DNA from: Thermoproteota archaeon
GTDB taxonomy: Archaea; Thermoproteota; EX4484-205; JAAOZP01
DNA length: 59,703 nt
Direction: 5' to 3'
Assembly: GCA_049700215.1 (NCBI GenBank)
Contig: JBNAVT010000009.1
Coordinates: 1-59,703 of the forward strand
Shown here piece by piece: positions 1 through 59,703 of this stretch. The translations under genes and the position numbers were made by a program. Below the pieces are notes generated by a model, which saw only the letters and a program-made list of their open reading frames with translations, did no database searches and was not told the origin of the DNA. The first letter of the stretch is position 1. Each line of letters starts with the position of its first letter.

Positions 1-2
1 CT

Positions 3-10
3 GCGCGCGC
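3..10. repeat. GCGCGCGC palindromic junction motif
   Basis: ctGCGCGCGCcc just upstream of the cas1 remnant. Confidence 0.6.
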
Positions 11-273
11 CCTAAACACATATTTTCAAGCTTCAAGCTCAATACGTAGGATGAAAAGGCTTGTGGTTAACGATTATGGGGTTTTCGTAGGCGTCAAGGG
101 CGACCGTGTCGTCGTTAGGAAGGGCGGGGAGAAGATTGTTGAAATCGCAGCCGGAAACATATCTCAGGTTCTAATAGCCTCTAAAGGAGTATCCCTCTCC
201 TCAGCCTTCCTACGCTTAATGCTTAAACATAGGGTCGACTTCGTAATGCTCTCCGGCTTCGGAAGCCCCTTGG

Positions 274-283
274 GCGCGCGCTA
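274..283. repeat. GCGCGCGCTA motif at the cas1 internal deletion junction
   Basis: Encodes 'ARY' between ...GSPLG and VEFPKR, where the Cas1 middle region is missing. Confidence 0.8.
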
Positions 284-590
284 CGTGGAGTTCCCTAAGA
301 GGATGAAGAGGTTCGACATGCCTAAGGATCCTGTAAACGTTTTTCTGAACTATGGCTACGGGCTTTTAGCTTCAGACGTCTGGATGGCTGTTGAGCACTC
401 CGCCTTGGAGCCCTACGCAGGGTTCCTGCATAAAGATAGCCCTAGGAGACCCGCCTTAATCATGGACCTGATGGAGGAGTTCAGGCAGCCGGTGGTGGAC
501 AGGGTTGTGCTCAGGCTAGTTTCAGGTTTGAAAGAGAAGACTAAGAGTCTCGTTGAAGATGGAAGGCTATCACAGGAAGGCCGGAAGACG

Positions 591-600
591 AGCGCGCGCT
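591..600. repeat. AGCGCGCGCT motif at the cas1 3' truncation
   Basis: Cas1-like sequence ends at EGRKT; the motif plus following As supplies SAR-stop. Confidence 0.8.
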
Positions 601-610
601 AAAAATTTTT

Positions 611-1405
611 ATGAATGAGAAGTTTGGAATGCGGTGGAAGATGCGTCTGCACGTGATGTTGAAAAAATGGGTCGAGGGGGTCTTTTTCGGTGGCAGAAGC
701 ACCAAGAACAGCGAATATTTGACGTTTGTGCTTGGCAACATCATCCTGATGCTTATTCTCTTCTACTTGATACTTAACACCTTAGGCTACGACTGGACAG
801 GGCAACTTTACCCCAGCGGCGCGGGCTTCCGTCTGGATTTTCTAACAGGCGGGCTGGAGGATTCCATTCCTTTCTTGCCGCAATTCGTGGTCTTCTACAC
901 TTATCTCTTCTATCCATTCGCCATTCTGACTATGCTGTTCTTTTGTTTTATAGAATACAGAAGGGGCTACGCCCTGGGGTGGTCCTTGGTGATAATCAAT
1001 GCCGTTGCCCTAGCGGTCTATATCTTCTTTCCAGTTTCGACCTATTGGTGGCGCCAGGAGTTCCTGGCTAACCCTGCCGTTGGCGACTTCTGGGCTAGCC
1101 AAGTCCATAATATCTGGGCCACGGACACATCCTTCAACTGCTTCCCGTCCCTCCACGCTGCCGTCTCCACCATTTGCTTTTATAGCTGGTATCGGTATAG
1201 CAAGGTCAAGCCAAGTCGCAAGACGGCAACCGTTGCTTCACTGGCACTGATTGTGGCGGCTGGGGTCATCCTGTCGACGCTTTTCATAAAGCAACACTAT
1301 GTTGCTGACGAGATAGCCGGAATAGCGCTTGCCTTGATCGTTGGCAGGCTCGTCTTCCACAGATTTTGGAAGGCCCTTGACACCGGAGAAAATGCTACGA
1401 AATAA
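611..1405 (+). CDS. PAP2-family membrane phosphatase/phosphotransferase (AUR1/IPC synthase-like); true start possibly ATG 656
   Basis: Multiple TM helices, FNCFPSLH and KQHY..D motifs. Confidence 0.75.
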   Translation: MNEKFGMRWKMRLHVMLKKWVEGVFFGGRSTKNSEYLTFVLGNIILMLILFYLILNTLGYDWTGQLYPSGAGFRLDFLTGGLEDSIPFLPQFVVFYTYLFYPFAILTMLFFCFIEYRRGYALGWSLVIINAVALAVYIFFPVSTYWWRQEFLANPAVGDFWASQVHNIWATDTSFNCFPSLHAAVSTICFYSWYRYSKVKPSRKTATVASLALIVAAGVILSTLFIKQHYVADEIAGIALALIVGRLVFHRFWKALDTGENATK

Positions 1406-1949
1406 TCATATAGACGCGGATGCATCCGCACATAATTAGGGCGATTATGTTTTTCACCATTTGTTACAAGTGCGAGGAAAGGACTGAAAGGGGAAAGAAC
1501 TATTTACTATTGCTCTTTATCCTGCGCGTGTCATAGATGAGCATACGGTATAGACGAGTTTGAAGTGATGTGGCGGAAAGGCTTGAAGTAACCTGTGATG
1601 ATCTTCACAGCCTTTAAAATATGGCTGTTAATGCGTAGCAACACTATGATAATATCAATAAGTTAGGGTGGAAAGTGAAGGCTTCCCGACAATAAGGTTT
1701 CACTGAACGATGTAATTGTAAAACTCGGTAAAAGAAGAGGGGCTGGGAGATATAGATATAATCGCGTAGTCTATGAGGGAAAGTGGAATAATTGTTGAAC
1801 TGGAGGGAGGACGACAGATTACTGCTGGAGTTAAATCCGGCGATATGCTAGCAATAATTGAGATAGCGCCGCCCTACCATTTCATATAGTAAGGACGGTA
1901 TTCGGCAGAATTAAAAGCCTTGAAAAAAATAAAAAGTAATATTTACATA

Positions 1950-2675
1950 TTACTCTACTTCTTTAACAGCAACCTCAGCCCTAGTCTCAATCCTCTCAAT
2001 TTTGCCGTCACGCAGCCAGAATATTCTATCTGAAACGTCTATCATTTTGAGATCATGGGTGGCGTTTATTATCGTGACTTTTTTCTCTGTGTTTAATGTT
2101 TTTAAAAGATTAATTATTTCTAGTCCTGTGTGGAGGTCAAGGTTTCCCGTGGGCTCGTCCGCTAGGACTATGACTGGGTCGTTTACTAGTGCTCTCGCTA
2201 TTGCTACTCTCTGCTGTTGTCCTCCTGAGAGTTCTCCGGGCTTGTGGTCTAGTCTTTCCCCTAGGCCTACTCTGGTCAGCATTTCTCTCGCTCTCCTCAG
2301 CCTTTCTTCTCTTTCGACGCCTGTGAAAACCATTGGGAGCGTCACGTTTTCCAGGGCTGTTAGCACGGGTATGAGGTTGAAGGTTTGGAATATGTATCCT
2401 ATTTTCTTCGCCCTGAGCCACGCGAGCTCGTAGGCGTCTAGGCTTGCGATGTCAACCTCGTCTATGAATACTTTCCCCCTTGTCGGCCTGTCTAGTCCTC
2501 CAACCATGTTGAAGAATGTTGTCTTGCCGCTTCCCGAGGGCCCCATTATGGAGAGGTATTCTGATCTCCTGATTTTCACGCTGACCCCGTCTAGTGCTCT
2601 GACTGTCACCGGCCCCATGACGTAGTATTTCGCCAGGTCCTCGGTTTCAACCGCGTACTCGTATCTGAGAGTCAT
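1950..2675 (-). CDS. ABC transporter ATP-binding protein (LolD/MacB-like)
   Basis: GPSGSGKT, LSGGQQQRVAIARAL, DEPTGNLD. Confidence 0.95.
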   Translation of the reverse strand: MTLRYEYAVETEDLAKYYVMGPVTVRALDGVSVKIRRSEYLSIMGPSGSGKTTFFNMVGGLDRPTRGKVFIDEVDIASLDAYELAWLRAKKIGYIFQTFNLIPVLTALENVTLPMVFTGVEREERLRRAREMLTRVGLGERLDHKPGELSGGQQQRVAIARALVNDPVIVLADEPTGNLDLHTGLEIINLLKTLNTEKKVTIINATHDLKMIDVSDRIFWLRDGKIERIETRAEVAVKEVE

Positions 2676-2690
2676 TTCCTCATCCTCCTC

Positions 2691-3422
2691 CTACACCTCG
2701 TATCTTAAGGCTTCCGTCGGGCTTAGCTTGGCAGCTATGTATGCGGGCGCCAGTGCTGCTAGCAGTGCTATGATTACGCTTAAAGCCATGTCTATCAGCG
2801 GGTTCGCCAGCAGGAGCAGCGGGTTGCTGGCGTTGAACTCTGCCCAGAGGCTTGCCGAAACCATGAATATGTTCACGGGCGAGGCTTGCGTGAAGGCCTG
2901 CCATACTGTCGCTATCGCCCATCCTGCTACGGCTCCGATGCCGCCGCCGATGAGGCCTAGCAGCAGAGCCTCTATCAGGAATATTTCGAGCACGTGCGTG
3001 TTCATTGCGCCCAGGCACTTCATGGTTCCTATCTCCTTGTATCTCTCCGTGACGCTCATCAGCATGCTGTTCACTATTCCCACTGAGCATATTAGTAGCG
3101 CTATGACAGCCATCCACAGCTGGTAGAACTGTACTGCCACCCCGGAGCCCTCTCCGTATAGGATGGAGACTATTCTGCCTGTTGTCAGGAGGAAGGTTAG
3201 GAAGGATATTCCTAGGACTATTGAAGCCATTGTTACGAGTGCTCTTCCGAACCTGCGTTTAATGCTTTCAAGGCTGAATGAGAAGGCTTCTGAAAGGGGG
3301 AATTTCACTTCTTCTTCTCCGCTCAACCCGTACCACCAACTGGTTTCCAGTCGTAAATAAAGCTTATTAACCTTTACCCCAGCCGTCTTCCCGGTAATGA
3401 GTGTAAACGACTTCGTAAGCAT
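2691..3422 (-). CDS. FtsX-like ABC permease (true start probably GTG near 3308)
   Basis: GIVNSMLMSVTERYKEIGTMKCLGA and LSPTEALRYE motifs. Confidence 0.9.
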   Translation of the reverse strand: MLTKSFTLITGKTAGVKVNKLYLRLETSWWYGLSGEEEVKFPLSEAFSFSLESIKRRFGRALVTMASIVLGISFLTFLLTTGRIVSILYGEGSGVAVQFYQLWMAVIALLICSVGIVNSMLMSVTERYKEIGTMKCLGAMNTHVLEIFLIEALLLGLIGGGIGAVAGWAIATVWQAFTQASPVNIFMVSASLWAEFNASNPLLLLANPLIDMALSVIIALLAALAPAYIAAKLSPTEALRYEV

Positions 3423-3519
3423 GCTGGAGACGGTTTCACTAGTTTTCGGAGTGGGTGCTTTAATAGTCTTAATATACTTTATTGCCAGTAGAACTGTTAA
3501 GCGTCAGGCTCAGAGGTAG
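3397..3519 (+). CDS. Small single-TM protein (40 aa), not in ORF track
   Basis: MSVNDFVSMLETVSLVFGVGALIVLIYFIASRTVKRQAQR; AT-rich TATA-like box at about 3359-3370. Confidence 0.45.
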   Translation: MSVNDFVSMLETVSLVFGVGALIVLIYFIASRTVKRQAQR

Positions 3520-3583
3520 AGGTATGTGTAAATACTCCCCAGAGGGTTCTCAAAGAGGGATGTGAAAAAGGGAGGGGACGGGC

Positions 3584-5086
3584 ATGTCTAGAGAGGAGTT
3601 TATCCGCAGGTACGTTGACACGATTCTTGAGAAGAGGAGAGACGTTACTAGGGAGGAACTTCTACGCATGATTGAGGAGAGGAAGAGGGAAGCCAGGGTT
3701 AGCGAGGCCTACAGGGAGGTTTGGGCTGTTTTCAGCGTGGCGAACGAGCTGGGCGTCAGGCTGGAGGAGGTCTCGCTCGAGAAGGAGGTTAAGATAGGGA
3801 ACATCGTTTCGGGTTTAACGAATCTTTCTACGCGTGGAAGGGTTATCGCTGTCCTTGAGCCTAAGGAGGTTGAGTCTAATGGTGAGAGGATTCCGATAAC
3901 CAGGGTGATTCTGGGAGACTCCTCAGGATGGTGCTACCTGTACTTGTGGAGGGAGAAGGCTGGCTTGCTGAGGGAGTTGAACATAAGGCCTGGGGACGTT
4001 ATCAGGGTTAGCAGGGCCTACAGTAAGGAGGGCAGGCTAGGCACTGTCGAGATCCACCTGGGCAGTGTCGGGAGTGTTTCGAAGGCTGAGGATAGTCTAG
4101 ACATGCCTGCGAGAGAACTCTTCTTCAAGAGGCTTGGAGACGTGGGTTACGCGGACAATATTGTTAACGTGAAGGCTACTGTAGCCGGTGTCTCAGAGCT
4201 TAAAACCTTCATCGGCCCCAGGGGGGATGAGGGTGCTGTAAGAAGAATCGTCTTAGCCGAGGGGGATGTCAGGGTGCCGTTAACCCTTTGGCAGGAGCAT
4301 TCCGGGAAGATTTCTGAGAAGGATGTTTTCAGCACTGTCCTGGTTGCGGGTGCGAGGGTTAGAAGGGGTTTAAGCGGTGGCCTGGAGCTTGAGCTGGATG
4401 CGCTCGGCTGCTTGGAAGTTGTCGGCGGGGCCGGCGGCTTAGAGTATTCAACCATCTCCAAGATAGGCTCAGGCAAGCCTGTAAACCTTAAGCTTCAAAT
4501 GCTTAAAATGTTCAGCGATAGTGTTGTCTCGGTCGGCGGCAGGCTGAGGAAGTTCATGGACGTTATTGTTTCAGACGGGGAATCGTACGCTGTTTTAACG
4601 GCTTGGAACAATCTTGCAGACAGGCTTAGGCGGGTTGGGGAGGGGAGGAAGGTGTTTTTCCTAAACCTTGTTCCAAAGCGCTGGGGGAGACAGGTTTTGC
4701 TGAGCACGGCTTCAGTGACCACGATAGTCGGGGTTGAGGAGGGTGATCCCGGCTTAAGGGTTCCCGAGGAGGTTTACAGGGTGAGTGAGCTTGAACCGGG
4801 CTTGAGGAGGGTTCACGTGGAGGGCGTTGTCTCCAGTAAGCCTGAGGAGCAGGAGATTGTTTCAGCCTCAGGCGAAAGAATAAAAACATGCCGTTTCAGT
4901 CTTGTTGACGATACTGGGTTGGTCGAGGTGGTTGCGTGGCGTGAAAACACTGCTAAAATATCGTGGTTGACGCCTGGGAGAAGCGTCAGGATAAGGTGGT
5001 GTAACGTTAGGGAAAGGGGTGTTGGAGGGATGCGGGTTGAGGTTACTGGCGACAGTGACGTGGAGGAGATAGGGGTTGAGCAGTAG
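3584..5086 (+). CDS. rpa: Replication protein A-like multi-OB-fold ssDNA-binding protein
   Basis: Repeated OB-fold motifs (GDSSG..LYLW, LVDDTG.VEVVAW). Confidence 0.8.
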   Translation: MSREEFIRRYVDTILEKRRDVTREELLRMIEERKREARVSEAYREVWAVFSVANELGVRLEEVSLEKEVKIGNIVSGLTNLSTRGRVIAVLEPKEVESNGERIPITRVILGDSSGWCYLYLWREKAGLLRELNIRPGDVIRVSRAYSKEGRLGTVEIHLGSVGSVSKAEDSLDMPARELFFKRLGDVGYADNIVNVKATVAGVSELKTFIGPRGDEGAVRRIVLAEGDVRVPLTLWQEHSGKISEKDVFSTVLVAGARVRRGLSGGLELELDALGCLEVVGGAGGLEYSTISKIGSGKPVNLKLQMLKMFSDSVVSVGGRLRKFMDVIVSDGESYAVLTAWNNLADRLRRVGEGRKVFFLNLVPKRWGRQVLLSTASVTTIVGVEEGDPGLRVPEEVYRVSELEPGLRRVHVEGVVSSKPEEQEIVSASGERIKTCRFSLVDDTGLVEVVAWRENTAKISWLTPGRSVRIRWCNVRERGVGGMRVEVTGDSDVEEIGVEQ

Positions 5087-5351
5087 CCCTGTAGTAGTCG
5101 TCGGGAAGAAGAATCCGTGGAACTATGTTACTGCCTGCATCACGGTTTTCAACAGCGGCAGCGGAACGCTAACCATACGTGGGAGGGGGAGCAACATATC
5201 TAGGGCTGTGGATGTAGCGAACCTTCTTCGTAGAAACATGGCTGGAACGCAGATACTTGAGATTAGAATAGTGGAGGACGTTAATGACGCTGACAACTTG
5301 AGGATAATCCCTGTTATCGAGATAGTCTTCAAAAACCCTCATTCGCCGTGA
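5076..5351 (+). CDS. albA: Chromatin protein Alba
   Basis: VVGKKNPWNYV...RGRGSNISRAVDV. Confidence 0.9.
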   Translation: MSSSPVVVVGKKNPWNYVTACITVFNSGSGTLTIRGRGSNISRAVDVANLLRRNMAGTQILEIRIVEDVNDADNLRIIPVIEIVFKNPHSP

Positions 5352-5352
5352 G

Positions 5353-7122
5353 CTAGAGGACGTGGAGTATGAAGCCGGTTGACGAGATGAGCAGGGCCAA
5401 CAGTATCATAATGGTTTTCTCAGAGTACTCCACTATTTTCTCCAGCTCCCTGAAGATGTCGCCCGTTACCCTAACCAGTTTCGTGTCATCCGTGTAAACC
5501 TCAAGCCTACACACTGAGAGTTTCTCCACCGCGCCGGCTAAGGCTTCTCCACATGCTTCAAGCAGCTGCTCAATGCTCATCTTAAACCCGACTGGGAAAT
5601 ACCCCTTTTCAGCCTTTTTCAAACCGGTTAAAACATGCGTGTCCGTGGTGACTATCTCCAGGGTTGAAACACTGAACCGTTTCCTAAGGCTTTCAGCCAG
5701 CCGGTTTCTCACGCCCATGGCCATGTTGTTGCCGTCGATCGTGATTATAACATGGTTTTCACCGTCTATGTTGAAAACTAGGCTCGAAACCCCGCCGGGG
5801 CCTATTTCGTCGCCCGGAAGACTCTTCGGCCTAACCCTGTGGAAGCCGGTTTTCAGAGTTCTCCCGGGAGCCTTCTCCAGGTCTTCAGCCGCTTCCTCAA
5901 GAAGGCTTGTGAAATTTTTCTCGTCTGGGCTGCTGACCACCCAGCTGGACGCGTCTATAGAGTTGTGTGCGTCGCACACTAGCAGAGGGGTTAAACCGTG
6001 TTTCTTTAAAACTTCTGAGAGCCTCGGCAGCCATTCCGGTGGAAGGTCCTCAGCCGAGTAGCCTGGGCAAGACAGGAAGGCTATGCAGTATGGGCCTAAG
6101 CGGGCGGCGGTGACGCAGTATCCTTCAGCCTCCTTCTGGGAGACGCCCACCGGGAAGTCTTCAAGACTCTTGGCTGAGTTCAACCCTGCTGTTATCATGC
6201 TGCCTATCTTATCAACCTCCTTTTTCGAGGGGAGGTTTAGACTATGGTCTGAGAGGGAGCGTAGCAACAGTATTCGACGGCCACTCTTGCCTTCAAGCTT
6301 CTCAACCAGACGGCTGGGCAGAGGGCTGCTGCCCAGGGTTCCGAAGGGCCCGAAATGAATGTTCAAGCCTACTAGGGACAAGGGCGGCATCCCTATGGTT
6401 TTGAACGTGGCTATGGAAAGCCTCAGATTGTTCTCCCGGCTTGCTTCTTCGAAAAGCCTTTCAAGCGGCTCTTCATTATTGTTGAAATGGTAATCCAAGT
6501 ATGCTTGGAAAACCGTTAAAGGCGAGATTTCACCCCTGACTTTCCTAAGGCTTAGGGCTGCGAGAAGTAATGCACCCGTTGAGAACGACAGTAGTATTAC
6601 TGTCAAAACCTCCACCAGGCTTTCAGAAAGAATGATGCTCGCGACAATCCAGCGGAACGATTGGAGAACCGTGTTCAACAGGGAGACTGCGAGAATACGT
6701 GGAGCCCTTCTCCTGTAGAAGCCCGTTACGACTAGGAAAGATATGAAGGAGGAGACTGCTACTCCGAACAGCGTGAGAATCGGGATTATGCTGCCCGGCT
6801 CAACGGCGAGCAGGATGCTGGCCAGGGCTCCGGCAACCACTAGGAACGCGTATACGGCTTCCTGGACTAGTTGAAGCGCGAAGAACCGTCTCAGGGTGAA
6901 AACCCTGTCCCCATGGAAAAAAGCACGGTGCATCAATGCTGAAAACAGGGTTGGCGTGAAAAAAACAATCAGCGTCTGCGGGAGCATTCTGATGGAGGAG
7001 AATAATGCCAGCATTACTAGTGAGACTAGTGATTCCAGCAGGAGGTTTGCGAGAAGAATCATTCTTAAAGACGGGAATGAAAAGAGGAGCCTGAGGTGGC
7101 GGGAAGCGTCTGTGGAAGACAA
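5353..7122 (-). CDS. DUF2070 family membrane protein
   Basis: N-terminal TM bundle; HFGPFG..GSS, DAHNS, DGNNM, TTDTH motifs. Confidence 0.8.
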   Translation of the reverse strand: MSSTDASRHLRLLFSFPSLRMILLANLLLESLVSLVMLALFSSIRMLPQTLIVFFTPTLFSALMHRAFFHGDRVFTLRRFFALQLVQEAVYAFLVVAGALASILLAVEPGSIIPILTLFGVAVSSFISFLVVTGFYRRRAPRILAVSLLNTVLQSFRWIVASIILSESLVEVLTVILLSFSTGALLLAALSLRKVRGEISPLTVFQAYLDYHFNNNEEPLERLFEEASRENNLRLSIATFKTIGMPPLSLVGLNIHFGPFGTLGSSPLPSRLVEKLEGKSGRRILLLRSLSDHSLNLPSKKEVDKIGSMITAGLNSAKSLEDFPVGVSQKEAEGYCVTAARLGPYCIAFLSCPGYSAEDLPPEWLPRLSEVLKKHGLTPLLVCDAHNSIDASSWVVSSPDEKNFTSLLEEAAEDLEKAPGRTLKTGFHRVRPKSLPGDEIGPGGVSSLVFNIDGENHVIITIDGNNMAMGVRNRLAESLRKRFSVSTLEIVTTDTHVLTGLKKAEKGYFPVGFKMSIEQLLEACGEALAGAVEKLSVCRLEVYTDDTKLVRVTGDIFRELEKIVEYSEKTIMILLALLISSTGFILHVL

Positions 7123-7125
7123 TCC

Positions 7126-7305
7126 CTATATCTTCAGCAACAGTATTAGGATGCTTCCAACTATTAGAGCCGCGGAAAGAATAACGATGATCACTGGTTT
7201 AACCGGAAGCCCCTTGCCTTTTTCACCGAGCGTGCTTAGGAGGCCGGCTGTTCCGGCTGGAAGACGTGAACCCCGCCTGTCCCTCTTTGAACGCTCCTTG
7301 GACAT
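7126..7305 (-). CDS. secG: Preprotein translocase Sec61-beta subunit (59 aa), not in ORF track
   Basis: MSKERSKRDRRGSRLPAGTAGLLSTLGEKARGFRLKPVIIVILSAALIV...; AGLL motif plus C-terminal TM helix. Confidence 0.75.
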   Translation of the reverse strand: MSKERSKRDRRGSRLPAGTAGLLSTLGEKGKGLPVKPVIIVILSAALIVGSILILLLKI

Positions 7306-7423
7306 TGCAGACCTGTTAAAAACCTTCTGGTTAAGTAAATAAACTTTATCCGTAGCCCTGTCTCAACAGGCCTAGATTGTGAGGCAAGGTTTAACTTAGC
7401 CGCCGCTATTATTCTTCGACTGG

Positions 7424-8908
7424 TTGAGCCAAGACAAGGAGGCTGTTAGGAGGAAAATCTTAGCGGAGGCTGTGCGCCGCGGGATACTGTTGAACCCTGA
7501 GGCGCTTTCAATACTCGTTGAAAACTATGATGAAAACTCTATTCAAAGCCTGCTCGACAAGCTGGCGGGTAAGGCTGGGAAAAACGGGGGAAGCCTCGTA
7601 GTCTCTAGGGAGATGGTTGCGCAGCTCGTAGGGAGCCAGACTAGGTCTGAAGCATCGACGGGTGTTCATCCACAGGTTTTAGCTAAGGATGTTGAGGCGA
7701 AGATTGAGGTTTTAAAGACGTATGATGCCAAGCCTTTCTCAGACGACCTTGAAGCCAGAAGACAATACTTCGTCGACAGGTATCGCAAAATATCCTCAAT
7801 ACTGAGAAGCCGGGCCGACGTGTCGCCGTACTACCCCCTGAGGAAGGCGCGTAGTCTTCCAGACGGTTCAGAGGGGAAGACGATAGTAATGCTTTACGAG
7901 AAGCGTGAAAACTATCTGCTGGTGGAGGATCCTGAGACCACTGTGAAAATAATGATTCCGAAGGACTGCAGCAGGGATTTGAGGGAGAAGGTCGACAGAC
8001 TTGTCCCGGATTCAGTGATAGGGGTAGCCTTCCGTGTCTCAGGCTCAAAGCTTTTCTGCAGGTCCATTATTTTCCCAGACGTTCCCATTAAAAAGATCAG
8101 GACGGCCGACGAGGATGTTTCAGTGTTAATGACGTCGGATATTCATTTTGGGAGCCAGAAGTTCTCTGAAAAGGCTTTCAGGAGAATGGTTAGGTGGCTG
8201 AGGGTGGGAGGGGTTACTGAGAAGGAGCGTAACCAGGCTTTCAAGATCAAGTATATCGTTATAGCTGGAGACCTTGTAGACGGAGTCGGTGTTTATCCTC
8301 AGCAGGAAAAGGAGCTTCAGGTTAGGGATGTGGCGAGGCAGTATGAAATGCTTTCAGACGTTTTAAGCCAAATACCTGACTACATAAAGATGATAGTGAT
8401 ACCTGGGAACCATGATGCGGCGCCAAGGGCGCTCCCGCAGCCGCCTGTGTTCGTGGAATACATGGAAAGGGCTGGGTTCGGCGGAAGCCTTCTGTCGTTA
8501 AGCAACCCGTGCATGGTTTCGCTGCACGGCATTCGATTCATGGTTTACCATGGTACGAGCATGGAGGATATTGCTACTTTCTCTAAAAACGCTAGCTACG
8601 ATAAGCCTGACAGCTCTATGGAGTTAATGCTTCAGCTTAGGCATCTCGCGCCGGTTTACGGTTTTAGAACCCCTCTGCTGACACAGGGTCCTGACGAGTT
8701 GGTTATAGAGGATGTTCCGGATGTTTTCCACACGGGTCACGTGCACGTTTTCAGAAGCAGGGTCTACAAGGGGATTAGGCTTGTCTGCAGCGGGACATGG
8801 CAGGAGAGGACGAAATACCAGGAGCAGATGGGGATAATGCCCACTCCTAATATTGCGGGAATACTGGAGCTTAAAAGCGGAAGCTTCTCTGAAATAAGCT
8901 TCGCTTAA
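7424..8908 (+). CDS. DNA polymerase D small (proofreading) subunit DP1
   Basis: SDIHFGS, AGDLVDGVGVYP, PGNHD, HLAP, HTGHVH, GTWQ motifs. Confidence 0.92.
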   Translation: MSQDKEAVRRKILAEAVRRGILLNPEALSILVENYDENSIQSLLDKLAGKAGKNGGSLVVSREMVAQLVGSQTRSEASTGVHPQVLAKDVEAKIEVLKTYDAKPFSDDLEARRQYFVDRYRKISSILRSRADVSPYYPLRKARSLPDGSEGKTIVMLYEKRENYLLVEDPETTVKIMIPKDCSRDLREKVDRLVPDSVIGVAFRVSGSKLFCRSIIFPDVPIKKIRTADEDVSVLMTSDIHFGSQKFSEKAFRRMVRWLRVGGVTEKERNQAFKIKYIVIAGDLVDGVGVYPQQEKELQVRDVARQYEMLSDVLSQIPDYIKMIVIPGNHDAAPRALPQPPVFVEYMERAGFGGSLLSLSNPCMVSLHGIRFMVYHGTSMEDIATFSKNASYDKPDSSMELMLQLRHLAPVYGFRTPLLTQGPDELVIEDVPDVFHTGHVHVFRSRVYKGIRLVCSGTWQERTKYQEQMGIMPTPNIAGILELKSGSFSEISFA

Positions 8909-8975
8909 CGTATGCTGCTTACGCGGCGTCGGGACTTCCGCAACCTCGTGTGACAGGCTGGGCGAATAGGGCTTG

Positions 8976-9707
8976 CTATTCTACGCCGAGAAGCTTAAGA
9001 CAGGCGGCTGCTGCAACCAGTATTATTGAGGCTGCGAATAGAAGGTAGTCGCCGCCCTTTAACCTCAGCGGCTTAAACGTGGTTCTCTTTGGAGAAGCAC
9101 CGAATGCTCTAACCTCCATCGCGTCCGCTATTTCATACGTTCTTCTTATCGTGCCAACCAGGAGGGGTATTAAAATAGGCATAAGGTTCCTAATCCTGTT
9201 TCTAAAGCCTCCCTTCTCTAGTTCAAGCCCTCTTGAACGCTGAGTATCGTATATGGATTGAAACTCGTCGTAAATCACGGGTATGAACCGAATCGCCATT
9301 GTGAATGAGAACGTCAGCTCCACTGGGAAGCCTGCGACACTCATTGCCCGCCCAATGTCCTCAGGGGTTGAGGAGAGGAAGAACCATGACATTGATGAGG
9401 AGAGCGCGAGCAGCCTTAGCGAGAGCACGACGCCCGTGAAAAAGCTTCCTCCGAACAATAGTTGTGTGGCGAAGATCACCGCGAAGAAGAATACGAGGCC
9501 CCTTAGTGATGAGAACCATTCTCTGAGAGACTCCGCTAGGAAAAGCAGGATTAGCTGTCCGAAGACTAGTGCCAGGAGAACACGGATATCCGTGAACACT
9601 ACTGAGATCGCCATGAGCACTATCGAGAGCATAAACTTGGATCTGGGGTCAAGCCTGTGCACTACAGTATCCTTCCTCCTGTACTTGAAGGCTCTCAGGA
9701 ACGACAT
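8976..9707 (-). CDS. ecfT: ECF transporter transmembrane component T
   Basis: HRLDPRSK, QRSRG, AMEVRAF motifs. Confidence 0.9.
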   Translation of the reverse strand: MSFLRAFKYRRKDTVVHRLDPRSKFMLSIVLMAISVVFTDIRVLLALVFGQLILLFLAESLREWFSSLRGLVFFFAVIFATQLLFGGSFFTGVVLSLRLLALSSSMSWFFLSSTPEDIGRAMSVAGFPVELTFSFTMAIRFIPVIYDEFQSIYDTQRSRGLELEKGGFRNRIRNLMPILIPLLVGTIRRTYEIADAMEVRAFGASPKRTTFKPLRLKGGDYLLFAASIILVAAAACLKLLGVE

Positions 9708-10531
9708 TTCTGGAAAACCTCCATGAGGATGCTGCTGATCGCGTCGAAATCTTCCTCTAGGCCGGTGAGACCAGCCTCCTCCTCCAGCTCTATGAGGAAG
9801 GGCTTCCGTAGAGAAGACTTTTCAACCAGCTCATCGTCTGAGAGAATATCCCTGAGTCTTCCGTCGCCGATTACTTCCCCCCTGGTTAATACTATGGCTC
9901 TCTCACATATGCTTGCCGCGAAATCCACGTCGTGCGTTATCACTATTACACACCTTCCTTCCGAGACGATGCTTCTCAAAACCCTGCGGATATTCAGCTT
10001 CTGAGCGTAATCCATCCCTATGGTCGGCTCGTCAACTATTAGCGCCTCGGGACGCCAAGCCATTATTGAAGCGATTGCAAGCCTCTTCTTCTCGCCGCCG
10101 CTTAGTTGAAACGGGTTTCTGCTGCGATACTCCTCCAGCCCGAAGACGCTGAGGACTTCTCGAACAATCTTATCCGCCTCCTTCTCGGAGAAGCCGAAGT
10201 TTCTGAGGCCGAACCTAACCTCGTCCTCAACCTTCTCGGCGAAAAACTGATGTTCAGGATTATGGTTCACGAAGCCTATTTTCCTAGCTATTTTCGCGAC
10301 GGACAGGCTCCTCGTATCCACACCGTCTATCTTGACGCTTCCCTCTGTCGGTTTAAGAAGACCGTTCAGGTTTTTCGCAAGCGTAGTCTTTCCAGCGCCG
10401 TTCTCGCCAAGTATCGCGACGCTCTCCCCCTCTTCAATTCTGAAGCTGATGTTTTTCAACGCGTAGTCTAGGGCTTCAGGATAACGGAAGTAAAGGTTCT
10501 CCACAACTATTTTAACCATTCTTGGACCCAC
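9695..10531 (-). CDS. ecfA: ECF transporter ATPase
   Basis: GENGAGKT, LSGGEKKR, DEPT. Confidence 0.9.
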   Translation of the reverse strand: MGPRMVKIVVENLYFRYPEALDYALKNISFRIEEGESVAILGENGAGKTTLAKNLNGLLKPTEGSVKIDGVDTRSLSVAKIARKIGFVNHNPEHQFFAEKVEDEVRFGLRNFGFSEKEADKIVREVLSVFGLEEYRSRNPFQLSGGEKKRLAIASIMAWRPEALIVDEPTIGMDYAQKLNIRRVLRSIVSEGRCVIVITHDVDFAASICERAIVLTRGEVIGDGRLRDILSDDELVEKSSLRKPFLIELEEEAGLTGLEEDFDAISSILMEVFQKCRS

Positions 10532-11390
10532 TACCCCCCAGCATTGAGGCCAGTTCTTTAACCGTGGCAGGCGGGTTTTTCAACCTGCATTTCTCTTTAA
10601 CCCGAAAGTATATTTGGAGGAGGGGAGGAATGTTTATCGGGATTCCTCTCCTAAAGCTTTCTTCAAGAACCCTCAGGGGATCACCGTCCAGAACCACCCT
10701 GCCTTCAGAAACGACGACTATTCTGGAGAGATGCTTGAGCAACAGGTCTATCCTGTGCTCCACGATTATCACGGTGATTTTTCCACCGGTTTCGCTAAGG
10801 CTTCTTTTAAGCTCAAAGATCCTCTGAATCAGGCTTGCAGACGAGGAGGGATCCAGCATTGAGGTTGGTTCATCAAATATCAGTAGGGAGGGCTTCATGG
10901 ACAGTATTGAGGCGATCGCGGCCTTCTGCTGCTCCCCGCCGGAAAGATTGTTAGGAGACGAGTGTCTCAAATGCTCTATTCCGACAAGCCTTAGAGCCTC
11001 GTCAACCCTTCTCCCAATCTCGTCAGACGGGAGGGCGAGGTTCTCAGGCCCGAACGCGACATCATCCTCAACGCTGAAAGTGAACAGCTGGTTGTCAGGA
11101 TTCTGGAAAACTATCCCGCAGCGCGTGGCCATCCTGCTTACAGGCGTGTTCTTCACGTTCATTCCGAAAACATAGGCCTCGCCCTCGAGCTCCCCCGGGT
11201 AACTGTGGGGAATCAGACCCATTAGGACCCTCGCCAGGGTGGATTTACCGCAACCCGAGGGGCCTGTTATAAGCACGCTCTCCCCCTCTTCGACAGTTAG
11301 GTCGACACCGGATAATGCTTGCTTCTCTGAGCCCGCGTAGCGAAAACACAGTTTTCTCAGCTCCACTGCCGCCATCTCTAGTTTTGCCAA
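10512..11390 (-). CDS. ecfA: ECF transporter ATPase
   Basis: GPSGCGKS, FQNPDNQLF, DVAFGPEN, LSGGEQQK. Confidence 0.9.
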   Translation of the reverse strand: MAKLEMAAVELRKLCFRYAGSEKQALSGVDLTVEEGESVLITGPSGCGKSTLARVLMGLIPHSYPGELEGEAYVFGMNVKNTPVSRMATRCGIVFQNPDNQLFTFSVEDDVAFGPENLALPSDEIGRRVDEALRLVGIEHLRHSSPNNLSGGEQQKAAIASILSMKPSLLIFDEPTSMLDPSSSASLIQRIFELKRSLSETGGKITVIIVEHRIDLLLKHLSRIVVVSEGRVVLDGDPLRVLEESFRRGIPINIPPLLQIYFRVKEKCRLKNPPATVKELASMLGGSGSKNG

Positions 11391-11461
11391 AGACTACATG
11401 AAGGGTTTAAAAAGCCTAAGTCGGGGGCCGAGTAGTGTAGACATTCTGAACAGCAGGGGGT

Positions 11462-11827
11462 TTAAGCGGGGGTTCCTCCCCTGCTTCCTGCGAGAGCATT
11501 CTTCAACTCGTTTTCAAGCTCAGCGGCTCTCTCCCTAATCTTACTCTCCTGCCTCTCGATCGCGCTTATCCTTACTTTGACTAGCTCCATCTGCTCGTTC
11601 AGCTCGTTTATCAGCTCGGCTCTATTCTTCTTAACGAGTATTCTCCCAGTTATCCGGTAAACGGGCGTGTTATCGTCTATTGAGGAAAGCTCTTCTAGGG
11701 CTGACTCCAGCTCCCTAGCCTCCAGCTTAGCCTGCTCCTTCTGAATATAGAGCGATTCCAACGTCTGTTGAAGCTGTTGAAGCCTTGACAGTTTTTCCTG
11801 CAGTTGGAGAGGCAGCTCTTGGGACAT
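11462..11827 (-). CDS. pfdB: Prefoldin beta subunit
   Basis: Coiled coil with VYRITGRILVK hairpin; exosome operon context. Confidence 0.9.
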   Translation of the reverse strand: MSQELPLQLQEKLSRLQQLQQTLESLYIQKEQAKLEARELESALEELSSIDDNTPVYRITGRILVKKNRAELINELNEQMELVKVRISAIERQESKIRERAAELENELKNALAGSRGGTPA

Positions 11828-11877
11828 TATCAGGTCTTAATCCTTAGGGTGCGTGCTTAAAAACATATTTCTCCGGA

Positions 11878-12135
11878 TCAGGAGGCTTGCCGGCGCCTTG
11901 ATTCCAGGATCCTGCCCGCCTGTTCAGCCATGTTAATCAGGCTTAGAATACTCCTTGTTCTCTCAGCGATTTTAGAAGGGCTGCTGCTTTTAAAGAAAAG
12001 CAGGAGCCTTTTTCCTTCAACCCTCGCCCTCACGCCGGACCTGGGTTCTGAGGCTGCTTCCTGAAGACACGCTGAATAAAGGGATTCCGCCACCTTTTCG
12101 TCCCAATACTTTAGAACAATCTTAACCCTTATCAT
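11878..12135 (-). CDS. pcc1: KEOPS subunit Pcc1 (probable)
   Basis: Size and conserved position between rpl37ae and pfdB. Confidence 0.6.
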   Translation of the reverse strand: MIRVKIVLKYWDEKVAESLYSACLQEAASEPRSGVRARVEGKRLLLFFKSSSPSKIAERTRSILSLINMAEQAGRILESRRRQAS

Positions 12136-12398
12136 TTAAAGCCCGGCTTGGACGCGCTGCTAACGATTCTTGCCGCGGTTTCACCGGTTTTCGTAACAGG
12201 CTCGTAAGCCCCTCCGGCGAACGTGTACCCGCACTTCCTGCAGCTCCAAACCCCTACGCTAAACCTTTTGAGGAAACCTGTGTCACACCTTGGGCAGCTG
12301 TACCTTGCCCTCCTCTTTTTAAGAACCCGAACATATCTTTCTCTGAGCGAGAAACCGTATTTTACGCCCAGTGCTCCAGACTCTTTCTTCCTAGCCAT
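12132..12398 (-). CDS. rpl37ae: Ribosomal protein L37ae (eL43)
   Basis: KYGFSLR, CPRC, GVWSCRKC, FAGGAY. Confidence 0.95.
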   Translation of the reverse strand: MARKKESGALGVKYGFSLRERYVRVLKKRRARYSCPRCDTGFLKRFSVGVWSCRKCGYTFAGGAYEPVTKTGETAARIVSSASKPGFK

Positions 12399-13218
12399 TT
12401 CCAGCAGTAAGCTGCCCGTAGGCGACTGTTCTTAACTCTTTCCCCAGCTCCACGGATCTGTCGAGCAGCTCAATGACTTTCCTGGGGGGAATCATTCCTC
12501 CCCCGTTCTTCTGGATTGCGCAGAACCTGTCGTCGGATTTAACGGTCATGGAGACTGTAAAGTCTGAAGCATACTCCTCGTTGAGACAGGGGTCTACGAC
12601 ATACTTATCCTCTAGGAAAGCGTAGGTTATTGAGACAGGATGATCCTTGAGCTCGAGTTTAAAGTATTCGTCGGTCTTCTTAATGGCCTGCCCTTCTACA
12701 ACGTATTTAGGCATGTTGGTAATGCCCAACGCGTTTACGCTCGCTATTACTGAAGCGTCAATAAGGTTGCCATCGTAGTCAAGAATGTAGAGGTCAACGT
12801 AGAGCGAGTAGACGGATCTTCCGGGGACTATGCAGAGCGAGGAAAGATCTATTGACTTAGACTCTCTAATACTCCTATCCACGTATCTCGAGAGGGATAT
12901 TGACTCCTCGGAGGGCGGGCCGGGTTCGAAAACCGGCGAGGCCAGTGGAACCAGCTCCGCGTTCACGATTAGAATGCCCTCGTTAGGCGTGTCTGCAAAG
13001 GGCACTGCAATCCCGACTTTAACGGCGGCCAGAACCTTAGTGTTGCCGAGCTCGACTAGGGCTGAACCCTCAGCTTTCTCCACATACCCCAGTTGAACGC
13101 TAATATTCCTGTATTGAAGAGGGCTTCTCCCGTCAATCCTCTTGTTCTCCGCCAGGAGGCGCTTTAGCTCCTGCTGCTCGAGCTTAGAGATTATTGGCTT
13201 CTGCTCAGTTATAGACAT
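12391..13218 (-). CDS. rrp42: Exosome subunit Rrp42
   Basis: RIDGR, AEGSALVELGNT, DYDGNLIDA. Confidence 0.95.
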   Translation of the reverse strand: MSITEQKPIISKLEQQELKRLLAENKRIDGRSPLQYRNISVQLGYVEKAEGSALVELGNTKVLAAVKVGIAVPFADTPNEGILIVNAELVPLASPVFEPGPPSEESISLSRYVDRSIRESKSIDLSSLCIVPGRSVYSLYVDLYILDYDGNLIDASVIASVNALGITNMPKYVVEGQAIKKTDEYFKLELKDHPVSITYAFLEDKYVVDPCLNEEYASDFTVSMTVKSDDRFCAIQKNGGGMIPPRKVIELLDRSVELGKELRTVAYGQLTAGNG

Positions 13219-13952
13219 TAAGTCTCCCTCCTCTGTACTGAAAACCTTTCCCTAAGGGCGTCAACCTGCATCTTATGCATTTTCTGAGTGGCCGTTATAG
13301 CGAGCGACAAGGCTTGCTCAACCTCCTCTTTCGACATGATTCCGTCCATTTGAAGCAGAGTTATCCCGTCTAGAGTCGGGTTGTAGGCTATAGGCATGTC
13401 TGCCTCCCCATACTTGTCCTCAAGATCGTTAAGGTCCACGATTACTTTCCCGTCAGCCTTGCCGACTGCGCATGCTGCAGCCAAGCCTCTCAACGGTATT
13501 CCCGCGTCCGCTAGCGCTAATACTGCTGCAGTCAGGCCTGCGCAGCGAGTGCCGCCGTCAGCCTGCAGAACCTCTATGAAAATGTCTATCACAGTCCTGG
13601 GGAAGAGTGAAGTCATCACAAGCGGTTCCAGAGCGTTTCGAAGAACCATTGAGAGCTCTATCTCCCTCCTGCTTGGAGCAGGGCTCTTTCTCTCCGTGGT
13701 TGAGAAAGGCGCCATATGGTAGCGGCATCTCAAGATGCATCTGTCTGGTAGCGAAATGTGTTTCGGCAACGCTTCCTTAGGACCGTAGACTGCCGCGAGA
13801 ATCTTGTTCTTCCCCTGCTCAATATAGGCTGAGCCCTGAGCGTTAGACAACACTCCCACTTTAATCCTGATGGGCCTAAGCTCGTCGAGACCCCTGCCGT
13901 CAGTCCTCCTGCCTTCTTCGTTGAACAGAACAACGTGTTCCACCATTTCCAC
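13218..13952 (-). CDS. rrp41: Exosome subunit Rrp41
   Basis: RTDGR, AAVYGP, MAPFS, QADGGTR. Confidence 0.95.
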   Translation of the reverse strand: MEMVEHVVLFNEEGRRTDGRGLDELRPIRIKVGVLSNAQGSAYIEQGKNKILAAVYGPKEALPKHISLPDRCILRCRYHMAPFSTTERKSPAPSRREIELSMVLRNALEPLVMTSLFPRTVIDIFIEVLQADGGTRCAGLTAAVLALADAGIPLRGLAAACAVGKADGKVIVDLNDLEDKYGEADMPIAYNPTLDGITLLQMDGIMSKEEVEQALSLAITATQKMHKMQVDALRERFSVQRRET

Positions 13953-14653
13953 TACACCCTCCTTCCCGTGAGCAATGCTTCCACTCTTTCAGTTAAACCG
14001 TATACGTGCGACTCTTTCTCTATCATTCCAATCACCTCCTTGACTTTCATGACTATGTTTAAGTCTTCAGAATGGACTATTAAACGACCGTTCTGGCCGA
14101 CTGTAAGCTTAACGTTGGCACCCTTCTCTATGGTGGAAAGCATTGAGCCTTTTTTCCCTATTAGACGCGGAACTTTCGAAGCAGTTATGCTAAGCAGGAA
14201 TCCGTTTGAAACAACTCCAAGCCCCTTGCCCTTCAGCGTTAGAACTGGGGATGAGAAGATTGAAGCGTCTTTAACAAGCCCTACGAGGACTGTTCCCGCC
14301 TCCAGAACCCTTCCCATACTGTCCCTCGTCAGGCGAATCCTTTTCTCAGGGTATTCCGATAATGGTAGAAACGCTAGGAAAGGCGAGTTTATGTCAACCG
14401 TCCAGCCTGCTGTACTCGGTTCCTTAACAATCCCCACAACCAGGTCTCCAACCTTAGGCTGGTAGAAGGATTTTAACGCTACAACGTCGACGCGCTTCCC
14501 GTCGGTTCTAACCAGCCCGACGGTGGTTGCAAGCATCCTGTCCGACAGCCTGTAAACGTTTAAGCCAGGCATGTGGAACCTACTGTCACCAACATACTCT
14601 CCCGGTACGACTATGGGTCTTTGTCTCTGTTGCTGTTCGTTACTCCGCAACAA
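13952..14653 (-). CDS. rrp4: Exosome RNA-binding subunit Rrp4
   Basis: VVPGE, S1 and KH (VPRLIGKKGSM) domains. Confidence 0.92.
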   Translation of the reverse strand: MLRSNEQQQRQRPIVVPGEYVGDSRFHMPGLNVYRLSDRMLATTVGLVRTDGKRVDVVALKSFYQPKVGDLVVGIVKEPSTAGWTVDINSPFLAFLPLSEYPEKRIRLTRDSMGRVLEAGTVLVGLVKDASIFSSPVLTLKGKGLGVVSNGFLLSITASKVPRLIGKKGSMLSTIEKGANVKLTVGQNGRLIVHSEDLNIVMKVKEVIGMIEKESHVYGLTERVEALLTGRRV

Positions 14654-14686
14654 ACCTTAGCCTCCTTCCTATTGCTAGGGTGATGC

Positions 14687-15376
14687 CTAAGCCCCTATAT
14701 CAACTTTTACCTGGTCGCTGTACTTCTTGCCGAGGCTCTCTAGAAAGTGGGACATGGTTACAGAAGGTACTCTAACGGTGATTTTAACGCTTTTATCCTT
14801 CTGAACCCTGGTCTGGTCGACTTCCCCCATTGAATTCGCAAACCCGTAGACGTCGTTAGACAGCGTCTGGGGACATGTCAGCGTTAAAACAACCTCGTTT
14901 ACCTTAAACTGGAGAACCTGTCTTAAAGCCTTAACCACGTTCTTAACCTGCTCCTCAGGAGGCTTAAAGGGGTCTATCGAGACACTGGTCTGGCTGAGAG
15001 ACTGTTCTATTCTAAGAGAAGGAATAGGATTGCCCGTGGAAGGCTCCAGCAGGAGTTTAGAAAGCATTGCCACTATCTGCTGCCTCTTGCTTTCAATCAT
15101 TCTGCGCCTCTGCTCCCCTGTAAGCTGCAGATCTCCTTCTCTAAGTATTCTTTCAGCTATCGTGTACACGTCCGTCGTTCCAAAGAATCTTTTAAGCTTC
15201 TCAGACGGTATGCGAAGCCCCTTTTTAGAGTCTGAGTAAACCTCGTCGACCAGGAGTATCTTCCTTACATCACCCTTTCCCGTCAGCTTAAAGTTTAGAG
15301 CGGGGTCGGGTGCGACAATGATCTCGAACTTCTCACCGTGAAGCGTAAGCCGGCTTATTGTTGAAGGCCTGCTCAA
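14687..15376 (-). CDS. sdo1: Ribosome maturation protein SBDS/SDO1
   Basis: GEKFEIIV, FGTTD, LQLT.EQRR. Confidence 0.92.
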   Translation of the reverse strand: MSRPSTISRLTLHGEKFEIIVAPDPALNFKLTGKGDVRKILLVDEVYSDSKKGLRIPSEKLKRFFGTTDVYTIAERILREGDLQLTGEQRRRMIESKRQQIVAMLSKLLLEPSTGNPIPSLRIEQSLSQTSVSIDPFKPPEEQVKNVVKALRQVLQFKVNEVVLTLTCPQTLSNDVYGFANSMGEVDQTRVQKDKSVKITVRVPSVTMSHFLESLGKKYSDQVKVDIGA

Positions 15377-15383
15377 TTCTGCT

Positions 15384-16088
15384 CTACTTCGCCTTCTCGA
15401 AGTATTTTTTAGTCTCCTCGTAGCTTAGAACCCTGAACTTCTTCTCATCAGTCCTGATTACGCCGATTCTAAGCCTGTCGGGAGCAACCTCATCCTTCAA
15501 AACCTCTATGCTTCCCTTTATACCTAGGGTTATTGCTTCGTCAAGGCTTTTACTAATGGCGTAGTTGTCTCTAAAATATTTCAATATGTCTTCCCTACCG
15601 ACACCGATGGCTGACGCGAAATACTTGAAGTATATCCCAGTCGGGTCAAGCTGATACAGGCTGGCTCCAACCATATCAACACCCCCAATAAGCATGGAGA
15701 TCCCGAAAGGCCTCATTCCAGCATGCTGCGTATACGATTGAACAGTGTTGCTGAGCCTCCTGACGAGAAACTCAACGTCAACAGGCTCATCATAGAGAAG
15801 CCTGTTAACCTGAGCCTCATTCCTAGCATACTCTACGAGAAGCCGCGCATCCGAGTTGAAACCAGCCACAACCGTAGCAATATGCTCATCGATCTGAAAC
15901 AGCTTCTGGCTGAAAGTCCTATCCTGAAGCATATCAATCTTCTTCTCCAAACCAGCTAGCACAATACCCTCCTCAACTTGAATCCCCCACGCAGTCGGAC
16001 TATTATTAACCATAACCATCGCGTAGTCGACCTGGAGGATTCTCCCGTCGGGTGAGAATCCGTATAGTCTTTCGTAGCCTGGTATCAT
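15384..16088 (-). CDS. psmA: Proteasome alpha subunit
   Basis: FSPDGRILQVDYA, RPFGIS. Confidence 0.95.
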   Translation of the reverse strand: MIPGYERLYGFSPDGRILQVDYAMVMVNNSPTAWGIQVEEGIVLAGLEKKIDMLQDRTFSQKLFQIDEHIATVVAGFNSDARLLVEYARNEAQVNRLLYDEPVDVEFLVRRLSNTVQSYTQHAGMRPFGISMLIGGVDMVGASLYQLDPTGIYFKYFASAIGVGREDILKYFRDNYAISKSLDEAITLGIKGSIEVLKDEVAPDRLRIGVIRTDEKKFRVLSYEETKKYFEKAK

Positions 16089-16120
16089 AATTTCCTCGGG
16101 GATAAGGGTTAACCGTCCCT

Positions 16121-16465
16121 TTATAATCTTTGCCCTACAATGTGAGGCTCAGCGTCACGGCAGAACTTGCCGAAAGCCTTCTTCACAGTGCCTGAAACGC
16201 CGATTATTCTGATGCCGGAGGAGGGCTTGGCGGCGGCAAGCCTGTTTAACAGGCTTCTCACGTAGGGTACAGCCTTATGCGGGCACTTGGCGACGAGAAC
16301 CCCCCTTTTTTCGCGAACCACTTTAAAACGGAAACCCGGCTGGTGTTTTTCACACTCATCCTTCAAGAGTTCAATAAGCATCCTATAGTCTTCAGGCGGA
16401 ACGTTTTCCATCTTAAGCACCACGTATCTGACCCTATACTCTTTAACAGGCATTAGCCTCGTCAT
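16121..16465 (-). CDS. RNase P protein Pop5/Rpp14 family
   Basis: RYVV...VSGTVKK motif; located upstream of psmA. Confidence 0.7.
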   Translation of the reverse strand: MTRLMPVKEYRVRYVVLKMENVPPEDYRMLIELLKDECEKHQPGFRFKVVREKRGVLVAKCPHKAVPYVRSLLNRLAAAKPSSGIRIIGVSGTVKKAFGKFCRDAEPHIVGQRL

Positions 16466-16522
16466 GCTAATGTTTCCAGGCGGGAAATAAACCTATATAG
16501 TGTTGCGGAAGGCATTTATTGA

Positions 16523-18991
16523 GTGAAGGAAAGCGGGATGAGTGAGAGAAGAAACCTTATGCTGGTTTCCGCCTCGTATGACGGAGAGAACAGGAGGATA
16601 GTTTTGAAGCTCTATGATCCTGAAAAACAGGAGATCATGCTTTTCCCCTCGAGTGAAAACCACCAGCCCTACTTGCTGACTGACCTGAGCATGGAGGAGT
16701 TGACGAATAACCAGCAGCTCGTGAGCCATCACGGCTTCGACAGGATTGAAGAGGTTAGGAAATACGATTTGCTGGAGGACAGGGAGAGAGTCTTCAGGAA
16801 GATTATTGCTAAGGACCCGCTTTCTATAGGTGGTACAGCAACATCCATAAGGGAGATCGTTGGTAGAGCATGGGAGGCTGATATTCACTACGTTTGGTGC
16901 TATATTTACGACACGGGGAAGAAGCCTGGGCTTTACTATTCTATTTCCGACGGCAAGCTGGTTGAGCAGCCTGTTGAAACAGTCTTGGAGGAGGCTGTTA
17001 AGACGCCTGGTTCAAATTATCCGGAGATTAAGGAGCTTATTGAAACACTCAACCAGCCAATACCCTTCGTCAAACTGTCCTCCATAGATATAGAGGTTAA
17101 ACCACCTGGTCCAAACCATGTTCCCGACGCTAATAAGGCTGAGGACCCGGTGATAGCTGTCGCCTTCAAGCCTAACGCGGGAGCTGCGAAAGTCTATGTT
17201 CTAGATGGTTTTGACGGTGAGGAGGACGATGGGGCTAAGAAGATAATTCACGTGTCTGACGAGAAGAGGCTTCTAGCAGAAGTTTTAAAGGAGATTAGGA
17301 AATACCCTGTAATAGTGACTTTCAACGGGGACAAGTTTGACCTGCTTTACCTATACAATAGGGCGGGTAGACTCTCTGTCGAGGGCGAGATGCCGTTGGA
17401 GAGGGGCCGGGACTATGTTGACCTGACGCACGGGGTTCACATAGATCTTTACAGGGTTTTCTTCAACAAGTCTATTCAGAACTATGCTTACGGCGGGGTT
17501 TACAAGGAGGCTACGCTCGACGCTATTGGGAAAGCGTTAGTCGGCAAGGGTAAGATAGCTTTAGAGGAGGACATTGGGTTGCTTAAGCCTAGGGAGCTTG
17601 CTGAATACTGTTTCAGGGATGCTGAGATAACTTTCGACCTGATCGCTAACAAGAACTATCTTCTTCTTAAGCTGCTCATCCTTTTCATGAGGATAAGCAG
17701 GCTCCCCCTGGAAGACGTGGTTAGACACGGTGTTTCAACATGGATTAAAAGCATGCTTCTAAGCATACACAGGAGGAACAACTACCTGATACCTCGGCAG
17801 GAGGATATTCTACAGTTTAAAAGCGAGAGGGTGTCTGAAGCAATAATAAAGGGTAAGAAGTACAGGGGCGCGATAGTGCTTGAGCCAAAGCCCGGTCTGT
17901 ATTTCAACCTTGTTGTTCTCGACTTCGCCTCCCTTTACCCAAGCATAATAATGAATTTCAACATAAGCTATGAAACAGTTAGGTGTAGGCACGAGGAGTG
18001 TAGAAGCAACACGCCGATGAACTCTCCACACTGGATATGCAGGAAGAGAACCGGTATTGAGAGCTCGATAATAGGCGCCCTGAGAGAGCTGCGCGTCAAG
18101 TACTATCAGCCCCTTGCGAGGAAAACCAGGGACGAGGAGAAGCGGTCTTTCTACGATGTTGTGCAGAGAGCGATAAAAGTATTTATAAACGCGAGCTATG
18201 GAGTAATGGGTGCGGATTCCTTCCATTTCTACGCGCCCTGTGCAGCTGAAACAGTAACATGGATAGGCAGAGGCATTTTCACGGAGCTTGTTGAAACCGC
18301 TAAGGCCCTCGGGATAGAGGTTGTCTACGGAGACACTGACTCCATATTTCTAAGAAACCCTAAGCCGGAGGAGGTGGAGAAACTCATCGAGTTTGTAAGG
18401 AGCAGGTACAGTATTGAGCTTAATATTGATAAGGTTTACCGCTACGGGGTTTTCAGCCAGCGTAAGAAGAACTATCTTGGGGTGACGGAAGACGGTAACG
18501 TTGACATAAAGGGACTAGTAGGTAAGAAAAGCTCAACCCCGAAATTCGTGAAGCAGGCCTTTCACGAAATGGTCAGCATTCTCAGCAGGGTTAGAAACGA
18601 GGAGGAGTTCAACTCTGCTGTGGCAAGCATAAAAAGCATGATGAACGACTATGTTGAGAAGCTTATGAACAGACAGCTGAGCCTTGACGAGCTTGCTTTC
18701 GACGTTATGCTGAGTAAGCCTGTGGACAATTATGATAAAAGCACTCCTCAGCACGTTAAGGCGGCTAAGCAGCTTGAGAGGGAGCTCGGTGTCAAGGCTA
18801 AGGCGGGGGACATAATATCTTACGTCAAGGTTAAAACAGGCGTTAAGCCGGTTAAAATGGCAAGGATAGAAGAAATAGACTTAGACAAGTACTTGAGCGT
18901 TATGAGGGCTACTTTCGAGCAGGTTCTCGACCCGCTGGGAATAGAGATCGAGCCGCCTAGAAGGAGCCTAAAGCTTAAAGACTTCATGTGA
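16523..18991 (+). CDS. polB1: Family B DNA polymerase, PolB1 type
   Basis: DIEV exonuclease motif, DFASLYPS, NISYETVRC.H..C, KVFINASYG, YGDTDS, KKNY. Confidence 0.93.
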   Translation: MKESGMSERRNLMLVSASYDGENRRIVLKLYDPEKQEIMLFPSSENHQPYLLTDLSMEELTNNQQLVSHHGFDRIEEVRKYDLLEDRERVFRKIIAKDPLSIGGTATSIREIVGRAWEADIHYVWCYIYDTGKKPGLYYSISDGKLVEQPVETVLEEAVKTPGSNYPEIKELIETLNQPIPFVKLSSIDIEVKPPGPNHVPDANKAEDPVIAVAFKPNAGAAKVYVLDGFDGEEDDGAKKIIHVSDEKRLLAEVLKEIRKYPVIVTFNGDKFDLLYLYNRAGRLSVEGEMPLERGRDYVDLTHGVHIDLYRVFFNKSIQNYAYGGVYKEATLDAIGKALVGKGKIALEEDIGLLKPRELAEYCFRDAEITFDLIANKNYLLLKLLILFMRISRLPLEDVVRHGVSTWIKSMLLSIHRRNNYLIPRQEDILQFKSERVSEAIIKGKKYRGAIVLEPKPGLYFNLVVLDFASLYPSIIMNFNISYETVRCRHEECRSNTPMNSPHWICRKRTGIESSIIGALRELRVKYYQPLARKTRDEEKRSFYDVVQRAIKVFINASYGVMGADSFHFYAPCAAETVTWIGRGIFTELVETAKALGIEVVYGDTDSIFLRNPKPEEVEKLIEFVRSRYSIELNIDKVYRYGVFSQRKKNYLGVTEDGNVDIKGLVGKKSSTPKFVKQAFHEMVSILSRVRNEEEFNSAVASIKSMMNDYVEKLMNRQLSLDELAFDVMLSKPVDNYDKSTPQHVKAAKQLERELGVKAKAGDIISYVKVKTGVKPVKMARIEEIDLDKYLSVMRATFEQVLDPLGIEIEPPRRSLKLKDFM

Positions 18992-18992
18992 G

Positions 18993-19961
18993 ATGATAGG
19001 ACTGTTGAGCCCCAGCAGGGAGAAGCCTAAGGTGATCGTCGTCGGGACAGGCGGCTTCGGTAAAAACCATGTCAGGGTTCTTGCTGAACTCGGGGGACTC
19101 GGAGGAGTCTGCGACATAGATGTTGAGAAAGCCAGCACCTATGGCAGGCTTTACAACGTGCCCCACTATTCCAGTGTCTCAGAAATACCTGAGAACGTTT
19201 ACGACGGTGCAGTAGTCTCAACACCAACGTCTACGCATAAGGAGGTGGCTTTGCAACTCATCAATAAGAACTTCAAGTATCTGCTTATTGAGAAACCGTT
19301 CACGCCGAATCTCAGGGAGGCTTTTGAAATCATCAGCCAAGCCAGGAGGGAACGCGTAAAGCTCATGGTGGGGTTCATCGAAAGGTTCAACCCTGCGGTA
19401 AGCATGGTTAAGAATTATGTTGGTGAAGGGGCGGTTGGGGAGATAATCATGGCTTCAGCAATGCGTGTCAGAAGATGGCCTGAGAGAGTAACTGATCTAG
19501 GGGTGCTGCTGGACACTGCAATACACGACATAGACTTGATGAGACACGTTTTCTCAGAGGACCCTTTGAAGGTGTACGCTAAGATGGGAAGGTCGATGCA
19601 CAGGATTCATGAAGACTATGCTACACTACTCCTGACTTTTAAGGCTGAGAAGATGGCTATAATCCAAGCTAACTGGCTGACACCCTTCAAGATAAGGAGC
19701 CTCGAAATAATAGGCTCAGAAGGAGTGATTGAGGCAGATCTGGTTTCTCAGCAAGTAACCCTGAGCTCTAAAGACGATAGGATAACCCCCTTTTCAGAGT
19801 GGAGCGAGCCGCTTAGGCACGAGTTGAAACACTTCTTAGAGTGCATTGTTAACGGTGCAAACCCCAGCCCCGGGGAGCAGGATGCTGTTAAAGCCTTGGA
19901 GATAGTTGAGTCAAGCTTCAAATCCTCTGAAACAGGCAACGTCGTCAACATAGGCACGTAA
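18993..19961 (+). CDS. Gfo/Idh/MocA family oxidoreductase
   Basis: GTGGFG, IEKP, GFIERFNP, DTAIHDID. Confidence 0.9.
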   Translation: MIGLLSPSREKPKVIVVGTGGFGKNHVRVLAELGGLGGVCDIDVEKASTYGRLYNVPHYSSVSEIPENVYDGAVVSTPTSTHKEVALQLINKNFKYLLIEKPFTPNLREAFEIISQARRERVKLMVGFIERFNPAVSMVKNYVGEGAVGEIIMASAMRVRRWPERVTDLGVLLDTAIHDIDLMRHVFSEDPLKVYAKMGRSMHRIHEDYATLLLTFKAEKMAIIQANWLTPFKIRSLEIIGSEGVIEADLVSQQVTLSSKDDRITPFSEWSEPLRHELKHFLECIVNGANPSPGEQDAVKALEIVESSFKSSETGNVVNIGT

Positions 19962-19993
19962 CCTTTTTAAAAAACTGTTAAGAGGGTAGCTTA

Positions 19994-20386
19994 ATGTTGA
20001 GCAGGAGGGGGAACACTGGAGGAGCCGTTTCGGAGGAGAGTACTGGTTTTAGCAGCAGGCTTATCAGCCTCTGGCCCGCGTTAGTCCTCTCAATACTCTA
20101 CTTGCTTTCCCCTGTCATATCTGGGGGGGAAACCTACAATCTGGTTATTGCAGGGCTCCTGATAATGGGCTCCTCCGTGATAGGGCTGGTGCTCGGCTCA
20201 AGGCTTAGGAAGATCGTTCGCTACGCGTTCATAGTGGGGATCGTTATCGGGATTGCGGGAGTCTCACCGCCATTGTACTTCGCAACCGTCCAAGGGCTGG
20301 TTTCCCCTGTAGAGCTAGCTTTAAGCGTGGCTTGCATCATCCTCACTATAATAGCTGTTTTAAAACAAGGTCTTGGCTTGTTTTAA
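19994..20386 (+). CDS. Hypothetical membrane protein
   Basis: Four hydrophobic helices. Confidence 0.6.
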   Translation: MLSRRGNTGGAVSEESTGFSSRLISLWPALVLSILYLLSPVISGGETYNLVIAGLLIMGSSVIGLVLGSRLRKIVRYAFIVGIVIGIAGVSPPLYFATVQGLVSPVELALSVACIILTIIAVLKQGLGLF

Positions 20387-20447
20387 GCCGTATTTTATTA
20401 AACGTTAGAAAAGTTAATTACCTACTAGTGACAATAAACCATTTGAG

Positions 20448-21011
20448 TTGAATAAGGCTAATGTCCTAGCGCTAGGCGTACTGTTGATAGCGCTAAGCCT
20501 TTATCTTCAAGTATTGTATAACAATCCGGGCGGTATTTTAAAGGAAACCGTGGAAAACTACAACATCAACGAAAACACGTTTATATCCGTAACGACTCTG
20601 GTTTTCTCAGCCGGTTTAATAATTGTAATAGGCTCGATTTTAATCAAGCCGAGGAGAAGGATCATAGCTGCTGGTGAAGCCTCCTTCTCGGCAGGAGCCG
20701 CTGGTGAAGCTGCTCCAAGCGAGGCTGTTGAAGAAGGCTATCAGAAGGAGGCTGCTTACAGTGGGGCGGGGGTTGAAGCTGCTTACAGTGGGGAGGAAGC
20801 GGAGACCGTTGAAAAAGACGAAGCCGGATTTGAGCAGGCGTATGAAGAGGAGGCTCCTGCCGTGGAGTCTTACGAGCCTCCGGAGGAGGTCTTAGAACAG
20901 GAGGAGAAGCCTGAAAGGATTAGTGAGGTAGTTGGCTTCTGCCCAAGGTGCGGCGCCCCCGTGTCGGAGGGTATGCGTTACTGCAGGAAATGCGGTTTGA
21001 AGCTTAAGTAG
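20448..21011 (+). CDS. Membrane protein with acidic linker and C-terminal zinc ribbon
   Basis: Two TM helices, Glu/Ala-rich linker, FCPRCG...YCRKCG. Confidence 0.75.
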   Translation: MNKANVLALGVLLIALSLYLQVLYNNPGGILKETVENYNINENTFISVTTLVFSAGLIIVIGSILIKPRRRIIAAGEASFSAGAAGEAAPSEAVEEGYQKEAAYSGAGVEAAYSGEEAETVEKDEAGFEQAYEEEAPAVESYEPPEEVLEQEEKPERISEVVGFCPRCGAPVSEGMRYCRKCGLKLK

Positions 21012-21091
21012 CCTGCGTGTTTCCAGGGTGTTTCCTGTTTCCACAGCCTCAAGATAATTTTATAAGGGTAAAATATATTATTCACTGCAAT

Positions 21092-22156
21092 ATGGGGAGG
21101 ATCAGAGTAGCAATAGCCGGTGTTGGAAACTGCGCGTCCGCGCTCGTTCAGGGAGTATACTTCTACCGGGAGAAGGAGGGTGATTCAATCGGATTAGCAC
21201 ACCCGGAGATCGGGGGCTATCGGCCCGGGGACATAGAGTTCGTAGCTGCCTTCGACGTCAGCAGGAGGAAGGTTGGCAAGGATTTGAGCGAGGCAATATT
21301 CGAGAAGCCGAACAACACTATAAGGTTTCAGGAAGTACCTAGGACCGGTGTTACTGTTAAGAGGGGCCCCGTCCTAGATGGTGTCGGCAGGTATCTGAGG
21401 GAAGTGATAGAGTTCTCAGACGATAAGGAGGTGGATGTTGCTGAGGAGCTGAAGTCCTCCGGGGCGGATGTTCTGGTGAACTATCTTCCCGTTGGCAGCG
21501 AGAACGGGAGCCGTTTCTACGCTAAGTCGGCGCTCGAGGCTGGCGTCGCCTTCGTGAACGCCATGCCCACGTTCATAGCTTCTTCAAGCGAGTGGCAGAC
21601 AAGGTTTGCTGAAAAAAGACTGCCGATAGCGGGTGACGACGTTATGAGTCAGCTTGGCGCAACCGTTTTGCATAAGACGTTGATCAAGCTTCTCGTCGAC
21701 AGGGGTGTTAAAGTGGATGAATCCTACCAGCTGAACATAGGTGGGGACACTGATTTTCTCAACATGCTGGAGCAGCAGAGGCTTGCTTCTAAAAGGGAGA
21801 GCAAGACCTCGGCTGTCAGGGCAATGTCTCCCTACGAGATGCCGCTTCGCATAGGACCTAGCGATTACGTTCCTTTCCTGGAGAACGAGAAGATATGCTA
21901 CATATGGGTTAAAGGAAGGTATTTCGGGGGAGCTCCCTTAACCATAGACCTTAAGCTTTCAGTCATAGACTCGCCTAATAGCGCCGGGGTAGTAATAGAT
22001 GCTTTAAGAGGCGTCAAGATTGCTTTAGACAGGGGTGTTGGCGGCCCGCTGGTTAGTGTTTCAGCATACTGCTTCAAGCATCCTCCTGTTCAAATGCCTT
22101 ACGAGGAGGCTAAGCGGAGTTTCCTGGAGTTTGCCCGAGGGGAACGCGACAGATAG
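21092..22156 (+). CDS. ino1: myo-inositol-1-phosphate synthase
   Basis: GVGNCASALVQG, NYLPVGS, GDD.MSQLGAT, DSPNSAG; start placed at MGRIRVAI. Confidence 0.95.
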   Translation: MGRIRVAIAGVGNCASALVQGVYFYREKEGDSIGLAHPEIGGYRPGDIEFVAAFDVSRRKVGKDLSEAIFEKPNNTIRFQEVPRTGVTVKRGPVLDGVGRYLREVIEFSDDKEVDVAEELKSSGADVLVNYLPVGSENGSRFYAKSALEAGVAFVNAMPTFIASSSEWQTRFAEKRLPIAGDDVMSQLGATVLHKTLIKLLVDRGVKVDESYQLNIGGDTDFLNMLEQQRLASKRESKTSAVRAMSPYEMPLRIGPSDYVPFLENEKICYIWVKGRYFGGAPLTIDLKLSVIDSPNSAGVVIDALRGVKIALDRGVGGPLVSVSAYCFKHPPVQMPYEEAKRSFLEFARGERDR

Positions 22157-22172
22157 TTTTAAACATCTTTCC

Positions 22173-22607
22173 TTAGCCTCTACCTTCCCCTAAGACGGTT
22201 AGCTCCATAAGGGCCTCAGAACCCCTCCTGAGATTTTTAACAATCCTGCGATCTATGTCTCTCGCGCTCTTACTGCTTTCAACACCCACGGTTTTACCGC
22301 AAACATACCGGCTTTTCCTAAAAATCATCGTCTTATCGTCTTCGAACGAGAGGCTTGGGTCACCATAGCATTCGAACACGTCCTCAAGGTCTCCGACAAT
22401 TATCCTAACCAGGATCTTCACACGTCTCCGAGCAGCGTTCTTAAATTCTTCTGAAAGGGTTGAGGGAGACTTGTCTGCAGAAACCATCAGGAAGCAGTCG
22501 CCGGCTACGCTAACTTCAGGGTCAACAGTGGTTGCAAGCGTAGTCGGGTGCGTAGCCCTTATGTTCAGATGGCCTTTTCCACGCACCTGTTCAACGATCC
22601 TACTCAT
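22173..22607 (-). CDS. DUF371 family protein
   Basis: GHLNIRATHPTT, GDC, IFRKS motifs. Confidence 0.85.
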   Translation of the reverse strand: MSRIVEQVRGKGHLNIRATHPTTLATTVDPEVSVAGDCFLMVSADKSPSTLSEEFKNAARRRVKILVRIIVGDLEDVFECYGDPSLSFEDDKTMIFRKSRYVCGKTVGVESSKSARDIDRRIVKNLRRGSEALMELTVLGEGRG

Positions 22608-22612
22608 TTCGC

Positions 22613-23350
22613 TTGAAAAACGTTTTATCCAAGGGGTTAATAAATAGTGGCGTGGAGATGAGAGAAACAGCCGGGCAGGACCCTTTTCTGGAGAAGAGGA
22701 GGAGGCTTGTTGAACAGCTTGTCGCAGAAGGCGTTGTGAAGACAGAGATGGTGAGGAACGCGATGCTCAGGGTCCCTAGGCACGAGTTCGTCTGGCCAAG
22801 CCAGCTGGAGTATGCTTACGACGATATTCCTCTCCCCCTCGGGGACACGGGTCAGACGATTTCAGCACCCCACATGGTGGCCATCATGAACGAGCTTCTC
22901 GAAGTCCAAATAGGAGACAGGATTCTAGAGGTTGGCACTGGAAGCGGCTACCATGCGGCTACGCTCGCCGTTTTAACCTGCCCAAGCCTGGATTCACCCA
23001 GCCCCCTGGTTTACACCGTTGAGATAAACAGTAGTCTCGTGAAGTTTGCCGAATCCAATTTCACGAGGCTTGGCTTCAGCAGGGTCATTAAGGTCGTCGA
23101 GGGAGATGGCTCCAAAGGTTATCCTGAGGCCTCGCCTTACGACCGCATACTCGTTACGGCAGCAGCGCCCAAGATTCCTCCACCGCTCATAGAGCAGTTG
23201 AAGCCAGGCGGCAGGATGGTTATACCCGTTCAATCAAGATTCTTCGAGCAGAACCTGATTCTCGTGGAGAAAGACGTTGACGGCAGGGTGAGGAAGAGTA
23301 ATGCTGGGCCCGTGATCTTCGTGCCTTTAAGGGGGGACTACGGCTTCTAG
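22613..23350 (+). CDS. pcm: Protein-L-isoaspartate O-methyltransferase
   Basis: VPRHEF, QTISAPHM, LEVGTGSGY, PYDRI. Confidence 0.95.
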   Translation: MKNVLSKGLINSGVEMRETAGQDPFLEKRRRLVEQLVAEGVVKTEMVRNAMLRVPRHEFVWPSQLEYAYDDIPLPLGDTGQTISAPHMVAIMNELLEVQIGDRILEVGTGSGYHAATLAVLTCPSLDSPSPLVYTVEINSSLVKFAESNFTRLGFSRVIKVVEGDGSKGYPEASPYDRILVTAAAPKIPPPLIEQLKPGGRMVIPVQSRFFEQNLILVEKDVDGRVRKSNAGPVIFVPLRGDYGF

Positions 23351-23351
23351 T

Positions 23352-24371
23352 CTAGAACCATTTTGAAAGCGCTCCGGCTGGACGCTTCTTCTTAACTTCC
23401 TCCACCGCCTTGACAACCCTGTCCAGCGAGAAGTCGTGCTCATCGTGCAGGAACCTTAAGACCCCTTCCTGGTCAATATCTTTCCACTCCAGTTCCCCAA
23501 CATCCTTAACCCTGGGGTTGAGGAAGAAATCCTTAGCCTCGTAGTATGTTTGGAGCCTCGCAGGGTTTTCCCCATGCTTCCTGAAGATTTCTTCAAGACT
23601 CATTCCTTTCTTAACGAGCTCCAGGGCTCTTTTAGGCCCTATTCCCTTTATGCCCTCCGTGTAGTCGGTTCCTACGAGCAATGCTATGTCTATCAGCTGC
23701 TCCCTTGTTATCGAAAGGCTTCGCAGGGCTTCCTCCAGGGAAATCTCTTCAAGGCTTACCTCGACGTAAGCCTTCTTCCCCGGGAGCTTCCTCCTCCCGG
23801 TTATCGCGAGGTTTCTCACAAGCATCCTGCCCCCGAAGAGAAGCGAGTCGAAATCCTGGCTCCCAACATAGTCGGCGACACCGGTGACAACCATGTGCGC
23901 AGCCTGAGCCTCCCCCTCAGAGGGCGCGTGGACCACTGGAACACCCATGAGCCTCACCAGCTCCTCAGCAGACTTTAAGAGATACTCGTCGAGAGTAGCC
24001 GACATCTGTGCATACTTTCGAGCCTCCTCAAGCATACCAGTCGCCAAGGCCTCCTCATATTTCTTGGAGGCTTCCTCGCGTATCGCTCTCCTCCTCTCCG
24101 CCTCCCCCCTTTTAATTCTAGGCGGCTCGCCGTCGAAAACGTATATTGGTTTCAAACCTGCGGAGAGGAAGTTGCAAGTCCTGTAGAAGAGTCCTGAGAG
24201 ATGACTGGTGATCCTATTCTTAGAATCCATTAAGGGTCTTCCATCCACCCCTCTTATTATCGTTAGAAACTGGTATAGCGTGTTATACATGTCTATCGCC
24301 ACCCTTTTGTTGGCCAGGTTTTCCAGCCTAATCTCCCTAGCCGGAATTATGTCTCCCAGCTGAACACCCAT
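23352..24371 (-). CDS. fen: Flap endonuclease 1
   Basis: MGV, YQFL, TSHLSG, APSEGEAQ, SQDFD, GTDY..GIGPK. Confidence 0.97.
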   Translation of the reverse strand: MGVQLGDIIPAREIRLENLANKRVAIDMYNTLYQFLTIIRGVDGRPLMDSKNRITSHLSGLFYRTCNFLSAGLKPIYVFDGEPPRIKRGEAERRRAIREEASKKYEEALATGMLEEARKYAQMSATLDEYLLKSAEELVRLMGVPVVHAPSEGEAQAAHMVVTGVADYVGSQDFDSLLFGGRMLVRNLAITGRRKLPGKKAYVEVSLEEISLEEALRSLSITREQLIDIALLVGTDYTEGIKGIGPKRALELVKKGMSLEEIFRKHGENPARLQTYYEAKDFFLNPRVKDVGELEWKDIDQEGVLRFLHDEHDFSLDRVVKAVEEVKKKRPAGALSKWF

Positions 24372-24464
24372 CTCTAATGATTTTAAGCCGGATAATATTC
24401 TTAAACCTTGATGTTGAAAGCCAGTGGCCGGGGGAAACCGGCTGGAGGGTTACTCGCTGGAGGA

Positions 24465-24713
24465 CTATGCTCTTGAACCTATGAACTCCAGCCTCTGATC
24501 CTTCCTTCCTGAAGCAAACACCCTTACTAATCCCCTTATTTCCATCGCCATAAGCTCCTTCTCAACCTCGGACACGCTTACTCTGCCAACATCCTTCTCT
24601 AAGCCTCTAAGCAGCTCTGAAAGAGTCATGCTCCTCTTCTTCTCGAGAATGTCGAAAATATAGTTTCTCAGGGGTATTATCCTCCTGTCCTCGCTGCTGG
24701 ATGTTCTAACCAT
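24465..24713 (-). CDS. Small winged-helix protein
   Basis: LSELL...ELMAMEIRGLVRV wHTH pattern. Confidence 0.55.
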   Translation of the reverse strand: MVRTSSSEDRRIIPLRNYIFDILEKKRSMTLSELLRGLEKDVGRVSVSEVEKELMAMEIRGLVRVFASGRKDQRLEFIGSRA

Positions 24714-24993
24714 CTTCTTTCCAAACCTCTATCTTCCTGCTCACCATCAGTATCTCCATGTCTGAAACCCCTGGGGTGCTTTTAATCTCGCTCTCAATCC
24801 TGTCGGATATTCCATCAACCTCAGGAGCCTCAACGTTCATGAGGAGAATTTTCATTCCGAAGAAGAAGTCTGCAGTCTGGGAGGCAATGATCCTTCCGCT
24901 CTTAAGGTTTCCGCTTATCCTCGTTAGAAGCTGGTCTAAGTCGGTTACGCCTTCCCCGGGGAAGACTCTCAGCGTGTACACTATCTGCTTCAT
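24706..24993 (-). CDS. ef1b: Elongation factor 1-beta
   Basis: LRVFP, FFFGMKIL; size; adjacent zinc-finger gene. Confidence 0.8.
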   Translation of the reverse strand: MKQIVYTLRVFPGEGVTDLDQLLTRISGNLKSGRIIASQTADFFFGMKILLMNVEAPEVDGISDRIESEIKSTPGVSDMEILMVSRKIEVWKEDG

Positions 24994-25138
24994 TTTTCAA
25001 CCACCACTGCTCCGGGTGACCGGGTTATAAGCCTAAGTTTTCTTTCACGCAGCAACAGGTTTCGGCTCATTGTTTTCAGCTTCCTATATAAAGTTTTTCT
25101 CAGCCGCTTTTTTAATCAAAAATATAAAACAATCTGGC

Positions 25139-25300
25139 TTAGGGCATAATGTAGCCGCACTTGGGGCATTTAAGTTCTCTCGCGAAAGTCCGGCATTTCT
25201 CGCATCGCCACAAGGTTACTTCCCCACAGTTGAAGCACGTGAACTTCACGTACCTCTCATAGGGGTCTATGGGTCTGCCGCATGATGTGCACGTAACCAT
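25139..25300 (-). CDS. Small zinc-finger protein (HVO_2753/DUF1610-like, 53 aa), not in ORF track
   Basis: MVTCTSCG...FTCFNCG...RCEKCR...KCPKCGY; conserved position upstream of EF-1beta. Confidence 0.85.
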   Translation of the reverse strand: MVTCTSCGRPIDPYERYVKFTCFNCGEVTLWRCEKCRTFARELKCPKCGYIMP

Positions 25301-25392
25301 GGTGAGGGCTGCGCTTGAAGCCGGTTAATAAGCTTAGCGGTTCTCCGGGCACGTGCAATATTTTTATCCTGCTCCCCGGGTTTTTAAAAGAG

Positions 25393-25755
25393 ATGAAAAG
25401 CTTCAGGTTTAAACAGTGCATAGTGGTCAGGATGGACCTTAGAATGTCGTGTGGAAAAACCTGTGTTCAAGTGGCGCATGCAGCAGTTTCCGCCGCCGAG
25501 GAGGCTCGGCGTCTCAAGCCTGAGTGGCTCAGAGAATGGTTTGAAGAAGGCCAGAGGAAAATCGTTTTGAAAACCGGGTCCCTCGAAGAGCTGGTCAGGC
25601 TCAAGGAGGCGGCTTCCAACGAGGGCATACCTGCCTATCTGGTTTCAGACATGGGTCTTACAGAGCTTGAGCCTGGCACAGTAACCTGCCTAGGGCTGGG
25701 GCCTGCTCCCGAAGAGTTGATGAACAGGATTACCGGGGGCCTGCCTCTGCTTTAA
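25393..25755 (+). CDS. pth2: Peptidyl-tRNA hydrolase Pth2
   Basis: [29 protein letters not shown]. Confidence 0.95.
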
Positions 25756-25805
25756 AGCCCCCTTCAGGGATTGAATTAAGGTTTATTAGGCTTTCAGTCT
25801 TTCCG

Positions 25806-27320
25806 GTGAAGGGCTTGTCGGCATTGAAGCAGCAGAGAAAGTCGGATGTTCTAGTGGAGTTGGCGAAACGCCGGGGTATATTCTGGCCCTCGTACGAGAT
25901 ATACGGCGGGGTGAGGGGTCTACTTACCCTTGGAAATATTGGATTCGAGATTAAGAGGCGCCTGGAAAACCTTTGGATAAAATACTTCGTCTACTCTAGG
26001 AACTTTCAGATAATAGAGTCCCCTGTAATAGGGCCTAGGCCTGTCTACGTCGCCTCAGGCCATGAGACCCAGTTCACGGATAAGGCTTTAAGATGCGAGA
26101 AGTGCGGCGCGGTTTACAGGGCAGACCATCTTCTAAGCGAGGCAGGGATCACTATTCCTGAAGGAGCCTTACTGCAGCAGATTGACGAGGTTGTTTCCAC
26201 CAGGGGCGTTAAATGCCCGAACTGCAAGGGTGATCTTTCTAGGGCGTTCCAGTGGCTTCTAATGTTTAGGACTGAGATAGGCGCGGGGTCTGGAGAAATA
26301 GGTTATCTTCGCCCTGAGACTGCGCAAGGCATATTCACCGAGTTCAAGAGGCTTTACGTCCACGGGAGGTCAAGCCTACCAATGGGTGTTGCTCAAGTGG
26401 GCAGGGTTTTCAGAAACGAGGTCTCTCCCAGACAGGGGCCGATAAGGCTGAGAGAGTTCACGATAATGGAGGTGGAGTTCTTCTTCGACCCGGACTCTCC
26501 GGGGCCCGCTGAGAAAAACTATCTGGAGCACGACATTCCTGTTCTAACTGTGGAGGACCAGGAGAAGGGTCTTTCAGGCTTTAGAAAAATAAGGGTTAAG
26601 GATGCTGTTGAGAAAGGATTATTCACCAACAATTGGCTGCCCTTCTTCCTTGTTCTAACTAAGAGGTTTCTAGAGGCGCTTAAGATTCCTGAGAACGCTT
26701 TCAGGTTCAGGGAGAAGCTTCCCAACGAGAGGGCGCACTACGCTAAACAGCTTTTCGACTGTGAAGTACTGCTTGAATCATGGGGGTGGACGGAGGTCGC
26801 TGGTTTTGCATACCGTACTGACTACGATCTATCTGGACACATGAGGGTTAGCGGCGAGGACATGAATGTTTTCGTTTCTTCCTCAGGCAGGAGGATAGTG
26901 CCCCACGTGGTTGAGCCCAGCTTCGGTGCTGAAAGACTCCTCTACGCTCTCCTAGAATATAGTTTGAGGATTGAGGAGGACGGACGGATATGTCTCTCAA
27001 CCCCGCCATACCTCTCGCCTTTCGACGTTTCAGTCTTCCCCCTGCTTTCTAAGCCGGATTTCGTTAAGAAGGCTGAGGAGGTTGCAAAGATGCTTAGTGA
27101 TTTCAAGGTTAATTTCGACGATTCCGGAAGCATAGGCCGCAGGTATGCGAGATCGGATGAAATAGGCATACCGTTCGCCATCACTATTGATCACCAGACC
27201 TTCTCAGACAACAGTGTGACCCTGAGGTTTAGGGATACTAGGGAGCAGAGGAGAATAGGGGTAGAGGGTCTTCAAGCTGAGCTTTCCAAGATGCTTTCCA
27301 CCCCTAAGCCAGATATTTAA
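25806..27320 (+). CDS. glyS: Glycyl-tRNA synthetase (alpha2 type)
   Basis: YLRPETAQG, FRNEVSPRQG.IRLREF, EPSFG, SIGRRYAR.DEIG. Confidence 0.95.
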   Translation: MKGLSALKQQRKSDVLVELAKRRGIFWPSYEIYGGVRGLLTLGNIGFEIKRRLENLWIKYFVYSRNFQIIESPVIGPRPVYVASGHETQFTDKALRCEKCGAVYRADHLLSEAGITIPEGALLQQIDEVVSTRGVKCPNCKGDLSRAFQWLLMFRTEIGAGSGEIGYLRPETAQGIFTEFKRLYVHGRSSLPMGVAQVGRVFRNEVSPRQGPIRLREFTIMEVEFFFDPDSPGPAEKNYLEHDIPVLTVEDQEKGLSGFRKIRVKDAVEKGLFTNNWLPFFLVLTKRFLEALKIPENAFRFREKLPNERAHYAKQLFDCEVLLESWGWTEVAGFAYRTDYDLSGHMRVSGEDMNVFVSSSGRRIVPHVVEPSFGAERLLYALLEYSLRIEEDGRICLSTPPYLSPFDVSVFPLLSKPDFVKKAEEVAKMLSDFKVNFDDSGSIGRRYARSDEIGIPFAITIDHQTFSDNSVTLRFRDTREQRRIGVEGLQAELSKMLSTPKPDI

Positions 27321-27423
27321 CCAGTGACCGGATGTTAACAGCCGTATAAATACGCATGGTTGAAGCCGGAAAAAGCTTAAAACTCCAGAATGGAATATTA
27401 TTATCCATAGGAATAGTCTGGAA

Positions 27424-28083
27424 ATGTACCCTACTGAGACAACCCTTAGGCTTAAGAGGCAGCTCCTTCAAACATGCCAGGAGCTTGCGAGATACGCCGT
27501 AGATTCTATTAGAGAGGTCCATAATCTCGTCATAGCCTGCCTCGACGGCGACACGTCGAAGCTCGACGAAGCCTTAGCGAACATAAGTGTTCTTAAGAAC
27601 AAGTCGATAGAGACGGAGCGAACACTGTCTAACGAGCTTATTGAAGCAGGAGCCATAATGGCTAGCAGGGAGGATTTCCTGAGGCTAGCGGCCCCGTTAA
27701 CTGACATACCTGATTTATGCGAGGGAATCGTGTTCAGACTGAGAGAGTTCTTCCTCAGGAAAAAGCCCATTGAAAAAAGTCTTAGGGAAGGATTTAAAGA
27801 GCTCGTTGTCAAAACGCTTGAAACCGTTATGAAGCTCAGGGAAGTGATTTTCACACTGGGGTTTGAAACCTCGAAAATACAGGAGTACGCTAGGAGCGTT
27901 GAAGCATATGAGAAGGAGATTGACAGCCTGTTCAGAACCCTGGAGATTAAAATAATATTTTCCAAGGCTGATGTTTCAACCATCCTTCTCCTGAAGGATG
28001 TTGCAAACCTGATTGAGGAGGTTGCGGACAGGGCTGCTGACGCTGCCGACGCTGCGAGAGTGCTTTCCTTAAGCGTATTCTAG
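27424..28083 (+). CDS. DUF47 / PhoU-like helical protein
   Basis: REDFLRL, E.EID, EEVADRAADAAD repeat pattern. Confidence 0.75.
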   Translation: MYPTETTLRLKRQLLQTCQELARYAVDSIREVHNLVIACLDGDTSKLDEALANISVLKNKSIETERTLSNELIEAGAIMASREDFLRLAAPLTDIPDLCEGIVFRLREFFLRKKPIEKSLREGFKELVVKTLETVMKLREVIFTLGFETSKIQEYARSVEAYEKEIDSLFRTLEIKIIFSKADVSTILLLKDVANLIEEVADRAADAADAARVLSLSVF

Positions 28084-28098
28084 GAGGAGGATTGAGAA

Positions 28099-28662
28099 TT
28101 GGAAAGCGAGCAAGCTAAGGTGACTGCTGAGCTCGTTGGCGATCGTTTAATAATATGGAGCATAGAGCACTCTCGAGAGGTCTACCGCATGGGTTTCTTC
28201 GGAAAGCCCCTGGGGATTCCTAAGCCGAAGGACTCGAACTTCAACGCTCCTCTTACGCTCGACCTCTTCGAGGGACTGTATCTTTTAGAAAAAGGAATTA
28301 TACGGGTTGTCGACAGGGAGGACCGGGAGGTTTCTTTCGACCAGCTGCTCAGAGTGGCCTCAAGGATACATGAGGATTTTAAGAGCAAGTTCATAGTTTA
28401 CAGGGATCTTAGGAACAGGGGTTTTGTAGTTACGCCGGGCATTAAATTCGGGTGTGACTTCGCAATATATGAGCATGGGCCAGGCATAGACCATGCGCCC
28501 GCAATACTTGAGGTTAAGAAGAAGGGGGACAGGATAGATGCGCCGGACTTCATCAGAGCGGGAAGGCTTGCAACCTCCGTTAAAAAACTGTTCGTCTTCG
28601 CGATCTCAGACCCGGATGGGAATAATGTAAAATACTTGGTTTCAAAATGGTGGAAAGCCTAG
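28099..28662 (+). CDS. endA: tRNA splicing endonuclease catalytic subunit
   Basis: VYRDLR.RG, GIKFGCDF..Y, GPGIDHA, GRLATSVKK. Confidence 0.93.
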   Translation: MESEQAKVTAELVGDRLIIWSIEHSREVYRMGFFGKPLGIPKPKDSNFNAPLTLDLFEGLYLLEKGIIRVVDREDREVSFDQLLRVASRIHEDFKSKFIVYRDLRNRGFVVTPGIKFGCDFAIYEHGPGIDHAPAILEVKKKGDRIDAPDFIRAGRLATSVKKLFVFAISDPDGNNVKYLVSKWWKA

Positions 28663-28721
28663 TGGGCTATATGTCGACCCCAAATATTTAATATTGTGAC
28701 GCCAAATCCCTTCCCATCCCT

Positions 28722-28896
28722 GTTATGCCGAGTCGCTGCTTAACGCTTTTAAGCGCACGCTGCCCTCTGGAAAGGAAGCAGGGAGCTGGCTCAGCACCTC
28801 GAATGATAACTGGTCAAACCGGTTTCAAGCTTTGAAATCCAGATTAATCTAGGCGGTAGCAGTTATAAGCCTCTAAGGCTCAGCGACACGGCTAAC
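28722..28896. ncRNA. Candidate multi-helix structured RNA of unknown family
   Basis: Long closing helix 28722-28738/28881-28896 enclosing several nested hairpins; no ORF; AT-rich TATA-like box at about 28682-28696. Confidence 0.45.
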
Positions 28897-28910
28897 CCTA
28901 CTGTTCAGCA

Positions 28911-29237
28911 TTAAATAATGCTCTCGTAAACCTGCTTCTTCAGGCTTTCCTCCAGCCGGGGGTCCAGGGAGTCGACAATTCTAAATATTCTTTGGTCAGT
29001 AATCCTGTATACCCTCTTGCTGCCGAGCTTACTCTCCTTAACTATTCCACACTCCTTAAGAATCTTCAAGTGTCGGGAAACCGAGGGCTGAAGAATCCCT
29101 GTTTTCTCAGCGATCTCGCTAACGCATTTCCCACCGTCTCTCAGAAAGCCAACTATCCTTAGTCTAGCTGGATCACTAAGCGCTTCGAAAACCCTTGCTT
29201 TGAATACTTCTTGAGCCTTTCCCATCCGCGTCATCAC
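28911..29237 (-). CDS. ArsR/SmtB family transcriptional regulator
   Basis: FEALSDPARLRI, CVSEI, QPSVSRHLKILKECG. Confidence 0.92.
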   Translation of the reverse strand: MMTRMGKAQEVFKARVFEALSDPARLRIVGFLRDGGKCVSEIAEKTGILQPSVSRHLKILKECGIVKESKLGSKRVYRITDQRIFRIVDSLDPRLEESLKKQVYESII

Positions 29238-29348
29238 GGGAAGCGGGGTTCACAACAGTATTTAAGCATTAATGTCAAGCCTTAGCCTTTAAATGCCTCC
29301 CCCGGGCTAATCGAACCGGGTTTAAGAATGCGTGAGAGGCTTGAAAAA

Positions 29349-29492
29349 TCCCGCGGGCTGGATTTGAACCAGCGACACTCCGGTTTCTGTTCGCCCGGTA
29401 GGCTGAGACGCCTCCACTCGAGGTGGAGGACTACAGCCGGAAGCTTTTGACGCAGCGTGCTATGCTGCCCTACCAGGCTGAGCTACCGCGGG
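29349..29492 (-). tRNA. tRNA-Tyr(GUA) with two introns (22/23: 29446-29469; 37/38: 29385-29430)
   Basis: C1-G72 acceptor CCCGCGG/CCGCGGG-A; TCCGG-CTGTAG^A-CCGGA anticodon arm; GCTGG-TTCAAAT-CCAGC T arm; BHB-like motifs at both introns. Confidence 0.92.
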
Positions 29493-29656
29493 GCCGGATT
29501 CTCCTGCCTAAAGGTGTTTTTTAACTTTTTCCGCCCCGGGTCTGACAGGGCTGAAAAGGGTTCCCGGGGCTTGTTCAAGCAGGCTTATTTTCCTCAACAC
29601 TTGAAACACGGGGGAAACGTTTATTACCCCCTTTTTCAGTATCCTGACGAAATCGC

Positions 29657-29914
29657 TTGGTTAGTAAGAAAAACATTAGTAAAGTGAACATACTCGAACA
29701 TGTTTTAGTGCCCTCTCACAAGGTTTTATCTAGCGAGGAGAGGGAGGCGCTTCTCAGAAAGTACAATATAAAGCCTTCTCAACTCCCTAAGATCCTTGCC
29801 AGCGACCCTGTGGCGGCTGCGATCGGGGCTAAGCCGGGAGACGTTCTTGAGATAACTAGAAAGAGCCAGGTTGCCGGAGTAACCTTGGCCTACCGCATCG
29901 TGGTGGAGGGTTAG
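29657..29914 (+). CDS. rpoH: RNA polymerase subunit Rpo5 (H)
   Basis: [24 protein letters not shown]. Confidence 0.95.
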
Positions 29915-29919
29915 ACGGT

Positions 29920-32900
29920 TTGAACAGCATGGCTGAAGAGCTTAATAACGATGACCTTTGGATAGTTGCGGAGAACTATATTAGGAGCATCGGGCTGGCT
30001 AGGCACCACATAGATTCTTTCAACGAGTTTATCGACAAGGATATGCAGAAGATCGTGGACGAGGTTAAGAATATTGAGGTTACTGTCGAGGACAAGGTTG
30101 TCAGAATAGAGCTCGGTAAAGTATGGGTTGGCGCGCCGAGGATAGTTGAACCTAGCGGTGCCGTTAGAAACATTTACCCGATGGAGGCTAGGCTTAGAAA
30201 CTTCACGTATGCTGCTCCAATCTATCTGGAGGTTAAGGAGCTGAAGGACGGCCGGGAGCTTAGGCACGAGGTTTTAATAGGCGAGATGCCGGTAATGGTT
30301 AACTCTAGGTATTGTGCGCTCGCCGGCCTAGACCCGGTGGTCAGGGTTAAGCTCGGAGAGGACCCTTACGACCCGGGAGGCTACTTCATAATTAACGGCT
30401 CAGAAAGGGTCATAGTGGGTGTCGAGGATCTTGCTCCAAACAGGATAATTCTTGAAGAGAAGAAAATAGGGCCTTACTCCTTCTACATTGCGCGTGTTTT
30501 CTCAACAACAGTCGGCTACAGGACTAGGGTTGAAGTCAGGCTGAAGGGTCAGAACAACGAGTTGAAAGTGTATCTCCCGGGGGTTGGGCAGGAGGTTCCG
30601 TTCGTTATAATGCTGAAAGCCCTTGGAATGGGTTCCGACAGGGAGATTGCTGAACTTGTTTCACCATTCCCAGAAATACAAGAGCTTTTAGCGCCTTCTT
30701 TCGACGCTGCTCAAAACGTCTTAAGCAAGGATGACGCTGTAATGTATATTGGCAACAGGGTTGCCTACGGCCAGTCCGACAAGGTTCGCTTAAGCAAGAC
30801 TCAGAATGTTCTGGATAAGATTCTACTCCCCCACGTGGGGCTGGATGAAAACTCCAGGTATGCGAAGGCCCTCTTCCTGTGCGAGATGGCTGAAAGGGTT
30901 CTCGCGATGAAACTAGGCTGGCGTCCCCCGGATGATAAGGATCATTACAGAAATAAGAGGATTAGGCTTGCGGGAGGCCTTTTGGCAGAGCTTTTCAGGA
31001 CGGCTTTCAGAAGAATGGTCAGGGACTTCAGGTACCAGCTTGAAAAATCCAGTCTGAGGCACAGGGTTGTACATTCCTTTTCAAACCTAATCACGACAAG
31101 CCTGATAACCGACTCGATAAACCAGGCCATGGCAACCGGAAACTGGGGAAAGAGGCTGGTCGGGGTTACTCAGCTCCTGGACAGGACTAACTACCTGTCT
31201 GTCTTGAGCCATCTGCGCAGAGTCCAGTCTCCCCTTAGCAGGAGCCAGTCGAACTTTGACGCTAGGGACCTGCACCCGACGCAATGGGGTAAGCTCGACC
31301 CAAACGAGACGCCTGAGGGAGTGAACTGTGGGCTCGTTAAGAACATGAGCATAGGCGCGCAAATATCTGTTTCAGCGGATAAGTCTACTGTTGAGAAAAT
31401 CCTTTTGAAATTCGGCCTAGTAACCATTGATAAGGCTGGCCCGGATGAGCGCTCCTCGGCGGCTAAAATATTCCTGGACGGTATCCTAGTGGGCTACTCT
31501 TACTCTGGCGAGGCCCTTGTCAGAGAGATTAGGAACCTGCGGAGGAGAGGGCTGCTGCCCTCCGAGACAAACGTTGCATACTACGAGTTTAACTATGGCG
31601 GTAGAGTTGTTAAAGAGATCTATATTAATGCTGACGCTGGAAGGGTTAGAAGACCTTTAATAGTTGTGGAAGACGGCTTGGTTAAGCTTACTAGGGACCA
31701 TGTTTCTAAGCTGGCGCTGGGGAAGATAACTTTCGACGACCTTGTAAGCAACGGCATAATAGATTTTCTAGACGCTGACGAGGAGGAGAACGCTGTCATA
31801 GCAACATCCATCAGGGATGTTAGGGAGGGCACGACTCATCTAGAAATATCTCCACTCCTTATTTTCGGCGTCGTCTCAGCCTCAGTCCCGTTTGCAGAGC
31901 ACAATCATTCTCCCAGAAACACTTACGAGGCCGCTATGGCTAAGCAGGCCCTCGGGCTCCCCTTCACCAATATCAGTAACTCTTTCTACACTACTTTCCA
32001 TGTGACTACTTACCCGCAGCTTCCGCTGGTTGCTTCAAAGGTTGACAGGATCATCGGGCTGGATAAGAGGCCCATAGGCCAAAACTTTCTGGTGGCAGTA
32101 ATGTCTCACCCGTACAACATGGAGGACGCGATAGTTTTGAACGCAGCGTCAGTCCAGCGTGGGCTTGCAAGGTCGACCACATACAGGTCTTACGAGGTTG
32201 AGGCAAGGAGGTATCCAATGGGGGAGGTTGACAGAATAGAGAAGCCTGATTCTCAAGTCAGGGGCTACAGGGGTGACGAGGCATATGCGAAGATCGAGGA
32301 GGATGGGATAGTGTCTGTTGAAGCCGAGGTTAAAGGCGGGGACGTTATAGTTGGGAGATCAAGCCCGCCGAGGTTCTTCGAGGAATATAAGGAGCTTGTT
32401 TTCCAGGCTCCGGCTAGGAGGGACTCCTCAGTGGCGCTCAAGCCTTCTGAAAGCGGCTTTGTCGACAGTGTTCTAATAACTGAGGACCTTGAGAACAACA
32501 AGCTGATAAAAGTAAGGGTAAGGGACCACAGGATTCCTGAGATAGGGGATAAGTTTGCATCAAGATCAGGGCAGAAGGGTGTTGTGGGAATGCTTGTCCC
32601 GCAGTGCGACATGCCTTTCACGGAAGACGGCTTGGTTCCAGACGCGTTGATAAACCCGCATGCAATACCCTCCAGAATGACTATAAGCCACTTCCTCGAA
32701 TCCCTCTTCGGCACTGCCGCAGCCCTGGAAGGCCGGCAGATGGACGGGACAACATTCATACATGCTCCTGAGCAGGAGGTTCAGAGTATTCTTGAGGCAC
32801 ATGGTTTTTCACCATATGGGGAGTTCAACTTCATAGATGGCGTCACTGGGAAACGGTTTAAGGCGAAAGTATTCATGGGAATAGTGTATTACCAGAGGCT

Positions 32901-33282
32901 TCACCACATGGTTAAGGATAAGATGCACGCTAGGGCTAGGGGGCAGGTCCAGATGCTTACTCACCAGCCTACTGAGGGAAGGTCGAGGGGAGGAGGCTTA
33001 AGATTCGGCGAAATGGAGAGGGACTGTCTCGTGGGGCATGGTGCAGCCAGGCTACTTCAAGACAGGCTGCTTGAAGAGTCTGATAGGACGATCGTCCATG
33101 TCTGCGAAAAGTGCGGGACCTTCGCCTATTATGATGCTAGGCAGAAGAAATACGTGTGCCCGCTCTGCGAGAAGGGGAAAGACGTGAGCAGGATTGAAAT
33201 ATCATACGCATTCAAGCTTCTACTCCAAGAGTTGATGAGCCTAGGGATTTTCCCAAGGCTCAAGGTTAAGGAGAGGGTTTAA
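29920..33282 (+). CDS. rpoB: RNA polymerase subunit Rpo2 (B), unsplit
   Basis: GGYFIINGSER, ETPEG, GDKFASR.GQKG, GGLRFGEMERD. Confidence 0.98.
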   Translation: MNSMAEELNNDDLWIVAENYIRSIGLARHHIDSFNEFIDKDMQKIVDEVKNIEVTVEDKVVRIELGKVWVGAPRIVEPSGAVRNIYPMEARLRNFTYAAPIYLEVKELKDGRELRHEVLIGEMPVMVNSRYCALAGLDPVVRVKLGEDPYDPGGYFIINGSERVIVGVEDLAPNRIILEEKKIGPYSFYIARVFSTTVGYRTRVEVRLKGQNNELKVYLPGVGQEVPFVIMLKALGMGSDREIAELVSPFPEIQELLAPSFDAAQNVLSKDDAVMYIGNRVAYGQSDKVRLSKTQNVLDKILLPHVGLDENSRYAKALFLCEMAERVLAMKLGWRPPDDKDHYRNKRIRLAGGLLAELFRTAFRRMVRDFRYQLEKSSLRHRVVHSFSNLITTSLITDSINQAMATGNWGKRLVGVTQLLDRTNYLSVLSHLRRVQSPLSRSQSNFDARDLHPTQWGKLDPNETPEGVNCGLVKNMSIGAQISVSADKSTVEKILLKFGLVTIDKAGPDERSSAAKIFLDGILVGYSYSGEALVREIRNLRRRGLLPSETNVAYYEFNYGGRVVKEIYINADAGRVRRPLIVVEDGLVKLTRDHVSKLALGKITFDDLVSNGIIDFLDADEEENAVIATSIRDVREGTTHLEISPLLIFGVVSASVPFAEHNHSPRNTYEAAMAKQALGLPFTNISNSFYTTFHVTTYPQLPLVASKVDRIIGLDKRPIGQNFLVAVMSHPYNMEDAIVLNAASVQRGLARSTTYRSYEVEARRYPMGEVDRIEKPDSQVRGYRGDEAYAKIEEDGIVSVEAEVKGGDVIVGRSSPPRFFEEYKELVFQAPARRDSSVALKPSESGFVDSVLITEDLENNKLIKVRVRDHRIPEIGDKFASRSGQKGVVGMLVPQCDMPFTEDGLVPDALINPHAIPSRMTISHFLESLFGTAAALEGRQMDGTTFIHAPEQEVQSILEAHGFSPYGEFNFIDGVTGKRFKAKVFMGIVYYQRLHHMVKDKMHARARGQVQMLTHQPTEGRSRGGGLRFGEMERDCLVGHGAARLLQDRLLEESDRTIVHVCEKCGTFAYYDARQKKYVCPLCEKGKDVSRIEISYAFKLLLQELMSLGIFPRLKVKERV

Positions 33283-33283
33283 G

Positions 33284-36200
33284 ATGAGTCAAGAGGTTGA
33301 GATAAAGCAGGTTGACTCAATAAAGTTCGGAGTTCTTTCTCCAGCAGAGATCAGAAGGCTCTCTGTAATGGAGGTCACCACAGATGAGACTTACGATCAG
33401 GATGGTCTCTCCGTTCCCGGAGGAGTGATGGATACTAGGCTAGGCACGATAGAGCCTAGGCAGAGGTGCAAGACGTGTGGAAACCTTCCGGACAAGTGTC
33501 CCGGGCACTTCGGACATATTGAGCTACCGGTTCCAGTAATACACGTTTCTTTCGCAAGGGAGATAGAGAGGGTTCTCCAGTCGACGTGCAGGCAGTGCGG
33601 CAGGATCCTCCTGCCTAACGAGAGGATTAACCACTACAAGGAGAAGATAAGGGAGTTTGAGGAGAACTATGGGATTGTTCCCGACCAGATTTTCGATCAG
33701 ATAAAGGATGAGGTGAGAAGGTCAAACAGGTGTCCCCACTGCGGTGCCGACAAGTATCAGGTTAAGCTCGAACGGCCAACCAGGTTTTACGAGAGGGATC
33801 CGGACGGTGTGCTAAGGCTTTTGAACACGAGGATCATAAGGGAACGTTTAAACAGGATTCCGGACGATGACCTTAGGCTTCTAAACATTGACCCTGAGGC
33901 AGCTCATCCGGCTTGGTACGTGGTAGAGGTTCTGCCTGTGCCGCCTATCCAAGTGAGGCCCTCAATAATACTTGAAACCGGGGAGAGGTCTGAGGATGAT
34001 TTGACGCATAAGCTTGTAGACATAGTTAGGACTGCGCGCAGGATAAGGGAGTACATAGAGTCAGGCGCGTCCCCACTTATAATACAGGACCACGAGGATC
34101 TTCTGCAATACCATGTCACAACTTATTTCGACAACGAGGCTGTTGGTATTCTTCCAGCTCAACACAGGACCCGTAAAACCCTGAAAACCCTAGCCCAGAG
34201 GCTGAAAGGCAAGGAGGGACGGTTCAGGAAGAACCTTTCCGGTAAGAGGGTTGACTTCTCCGCTAGAACAGTCATATCGCCAGACCCCTATCTAAGCATA
34301 GACGAGGTCGGTGTTCCGGAGGAGATCGCTAAGATTCTCACTGTTCCAGAGAGGGTTACGTACTGGAACAGGGACTGGCTGGTTCAACTGGTTAGAAACG
34401 GGCCTTTCATACATCCTGGTTCAGAATACGTCATTAGGCCGAATGGCGCTAGGCATAAGCTTCAATTCGTCGAGAACAGGGATTCCCTCGCAGAGGCTCT
34501 CGACATAGGGTTCCTTGTTGAAAGACACCTTCTCGACGGGGACTTCGTGATCTTCAACAGGCAGCCTTCGCTACACCGTCTCTCAATGCTCGGGCACAGG
34601 GTGAAGGTTCTCCCAGGTAAAACCTTCAGGCTACATCCGAGCGTCTGCCCGCCTTACAACGCTGACTTCGACGGCGACGAGATGAACCTGCATGTCCCCC
34701 AGAGCATCGAGGCCCATGTTGAGACAAGCATGCTCCTCGGAGTTAAGAAACACTATTTGACACCCAGGTACGGTGCACCCATAATGGGTGCTATCAGGGA
34801 TTTCATAACCGGAGCCTACCTGCTTACCAGAAAGGACACTTACCTTACGAAGGAGGAGTTTGCAAGGATCGTCTACGCCGCGGGCTACGAGGGTGAGCTT
34901 CCTGAGCCAGAGGTTAAGAAACCCGTGCCACTATGGACAGGCAGACAAGCGGTCAGCCTCCTTTTCAAAGAAGATTTCAACTATGTTAACAAGACTAGCG
35001 TAGGCGGCCCGTCTAAAGACGAGGCAGAGGTAATAGTGAAAAACGGCAAACTGGTTTCTGGAGTGATAGATAAGGCGTCGATAGGCGCTGAAAAGGCTGA
35101 CACGATTCTCCACAGGATTATTAAGAAATACGGGTCTGAGGAGGGACACAGATTCATATCCTCCTTCCAGAAAATGGTTAGGGAGTTCCTGCTCCTAAGA
35201 GGATTCAGCTTCAGCTACAGGGATGTGAGCCTCCCCAAGGATGTTCAGGAACAGGTTGAGAACGAGGCTAACCAGGCTGACGTTGAAGTGAACAGTCTTC
35301 TGGAGGACTGGAGCAAGGGGAGGATTAAGAGGATACCGGGGATGAGCGAGGAGGAGAGCCTGGAAGCATACATAATGGATGCTCTCTCTAAAGTCAGGAG
35401 CAAGGTGGGTAGTCTCGTCTCCTCCTCCCTAGGGCTGGATAACAACATGGTTATAATGACTAAAACAGGTGCAAGGGGCTCAGACCTTAACGTGGGCCAG
35501 ATATCCGGATGCCTAGGCCAGCAGGCGCTCCGCGGCAAGAGGATCTTTAAAGGATATGTTAGTAGGCCTTTGCCACACTTCAGCAAGGGGGACCTCAGCC
35601 CAGTTGCCAGGGGCTTCGTAAAGTCTAACTATTACACTGGCCTGTCTCCAGTGGAACTCTTCTACCACTCCATGAGTGGGCGGGAGTCTCTAGTCGACAC
35701 CGCCGTTAGAACGCAGCAGAGCGGGTATCTTCAGCGTAGGCTCATCCACGCGCTTGAGTCACTCAGGGTTGAGTACGACGGCACTGTCAGAGACTCGTAC
35801 GGGAACATGGTTGACGTTATATATGGCGAGGACGGGGTTGACCCGTCTAAGAGCGACCACGGCAAGTCTGTCGACGCAAGGAGAATAATAGAGGAGTATG
35901 CGCTTTCAACCGTCAAAAAGGGGAAGCCGGCGGACAGGCAGACGGTTAAGAGGATCATAGAGGAGTACGGGAGGCTTCTTCCAGTCAATATTCAGAGAGA
36001 GGCTTTCCACGCGATAGTCTCCAAAGGCTTATCCAAGCAGGCTGTTAGAAACGTGGTGGAGCAGATATTGAAAGAGTATCGTCGTGCACTCGTGGAGGCT
36101 GGTGAAAGCGTTGGAGTTGTCGCTGCCCAATCTATAGGTGAGCCGGGGACGCAGATGACGCTTAGGACATTCCACTACGCCGGGGTTAGAGAGGCCAACG

Positions 36201-37123
36201 TAACCCTTGGCCTGCCCCGGCTGATAGAGCTGCTCGACGCTAGGAAAACTCCGAAAACACCCATGATGACGGTTTATCTTAAAAGCCCGTACAACAAGGA
36301 TTACAGCAGGGCTCTGAGGGTTGCAAGAAAACTCGTGTACACCACTATTGAAGACGTCGCAAGAATAAGCTTGAAAACCACGATGGCTTACGACTATCTG
36401 GTGATACATCCGGTTAAAGAATGGCTAAGCGAGAGAGGGTTGTCGGAGAAGGATGTTGAAAACGTTCTTAAGACACTGGGCTTTAAGTTCAACGTTAAGA
36501 GCGACGGGAGTTTCGAGCTGCCTATTAAAGCAGACCCGCAGAAGTTCGAGTCTAAGATTAGAAAGACGCCTGTCAGCGGGATAACTAAGGTTAAGGGAGT
36601 CCTCCTGAAGGAGGAGGGTAACGAGTACTGCATCATAACGGAGGGGAGCAACCTGGCTGAGGTTTTCAACATTCCCGAGGTGGACCATACGAGAACTATA
36701 AGCAACGATATTCACGAGATCGCGAACGTGCTGGGCATCGAGGCTGCTAGAGCCGCCTTGATAAACGAGATGTGGAAGACGCTTAACGAGCAAGGGTTGG
36801 ACGTTGACTGGAGACACCTCTCGCTTGTTGCAAGCGCCATGACGCAGGACGGGGAGATAAAGCAGATAGGCAGGCATGGTGTAAGCGGCAGGAAGCAGAG
36901 CGTGCTTGCCAAGGCTGCTTTCGAAAGGGCTGTTCAGGTTCTTGTCGAAGGAGCTGTATCGGGCGCTGAAGACAAGCTACTCGGTATGACGGAGAGGGTT
37001 CTAGCAGGTTCAGAGGTTTTCGCCGGCACAGGAATGGTTAAAGTATATGTTGATATAGGGGGCTTCTTAAGCAGGAGTGAGAACAGCGATGACGGAGAGA
37101 GTGTCGCTAAGCAGCCGACTTGA
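33284..37123 (+). CDS. rpoA: RNA polymerase subunit Rpo1, fused A'/A''
   Basis: NADFDGDEMN and AAQSIGEPGTQMTLRTFH in a single 1279-aa frame. Confidence 0.97.
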   Translation: MSQEVEIKQVDSIKFGVLSPAEIRRLSVMEVTTDETYDQDGLSVPGGVMDTRLGTIEPRQRCKTCGNLPDKCPGHFGHIELPVPVIHVSFAREIERVLQSTCRQCGRILLPNERINHYKEKIREFEENYGIVPDQIFDQIKDEVRRSNRCPHCGADKYQVKLERPTRFYERDPDGVLRLLNTRIIRERLNRIPDDDLRLLNIDPEAAHPAWYVVEVLPVPPIQVRPSIILETGERSEDDLTHKLVDIVRTARRIREYIESGASPLIIQDHEDLLQYHVTTYFDNEAVGILPAQHRTRKTLKTLAQRLKGKEGRFRKNLSGKRVDFSARTVISPDPYLSIDEVGVPEEIAKILTVPERVTYWNRDWLVQLVRNGPFIHPGSEYVIRPNGARHKLQFVENRDSLAEALDIGFLVERHLLDGDFVIFNRQPSLHRLSMLGHRVKVLPGKTFRLHPSVCPPYNADFDGDEMNLHVPQSIEAHVETSMLLGVKKHYLTPRYGAPIMGAIRDFITGAYLLTRKDTYLTKEEFARIVYAAGYEGELPEPEVKKPVPLWTGRQAVSLLFKEDFNYVNKTSVGGPSKDEAEVIVKNGKLVSGVIDKASIGAEKADTILHRIIKKYGSEEGHRFISSFQKMVREFLLLRGFSFSYRDVSLPKDVQEQVENEANQADVEVNSLLEDWSKGRIKRIPGMSEEESLEAYIMDALSKVRSKVGSLVSSSLGLDNNMVIMTKTGARGSDLNVGQISGCLGQQALRGKRIFKGYVSRPLPHFSKGDLSPVARGFVKSNYYTGLSPVELFYHSMSGRESLVDTAVRTQQSGYLQRRLIHALESLRVEYDGTVRDSYGNMVDVIYGEDGVDPSKSDHGKSVDARRIIEEYALSTVKKGKPADRQTVKRIIEEYGRLLPVNIQREAFHAIVSKGLSKQAVRNVVEQILKEYRRALVEAGESVGVVAAQSIGEPGTQMTLRTFHYAGVREANVTLGLPRLIELLDARKTPKTPMMTVYLKSPYNKDYSRALRVARKLVYTTIEDVARISLKTTMAYDYLVIHPVKEWLSERGLSEKDVENVLKTLGFKFNVKSDGSFELPIKADPQKFESKIRKTPVSGITKVKGVLLKEEGNEYCIITEGSNLAEVFNIPEVDHTRTISNDIHEIANVLGIEAARAALINEMWKTLNEQGLDVDWRHLSLVASAMTQDGEIKQIGRHGVSGRKQSVLAKAAFERAVQVLVEGAVSGAEDKLLGMTERVLAGSEVFAGTGMVKVYVDIGGFLSRSENSDDGESVAKQPT

Positions 37124-37415
37124 ACTGCTTGCTAAAACAGGCTCTTTCGTAGCCGGGTTCAACGAGGTGTACAGGCTTCTACTCCAGGGTAAGCTGGAGG
37201 GCGTAATCTATGTTTCAAGCCTTCCCCAATCATTCTTACGCAGGCTTCGGAACGCGGTAGAGCTTTCTAAAACACCCGCGATAGTTTACGAGGGCTCTCG
37301 AGTCGCGCTGGGTAAAGCGTTAAACTTAAAACACCCCGCTTCTGTTATAGGAATATTGAACCAGGGGGAGTCAGGAATACTGGAGGAAACCAAGCAGAAT
37401 GACAAGCAGGGATGA
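37077..37415 (+). CDS. rpl30e: Ribosomal protein L30e
   Basis: KTG....G, YEGSRVALG, GES.IL; operon position. Confidence 0.85.
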   Translation: MRTAMTERVSLSSRLELLAKTGSFVAGFNEVYRLLLQGKLEGVIYVSSLPQSFLRRLRNAVELSKTPAIVYEGSRVALGKALNLKHPASVIGILNQGESGILEETKQNDKQG

Positions 37416-37848
37416 AGCAAGAATAAGCTGGTCAAACCAGGAGCTGAGCTTCATAGGCTTCTTTGAGAGTGCAACCGGCACCCGAGCGATAGACTGCGTG
37501 ATGGCAAACGATGACAAAACAGTGTTCTTCCTTCTTAAGCCAGAGGATGCTGAGAGAATAAGACGCGGCTACAGGATTCTGCTCCAGCATTTTTCAAGGA
37601 GAATAGGGAGGGAAGTGCAGATAGTAGAATATCATGAGGATGTTGAAACCTTCTTGAAAAGGGCCCTCCACCCTGTTAAAGTGCTGGAAATACGGTTTGA
37701 AAACGGTGTTAAAGGAGGGAGAATGGCCTACCTGATGGTTGACGACGCGGATAAGGGTAGGGCAATAGGTAGAAACGGGTTCAGAATACAGGGAATAAGG
37801 GAAATAGCTAGGAGGCACTTCGGCCTCAGCGACGTGAAGATAAGGTAG
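37399..37848 (+). CDS. nusA: Archaeal NusA
   Basis: FESATG..AIDC, KGRAIGRNG KH motif. Confidence 0.9.
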   Translation: MTSRDEARISWSNQELSFIGFFESATGTRAIDCVMANDDKTVFFLLKPEDAERIRRGYRILLQHFSRRIGREVQIVEYHEDVETFLKRALHPVKVLEIRFENGVKGGRMAYLMVDDADKGRAIGRNGFRIQGIREIARRHFGLSDVKIR

Positions 37849-37892
37849 CAGTCGGAAACTTAATAAGACCCTGTTTCACAGCATTCTAGGGT

Positions 37893-38321
37893 TTGGGTAA
37901 AGGAGAATTCGCAGCCAGAAGCCTGATAAAAGCTCGTAGGAAGTTTAGATGGGGCTATAAGTATTACACTAAGAGGGTGCTAAGGCTGAAGGAGCTTTAC
38001 GACCCGCTTGAGGGAGCCCCCATGGCGAGGGGCGTCGTGCTCGAGAAAGTCGGGATAGCCAGCAAGCAGCCTAACAGCGCGGTCAGGAAATGCGTCAGGG
38101 TCCAGCTTATAAAGAACGGGAAAGAGATAACGGCGTTCGTGCCGAAGGACGGAGGCTTAAACTTCATAAACGAGAGGGATGAAGTAATAGTTGCAGGGAT
38201 CGGGGGCACGCTGGGCAGGTCGATGGGAGACATCCCGGGAGTAAGATATAAGGTTATAAGCGTAAACGGGGTTTCTCTAGACGCCCTTTTAAAGGGCAAG
38301 AAGCAGAAGCCGACGAGGTAA
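37893..38321 (+). CDS. rps12: Ribosomal protein S12 (uS12)
   Basis: [23 protein letters not shown]. Confidence 0.97.
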
Positions 38322-38361
38322 GCTTTATATAAACTGTCGCAGGCCGGTTTAAACACGACTC

Positions 38362-38940
38362 TTGGCTAAGACAAGCGTAGAATGCAAGCTGTTCGACAAG
38401 TGGGACATTAGCGGGATAGAGGTTAAAGACCCGGGGCTGGCTCAAGTAGTTAGCCTAAGGCCCGTAGTCATCCCGCACTCGGGGGGGAGACATGAGAAGA
38501 GAAAATTCTGGAAGTACAGCGTAAACGTTGTTGAACGCCTGGTTAACAGGGTTGCTCAAACAGCGAGAGCAGGCGGGAGAAAAGCTAAAGCCATAAACAT
38601 TGTTAAACACGCCTTTGAAATAGTAAGCATCCAAACCGGCAGAAACCCTGTTGAAGTCTTTGTGGATGCTCTCGTAAACTCCGCGCCCAGGGAGGACACG
38701 ACCAGAGTCAGCTACGGTGGAATAGTCTACTACCAGTCCGTAGACATCTCCCCGGGGAGAAGAGTAGACCTAGCGATAAGAAACATAGTGGACGGGGCGA
38801 AAAGGAAAAGCTTCAAAACAAGGAAAAGCATGGCGGAAAGCCTCGCCGAGGAAATCATAAACGCCGCCAGCAACAGCGAGGCAAGCTTCGCCGTCTCTAG
38901 AAAAACAGAACTAGAGAGGCATGCTGAAGCATCCCGATAA
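38362..38940 (+). CDS. rps7: Ribosomal protein S7 (uS7)
   Basis: LFDKW, NSAPRED, SVDISP.RRVDLA. Confidence 0.97.
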   Translation: MAKTSVECKLFDKWDISGIEVKDPGLAQVVSLRPVVIPHSGGRHEKRKFWKYSVNVVERLVNRVAQTARAGGRKAKAINIVKHAFEIVSIQTGRNPVEVFVDALVNSAPREDTTRVSYGGIVYYQSVDISPGRRVDLAIRNIVDGAKRKSFKTRKSMAESLAEEIINAASNSEASFAVSRKTELERHAEASR

Positions 38941-39020
38941 GCCCTCAACTCGTCCCGTAGAGCTCTCATGCTTCATCCACCGGCTTCAGCCTACGTGTCC
39001 TGTTGAAGAGATCCACATAC

Positions 39021-39031
39021 AGCGCGCGCTA
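39021..39031. repeat. AGCGCGCGCTA motif at the left edge of the accessory island
   Basis: About 80 bp after the rps7 stop. Confidence 0.7.
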
Positions 39032-39054
39032 CAGGAATATGACAAGCTTAGAGT

Positions 39055-39066
39055 GCGCGCGCGCTA
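39055..39066. repeat. GCGCGCGCGCTA motif (longer variant)
   Basis: Second copy about 24 bp from the first. Confidence 0.7.
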
Positions 39067-39319
39067 TAGCGGGTTACTATCAGGAGTATGCTTTTTAAGT
39101 CTTTTTTAACTGATTTGCGAGCATATCATATCTACATTTTTGCTATCCTCTAAACCGACTTGCTAATTTTCCTACGGTGCTTAATCTCCCCCCTAACCTT
39201 CCTACAAGTCTCATTGTCATGGACGCCTAATACTTCCAGCAATTTAGCAGTCGTCTCAATTCCGGTGAAATGGGTTCCAACTAATCCCCGCTTCTCTTTT
39301 TCCACCCTCCTGAGAACAT

Positions 39320-40990
39320 ATGGATACTCGCTTCAAGGAGGAGCTTGTTAAAACGATTCTGCTCAATAGCCTAACTGATGCTCAGGCTTTAGACGTGGTC
39401 AACACCCTAGCGAAGAACGTTGAATGGCTTAAGGCGTTAAGCAGCAGAAGCAGGGTTGAAGCAGCTAGAAAAATAACGGATTACGTTAAGGGGGGAGAAA
39501 CATGCGAGGAGGCTATTGAGAAAGTTAAGAGGGAGGGCGAGGAGTACGTTAAGAACGTTGAAAACGAGATAACGGAGTTTTGTTCATCAATTTCGATCTA
39601 CGATGCTCAGCTCGCAAAACAGGTTTTGGAGCTGATAAACTGCGTCAAGAAAAACCTTGGATATGATGCTGCGAAATGGCTCCTGGACGTTTTGAAGAGA
39701 GTTTACACTGAAGCCTTGGCCTCAAACATGGGAAACAGGGAAACAGCAAGCACCAAGCTTAGAAGCGTTGTCGAAAAGGCGTTCAAGTATCCTGAGAGCA
39801 TAATTCAAGGATGTGCACTAGCCTCAGCGACAGTCAGCGAGCTGAGGGAGAAAAGCATCGAGCAGGCATGGGAGCAACTCAACAGGATAATCAACTACCC
39901 CGACGGGATAATCGTGAAATGCGTTTTAAAGCAGCATAAGGACAATTTGAGGATCTGTATACCTAAGAAAAAGCTAGCCCAGTATCTAGGCAACGAACCC
40001 TGCTGGATAAAGCTTGAGGTAAAGGGAAGAACCTTCTACAAGAACTATGGACTAACGTTCGAATTCGACCTTCCTAATGATCTAGGCGAGGAAGTCGAGG
40101 TGACAATAATCAAGATCACCGTCTACGAGTTCGTCGAAACCGTACTTAGGGAGGCAAACGCACCGTTCAACGTTGCGTTCAGCTCAGGGAAATATATGCT
40201 GATCGTAAATGGAGAAGAAGTTTGCGAATTATTATTGGATAAAGACCTGCACTATGATAAGACTGGAGACTATGGCCCAGCAGTTATCTTTGCGATAATG
40301 GACTACGAGGGCAAAGAGCATTCAATCAAGCTTGTTCATAAGGAATCCAAGCAGTACCTCTGCAAGGTTATGATCAGCCAATTCAGACAGATAAAAAGCG
40401 TAGAGTACGACGAAAAGAGAAACAAGCTCATAATAGAGTATTTCACAGGGGTGAGTGAAGCATCATCGGAACATGAGATCTTTCTTGAAAGCCCCAAGAC
40501 AGCCTTAATGAGGATGGCTGAAGAAGTAAGAGACCTGCTTAATGAAGGGGTTCCGAGAGAGGATCCAAGGGTCAAGAATCAAGTTGGGAAAATTGGTCAA
40601 GATTACACAAGGTTCTATCTTGAAGAAGAGATTAGGGAGGTAGTATCGGGGGCAACCGGCATACCCAAAGAGGAGCTCAAGGTTTTCCAAGGGTATCAAA
40701 CAGAAGGACCAGATTTCTATGTTTACCATAAAACCGGGCTGGTGGCGATAGTGGAGATTAAAACCACAGCAACATCTAGCAGATATCCAAGAAAATGTCT
40801 AGACGAGGGTAGAGAGAAACTGACAAATTATTTTACTGAGGAGAGGTGGAATTATCTACGTGAAGCTAAGTTTGGCATCCACATAGCCATATACCTCAGA
40901 GACTTGGATGAGATAATTAGTACCAAGTTTAAAGAGGGAGTTGAATACACCATAGGGGACATAGTCTGGAATCCAAACTACGGATCTTAA
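39320..40990 (+). CDS. Putative polymorphic-toxin-like protein with C-terminal PD-(D/E)xK nuclease; possibly N-terminally truncated
   Basis: VGKIGQD...GPDFYVY...AIVEIKTT REase-fold motif at the C-terminus; helical N-terminus; AT-richer than core genes. Confidence 0.6.
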   Translation: MDTRFKEELVKTILLNSLTDAQALDVVNTLAKNVEWLKALSSRSRVEAARKITDYVKGGETCEEAIEKVKREGEEYVKNVENEITEFCSSISIYDAQLAKQVLELINCVKKNLGYDAAKWLLDVLKRVYTEALASNMGNRETASTKLRSVVEKAFKYPESIIQGCALASATVSELREKSIEQAWEQLNRIINYPDGIIVKCVLKQHKDNLRICIPKKKLAQYLGNEPCWIKLEVKGRTFYKNYGLTFEFDLPNDLGEEVEVTIIKITVYEFVETVLREANAPFNVAFSSGKYMLIVNGEEVCELLLDKDLHYDKTGDYGPAVIFAIMDYEGKEHSIKLVHKESKQYLCKVMISQFRQIKSVEYDEKRNKLIIEYFTGVSEASSEHEIFLESPKTALMRMAEEVRDLLNEGVPREDPRVKNQVGKIGQDYTRFYLEEEIREVVSGATGIPKEELKVFQGYQTEGPDFYVYHKTGLVAIVEIKTTATSSRYPRKCLDEGREKLTNYFTEERWNYLREAKFGIHIAIYLRDLDEIISTKFKEGVEYTIGDIVWNPNYGS

Positions 40991-41004
40991 TTAATAACTT
41001 CGTC

Positions 41005-41703
41005 TCAGGGCAGAGAGAGCTTCCACCCTCTCTTCCTTAATTTCTCTACTTCATCATCTGAAAAGACTACATAAACTATGTAATCTATCTCGCCATCAAG
41101 GCAATAATACTGATATCCAGTGTCATTAATTAGCTCGTTTATCTTTTTAACTACTGGATTCATTACGAGTATCTCGCCATAATTTGTAAAGTCTACTCTA
41201 TACTCTTCCCCCTTTGACTTAAAGAACACTATGCAACACACCCTTTCTTCGTATCCTCTAATCTTTATATCCCGCTTCCACTCCTCTTGCATACTCAGAG
41301 GTTCAAAAAGCCCTCTAGAAATCCTAGCGAGCTTTTTCATCAAGCCAATCCCCATCCCATTATCAGCTTCTATCTCCCAATCCTCTACGAAAACCCTTTT
41401 TCTGTCGAAGAATGCCAGCTCTAAGTCTACGCGATAGACACTCGCCTTCATCCAGTATTCCTCGTGCTCCTCAAGCGACTTCTTCAGAAGCTGCCCGTGG
41501 GTTCTCCCTCCTTTTCTCTTTTCCTTCACCTTCTCTAAGAATTTCTCCTCGTCCCACCAGAAAACACTGTAATCTATCTCGCCATCGAAAATCTCCTCGA
41601 GAATCTCCTCTGACGATAAGCTAGAGAAATTTTGGAAGAAGTTCATACTTCTAAGGTACTCTATCGAATCCACAAATCGCTTTCTAAGCTCAGGGTCCAT
41701 CAC
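41005..41703 (-). CDS. Hypothetical protein, candidate immunity partner convergent with the nuclease gene
   Basis: 232-aa charged/aromatic ORF; a paralogous fragment at 42192-42440 is likewise convergent with a nuclease fragment. Confidence 0.55.
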   Translation of the reverse strand: MMDPELRKRFVDSIEYLRSMNFFQNFSSLSSEEILEEIFDGEIDYSVFWWDEEKFLEKVKEKRKGGRTHGQLLKKSLEEHEEYWMKASVYRVDLELAFFDRKRVFVEDWEIEADNGMGIGLMKKLARISRGLFEPLSMQEEWKRDIKIRGYEERVCCIVFFKSKGEEYRVDFTNYGEILVMNPVVKKINELINDTGYQYYCLDGEIDYIVYVVFSDDEVEKLRKRGWKLSLP

Positions 41704-41852
41704 CTAATAATAGTTGACAAGGTTCTTAAGCATAACTATGTCTTAGTGTACTAAATTGGCAGCGTGTATATGTTGACGTATGCACTTTTTATGCAATGCT
41801 TAAACACTGCGAAAGAAAAACTTTTATACCCTGCTATAGCAAGAAAACATAG

Positions 41853-41972
41853 GGGCCCGTAGCTTAAATCTTCAATATGTAGCGCACGTGCGTCACATAT
41901 TGAAGAGAGCAGCCAGGTTAGAGCGGCGGGCTCATAACCCGTAGGTTGGGGGTTCAAATCCCTCCGGGCCCA
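41853..41972 (+). tRNA. tRNA-Ile(CAU) with a 45-nt D-loop intron (15/16; 41868-41912)
   Basis: GGGCCCG/CGGGCCC-A acceptor typical of archaeal Ile; GCGGG-CTCATAA-CCCGT anticodon arm; BHB helix GCTT:GAGC with AAA/AGC bulges; splicing gives an A15:U48 pair. Confidence 0.88.
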
Positions 41973-42063
41973 CTTCTTTTTTACAGTTTGTTACCTGCGT
42001 GGTTTCTCATGCTATCAACAGGCGAGTTCCCCGGTCTAATCCTCTTTATCCTTGCAGTAAGTC

Positions 42064-42086
42064 CAGTAGGCTGGTTCAGCCTACTG
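42064..42086. other. Perfect 10-bp inverted repeat hairpin
   Basis: CAGTAGGCTG-gtt-CAGCCTACTG. Confidence 0.4.
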
Positions 42087-42183
42087 TAGTTTCAAATTCG
42101 AGCCGTTGAAAAAAGCTAGCGTGCTGAACGCGCTGTAAAAACTATTTTTACTGGTCATGCAGAATCCATCTGGTTATGTTTCG

Positions 42184-42191
42184 GCGCGCGC
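42184..42191. repeat. GCGCGCGC motif at the start of the immunity-like fragment
   Basis: The homologous reading frame begins at the next base, 42192. Confidence 0.8.
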
Positions 42192-42440
42192 GATGGAACA
42201 AAATGGTCAATACAGGAGGTTAGCTTTGATTTCAAGGGCAAGAGGCATAGCATTGAGATCGCCCTGCAACACGATTATATTATAGATATGGGCTTGTATG
42301 AGTTGAATAAGCTTATTGAGGATACCGGACACCAATACTATCAGGTCGAGCATGAAATCATAATGGTGGTGGTATTGACGAAAGGGGAGGCTGAGAAGCT
42401 TGAGAAAGAAAGAGGTTGGAAATTCAAGTGGATCGTTTAG
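42192..42440 (+). pseudogene. C-terminal fragment of a paralog of 41005-41703
   Basis: ...FDFKGKRHSI...ELNKLIEDTGHQYYQ...EAEKLEKERGWKF aligns with ...FKSKGEEYRV...KINELINDTGYQYYC...EVEKLRKRGWKL. Confidence 0.8.
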
Positions 42441-42918
42441 CCCTCTCCTAAAGATTTATGTCCGACTTTAATCTCTCTACCCTTTAAGTCGAAGTAGACA
42501 TAAACGACTATATAGGCTTTGATGTTCTCCCCCTCCTCAATCCCTATTCCTTTTTCAGTTAAATCCAAGCCGTATTCTTGAATATGCTCTTTATAGCCCT
42601 TTAATTGCTTCAAACCGTCCTTAACATAATCCGCAAGCTCCTCTTCGGAAGTCCTACTTGATTTAACCTCTACAACCACGAGGTGATTATCTTCTGTCCT
42701 AAAAACTAAGTCTACCTTCTTATTTGCAACTTTAATTTTAACCTCCTCCGCTATGAATTCCGCCTTTCCAATCTCAGCGATCCTGCCATCCTCTGTATAT
42801 TCTTTAGCTATTTTCCTTCCAGTTTCCCAGTTCTACACTAGAAGTTTTATTTATTCCTTCAACTTCTTTATCGCTCATCGTCCTTAAGTATGAAAGTTAG
42901 AGAGGAGGCTGAATTATA
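42437..42918 (-). pseudogene. C-terminal PD-(D/E)xK nuclease fragment (second toxin-like tip)
   Basis: Open frame 42832-42437 reads ...KKVDLVFRTEDNHLVVVEVKSS...DGLKQLKGY; degraded upstream as far as the motif at 42919. Confidence 0.7.
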
Positions 42919-42929
42919 AGCGCGCGCTA
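42919..42929. repeat. AGCGCGCGCTA motif
   Basis: Between the nuclease fragment and the tRNA 3' fragment. Confidence 0.8.
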
Positions 42930-42948
42930 AATCCAGGCCGGCCCACCA
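42929..42948 (+). other. tRNA 3'-end fragment (att-like relic)
   Basis: AAAT-CCAGG-CCGGCCC-A-CCA matches T-loop end, T-stem, acceptor strand, discriminator and CCA. Confidence 0.5.
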
Positions 42949-42997
42949 TTTCTTAACAATAAGTGTGAAAAGAATTTAGAATCTTAAGACAATAGCT

Positions 42998-43007
42998 ACG
43001 CGCGCGT
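42998..43007. repeat. ACGCGCGCGT motif variant
   Basis: Bounds a coding-like fragment at 43008-43251. Confidence 0.6.
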
Positions 43008-43251
43008 CCAGTATCATGACCATGACCTTTTTTTCTTCCAATACCCCCAAGTTCTACAGTACTGCTGGCCTCCTCTGCTCTTCTAACTTCCTCGTCGCTC
43101 AACTCCCATTTGGATGTAAATGGCTTAAGGCAAGATTGAATCGTAATGTATTCCAGCACCTTAGAGCCCTCCGGTATATTAACTTCAAGCATATCAGTGC
43201 CACAGATCGCGTGTTTTCCGTTATCGAAGTAAGCCACTAGCTCCAGCACAT

Positions 43252-43261
43252 AGCGCGCGCT
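43252..43261. repeat. AGCGCGCGCT motif
   Basis: tAGCGCGCGCTt. Confidence 0.75.
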
Positions 43262-43416
43262 TCTACGATGTTTCAACTCGACGGATCCCAAGCCTCTACA
43301 GGCCTCTAGACCAGTGGCGTGGAACCCTATGTTTAAGCGAGATGGATCTCCCGCACACTTTTGAGACATCTGAGATAACTCACTATCTTAACTGCAGGTG
43401 CTACGGTGTGCCAATA

Positions 43417-43427
43417 AGCGCGCGCTA
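43417..43427. repeat. AGCGCGCGCTA motif at the left edge of the secreted-protein cassette
   Basis: aAGCGCGCGCTAg. Confidence 0.75.
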
Positions 43428-43542
43428 GTGCTAATGAGTGGCAAAAATGAGCACTCCTTCAAACAGCTTTTATGTCCATATAGCTTTTATGTTTTTTAAA
43501 AAATACTTATATTCTTCCATTCTCATAAAATACCGATGAAAA

Positions 43543-43938
43543 ATGTTAGTAAAGAATATTTGTCTAAAAAACACGTTTTTCATCATTTTCTTACCACTCT
43601 CTCTTGCTGCCATAGTCTTCGTGACGGCTGGAAGTGCATTCCAAAATTTGTATGATCCCACTTATAATGTTTATCTTCATGTTTCCGGAGACTATAATGA
43701 GGGTCAGAACTATTTTTATAAGACTATCCACTATGCATCTGTTGGTGCACCCGCAGGGTATAGCGGGTCTTACCATTTTTACGCTCTTATGAATGGAGTT
43801 ATAGTATATAATGTCGGTAATGGTGACAATCGTATAGTGCCCTTTTCTGTCTATGGAGAGAATTCCAATAGTGCAACATATGCGGTTAGCCGAGCTAGCA
43901 ACAGCATTCGGAATTACGAGGTAAGCATTACAAGGTAA
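43543..43938 (+). CDS. Small secreted Tyr/Asn-rich protein, copy 1
   Basis: N-terminal signal/TM helix; QNLYDPTYNVYLHVSGDYN...SITR; paralog of 44977-45405. Confidence 0.7.
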   Translation: MLVKNICLKNTFFIIFLPLSLAAIVFVTAGSAFQNLYDPTYNVYLHVSGDYNEGQNYFYKTIHYASVGAPAGYSGSYHFYALMNGVIVYNVGNGDNRIVPFSVYGENSNSATYAVSRASNSIRNYEVSITR

Positions 43939-43956
43939 GCGCTAGCTGGAGAATCC

Positions 43957-44895
43957 ATGAGAACACGTTGCCGCAAGCTGGTTTCTGTCCTTTTTCTGAT
44001 TCTATTCCTTGGAAAGCCGGTGCTTCCCGCTTCTGAAGGGGGCTCGAAGTGGCTCTCCGAAGGGGATTTCGCCGAATACGACGCTGGTTTCGAGTATGGC
44101 AACGTGACGCATTTAATCTTTTTCCTCGGCAGCAAGAGCCCAGGAATTCTAAGATGGCAGGTTATCAGGGAGAGCTGCGGGATTGTTGAACTCACTGTCT
44201 CGCTCAATGTCTCGGGAGAAGCATACTGGTGCATCAGAGAGTATAATAAGTGTCAAACATCTTGGGTGAGCATTTATAGAAATGTCACTTTGACTGTGAA
44301 CGTTTCCAGCCGTGAGGCGAAATACATGGGTCATGATATTGGCTACATACCTTTCTGGGTAGACAGGATGCCTGCTAAGGGTCAGAGAATACCCATGGTT
44401 AAACTTGAAAACGGCAGCATCTTACACGGGGAAGTAATCACAATATGGGATAGTGATGTAGATTGGTATGTGAAAAAGAGCAGACCCCTACAAATTCGAG
44501 TTTTAAACCCTGACCCCGATAATTTCATATCGATTCTCAGCAGTTACGATTGGTATTCGGGCTTAGCCCTATATTTTGAGGAAAGCGGGTACTCGCCGGA
44601 GCTTGCTCCAGGCTGCTGCTATTATACTTTGCCAGATGGGACAAACATAGAGATACTGGGGTATGGTGGAACACCTTTCGGTAGGCTCCTCGGCTTGGGT
44701 TTTGCGTGTAGCTTTACACTCAGGTCGACGAGCATAAAGATAGGGCCTCCCTCAGAGGAAAAAGAGATTGATTTTGAGATTACCCTGATCGTAGGGTTCT
44801 TCACCGCCTCCTGGATCCTTATCGTCTACGTGTTTCTCAGGCAGAGAGCCGGGCACATGCGAAGCGAGTTAAGCCATAATGGGTATAGCTGTTGA
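43957..44895 (+). CDS. Membrane-anchored surface protein, copy 1
   Basis: Signal peptide, KWLSEGDFAEY, several N-x-S/T sequons, C-terminal TM helix. Confidence 0.75.
   Translation: MRTRCRKLVSVLFLILFLGKPVLPASEGGSKWLSEGDFAEYDAGFEYGNVTHLIFFLGSKSPGILRWQVIRESCGIVELTVSLNVSGEAYWCIREYNKCQTSWVSIYRNVTLTVNVSSREAKYMGHDIGYIPFWVDRMPAKGQRIPMVKLENGSILHGEVITIWDSDVDWYVKKSRPLQIRVLNPDPDNFISILSSYDWYSGLALYFEESGYSPELAPGCCYYTLPDGTNIEILGYGGTPFGRLLGLGFACSFTLRSTSIKIGPPSEEKEIDFEITLIVGFFTASWILIVYVFLRQRAGHMRSELSHNGYSC
44290..44437 (+). repeat. 148-bp exact repeat (partner 45779-45926)
   Basis: Identical TTGACTGTGAAC...GGGGAAGTAA in both surface-protein genes. Confidence 0.9.
44792..44853 (+). repeat. 62-bp exact repeat (partner 46278-46339)
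   Basis: Identical segment coding the TM anchor. Confidence 0.9.
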
Positions 44896-44976
44896 ATATA
44901 TTGATATAGAAATAGTGGGTAATGGCAATGAATAGTCATGAAGGAGCACTCCTTGATAGCTTTTTACATCCGTTAA

Positions 44977-45405
44977 ATGTATGCTTATATTCCTTTACTT
45001 ATAAATAAAATGGTGGTAAAAATGAAGAGCATAAGCCGAACGAAAACTTATGTGCTCTGCACCGCTCTGCTAACACTTTCCACAGCCATCATACTTGTAG
45101 TAGCACTAACCGATTCACAACAATTATATGACCCTTTCTACAATGTTTTTCTCCATGTCTCCGGAGATTTTAACGCTGACCAGAACTATTATTACAGGAC
45201 TGCCCATGCCACATATGTGGGTCAACCTTCGGGAATAACGGGATGGTATAGGTTTCGTGCAGGTCTAGAATACGACACCGGCTATGTTCATGCCACGATA
45301 CCTTTTCGTGCAGATTACACTCGGCTTAATGGACCCAACGCATGGAATGCAGAAACTCAGGCCTTTAATTATTTTAGAACATACAGTGTGTTCATTACCA
45401 GGTAG
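44977..45405 (+). CDS. Small secreted Tyr/Asn-rich protein, copy 2 (start probably 45010 or 45022)
   Basis: Signal helix; QQLYDPFYNVFLHVSGDFN...FITR. Confidence 0.7.
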   Translation: MYAYIPLLINKMVVKMKSISRTKTYVLCTALLTLSTAIILVVALTDSQQLYDPFYNVFLHVSGDFNADQNYYYRTAHATYVGQPSGITGWYRFRAGLEYDTGYVHATIPFRADYTRLNGPNAWNAETQAFNYFRTYSVFITR

Positions 45406-45415
45406 GAAAAATACT

Positions 45416-46372
45416 TTGAAAATCCCCTTGAACATTATTTTAATCTTCTTTCTTTTTTCCCTCATTCTAACAGAGTTTTCTCCGATACTTTACTCCTCTG
45501 CCGAGATGCCGAAATGGCTTTCAGTAGGAGATTTCGCCGAATACGAAACTGCAACGCTGGCGCTCTACAATGCTACGCATTATATTCAATTCCTTAACTT
45601 CACAGGGGTTTTGAGGTGGGAGGTAATAGGTGAGAGGGTTGGTGTTGTTGAGCTCGCTGTCTCGCTCAACGTTACGGGAAAGGCGGGTGTGGTGTCGCAT
45701 GGGGGCGAATTCCACTGGAGGAAAAAAGAAACGTTTAACTATTCCACTTATTGGCTGAGTATTTATAAGAGCGTTGTGTTGACTGTGAACGTTTCCAGCC
45801 GTGAGGCGAAATACATGGGTCATGATATTGGCTACATACCTTTCTGGGTAGACAGGATGCCTGCTAAGGGTCAGAGAATACCCATGGTTAAACTTGAAAA
45901 CGGCAGCATCTTACACGGGGAAGTAACTATGGTATTGGACAGGGATATAGATTGGCATGGGAATAAGACTAGACCCTTTGAAATCCGAGTTGTAAACCCA
46001 GACCCTGGCAACTTTATAGATTTCTTTTATCTCTATGACTGGTACTCAGGCTTAGCCTTATCTTTTTCCGACAACGGTTATTCCTATGAGTTTGCACCAG
46101 GTTCAGCTTACGGAGCGCTTCTAAATGGAACGCGCATTGAAGTCAGGAAGTACGGTGGAACATCTTTCGGCAAGCTTCTCGGTCTTTGTCAAATATGCGT
46201 GTTCATACTCAGGTCTACGAGCATAAGGATAGGCCCGCCCTCCGAGGGAGGAATTAACTTAGAGATGATCCTGATCTTAGGGTTCTTCACCGCCTCCTGG
46301 ATCCTTATCGTCTACGTGTTTCTCAGGCAGAGAGCCGGGAAACTGGAGGAGGTGGTTGAAACTGCAGGATGA
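45416..46372 (+). CDS. Membrane-anchored surface protein, copy 2
   Basis: Paralog of 43957-44895 (KWLSVGDFAEY, YDWYSGLAL, YGGT.FG.LLGL); in-frame TTG start chosen just after the upstream gene. Confidence 0.75.
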   Translation: MKIPLNIILIFFLFSLILTEFSPILYSSAEMPKWLSVGDFAEYETATLALYNATHYIQFLNFTGVLRWEVIGERVGVVELAVSLNVTGKAGVVSHGGEFHWRKKETFNYSTYWLSIYKSVVLTVNVSSREAKYMGHDIGYIPFWVDRMPAKGQRIPMVKLENGSILHGEVTMVLDRDIDWHGNKTRPFEIRVVNPDPGNFIDFFYLYDWYSGLALSFSDNGYSYEFAPGSAYGALLNGTRIEVRKYGGTSFGKLLGLCQICVFILRSTSIRIGPPSEGGINLEMILILGFFTASWILIVYVFLRQRAGKLEEVVETAG

Positions 46373-47282
46373 TCAACCTATCGTTGAAACAACCCGGCTT
46401 ACGAAGACGTTTAGGAGAGTCCGGGCTGTTGATAATCTAACGATTGAAATTCGTGGTAGAGTGGCTGGTTTAATAGGTCCCAATGGCTCCGGTAAGACTA
46501 CTCTTCTCAACATGGTGCTCGGCTTGACTGATAAGGATTCTGGAATGTTAAAGGTGCTTGGAGAGGATGATCCGAGGCGCCTAGTTCAGGAGGGGAGGGT
46601 TTCAGGCATACCTGAGTCAGTCAATCCTCCGGACTACTTCACCGGCTTGGATTTCCTCGTTAAAATCGCTAGGATGAAAGGCCTGTCGTCACCCAGGGAG
46701 CAGGCGATGAAGCTGCTGGATGAGTTTGGCTTGGCAAAGGCTAGGGACAGACTGGTCTCAACTTATTCTGCCGGCATGAGGCAGAGGCTCCTGGTTGCCC
46801 AAGCCATGCTTGGAGAGCCTGAACTGGTGGTTCTCGACGAGCCTACTGCAAACCTTGACCCTAACGGCAGGATCCTGATATGTGACGCAATCTCCTCAAA
46901 AAGCATGGAGGAGGGTACGAGGTTCCTAGTCTCCAGCCACCTGATGTTCGACCTTGAGTCGATCTGCGACTGGTTGAGCTTCATGGATTCCGGGAGGCTG
47001 AAGGAAAATGGGCCGATCGAAGCGATTTTGAACAAGTATAGAGGTGTCATTTTTCGCGTGAAGAGCACGGAGCAGCTCCGTCTGAAGCAGCTGCTTAAAG
47101 ACCTTGACTGTGTGAAATCAGTATTCATGGTTAGGGGTGAGCTGTTAGTCAGCGTGAGCGACAGCGATGCCCTTATGAGGATCACGGATACGGCGACAAG
47201 GGTGGGGATAAAGGTTAACGAGGTAACTGAGTGCACTCCAACACTAGACCTGATATACAGGGAGGTTGTCTCCCGCATATGA
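46356..47282 (+). CDS. ABC exporter ATP-binding protein
   Basis: GPNGSGKT, YSAGMRQR, LDEPTANLD, SSH. Confidence 0.92.
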   Translation: MKLQDDQPIVETTRLTKTFRRVRAVDNLTIEIRGRVAGLIGPNGSGKTTLLNMVLGLTDKDSGMLKVLGEDDPRRLVQEGRVSGIPESVNPPDYFTGLDFLVKIARMKGLSSPREQAMKLLDEFGLAKARDRLVSTYSAGMRQRLLVAQAMLGEPELVVLDEPTANLDPNGRILICDAISSKSMEEGTRFLVSSHLMFDLESICDWLSFMDSGRLKENGPIEAILNKYRGVIFRVKSTEQLRLKQLLKDLDCVKSVFMVRGELLVSVSDSDALMRITDTATRVGIKVNEVTECTPTLDLIYREVVSRI

Positions 47283-48076
47283 GGCGCCATAAGGTGAAGC
47301 AAGCCTTCGTATGGGAGCTCCACGACGCTTGGGCCTTCCCGTTCGCCGAGCTGCTGTTAATAGGCTTCCTAGCACAGACGCTATCCGTAACCTTTATTTC
47401 CTATGGGGCAACGGGTGTAGAAGAGTCCCTACTAGCGGGGGGAGTAGGGATTATGCGTTTTACAATTTTTCTGAGAACAGAATACCCGATCATTATTTTC
47501 TGCACATTGATGCCCGCTAAGGTTTTCGGCGAATGTGTTGAAAAACGCAAGATCCATATTCCCCTGATGGCAGGAGTATCGAGGGAAGAGCTGTTCGTGT
47601 CCAAGCTTATGGTGACAATGCTCCCAATCTGGGTTGTTCAGCTGGGCTCGTTAACCGCCGCAGCAATCTTAAACCATATGTTTGACTTCCCTTACCCTGC
47701 TTCAATATGGGTATCGACGCTGATAGGCGTCTTGGTATTATCCCTGTTTGTAAGCTCGTTCAGCATCCTGCTGTCAATACTTCTCAGAAAGTTTTCGCTG
47801 GCTGCATTGCTGGGCATCGGGCTGTTTGCTATTCTAGACTACTGGGCATTGCAAACACCGTTCGAAAACATGGTTGGATACGTTGCCCCTGTGAAAAGCG
47901 CGATGGTGCTGGAGGAAGCTCTGCACCGTCTGCTCGCACAGATTATGGCTGGTGCACATGTTTACCCATCTTATCCCCCTCCGGTCTACAATTTCTCTAT
48001 TCCATACCTATTGCTCTTCCCGTTCCTATTCATGCTCCTTGCGGCACTAGCCTTCAGGGTGATTGACCTTGACTAA
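47231..48076 (+). CDS. ABC-2 type permease (start probably ATG 47279)
   Basis: About six TM helices, VSREELFVSKL, C-terminal FRVIDLD. Confidence 0.8.
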   Translation: MHSNTRPDIQGGCLPHMRRHKVKQAFVWELHDAWAFPFAELLLIGFLAQTLSVTFISYGATGVEESLLAGGVGIMRFTIFLRTEYPIIIFCTLMPAKVFGECVEKRKIHIPLMAGVSREELFVSKLMVTMLPIWVVQLGSLTAAAILNHMFDFPYPASIWVSTLIGVLVLSLFVSSFSILLSILLRKFSLAALLGIGLFAILDYWALQTPFENMVGYVAPVKSAMVLEEALHRLLAQIMAGAHVYPSYPPPVYNFSIPYLLLFPFLFMLLAALAFRVIDLD

Positions 48077-48551
48077 TCCCCATAGGTGGCGGAGAATCGG
48101 CTCATTAATTTTCTCAATAGGCATCGGGATACTTGTCGCAGCACTCCTTAGAGGAATGGCGATGGCGGAATCGTGTGGAACCAGCCCAAAAGAGGGCTCG
48201 GCGGAGGCGATGCTAGGCCCCCTGCTCTTGGAGCCGAGGAAAACAAGCTTCGCAATATCTCGCGTTCAGCCAGAGGTTCCTGTGGACATAGAGGTCTTGA
48301 GGCTTCCGGATAAAACAGTCCTGTTCAGGTTTAACAATATCCGTGCTAAGGAGCTTTACGACATACCATTGGTTGACAGAGGCCTCTACGTCTTCTCATT
48401 AAAGGCCTCCGGCGACGGCAACATTCAATCGGTTGACCTCGTCTTCACGGTAGGCGGACCACCGAGGGACATGGTGCTCCTCTCCATCCTACTAGGGTTG
48501 GCCGGGATCATCATATTCCTCATCCCGACACTTGTAGAAAAAGCCAGATGA
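48063..48551 (+). CDS. Membrane protein with two TM helices flanking a beta-rich domain
   Basis: Hydrophobic termini; overlaps the permease stop. Confidence 0.65.
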   Translation: MTLTNPHRWRRIGSLIFSIGIGILVAALLRGMAMAESCGTSPKEGSAEAMLGPLLLEPRKTSFAISRVQPEVPVDIEVLRLPDKTVLFRFNNIRAKELYDIPLVDRGLYVFSLKASGDGNIQSVDLVFTVGGPPRDMVLLSILLGLAGIIIFLIPTLVEKAR

Positions 48552-48577
48552 ACATGCCTGCATAATCTCAATTTCGC

Positions 48578-49228
48578 TCACAGTTTGTTAGCTTTAGTAG
48601 AATGCAGTGTTTCTGGAACACTCAATATTATGGGCATTATTATAAATATCTCCATCAGGAGTGGAAGGATTAGAACCAGTTCCTCTAAACCCTCTTGCCA
48701 GAGGAAGCCGCCGAGCAGGAAGGCCGGTACTGAAAGAACATCGAAGACGCCTGTTATGCCAAACCATCTGCCCCTTTTCTACATCGGAACAACTTCCCCG
48801 AACATAGTTATGAATGGTATGAAGATCGATGAACCCGCCTGAAGCCCAAAATGCCCAAGAGCCCAGCCAGCATGAGCATTTGAGGATTAGAAGCAACGAT
48901 CAGGATAATCGTGCCAAGGTTCGTGAGAGGACGGATAATAAGGAATGTTTTATTACGCCCTATCTTATCCGCCATGACTCCTATAGGAATCTGCAGGAGA
49001 GCGGATACCACTATTCCCACGGTGTCTATTGCTCCAAGAATATAAGGGTCAGCACCTTTCGCGTAAACCATCCAAAGCATAACAAAAGGCATTGAAATAC
49101 TATTCTCAAAACGCCATAATCCCATTAACACTATCCATTTCCTAAGACTGTTCCCGCCTCTAAACAGATCTCTGAAGCCCTCAAATAAACCCGTCTCATT
49201 GCCCCGTCCTCTCGGCTCACTAAAGGAT
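48578..49228 (-). pseudogene. C-terminal half of an MFS transporter, with frameshift and internal stop
   Basis: GVMADKIGRNK MFS motif A; continues in another frame as FIPFITMFGEVVPM*KRGRWFG...VPETL; N-terminal half absent. Confidence 0.8.
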
Positions 49229-49237
49229 AGCGCGCAC
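49229..49237. repeat. AGCGCGCAC motif variant at the MFS truncation
   Basis: The MFS central-loop frame (SFSEPRGRG...GLFEGFRDLF) starts at this motif on the minus strand. Confidence 0.7.
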
Positions 49238-49327
49238 CGAATTAAGTATTTAATACTTTCTATTAACGTGTTGCGTGGAAAGGGTGATCAACTAGACTAA
49301 CTCCAGCGGGGAAGCCTGGCGACGTGC

Positions 49328-50074
49328 TTAAACCTCCATTTCCCCGATCTTCCCGAGAAAGACCAGGTCCAGGCTGTATGCCTCCGCCTCCTGCAGGTTT
49401 ATCGAGCCTGTTTTCAGGAAACCCCTAAGCTCCTCCGATATTCTCTCAGGATTGTTAACTATGAGCTTGCCAACGTTCTCGTTGAAAGCTGGCATTAAAA
49501 GTATCTCAACCCTGCTGCTTAGCATGCCCCTTACCCAGACCGGTATCACATACCTGTAGCCAAGGTCGTCAAGAAGTTCTACAGCCGGGTGGAAATGCCC
49601 CACCACGACTGTTCTGACACTGCCCCCGCCTTTCTTACCGAGAATAGTGTCAACCCTCTTATGACCATGGGTGAAGAGAATCCCGTTCAACAAGACTCCG
49701 CCAGGATCCATCAGCTCAACCCCCTCCGGCAGAACAGCGTAAAGATCTCCGTCATGATTACCCGGGACAACCCCGACCCATTCGAACCTGCTAACTATCT
49801 TGCGCATGAAATCCGGGATCTCCATCCACTCCAGCCCCCTTGGGCCGTAGACAGTGTGCTTCAAGTCCCCAAGAATCAGTAGCCTCTTGGCCGATGTTTT
49901 CTCAGCTAGGCTTAGCACGCGTGTAAGAATCCTCTTCGTTAGGCTTGGAAGCTTGATCCCCTTAAGCCTTATCTCACCCTCGTAGCCTATATGCGTGTCC
50001 GCGATAACGAGGGTTTCCCCGACCAGTAGAGCCGGCTCCCCTTTAATAAGCTTAAATCCTGTTCTCGCGTTCAA
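49328..50074 (-). CDS. Metallophosphoesterase (ICC-like)
   Basis: ADTHIG, LGDLKH, GNHD, HGH, GHFHP, MPAFN. Confidence 0.9.
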   Translation of the reverse strand: MNARTGFKLIKGEPALLVGETLVIADTHIGYEGEIRLKGIKLPSLTKRILTRVLSLAEKTSAKRLLILGDLKHTVYGPRGLEWMEIPDFMRKIVSRFEWVGVVPGNHDGDLYAVLPEGVELMDPGGVLLNGILFTHGHKRVDTILGKKGGGSVRTVVVGHFHPAVELLDDLGYRYVIPVWVRGMLSSRVEILLMPAFNENVGKLIVNNPERISEELRGFLKTGSINLQEAEAYSLDLVFLGKIGEMEV

Positions 50075-50088
50075 GCCTCAAGGGGACA

Positions 50089-50505
50089 ATGGGCATGATT
50101 GAAGATAAGGATAGCGCTGACAGGATACCTGAGGAGATTGCTGGGCTTCTTAAGGCTCAGGGTGTTACACGCGAGTGCGAGGAGAAGATTATCAGTGCCT
50201 TCGGTGAAAGAGGCAGGAGGGCTTTGAAGACAGTCGCGTCCAGAAGGGTGAAGAAGTATGTTCTACAGCCTTCGAACAGGGTTAGGTGGATTATCGTTGG
50301 CAGGGATGAAGAGTACCTTGTGATCCCGCTGGTGAAGTATTGCAGTTGCAAGGATTTCTTCTACTACGTGATGACTGGAGAAGCGTATGCTTGCTACCAT
50401 CTTCTGGCGCAGAGGATTGCTGAGCTTTCAGGATTGTTCTCAGAGGTAAGGGAGTTGGACGAGGTTTACGACAAGGTTATTGCTTCAAGGATCTTCATAT
50501 ACTAG
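50089..50505 (+). CDS. SWIM zinc-finger protein
   Basis: YCSCKDF...CYHLLA. Confidence 0.85.
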   Translation: MGMIEDKDSADRIPEEIAGLLKAQGVTRECEEKIISAFGERGRRALKTVASRRVKKYVLQPSNRVRWIIVGRDEEYLVIPLVKYCSCKDFFYYVMTGEAYACYHLLAQRIAELSGLFSEVRELDEVYDKVIASRIFIY

Positions 50506-51182
50506 TATGGTTGCAACCTGAATATCTCGTAGGTCAGCCAGGCTGTCACCGTCCAGGCTGCTAAAACCCCGTCGTAAACCGAAACCTTCTCTCCAGTCAT
50601 GCTCCATATTTCCCCAGAGGGCCTTCCCCTCGGATATGCTCCTACGAGGAAGCACGCGGGCAAACCGTCTTCAAAAATGCTCTTAACGTAGTCCCGGATT
50701 TCAACCCTCCTGCCGACATGGGTGAAGAGTATTCTACGAGGGTATTCGTCTAAAACCCTTAAAACATCCTTTTTCACCACTGTTTCCATAAGGATTCTTC
50801 CACCAGGATCCAGGATTCTCCCCGTCGAGAGAAGCTTCTCCATCAGCCCTATGAAGTTCCCATAGGCCACTGGAAACCTTACTTTATCCCTTGGAACAAT
50901 CCATTTTCCGCCTAGAGTGTGCACCAAAACCCCTAGTTTCCCAGCCCTGTAAACCGGGGAGTCTGAGACTATTTTCAGGCACGTGTACAGAATATCCGGC
51001 CTGCCTCTCTTCTCGCTGTTTTCAAGCGTCAGAATAGCCTTATGATGGATGCTTCTCTCAAGCATTGTTTGCATGGGGTTTTTACCCTTTTTAGCCGCGT
51101 TTTTAACAACCTGCGGGTGGTTGGCGAGCTCCTTCGGCACGAGCTCAAGGCTTGAGTCGAAAAAGCATATGAGGCTCTTCAT
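50502..51182 (-). CDS. nep1: 16S rRNA pseudouridine methyltransferase Nep1
   Basis: SSLELVP, RGRPDI, F.GLMEKL, VGAYPRG. Confidence 0.92.
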   Translation of the reverse strand: MKSLICFFDSSLELVPKELANHPQVVKNAAKKGKNPMQTMLERSIHHKAILTLENSEKRGRPDILYTCLKIVSDSPVYRAGKLGVLVHTLGGKWIVPRDKVRFPVAYGNFIGLMEKLLSTGRILDPGGRILMETVVKKDVLRVLDEYPRRILFTHVGRRVEIRDYVKSIFEDGLPACFLVGAYPRGRPSGEIWSMTGEKVSVYDGVLAAWTVTAWLTYEIFRLQPY

Positions 51183-51244
51183 GCCGAGACCCGCCCCCGC
51201 TAAACCTTATAAAACCTTTGCCTCTAGACGGAGACTGAAGACTG

Positions 51245-51673
51245 TTGGAGGCTGTGCACGTTAAAGCGGTTGCGGCGGAAACACTGATAGAAAAGCTGGC
51301 AGAATACCTTAGGGAGAACGTTAAGGAAGTAAGCCCCCCGAAGTGGGCGCTTTTCGTTAAAACAGGCAGCCACAGGGAGAGGCCCCCGGATCGTTCAGAC
51401 TGGTGGTATGTCAGGGCTGCTTCAATACTTAGGAGACTGTACGTGAAGGGCCCGACGGGTGTTTCAAGGCTTAGGAAAGCATATGGGGGTAGGAAGAAAT
51501 ACCCGATGAGGAGGGCACACAAGGCTAGGGCTGGCGGAGCAATAATCAGGAGGATTCTTCAGCAGCTTGAGGCAGCAGGCCTCGTCGGGAAGTCGAACAA
51601 GGGTAGGTGGCTCACGCCTAAGGGTGTCTCTCTCCTAGACAAGCTGTCCAGGGAGGCCGCTGGAAAAGGGTAG
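51245..51673 (+). CDS. rps19e: Ribosomal protein S19e
   Basis: PKWALFVKTG, DWWYVRAASILR, YGGRK. Confidence 0.97.
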   Translation: MEAVHVKAVAAETLIEKLAEYLRENVKEVSPPKWALFVKTGSHRERPPDRSDWWYVRAASILRRLYVKGPTGVSRLRKAYGGRKKYPMRRAHKARAGGAIIRRILQQLEAAGLVGKSNKGRWLTPKGVSLLDKLSREAAGKG

Positions 51674-51994
51674 TTGGGAGAAATGAGTGAAGACGAGGAG
51701 ATTGCAAGAATACTTGAGCAGCGTCGCAGACAGATGGAGAAGGAGCTTGAGGAGAGCAAGCGCAAGCAGGAGGAGCAGACGGTCATAAAGACTTTAAGCC
51801 GGATTGTTTTCACGCCGGAGGCAAGGAGCCGTTTGAACAATCTTAGGCTGGTTAAGCCCCAGCTTGCAGAGCAGGTTGAGAAATACCTTATAGCTCTAGC
51901 ACAGCAGGGCAAGCTTAAAATACCGGTTGAAGACAAGTATCTGAAGGAGATCCTAGAGAGGATATACCTGTCTTCAAGGAGAGGAATGGGGTGA
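51674..51994 (+). CDS. PDCD5-like DNA-binding protein
   Basis: TPEARSRLNNLRLVKPQLAEQVE. Confidence 0.9.
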   Translation: MGEMSEDEEIARILEQRRRQMEKELEESKRKQEEQTVIKTLSRIVFTPEARSRLNNLRLVKPQLAEQVEKYLIALAQQGKLKIPVEDKYLKEILERIYLSSRRGMG

Positions 51995-52000
51995 GGAGAA

Positions 52001-52156
52001 CTGGCTAGGAGCAAGACGGTGGGAAAGAAGCTTCGCCTGCAGGCTGAGTTGAAAAGGTCGTATGCTGTTCCAACCTGGGTCATAGCTAAGACACGGGGGA
52101 AAGTAAGGTTTACGCACCGCTGGAGAAACTGGAGAAGAAGCAGGATCAAGCTTTAA
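52001..52156 (+). CDS. rpl39e: Ribosomal protein L39e (apparent CTG start), not in ORF track
   Basis: (M)ARSKTVGKKLRL...VPTWVIAKT...RNWRRSRIKL. Confidence 0.9.
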   Translation: MARSKTVGKKLRLQAELKRSYAVPTWVIAKTRGKVRFTHRWRNWRRSRIKL

Positions 52157-52161
52157 GGTGG

Positions 52162-52437
52162 TTGCTTATGAGCGGGAAGAGTGAGGAGGCTGTGTTCTCG
52201 ATAAATCTTTCAAGAGTCAAGAACGCACCCTTCCCGGATAGGCGTGAGGTCGCCATCAGGAAGATCCGGGAGAAGGCTTCCAAGGCTTTCAAGGGTAAGA
52301 GAATAGTGATAGGGAGTGATTTAAACGAGTATGTTCACTCCAACCTTGGGAGGGTTTTGAAGGGTCGCCTAAGGGTTCTCGCCGTCGTCGAAGAGGACGA
52401 GGTTCTCCTGAGGCTCCCGGGTTCAGAACAGCGATAA
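52162..52437 (+). CDS. rpl31e: Ribosomal protein L31e
   Basis: SINL.RV, AIRKIR, DLNEYV; operon position. Confidence 0.8.
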   Translation: MLMSGKSEEAVFSINLSRVKNAPFPDRREVAIRKIREKASKAFKGKRIVIGSDLNEYVHSNLGRVLKGRLRVLAVVEEDEVLLRLPGSEQR

Positions 52438-52440
52438 GTC

Positions 52441-53109
52441 ATGGAAGTAGCCAGGGCCTCAATCTGGAAGACTCCTTTCATAGGAGCATACTCAAAGGTC
52501 TTCGGGGTTAATGCTGTGGTTAACAAGAATACTCCTCAGGGTTTCCTGAGGAGGCTTAGGGATTTTCTCAGGGTTGACTCAATAGCCGTGACTAACATAG
52601 GTGGTGTCCATGCGGTTTCATCAATGATAGCGGTGAATTCGAACTTCATAATCGCCCCTGACACTATTGAGGAGGAAGAGCTCAGCGAGCTGCGGTCGCT
52701 CGGGAAGGAGATAATGAGAGTTGAAAGCAGGCTTAAAGCATGGGGTAACATGATGCTTCTCTCAGATAAGGGAGTGCTTTTTTCAACAAGGGTTTCTAAG
52801 AATGAGGCTAGGATGATAGCCGACTTCCTCGGGGTTGACTATGGCTTCGCAAGCCTTGCTAACTACGTAGCCATAGGTGCTCTTGCAGTACCCGGTGACG
52901 AGCTTTGCTTCGCCTCCAAGCTTCTGACAGAGCAGGAGAAGAGACTTCTGGAAGACCTGTTGAAGCTCAGGGTTTATACCGTGTCTGTGAACGACGGGTT
53001 GGCTTTCATAAGGCTCGGCATGCTCGTAAGCCCCTACGGGGTGCTCGTCGGCGAGTCTACAACCGGGGCTGAGCTTATGAACATTTCCCTAGCCCTGAAA
53101 AATTTTTAA
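52441..53109 (+). CDS. eif6: Translation initiation factor 6
   Basis: PFIGAY, AWGNM, GVLVGESTTGAEL. Confidence 0.88.
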   Translation: MEVARASIWKTPFIGAYSKVFGVNAVVNKNTPQGFLRRLRDFLRVDSIAVTNIGGVHAVSSMIAVNSNFIIAPDTIEEEELSELRSLGKEIMRVESRLKAWGNMMLLSDKGVLFSTRVSKNEARMIADFLGVDYGFASLANYVAIGALAVPGDELCFASKLLTEQEKRLLEDLLKLRVYTVSVNDGLAFIRLGMLVSPYGVLVGESTTGAELMNISLALKNF

Positions 53110-53133
53110 TAACCCCCGTCTACAGGCTCAGGC

Positions 53134-53328
53134 ATGCCCCTGTTCAAAGCGAAAGGCGTGTTCAGAAAACCATTGAGGGAAATCCCGTTCTCCATAAGCG
53201 TGGAGGCTTCTTCAGAGAAGATTGCCCTAGAGAAGGCCTACTCCCTGATAGGGAGCAGACACCGTGTTAAAAGGGAGAATGTTAAAATACTCGGTCTAGA
53301 GGAGGTTAAGCCTGAAACCAATGAGTGA
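53134..53328 (+). CDS. rplX: Ribosomal protein LX (eL20)
   Basis: EKAYSLIGSRHRVKR. Confidence 0.92.
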   Translation: MPLFKAKGVFRKPLREIPFSISVEASSEKIALEKAYSLIGSRHRVKRENVKILGLEEVKPETNE

Positions 53329-53737
53329 AGAGGAGCTTAGAAAAGCCGTAACGGAGCTCCGGTCGTTCGAAACAATTATGGAGGAGCTTAGATCAAGATA
53401 CCAGCTTGTAGTAGCCTCTATAAACGATCTTCAGGTTTCCAAGTCTGCCCTCGAAGAGATTTCTAAGGCCGGCGAGGGTGTTGAGCTTTTCTTAGACATA
53501 GGTGGAGGGGTCTACGGAAAGGCGGTTTTGAAAGACACTAACAGGTTCCTCGTCAACACGGGTTCAGGAATCCTTATTGAGAGAAGCCTGGAGGAGACGC
53601 TTAAAATGGTTGAGAAGAGGCTGAGCGAGCTGAACGACGCGCGCGGGTCGATAGAGACGCAGATGAGCAGCCTGCAGGCTAGGATTGATGAGAGCAGAAG
53701 TAGGGTTCAACTGCTCTACGAGAAGCTTAAGAAATAG
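53321..53737 (+). CDS. pfdA: Prefoldin alpha subunit
   Basis: IGGGVY, LVNTGSG hairpins within a coiled coil. Confidence 0.9.
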   Translation: MSEEELRKAVTELRSFETIMEELRSRYQLVVASINDLQVSKSALEEISKAGEGVELFLDIGGGVYGKAVLKDTNRFLVNTGSGILIERSLEETLKMVEKRLSELNDARGSIETQMSSLQARIDESRSRVQLLYEKLKK

Positions 53738-54645
53738 TGCTCCTAATGAAAGTAGGCGAGCTTTTCAAATCCCTCGTGGAGGCTGTTTCAACAAGGCCGC
53801 TCAGCCGGGAGAAGATTGAGGAGGTTCTTGAGGACTACGGGCTTAAGCTCGTTCTCTGCGACGTGGCTCTTCCGCTTGTCGACGAGTTGAAGAAGACTCT
53901 TGCCGAAACCCTTGAGGGCCGGAGGACCCCTATTTTCGACAGGGATGCTGTAAAGAAGCTTGTCGAACAGGAGCTAACGCTCTTCCTCCTGAAGATACTG
54001 GGTGATGCTGAGATGGACCTCGTCGAGGAGGCGCGTAGATCACCGAAGCCCTTCAAACTTCTTTTCATAGGTGTCAACGGCGTTGGGAAAACCACTACGA
54101 TAGCCAAGGTCGCCCACATGCTGAAGGAGAATGGTTTAAGCGTGCTCCTGGCTTGCAGCGACACTTTCAGAGCCGGGGCTATTGAGCAGCTCAGCCAGCA
54201 CGCTAAGGCGCTCGGGCTTCCTATGGTTTTCAAAGAGTATGGCTCAGACCCTGCGAGCGTAGGCTTCGAAGCGGTCCAACAGGCGTCTAAAAGAGGAGTG
54301 GACGTTGTTCTCATAGACACTGCTGGGAGAATGCATACTGACGTAAACCTCATGGATGAGCTTAAGAAGATTAAAAGGGTTGTTGAACCCTCGTATACTA
54401 TACTCGTCGTAGATGCTTTAACGGGGAACGATGCTTGGAACCAGGCGGCTGACTTCGGCGTCCACGTTGGCTTCGACGCGGTGATACTGGCAAAGCTCGA
54501 TGCTGACGTTAAGGGAGGGGCTGCACTCTCAGTATCTTTCATATCTAAGAAGCCCGTCATATACGTGGGAACCGGGCAGAAATACTCCGACCTTAAGAGG
54601 TTTAACCCTAAAGAGTATGTCAACAGCCTCATGACGCTTGTTTAA
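53737..54645 (+). CDS. ftsY: SRP receptor FtsY
   Basis: GVNGVGKTTTIAK, DTFRAGA, DTAGR, KLDADVKGG. Confidence 0.96.
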   Translation: MLLMKVGELFKSLVEAVSTRPLSREKIEEVLEDYGLKLVLCDVALPLVDELKKTLAETLEGRRTPIFDRDAVKKLVEQELTLFLLKILGDAEMDLVEEARRSPKPFKLLFIGVNGVGKTTTIAKVAHMLKENGLSVLLACSDTFRAGAIEQLSQHAKALGLPMVFKEYGSDPASVGFEAVQQASKRGVDVVLIDTAGRMHTDVNLMDELKKIKRVVEPSYTILVVDALTGNDAWNQAADFGVHVGFDAVILAKLDADVKGGAALSVSFISKKPVIYVGTGQKYSDLKRFNPKEYVNSLMTLV

Positions 54646-54691
54646 AAACCGGGGAAAAGGATATATTCCCGCCTCCTTCTAGAAACTCGGC

Positions 54692-54877
54692 ATGGGGCTT
54701 ACGGACAGGGTTAGGACTATAGTCAGGGTGCTGAAGCTTAGTGAGAAGCCGGATGGTTCAGAGCTGAAGCTGTCGCTGAAAATCTTTCTCATCGGCATCC
54801 TGATAGTGGGGGGGATGGCGTTCGTAGTGCACATTGTCGCCTCGCTCCTCCAGCTGACGGGTGTGAAGCTCCGCTAA
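54692..54877 (+). CDS. secE: Preprotein translocase SecE (Sec61-gamma)
   Basis: RVLKLSEKP plus TM helix; position between ftsY and spt5. Confidence 0.9.
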   Translation: MGLTDRVRTIVRVLKLSEKPDGSELKLSLKIFLIGILIVGGMAFVVHIVASLLQLTGVKLR

Positions 54878-54882
54878 AGGAG

Positions 54883-55368
54883 TTGTTAGGGATGAGCAGG
54901 GGTAAGGCTGTTGAACCGAAGTTTTTCCTGGTGAGAACCTCCATAGGCCAAGAGATGTCTTCAGCCCTAATGATAAAGAACAGATGTGAAGTGGAGAATC
55001 TCCCAATCCACTCCGTAATAGTCCTGCCCGGTTTAAAGGGCTACATCTACATTGAGGCTGACTCACCATTCCCGGTTGAGGAGGCGATAAGGGATATTAA
55101 GCATATTAAGAGAAGGGTTCAAGGCAGCCTCAGCCTCAACGACCTGAGAAGGTATTTCGAGGAGAAACCGGCTACTACAGAGATTAAAGTAGGAGATGTT
55201 GTTGAAATAGTCGGGGGACTGCTTAAGAAGAATCGTGCGAGAGTCTTGGAGGTAAACCCTGATAGGAACGAGGTTACGGTGGAGCTTGACGGCGCCGTGG
55301 CGCCATTCCCAATAACGCTTAAAATGGACAGCGTAAGGGTTGTTGAGGAGGGTCAAGGCAAGCTTTAA
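54883..55368 (+). CDS. spt5: Transcription elongation factor Spt5
   Basis: VRTSIGQE, KGYIYIEA, KOW motif GDVVEIVGG. Confidence 0.93.
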   Translation: MLGMSRGKAVEPKFFLVRTSIGQEMSSALMIKNRCEVENLPIHSVIVLPGLKGYIYIEADSPFPVEEAIRDIKHIKRRVQGSLSLNDLRRYFEEKPATTEIKVGDVVEIVGGLLKKNRARVLEVNPDRNEVTVELDGAVAPFPITLKMDSVRVVEEGQGKL

Positions 55369-55445
55369 ACCGGTTTCCCCGGGGCTGGCTCTCAGGAAAT
55401 ATTTTTAAGGCTTGCAGAAGGCCTCACGTTGAAAGGTGTGTAAAG

Positions 55446-55937
55446 CTGGCTAAGAAAAACCTCAGCCTGATAGTGGAGGGCGGTAATGCTTCACCCGGGC
55501 CACCCCTAGGCCCAGCTATAGGCCCCTTAGGGATTAACGTCGGGGCAGTGGTGGCTAAGATAAACGAGGTTACGAAGGAGTTTAAGGGGATGAAGGTCCC
55601 GGTTGAGCTTGAAGTGGATACTGATACGAAGCAGTTCACAGTCACGCTTAAAACCCCCACGACCTCGGCTCTGATAGCCAAGGAGGCTGGGATAGACAAG
55701 GGTTCTGGAACACCCGGCAAGGAGGCCAAGGGAAACCTGAGCTTCCAAGCGGTTGTGAAAATAGCGAGGATGAAGATGAACGATACCTACTCTAAGACGC
55801 TAAAGGGAGTGATTAAAGAGGTCCTAGGGACTTGTCAAAGCATGGGTGTGACTGTTGACTCCAAGCCCCCTAAGGAAGTTATCAGGATGCTTGAGAAGGG
55901 GGAGTATGACGGGGCTTTAAGCAGGGAGGGTGCTTAG
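55446..55937 (+). CDS. rpl11: Ribosomal protein L11 (apparent CTG start)
   Basis: (M)AKKNLSLIVEGGNASPGPPLGPA, GTCQSMG; SD-like AGGTG before the CTG. Confidence 0.95.
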   Translation: MAKKNLSLIVEGGNASPGPPLGPAIGPLGINVGAVVAKINEVTKEFKGMKVPVELEVDTDTKQFTVTLKTPTTSALIAKEAGIDKGSGTPGKEAKGNLSFQAVVKIARMKMNDTYSKTLKGVIKEVLGTCQSMGVTVDSKPPKEVIRMLEKGEYDGALSREGA

Positions 55938-56616
55938 AATGTCGGTGCCACTCTCAGTAAGCAAGAGCTCGCTGGAGGATGCTTTGAAGAAAGCCCTCTC
56001 CCCGGAGTACAGCAGGCATAGGAGGTTCAAGCAGAGTGTTGAAATGATCCTGTGCCTGGCGGGAGTTGACCTGTCTAAGCCGGATCAAAGGTTCACGGAG
56101 CTCGTGGAGCTTCCACACAGCCCGTATAAGTCGGAGCCTAAGATATGTGTTTTCACAGACGGCTCCTTAACTACTGAAGCGAAGAGTCTTGGACTGGATG
56201 TTCTTTCAAGAGACGCTTTAAGCAGTATGGCCGGTAAGAAGAAAAACTGCAGGAAAGTCGCGCAGTCCTATGATTTCTTCATAGCCGAGGCGCCGCTCAT
56301 GCCGCTGGTCGGCAGGGTGCTAGGCCAGTTCCTCGGGCCTAAGAACAAGATGCCCACTCCAGTTCCACCGGCTTCGTCAATAACGCCGATTGTTGAAAGG
56401 CTTAGGAGGAGCGTGAGGCTCGTGCTTAAATCCAGCCTCGCCGTCTCATGCAAAATAGGACATGAGGAAACGCCTGTTCAACAGCTTCTCGAGAACGCTG
56501 GCGCAGTCCTGTCGGCGGTTGAGAGAAGACTCCCCAGATCGGCGTCGGTGAGATACGTGGGGTTTAAGACGACCATGGGCAGGATTGTTAAAGTGTCGAG
56601 GGAGGCTAAGGCTTGA
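55930..56616 (+). CDS. rpl1: Ribosomal protein L1
   Basis: RRFKQSVE, LGPKNKMP, KTTMG. Confidence 0.95.
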   Translation: MLRMSVPLSVSKSSLEDALKKALSPEYSRHRRFKQSVEMILCLAGVDLSKPDQRFTELVELPHSPYKSEPKICVFTDGSLTTEAKSLGLDVLSRDALSSMAGKKKNCRKVAQSYDFFIAEAPLMPLVGRVLGQFLGPKNKMPTPVPPASSITPIVERLRRSVRLVLKSSLAVSCKIGHEETPVQQLLENAGAVLSAVERRLPRSASVRYVGFKTTMGRIVKVSREAKA

Positions 56617-57476
56617 GCCAGCAGGTTCTTAAAACGAGAATCGTAGACGAGATTCTCCGCCTGATAGAGTCGAGCAGGACGATTATGCTCGTAAACACCT
56701 TCAGGGTTAAGTCTGTAACGATAAACGAGGCTAGGAGGAGGCTTAGGGGGAGAGCTATTCTGAGACACGTTAAGACAACGCTTCTACAGAAGGCTGCGGA
56801 GAAAACAGGCTCGCAAGCATTGAGAGAATTCTTAAAGAAGCATGCTTCCAAGGGGTCTCTGATGCTGATCGTTTCAAACGAGGACCCGTACGAGCTGCAA
56901 CAGGAGCTAAGGAAATATTCAATAAGGCTGCCGCTTAACGCTGGTGATGTTGTCGACAGGGAGATAGTTGTCCAAGCTGGAAACACTGGTCTTCCAGCCG
57001 GCCCAGTGATCTCTTCTCTGAACGAGGTTGGCTTGCCAACCAGGATTGAAACCGGAAGCATATGGATAACCAGGGACACCGTGGTAGCTAAACCCGGGGA
57101 CGTGGTTACGCCGCAACTGGCCTCTGTTCTTTCAAAGCTTAACATCAGGCCGGTTGAAGCATTCATAAAACCCTACGCGGCGATTCACAGCGGCATAGTT
57201 TATAGTGAGGAGGTTCTCTCAATAACGCTTGAAGACGTTGCGAGAGAAGCCTCTAGGAGCGTTGAAAACGCTTTGAAAATATCTGTTGCAACATTCTTCC
57301 CGACGCCCGAGAGCATCGGCATAATGCTTAGGGAAGCCTCATCCAAGGCTATTGCGCTGAGCCTTAAAGCAGAGTATTACGATGAAAACACGGTTAAAAT
57401 ACTGTTGCAGACAGCGAGAGCCGCGGCAAGCCAGCTTGAGGCAATGCTTGAAAAAAGCCCAGCATTAGGGATCTAG
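56613..57476 (+). CDS. rpl10: Ribosomal protein L10 (P0)
   Basis: KTTLL, AGNTGLPAGP, LSKLNIRP. Confidence 0.92.
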   Translation: MSQQVLKTRIVDEILRLIESSRTIMLVNTFRVKSVTINEARRRLRGRAILRHVKTTLLQKAAEKTGSQALREFLKKHASKGSLMLIVSNEDPYELQQELRKYSIRLPLNAGDVVDREIVVQAGNTGLPAGPVISSLNEVGLPTRIETGSIWITRDTVVAKPGDVVTPQLASVLSKLNIRPVEAFIKPYAAIHSGIVYSEEVLSITLEDVAREASRSVENALKISVATFFPTPESIGIMLREASSKAIALSLKAEYYDENTVKILLQTARAAASQLEAMLEKSPALGI

Positions 57477-57608
57477 TGGCGCTTAGGAAAACGTGCCGAG
57501 CAGCCTTAATGCTTAAAGAAGGTTTAGCGGGCTTAAAAGACGCTTTGTAAGAGTGAATAAAAGCTTAAAAACACCCCGTGTAAGAATGCTCAGAAAATTC
57601 TGAGGTGG

Positions 57609-57914
57609 ATGCTGATGTCTGAATACATCCATGCGGCACTGCTCCTGCACTCCGCGAAGCAGGAGATTACAGAGGACAGGATAAAAGCCATAATGAGGGC
57701 TGCAGGCATAGAGCCTGATGAAGCCAGGATAAAAGTACTGGTCTCCTCTCTTTCAAAAGTCAACATTGACGAAGTATTGTCGGCACCGCTGGCAGTAGGT
57801 CCAGTGGCCCAGGCTGCGCCAGCAGCCCAGCAGGCGCCGGCTGAGAAAAAGGAGGAGAAGAAGGAGGAGAAGCCAGCCGAGGAAATGGCTGGGCTGGGCG
57901 CGCTTTTCGAGTGA
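57609..57914 (+). CDS. rpl12: Ribosomal protein L12 (P1)
   Basis: [10 protein letters not shown]...AGLGALF. Confidence 0.97.
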
Positions 57915-57976
57915 CAGCTCTCTAACAGTACAGGATACTGTCCAAATCCAAACTTCTGGAGTTATGTTAGAAGAAA

Positions 57977-59004
57977 TTAGTCTGGAAGCATGACTTTTAT
58001 CTTTTCGTTTGCAGACCTGTAGGCAGCATCTATTATTTCCTGAGCCTTATAACCATCGTAACCAGAAACTGGTGGCTGGGTTTTGCCAGCAATAGAATTG
58101 ACAAACATTCTGATCAAGTATTCATGCGGCTCACCTATCTCAGGCAGCGAAGGATTGATGATCTTGATTTTGCCGTCGCTCGAATATCTTCTGTTTCTAG
58201 TGTACAGCACTATCTTCTTTTCCGCGAGATTGCATAATATGGTTCCCTGATCACCATATAGCTCAACCGGCCATTGTTCGTTTTGCTGTGTCCAGCTAAC
58301 ATCCACAAGCGCATGAACAGAATTCCTGAACTGGATTAAAACCATCGCATTATCTTCAACCTCTATGTTTTCAATGTTTTTACTGGTTTCAGCCGAAACG
58401 GCTCTGGCTTCCGTGCCAACAAACATTCTTGAAAGATCTATCCAGTGAGAGCCTATATCCATTAGCACCCCGCCTCCGGACTTCTCCTTATCAAACAGCC
58501 ACTCTCTCATAGGGGCTGAAGGAGGAACGGCTTCTAGAACGTCGTAACCCACTCTAAACCTTGCCTGAATTAGTTTACCTATCGCGCCTTCGCTTAACAG
58601 TTCTTTCGCCTTAACGTGTTGAGGCAGAAACCTATTTTGAAAGTCAACTCCAAAGTATAGACCTCTTTTTCGAGCCTCCTCCACCATTTCTTTCGCTTCC
58701 TTAGAGTTTAACGCCAGAGGCTTTTCGCAAACAACATTTATTTTCGGCTTAATCGCATCCAAGGTTAAGTCTTTATGAGTGGAAGGAGGAGTGCAAACGC
58801 TTACCAAATCTAGGTTGTTCTCCTTCATCATATCTTCATGGCTCCTGTAGGCCTTCGCATTGAATTCTTTAGCTAATGATTCAGCCCGCTCCTTTATAAT
58901 GTCAGAAACCGCTACAATCTTGACGAAACCGGTCTTTATGCTGTTGCATGCACCCTAGCTATTCCCCCGCTTCCTATTATTCCAACTCTTATTTCTCTGC
59001 TCAT
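57977..59004 (-). pseudogene. Gfo/Idh/MocA oxidoreductase with a 1-nt frameshift near 58945
   Basis: MSREIRVGIIGSGGIARVHA is out of frame with ...IVAVSDII...CEKPLA...GGGVLMDIGSHWID. Confidence 0.8.
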
Positions 59005-59384
59005 CATTAGGGCGATGCTACTGGATCAGTTAATAAACGTAATCGCCCATGTTTCTTGGAATGATGTTTGTGGATATGGCAGGATCTACTTCCCTTTAAA
59101 CACGTAGAAACAAAGGATTGCTATATAGTATGACCTTTTCCCTACATACTGTGCCACCATGTTGCGTTTCAACTTTCTGGTATTGCTAAAGTTAACATGA
59201 TGCCTAAATGAGGAAAACAAGAGGTTTAAGGCGAGTCTTCAGCTAGAAAAGGCTTGGAAGCGGACAAGACTATAAACGCGGGATCCGAGCTTTTAATAGA
59301 GAAAAATAAACGGACTTAAAGATAGTCGGGCAGGAATGAAAACTTTTTAAACCATCCGCATCATTTTTAACCTGAAAAGACAAG

Positions 59385-59477
59385 GGGCCGATAGTCTAAT
59401 TTGGTCAGGACACCCGCCTGACTGCCTACAAGGCCGGAAGGCGCGGGAGACTCCCGGTTCGAGTCCGGGTCGGCCCA
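59385..59477 (+). tRNA. tRNA-Val(GAC) with an 18-nt intron, best placed at 36/37 (59423-59440)
   Basis: GGGCCGA/TCGGCCC-A acceptor; CCCGC-CTGAC^GC-GCGGG anticodon arm; CCCGG-TTCGAGT-CCGGG T arm; relaxed BHB with intron hairpin GCCT/AGGC. Confidence 0.8.
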
Positions 59478-59515
59478 TCAAATTTTTAATCGAATCATTT
59501 GTATATCGCTTCATT

Positions 59516-59525
59516 AGCGCGCGCT
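59516..59525. repeat. AGCGCGCGCT motif about 40 bp downstream of tRNA-Val
   Basis: tAGCGCGCGCTt. Confidence 0.7.
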
Positions 59526-59631
59526 TATCGTACACTCTTATCGTTTTACCAATGGTCTCGTATAAAGCTTATCGTAATCGTTGCTCTACGACAAGTTGCT
59601 AGCTTTATAAGACCACTATGGGCATCATCAA

Positions 59632-59703
59632 ATGAAAATGGTGGCGAAAGCAGAGCCTCCTCTTATGCTTGGGCTGGATCTTGGAACATCCAGCGTCAAG
59701 GCA
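59632..59703 (+). CDS. FGGY-family carbohydrate kinase (partial, runs off the window)
   Basis: LMLGLDLGTSSVKA motif. Confidence 0.75.
   Translation, partial: MKMVAKAEPPLMLGLDLGTSSVKA

Follow-up and report, generated by a model that had tools for sequence, protein, structure and literature searches.

A short GC string as a probable, undescribed repair signature in a hot-spring archaeon and some of its relatives

Archaeal AEP enzymes of the PriS type, which combine terminal transfer with strand annealing, act in DSB repair and leave small indels (PMC12019639, PMC3333859), and in Saccharolobus the replicative primase PriSL joins ends at microhomologies and has terminal transfer activity (PMC12019639). 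The candidate enzyme considered here, AEP2, resembles Saccharolobus PriSL/PriSLX in its PriS catalytic motifs and fold, but it is an extra compact paralogue whereas the Saccharolobus enzyme is the replicative primase. The Saccharolobus pathway uses microhomology that pre-exists in the ends and is not known to leave a constant sequence, whereas here a fixed, self-complementary (GC)4-5 is added. Bacterial and archaeal NHEJ (Ku, the LigD polymerase domain, Methanocella Pol) is alike in that an AEP-fold polymerase adds nucleotides and bridges ends; Ku itself (PF02735), on which Ku-dependent NHEJ relies, was found in none of five genomes searched. NHEJ adds short, variable stretches of nucleotides. 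Telomerase-like or RT-templated healing was considered and rejected, as reverse transcriptase (PF00078) was found in none of five genomes.

Terminal transferase, in the N regions of V(D)J joints, and homopolymer tailing, in cloning, both place untemplated, G/C-biased nucleotides at ends ahead of joining. N regions vary in sequence and length and are made by a PolX enzyme, whereas the tract described here is fixed, and the PolX palm gave no match above the cut-off here. Excision of Tc1/mariner elements leaves a short, fixed palindromic insert between TAs as a footprint; in contrast, no transposase or element was found here, the flanks are not contiguous and a target duplication was not seen. 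HIP1 and the mobile GC clusters of yeast mitochondria are lineage-specific, over-represented GC-rich palindromes. The yeast clusters, elements of 30-50 bp with target duplication, are also deletion end points. HIP1 is not known to be linked to breakpoints, whereas here a unit of 8-10 bp arises at the joint.

The window, that is the whole stretch of 59,703 nt analysed here, had been described from its letters alone as carrying a GC string at breakpoints in accessory DNA. All ten positions given for GCGCGCGC in this sequence-only reading (3, 274, 592, 39022, 39055, 42184, 42920, 43253, 43418 and 59517) were recovered, as were the variants CGCGCGCG at 42999 and GCGCGC at 49230 and the copy within pfdA (CGCGCGCG at 53638, inside the ORF 53321-53737). 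As 39055 is a (GC)5 and holds two overlapping matches, the ten positions amount to 11 matches, against 0.41 expected from 100 dinucleotide-preserving shuffles (largest count 3). No (GC)4 is present in the window at 600-39021 or 43426-59516. The genome-wide count proposed as a check gave 339 overlapping matches, or 264 maximal runs, in 85 contigs (2,089,643 bases, 49.2% GC). Maximal (GC)n runs in the genome number 86035, 2692, 156, 166, 51, 2 and 2 for n = 1 to 7, a length spectrum with a second peak at n = 4-5. The 264 runs have the palindromic consensus TA(GC)4-5TA. On the left, A is found at -1 in 206/264 and T at -2 in 132/264; on the right, T at +1 in 205/264 and A at +2 in 125/264. No conservation was seen beyond ±2 nt across the 264 sites.

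Several of these properties would also be expected of a frequently repeated palindrome comparable to HIP1 of cyanobacteria, or of a signal for uptake or binding, had mutation pressure or selection spread it rather than breakage: the tract is short and palindromic, ∼20-fold enriched and confined to certain lineages, and at the coding site 1 of locus L030 a 1-nt indel and one substitution are the sole differences from the orthologue. However, the sites avoid intact reading frames. An open frame of at least 100 codons spans 83 of the 264 sites (31%) compared with 87% of random positions, in support of the claimed restriction to non-essential DNA. Sites cluster, with neighbour distances below 800 nt in 69/204 cases where ∼25 are expected. 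Scars are seen only at places that tolerate damage and so mark accessory DNA and pseudogenes. Furthermore, tracts are found at deletions, at insertions and where homology ends. Of 46 motif sites in G002 loci, 12 have a single or split flank in G000, the genome of the window, compared with 1 of 76 random positions drawn from the same loci. A C5 methyltransferase was not found in three tract-rich genomes. We consider an iterated palindrome of this kind very unlikely.

The left end of the window holds a damaged cas1 gene with three tracts:
3..10, no strand, (GC)4, marks on the left where cas1-locus homology with G006 stops
51..602, + strand, cas1 remnant of 183 aa, frame open across the internal joint, 3′ end truncated
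274..281, no strand, (GC)4 joint inside cas1, replaces 339 bp (net -333 bp), in frame
592..599, no strand, (GC)4 joint, truncated 3′ end of cas1 on one side, unrelated PAP2 gene on the other
611-1405, PAP2 gene to the right of the cas1 3′ joint

Two stretches of the remnant match Pfam Cas_Cas1 (E 1.1e-42), and the second of them extends over profile positions 174-276 of 283. Homology to G006:C84 starts at window 12, immediately after GCGCGCGCC. G006:C84 1173-1437 corresponds to window 12-275 and G006:C84 526-833 to window 282-589, where the homology stops; the 339 bp between the two G006 stretches are missing from the window and GCGCGC stands in their place. Neither deletion end in G006 carries GCGC, and the TA to the right of the internal joint is parental. 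The TAA following the tract at 592..599 serves as the stop codon of the remnant.

Alignment of flanks to intact homologs in relatives, another proposed check, gave the same picture elsewhere; the comparators are relatives of 80-96% identity rather than true parents. Tract sites are deletions of 3 to ∼1200 bp, small foreign insertions, or ends of homology. At C29:7193 the tract replaces 320 bp, in G002 L034 TAGCGCGCGCT stands in place of ∼950 bp, ∼55 nt are replaced at L052 and 50 nt in C69/C41 compared with C83, and the C7 paralogues provide a further case of an added, non-parental tract. Smaller replacements are AAT to (GC)5 and GAC to GCGCGCGCT. One gene of 1.4 kb has three joints (C29:13390, C29:13476 and a decayed GCGTGCGC). 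The motif thus does sit where homology ends, in comparison with both sister genomes and paralogues, and, as had been suggested, it was added at the joint and did not pre-exist as microhomology: intact relatives lack GCGC at the cas1 deletion ends and at the other joints. Microhomology-mediated end joining uses homology present in both ends; the parental ends hold no GCGC, and TA alone is often parental. In our own tally of 10 joint sides the comparator had TA at 6, one shared base at 3 and none at 1. Some joints are without TA, and sometimes the tract is present with hardly any loss of DNA. These comparisons demonstrate that where DNA has been deleted, rearranged or inserted in these archaea the ends are joined via an added alternating GC tract of 8-10 bp, the usual product being A(GC)4T, often TA(GC)4TA.

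The sequence-only reading had offered an excision footprint as an alternative. A cut-and-paste transposon of the Tc1/mariner/IS630 kind would leave a TA duplication plus GCGC from each inverted end, with clusters and deletions arising from local hopping and composite excision. This would account for a fixed palindromic insert with TA on both sides, for the clustering, and for the parental TA at both ends of the C29:7193 deletion. But a DDE_3 transposase (PF13358) was found in none of G000, G002, G008, G003 and G004, in a search confined to that family. No sequence family follows AGCGC in at least three copies, no convincing or significant inverted ends were seen, and no element with GCGC termini was found, bearing in mind that MAGs often lose repeats. 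Sites whose flanks are contiguous in a relative show a few bases replaced, not duplicated. A contiguous empty site with one TA was not encountered; instead there are deletions of 3 to ∼1200 bp or unrelated flanks, and tracts are found, too, between unrelated stretches of DNA and at the joints of captured pieces. The alternative gained no support from these comparisons, and we regard it as unlikely.

The remaining tracts of the window lie in and around a strain-specific island and at the right end:
39022..39029, no strand, (GC)4, inherited, predates the split from G002
39055..39064, no strand, (GC)5, left border of the strain-specific island
39065..49229, no strand, island of ∼10 kb, not in G002 (BLAST of the window against G002:C42)
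41913..41974, + strand, 3′ part of a tRNA with the CAT anticodon region, without the 5′ part
42184..42192, no strand, GCGCGCGCG, starts a fragment of a multi-copy family
42920..42927, no strand, (GC)4, left-hand joint of the 71-nt insert
42928..42998, no strand, captured piece of 71 nt with a GC tract on each side
42999..43006, no strand, CGCGCGCG, right joint of the 71-nt piece
43253..43260, no strand, (GC)4, end of a paralogue fragment
43418..43425, no strand, (GC)4
49230..49235, no strand, GCGCGC, right border of the island
59517..59524, no strand, (GC)4, within a variable stretch

The orthologue of the 39022 tract in G002 is GCGCGC, with flanks ∼96% identical. The (GC)5 at 39055 stands for AAT of G002; TATAGC follows in both genomes, and then homology is lost until it picks up again at window 49237 with 95% identity. 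In place of the island, which contains genes of multi-copy families, gene fragments and an ABC transporter (Pfam, NCBIfam), G002 carries a different 3.2 kb. Within the island, homology to C42:3230-2535 (74%) begins at window 42187, the window has ∼235 additional nt at the 42920 joint compared with the C8 paralogue, and homology to C8:2254-2142 stops at window 43242. No relative was found for the flanks of the 43418 tract. Towards the right end, homology to G002:C42 stops at window 59037, and G002 has GC tracts of its own past that point. The tRNA relic matches a complete tRNA downstream of S7 in G002 and G008; ARAGORN predicted no tRNA over the window. Positions 42929-42953 of the captured piece are identical to C28:16449-16425. 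The string common to both resembles a tRNA 3′ end; ARAGORN predicted no tRNA at C28.

This layout is also reminiscent of integron-like, site-specific recombination, in which the tract would be the crossover core and cassettes would enter, leave or be exchanged between copies of TA(GC)4TA. Many segments have a tract at both ends, the island begins 33 nt past an inherited site, and sites seem to have served more than once (different DNA lies beyond the two members of an orthologous pair, G002:C15:17404 and the decayed G000:C29:21643). On the other hand, the lack of conservation past ±2 nt leaves no recombinase-binding arms. Tracts arise de novo within genes, intact relatives are site-free at both deletion ends, and no recombinase was tied to the tract, in searches of families other than integrases and resolvases. 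Such a recombination system appears improbable to us.

Orthologous sites across species show (GC)3 against (GC)4 as well as decayed copies. The tract is therefore inherited, changing by one GC unit through slippage and decaying by CpG transitions, C>T and G>A. Of the 16 other genomes in the genus, 8 carry it. Chimeric joins carrying a GC string from library preparation or assembly could be suspected, since k=55 graph contigs fork at the tract and only one run, the probable source, spans the window joints. Logan contigs of that source run do cross the window joints, a check that had been called for, with 0 differences, and depth at the joints equals flank depth. Orthologous sites, decayed copies included, are common to species ∼4-10% diverged. 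Many genomes carry the tract, yet only 1 of 161 genera in the phylum sample does so at this level, and the contig names (NODE_, k141_, contig_/chromosome) are of styles that we take to reflect different assemblers. As the sites are inherited and decaying and occur in several independently assembled genomes, a library artefact is for practical purposes ruled out, and we give it next to no credence.

The earlier statement that no responsible enzyme lies in the window stands, and a candidate was found on another contig:
G000:C17:241-1059, AEP2, candidate compact PriS-like primase-polymerase

In this genus the gene overlaps the 3′ end of a second RadA gene; no conserved neighbour was seen outside the genus. 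AEP2 scores 32.2 bits against Pfam PF01896 (cut-off 26.8) and 11.3 bits against LigD_Prim-Pol, below the cut-off of 27.4. Aligned to P. furiosus PriS, the protein has counterparts of motifs I, II and III and of the Zn knuckle: motif I (DxD) reads GGEYVIDVD, aligned to GAELVFDID of 1g71, and motifs II (SGxGxH) and III (hD..R) correspond to VFSGSRGFHVHV and D205. Across 65 sequences D97 and D99 never vary, and S147, G151, H153 and D205 are likewise invariant. A structure model (pLDDT 87.8) has PriS 9f28 and 1g71 as best Foldseek matches (E 2e-11, TM 0.59) and also matches LigD/Methanocella NHEJ polymerases (E 2e-6 to 9e-6). Motifs and modelled fold place AEP2 in the AEP superfamily as a PriS-like protein with predicted primase, polymerase or terminal transferase activity.

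On balance we lean towards a lineage-specific break-joining process that leaves a self-complementary GC scar of 8-10 nt, with AEP2 as its probable enzyme. A polymerase, primase or transferase adding GC tails had been proposed; this fits the data and now has AEP2 as a primase-polymerase candidate for the putative GC tailing. Every 3′ end, with those terminating in TA preferred, would receive a (GC)4-5 tail or oligonucleotide of primer length. Self-complementarity of the tract would then let any two ends pair over 8-10 G:C pairs, which should be stable enough at hot-spring temperature, and the nicks would be sealed by a ligase. More tentatively, and with the balance somewhat against it, AEP2 itself may make the self-complementary (GC)4-5 tail or oligonucleotide by which any two ends are annealed and ligated, coupled to RadA2 in Brockarchaeota-like archaea. 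To our knowledge, synthesis of a fixed alternating sequence, templated or untemplated, is not a known AEP activity. If true, ends would be joined and DNA captured by a new pathway that leaves a readable scar at every event and builds accessory genomes in at least two archaeal classes.

AEP2 is nearly confined to GC-tract-rich genomes among the 401 and 71 genomes sampled, and this link is a correlation. It occurs in only 8 of the 401 phylum genomes. Among genus members, G000, G002, G006, G007, G008 and G013 have a full-length copy, G009 has a broken one, and none was found in the remaining ten genomes. Counts of GCGCGCGC are 339 and 229 in genus genomes with intact AEP2, 63, 38 and 37 in clade members without it or with a broken copy, and 1, 3, 9 and 0 in more distant members without it. 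G010 and G011 have 37-38 copies though AEP2 is undetectable, and G013, which is 70% complete, has AEP2 yet 22 copies. All carriers belong to one clade, so the link within the genus is confounded by descent. AEP2 copies are often broken at GC tracts, which would also fit AEP2 as simply one more member of the mobile gene pool. Bathyarchaeia represent an independent lineage, where 77 runs of at least 8 nt were found in 190 kb of AEP2-homologue loci. In an order of 71 genomes, 68 have at most 4 copies of AGCGCGCGCT and no AEP2 at E<=1e-10, a screen at this threshold alone that short AEP2 relics would escape. The three tract-rich genomes of the order (45, 30 and 23 copies) all have AEP2 or remnants of it. 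In tract-rich G431, the AEP2-like sequence is a fragment of only 26 residues.

Counts of the alternating GC tract were made in the window, contig C9, and across the MAG it belongs to (G000; 85 contigs, 2.09 Mb, 49% GC). Database proteins with 90% identity to the NusA-like and P1 proteins of the window are assigned to Candidatus Brockarchaeota or Thermoproteota at their sources. GCGCGCGC, that is (GC)4, is present at every window position listed in the sequence-only reading, with 11 overlapping hits where 0.41 are expected and a maximum of 3 in any shuffle of the window. The variant CGCGCGCG is found at 42999 and 53638, and GCGCGC at 49230. The copy at 53638-53645 has no A/T flanks and lies inside an intact ORF (53321-53737, first read as pfdA), where it may be a chance occurrence or an in-frame event. 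Genome-wide we counted 264 maximal runs with at least (GC)4, 166 of exactly 8 nt and 55 of 10 nt. The spectrum of (GC)n for n = 1 to 7 (86035, 2692, 156, 166, 51, 2 and 2) drops steeply and then rises a second time at n = 4; the excess odd 7-mers are 8-mers missing a base at the end not flanked by A or T. An A is found at −1 in 206 of the 264 runs and a T at +1 in 205, while roughly half have T at −2, and roughly half have A at +2. No conserved bases were seen beyond ±2 at these 264 sites. Thus, we define the tract consensus as TA(GC)4-5TA.

The tract had been proposed to be added at the joint, and comparison with intact relatives bears this out. The cas1 gene of the window lacks 339 bp present in the intact gene of a relative, G006, and carries GCGCGC instead, a net change of −333 bp that is in frame. 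At the joint G006 reads ...cttggc|AGGCTG on the left and ...AACGAG|tacgtc on the right, with GCGC at neither end. Homology to the G006 gene starts directly after the tract at window position 3 and stops just before the tract at 592, which is followed by an unrelated PAP2 gene.

At the island locus the closest relative, G002, is ∼96% identical to the window. The (GC)4 at 39022 is GCGCGC in G002, so this tract was inherited and altered by slippage. At 39055 (GC)5 replaces AAT of G002 and homology is lost thereafter, until identity returns at 49237, directly after GCGCGC. Between these borders the window holds 10 kb and G002 a different 3.2 kb. Within the island, window tracts at 42920 and 42999 flank a 71-nt piece whose leading 25 nt match a string on contig C28 exactly. 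That string, common to window 42929-42953, resembles a tRNA 3′ end and is followed on C28 by a decayed tract, GCGCGTGC (C28:16425-16460). As both copies lie beside a GC tract, the same small piece is found next to a tract in two places. A tRNA 3′ part with a CAT anticodon and without its 5′ part is located at 41913-41974; the full tRNA lies directly downstream of S7 in G002 and in G008, a second relative, whose copy has an intron. This suggests that the truncated tRNA is an old integration site for the island. Near the other end of the window, G002 homology stops at 59037, short of the tract at 59517.

Comparison of contig C29 of G000 with contig C15 of G002 gave further joints. At C29:7193, (GC)4 stands in place of 320 bp and both flanking TA are parental. 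A single 1.4 kb G002 gene corresponds to three joints on C29:

Joints on C29 in one 1.4 kb gene, relative to G002:C15
C29:13390, ∼150 bp lost
C29:13476, GAC replaced
C29, decayed GCGTGCGC in the same gene, ∼1180 bp lost

The reverse direction is also seen, with G002 tracts where G000 has ∼950 bp (locus L034), ∼55 nt (L052) or a few bases. A G002 tract at 17404 is a decayed GCGCGCGT in G000, the sequences differing beyond it, and decayed orthologous sites are common to both genomes (L043). The same pattern was observed between G000 paralogues (C7; C69/C41 versus C83). We also tallied ten joint sides with TA in the tract-bearing allele and a comparator alignment that reaches the joint; the comparator likewise has TA at six, shares one base at three and shares none at one. 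Breaks or joints therefore favour parental TA, the tract proper being A(GC)4T or (GC)4.

That the motif sits where homology stops also held in a count against random positions. When 46 tract sites in G002 loci were searched against G000, 30 had no flank match, 10 matched by one flank, 2 by flanks at different loci and 4 by both flanks at one locus. The corresponding numbers were 32, 1, 0 and 43 for 76 random positions in these loci and L020, all of them 600 nt or more away from any tract. One flank or split flanks were thus found at 12/46 tract sites versus 1/76 random positions.

Placement in G000 was analyzed as well. An open frame of at least 100 codons spans 83 of the 264 tract sites versus 87% of random positions, and the tract lies on a stop codon in 25 cases versus ∼8 expected. 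The distance to a neighbour is below 800 nt for 69 of 204 (∼25 expected), and 18 clusters hold 3 to 6 sites. Contig ends are joined by k = 55 overlaps that fork exactly at a tract in C28/C10, C29/C36 and C69/C41, and a 54-nt match at 100% identity between C67 and an internal part of C58 extends as far as a tract. The same flank is therefore present in two contexts in the sample. Taken together, these comparisons show that the tract is added at joints and that it marks sites of deletion and capture as well as the edges of variable DNA.

A library artefact was rejected, as the tract occurs in several genomes, including at orthologous and decayed sites; such sites also show inheritance through speciation. 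The exact 12-mer is found in 8 of the 16 other genomes of the genus (26, 28, 14, 11, 9, 4, 1 and 1 copies). Elsewhere it is nearly lacking: in a 401-genome sample of the phylum, the only genomes of other genera with more than 2 copies had 12 (control pattern also 4), 5, 4 and 4. Two members of family f28 in the same phylum, G285 and G105, have 12 and 5 exact TAGCGCGCGCTA and canonical PriS only; the control pattern also occurs 4 times in G285, and composition may explain its tract count. In Logan contigs of the probable source run the joints from 39022 to 49230 are bridged with 0 differences and at the depth of the flanks. In run X2, from a second study, pieces of the island were found and no contig bridges any tract, so this run gives no independent support for the joints. 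We conclude that the tract is heritable, decays and is confined to certain lineages.

Several possible sources of the tract were tried and rejected. In the search for a transposon with GCGC ends, k-mer families following AGCGC amounted to one gene family only, and an inverted-end scan gave hits at chance level. DDE_3 transposase, Ku and reverse transcriptase (RVT_1) were each found in 0/5 genomes. A C5 methyltransferase is present only in the tract-free G004 and in none of the tract-rich genomes, Prim-Pol (PF09250) only in G002, and the PolX palm gave a single 21-bit hit below the cut-off; ATP ligases, with two in all five genomes, are uninformative. A crude scan of the MAG detected no CRISPR arrays. 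A viral reservoir was rejected as well: TA(GC)5TA occurs in 36 IMG/VR stretches, mostly GC-rich, and 0/5 low-GC records were enriched. A literature search, with supplementary files outside its scope, returned no description of the motif in an archaeal genomic context, nor any among the Brockarchaeota titles and abstract openings listed, 20 of 36 papers.

A scan for AEP primases gave a second hit beside canonical PriS only in the three tract-rich of five genomes searched. This compact PriS-like gene, AEP2, and a neighbouring second radA gene are located as follows:

AEP2 and its neighbour
G000:C17:241-1059, AEP2, 273 aa, from the primase scan
G000:C59:5571-6308 and G000:C17:39-257, radA2 of G000, halves sharing a 55-mer
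L094:2237-3193, radA2 of 318 aa

AEP2 passes Pfam DNA_primase_S, and its motifs (GGEYVIDVD, HEHPRTWVCxxCLE, SGxRGFHxHV and the motif III aspartate) align to Pyrococcus PriS. A structure model from a 65-sequence alignment (pLDDT 87.8) replaced an earlier one from 6 sequences that was too poor (pLDDT 41.6). Its best structural match was PriS, followed by eukaryotic Pri1 and after that by the NHEJ polymerases of LigD and Methanocella. The gene follows radA2 in the six genomes of the genus with a full-length copy and overlaps its 3′ end, as seen where both ends lie on one contig; in G000 radA2 is split over two. RadA2 shares 51% identity with the canonical RadA. The canonical gene is present, in a conserved context, in every genus genome checked; radA2 is found only in genus genomes with AEP2. 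Outside the genus no conserved AEP2 neighbours were found. Directly downstream of AEP2 in G002 and G008, and not in G000, G006 or G007, lies an ORF pair (L096:529-1459; L098:2341-3247) read by eye as HEPN plus minimal nucleotidyltransferase. The final 55 nt of the window (59649-59703) match the end of C17 in reverse complement. This contig, with AEP2 at its far end, therefore probably adjoins the window in the assembly graph.

A profile of primase-polymerases across lineages, as the sequence-only reading had proposed, showed that AEP2 co-occurs with the tract in two classes. In the genus, full-length copies of AEP2 are present in G000, G002, G006, G007, G008 and G013 and a broken copy in G009; none was found in the other ten genomes. 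The 401-genome phylum sample added to these seven only a distant homologue in G023, a genome with 54 GCGCGCGC and 80 CGCGCGCG. The GCGCGCGC counts form a gradient: about 230-340 with intact AEP2 (G000 339, G008 229), about 40-60 after loss within the clade (63 in G009; 38 and 37 in G011 and G010, placed in the same clade by S7-region identity, AEP2 not found) and 0-9 outside, without AEP2 (G003 1, G004 3, G014 9, G015 0). G013, which is 70% complete and has intact AEP2, holds 22. This gradient fits accumulation under active AEP2 and decay after its loss. Additional AEP2 fragments in G000 terminate at or beside tracts (C85:3240-3359, tract 3355; C69:553-756, tract 770), and AEP2 may be a fellow traveller in the mobile gene pool rather than the cause.

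In a large protein collection the AEP2 family comprises 207 proteins at E ≤ 1e-5, mostly unnamed or labelled primase catalytic subunit by one source. Homologues 38-45% identical to AEP2 were found at 13 loci of MAGs of an independent lineage, Bathyarchaeia; a 14th, L131, bears the title Thermodesulfobacteriota and is not counted here. These 13 loci carry 77 alternating GC runs of at least 8 nt in 190 kb, whose lengths again peak a second time at 8-10 nt and whose flanks show the A...T preference, and five of the genomes have 255-512 GCGCGCGC each. In a sample of 71 genomes from the order of one of these Bathyarchaeia, AGCGCGCGCT occurs 45, 30 and 23 times in three genomes and at most 4 times in the other 68. 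The first of the three has intact AEP2, the second two AEP2 relics with stop codons, and the third a 26-residue AEP2-like fragment. None of the 68 tract-poor genomes had AEP2 at E ≤ 1e-10; the search for weaker relics covered just the three tract-rich genomes of the order.

We infer that the joints arise by end joining through a GC tail or oligonucleotide made by AEP2, the candidate enzyme. Two DNA ends, each bearing a self-complementary GC tail or oligonucleotide of 8-10 nt, would be joined; if two (GC)4 tails overlapped completely, the product would contain a single (GC)4 and nicks that can be ligated. Unit primers of AEP primases have the same length as the tract. Archaeal PriSL is reported to act as a terminal transferase and in microhomology end joining (PMC12019639; PMC3333859). 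The primer-length match, the PriSL activities and the single (GC)4 product all fit the end-joining reading.

The finding is real and unusual and extends past the reach of the sequence-only reading, being genome-wide, present in two archaeal classes and provided with a testable candidate enzyme. In archaea that lack Ku, the routes by which breaks are sealed and foreign DNA is acquired are largely an open question. If a repair pathway does leave a constant scar, each past deletion, capture or rearrangement would be legible in the genome sequence, and a simple bench assay could detect GC tailing or bridging by a single 260-residue enzyme. AEP2 would then have a new primase-polymerase activity, possibly of use as a sequence-independent, thermostable joining tool. 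Tract joints account for the collages of gene fragments in accessory regions and for the assembly forks at tracts.

Two further features of the window were recorded. The ORF at 57977-58831 is a GFO/IDH/MocA oxidoreductase and is N-terminally short, its Rossmann domain starting at profile position 57 of 120. Neither of two ORFs on opposite strands (39320-41703; 556 and 232 aa) matches a Pfam or NCBIfam entry. Both are members of a large multi-copy family whose copies share 63-79% nucleotide identity, and 12 of the genus's 16 other genomes, tract-free ones among them, gave hits to it.
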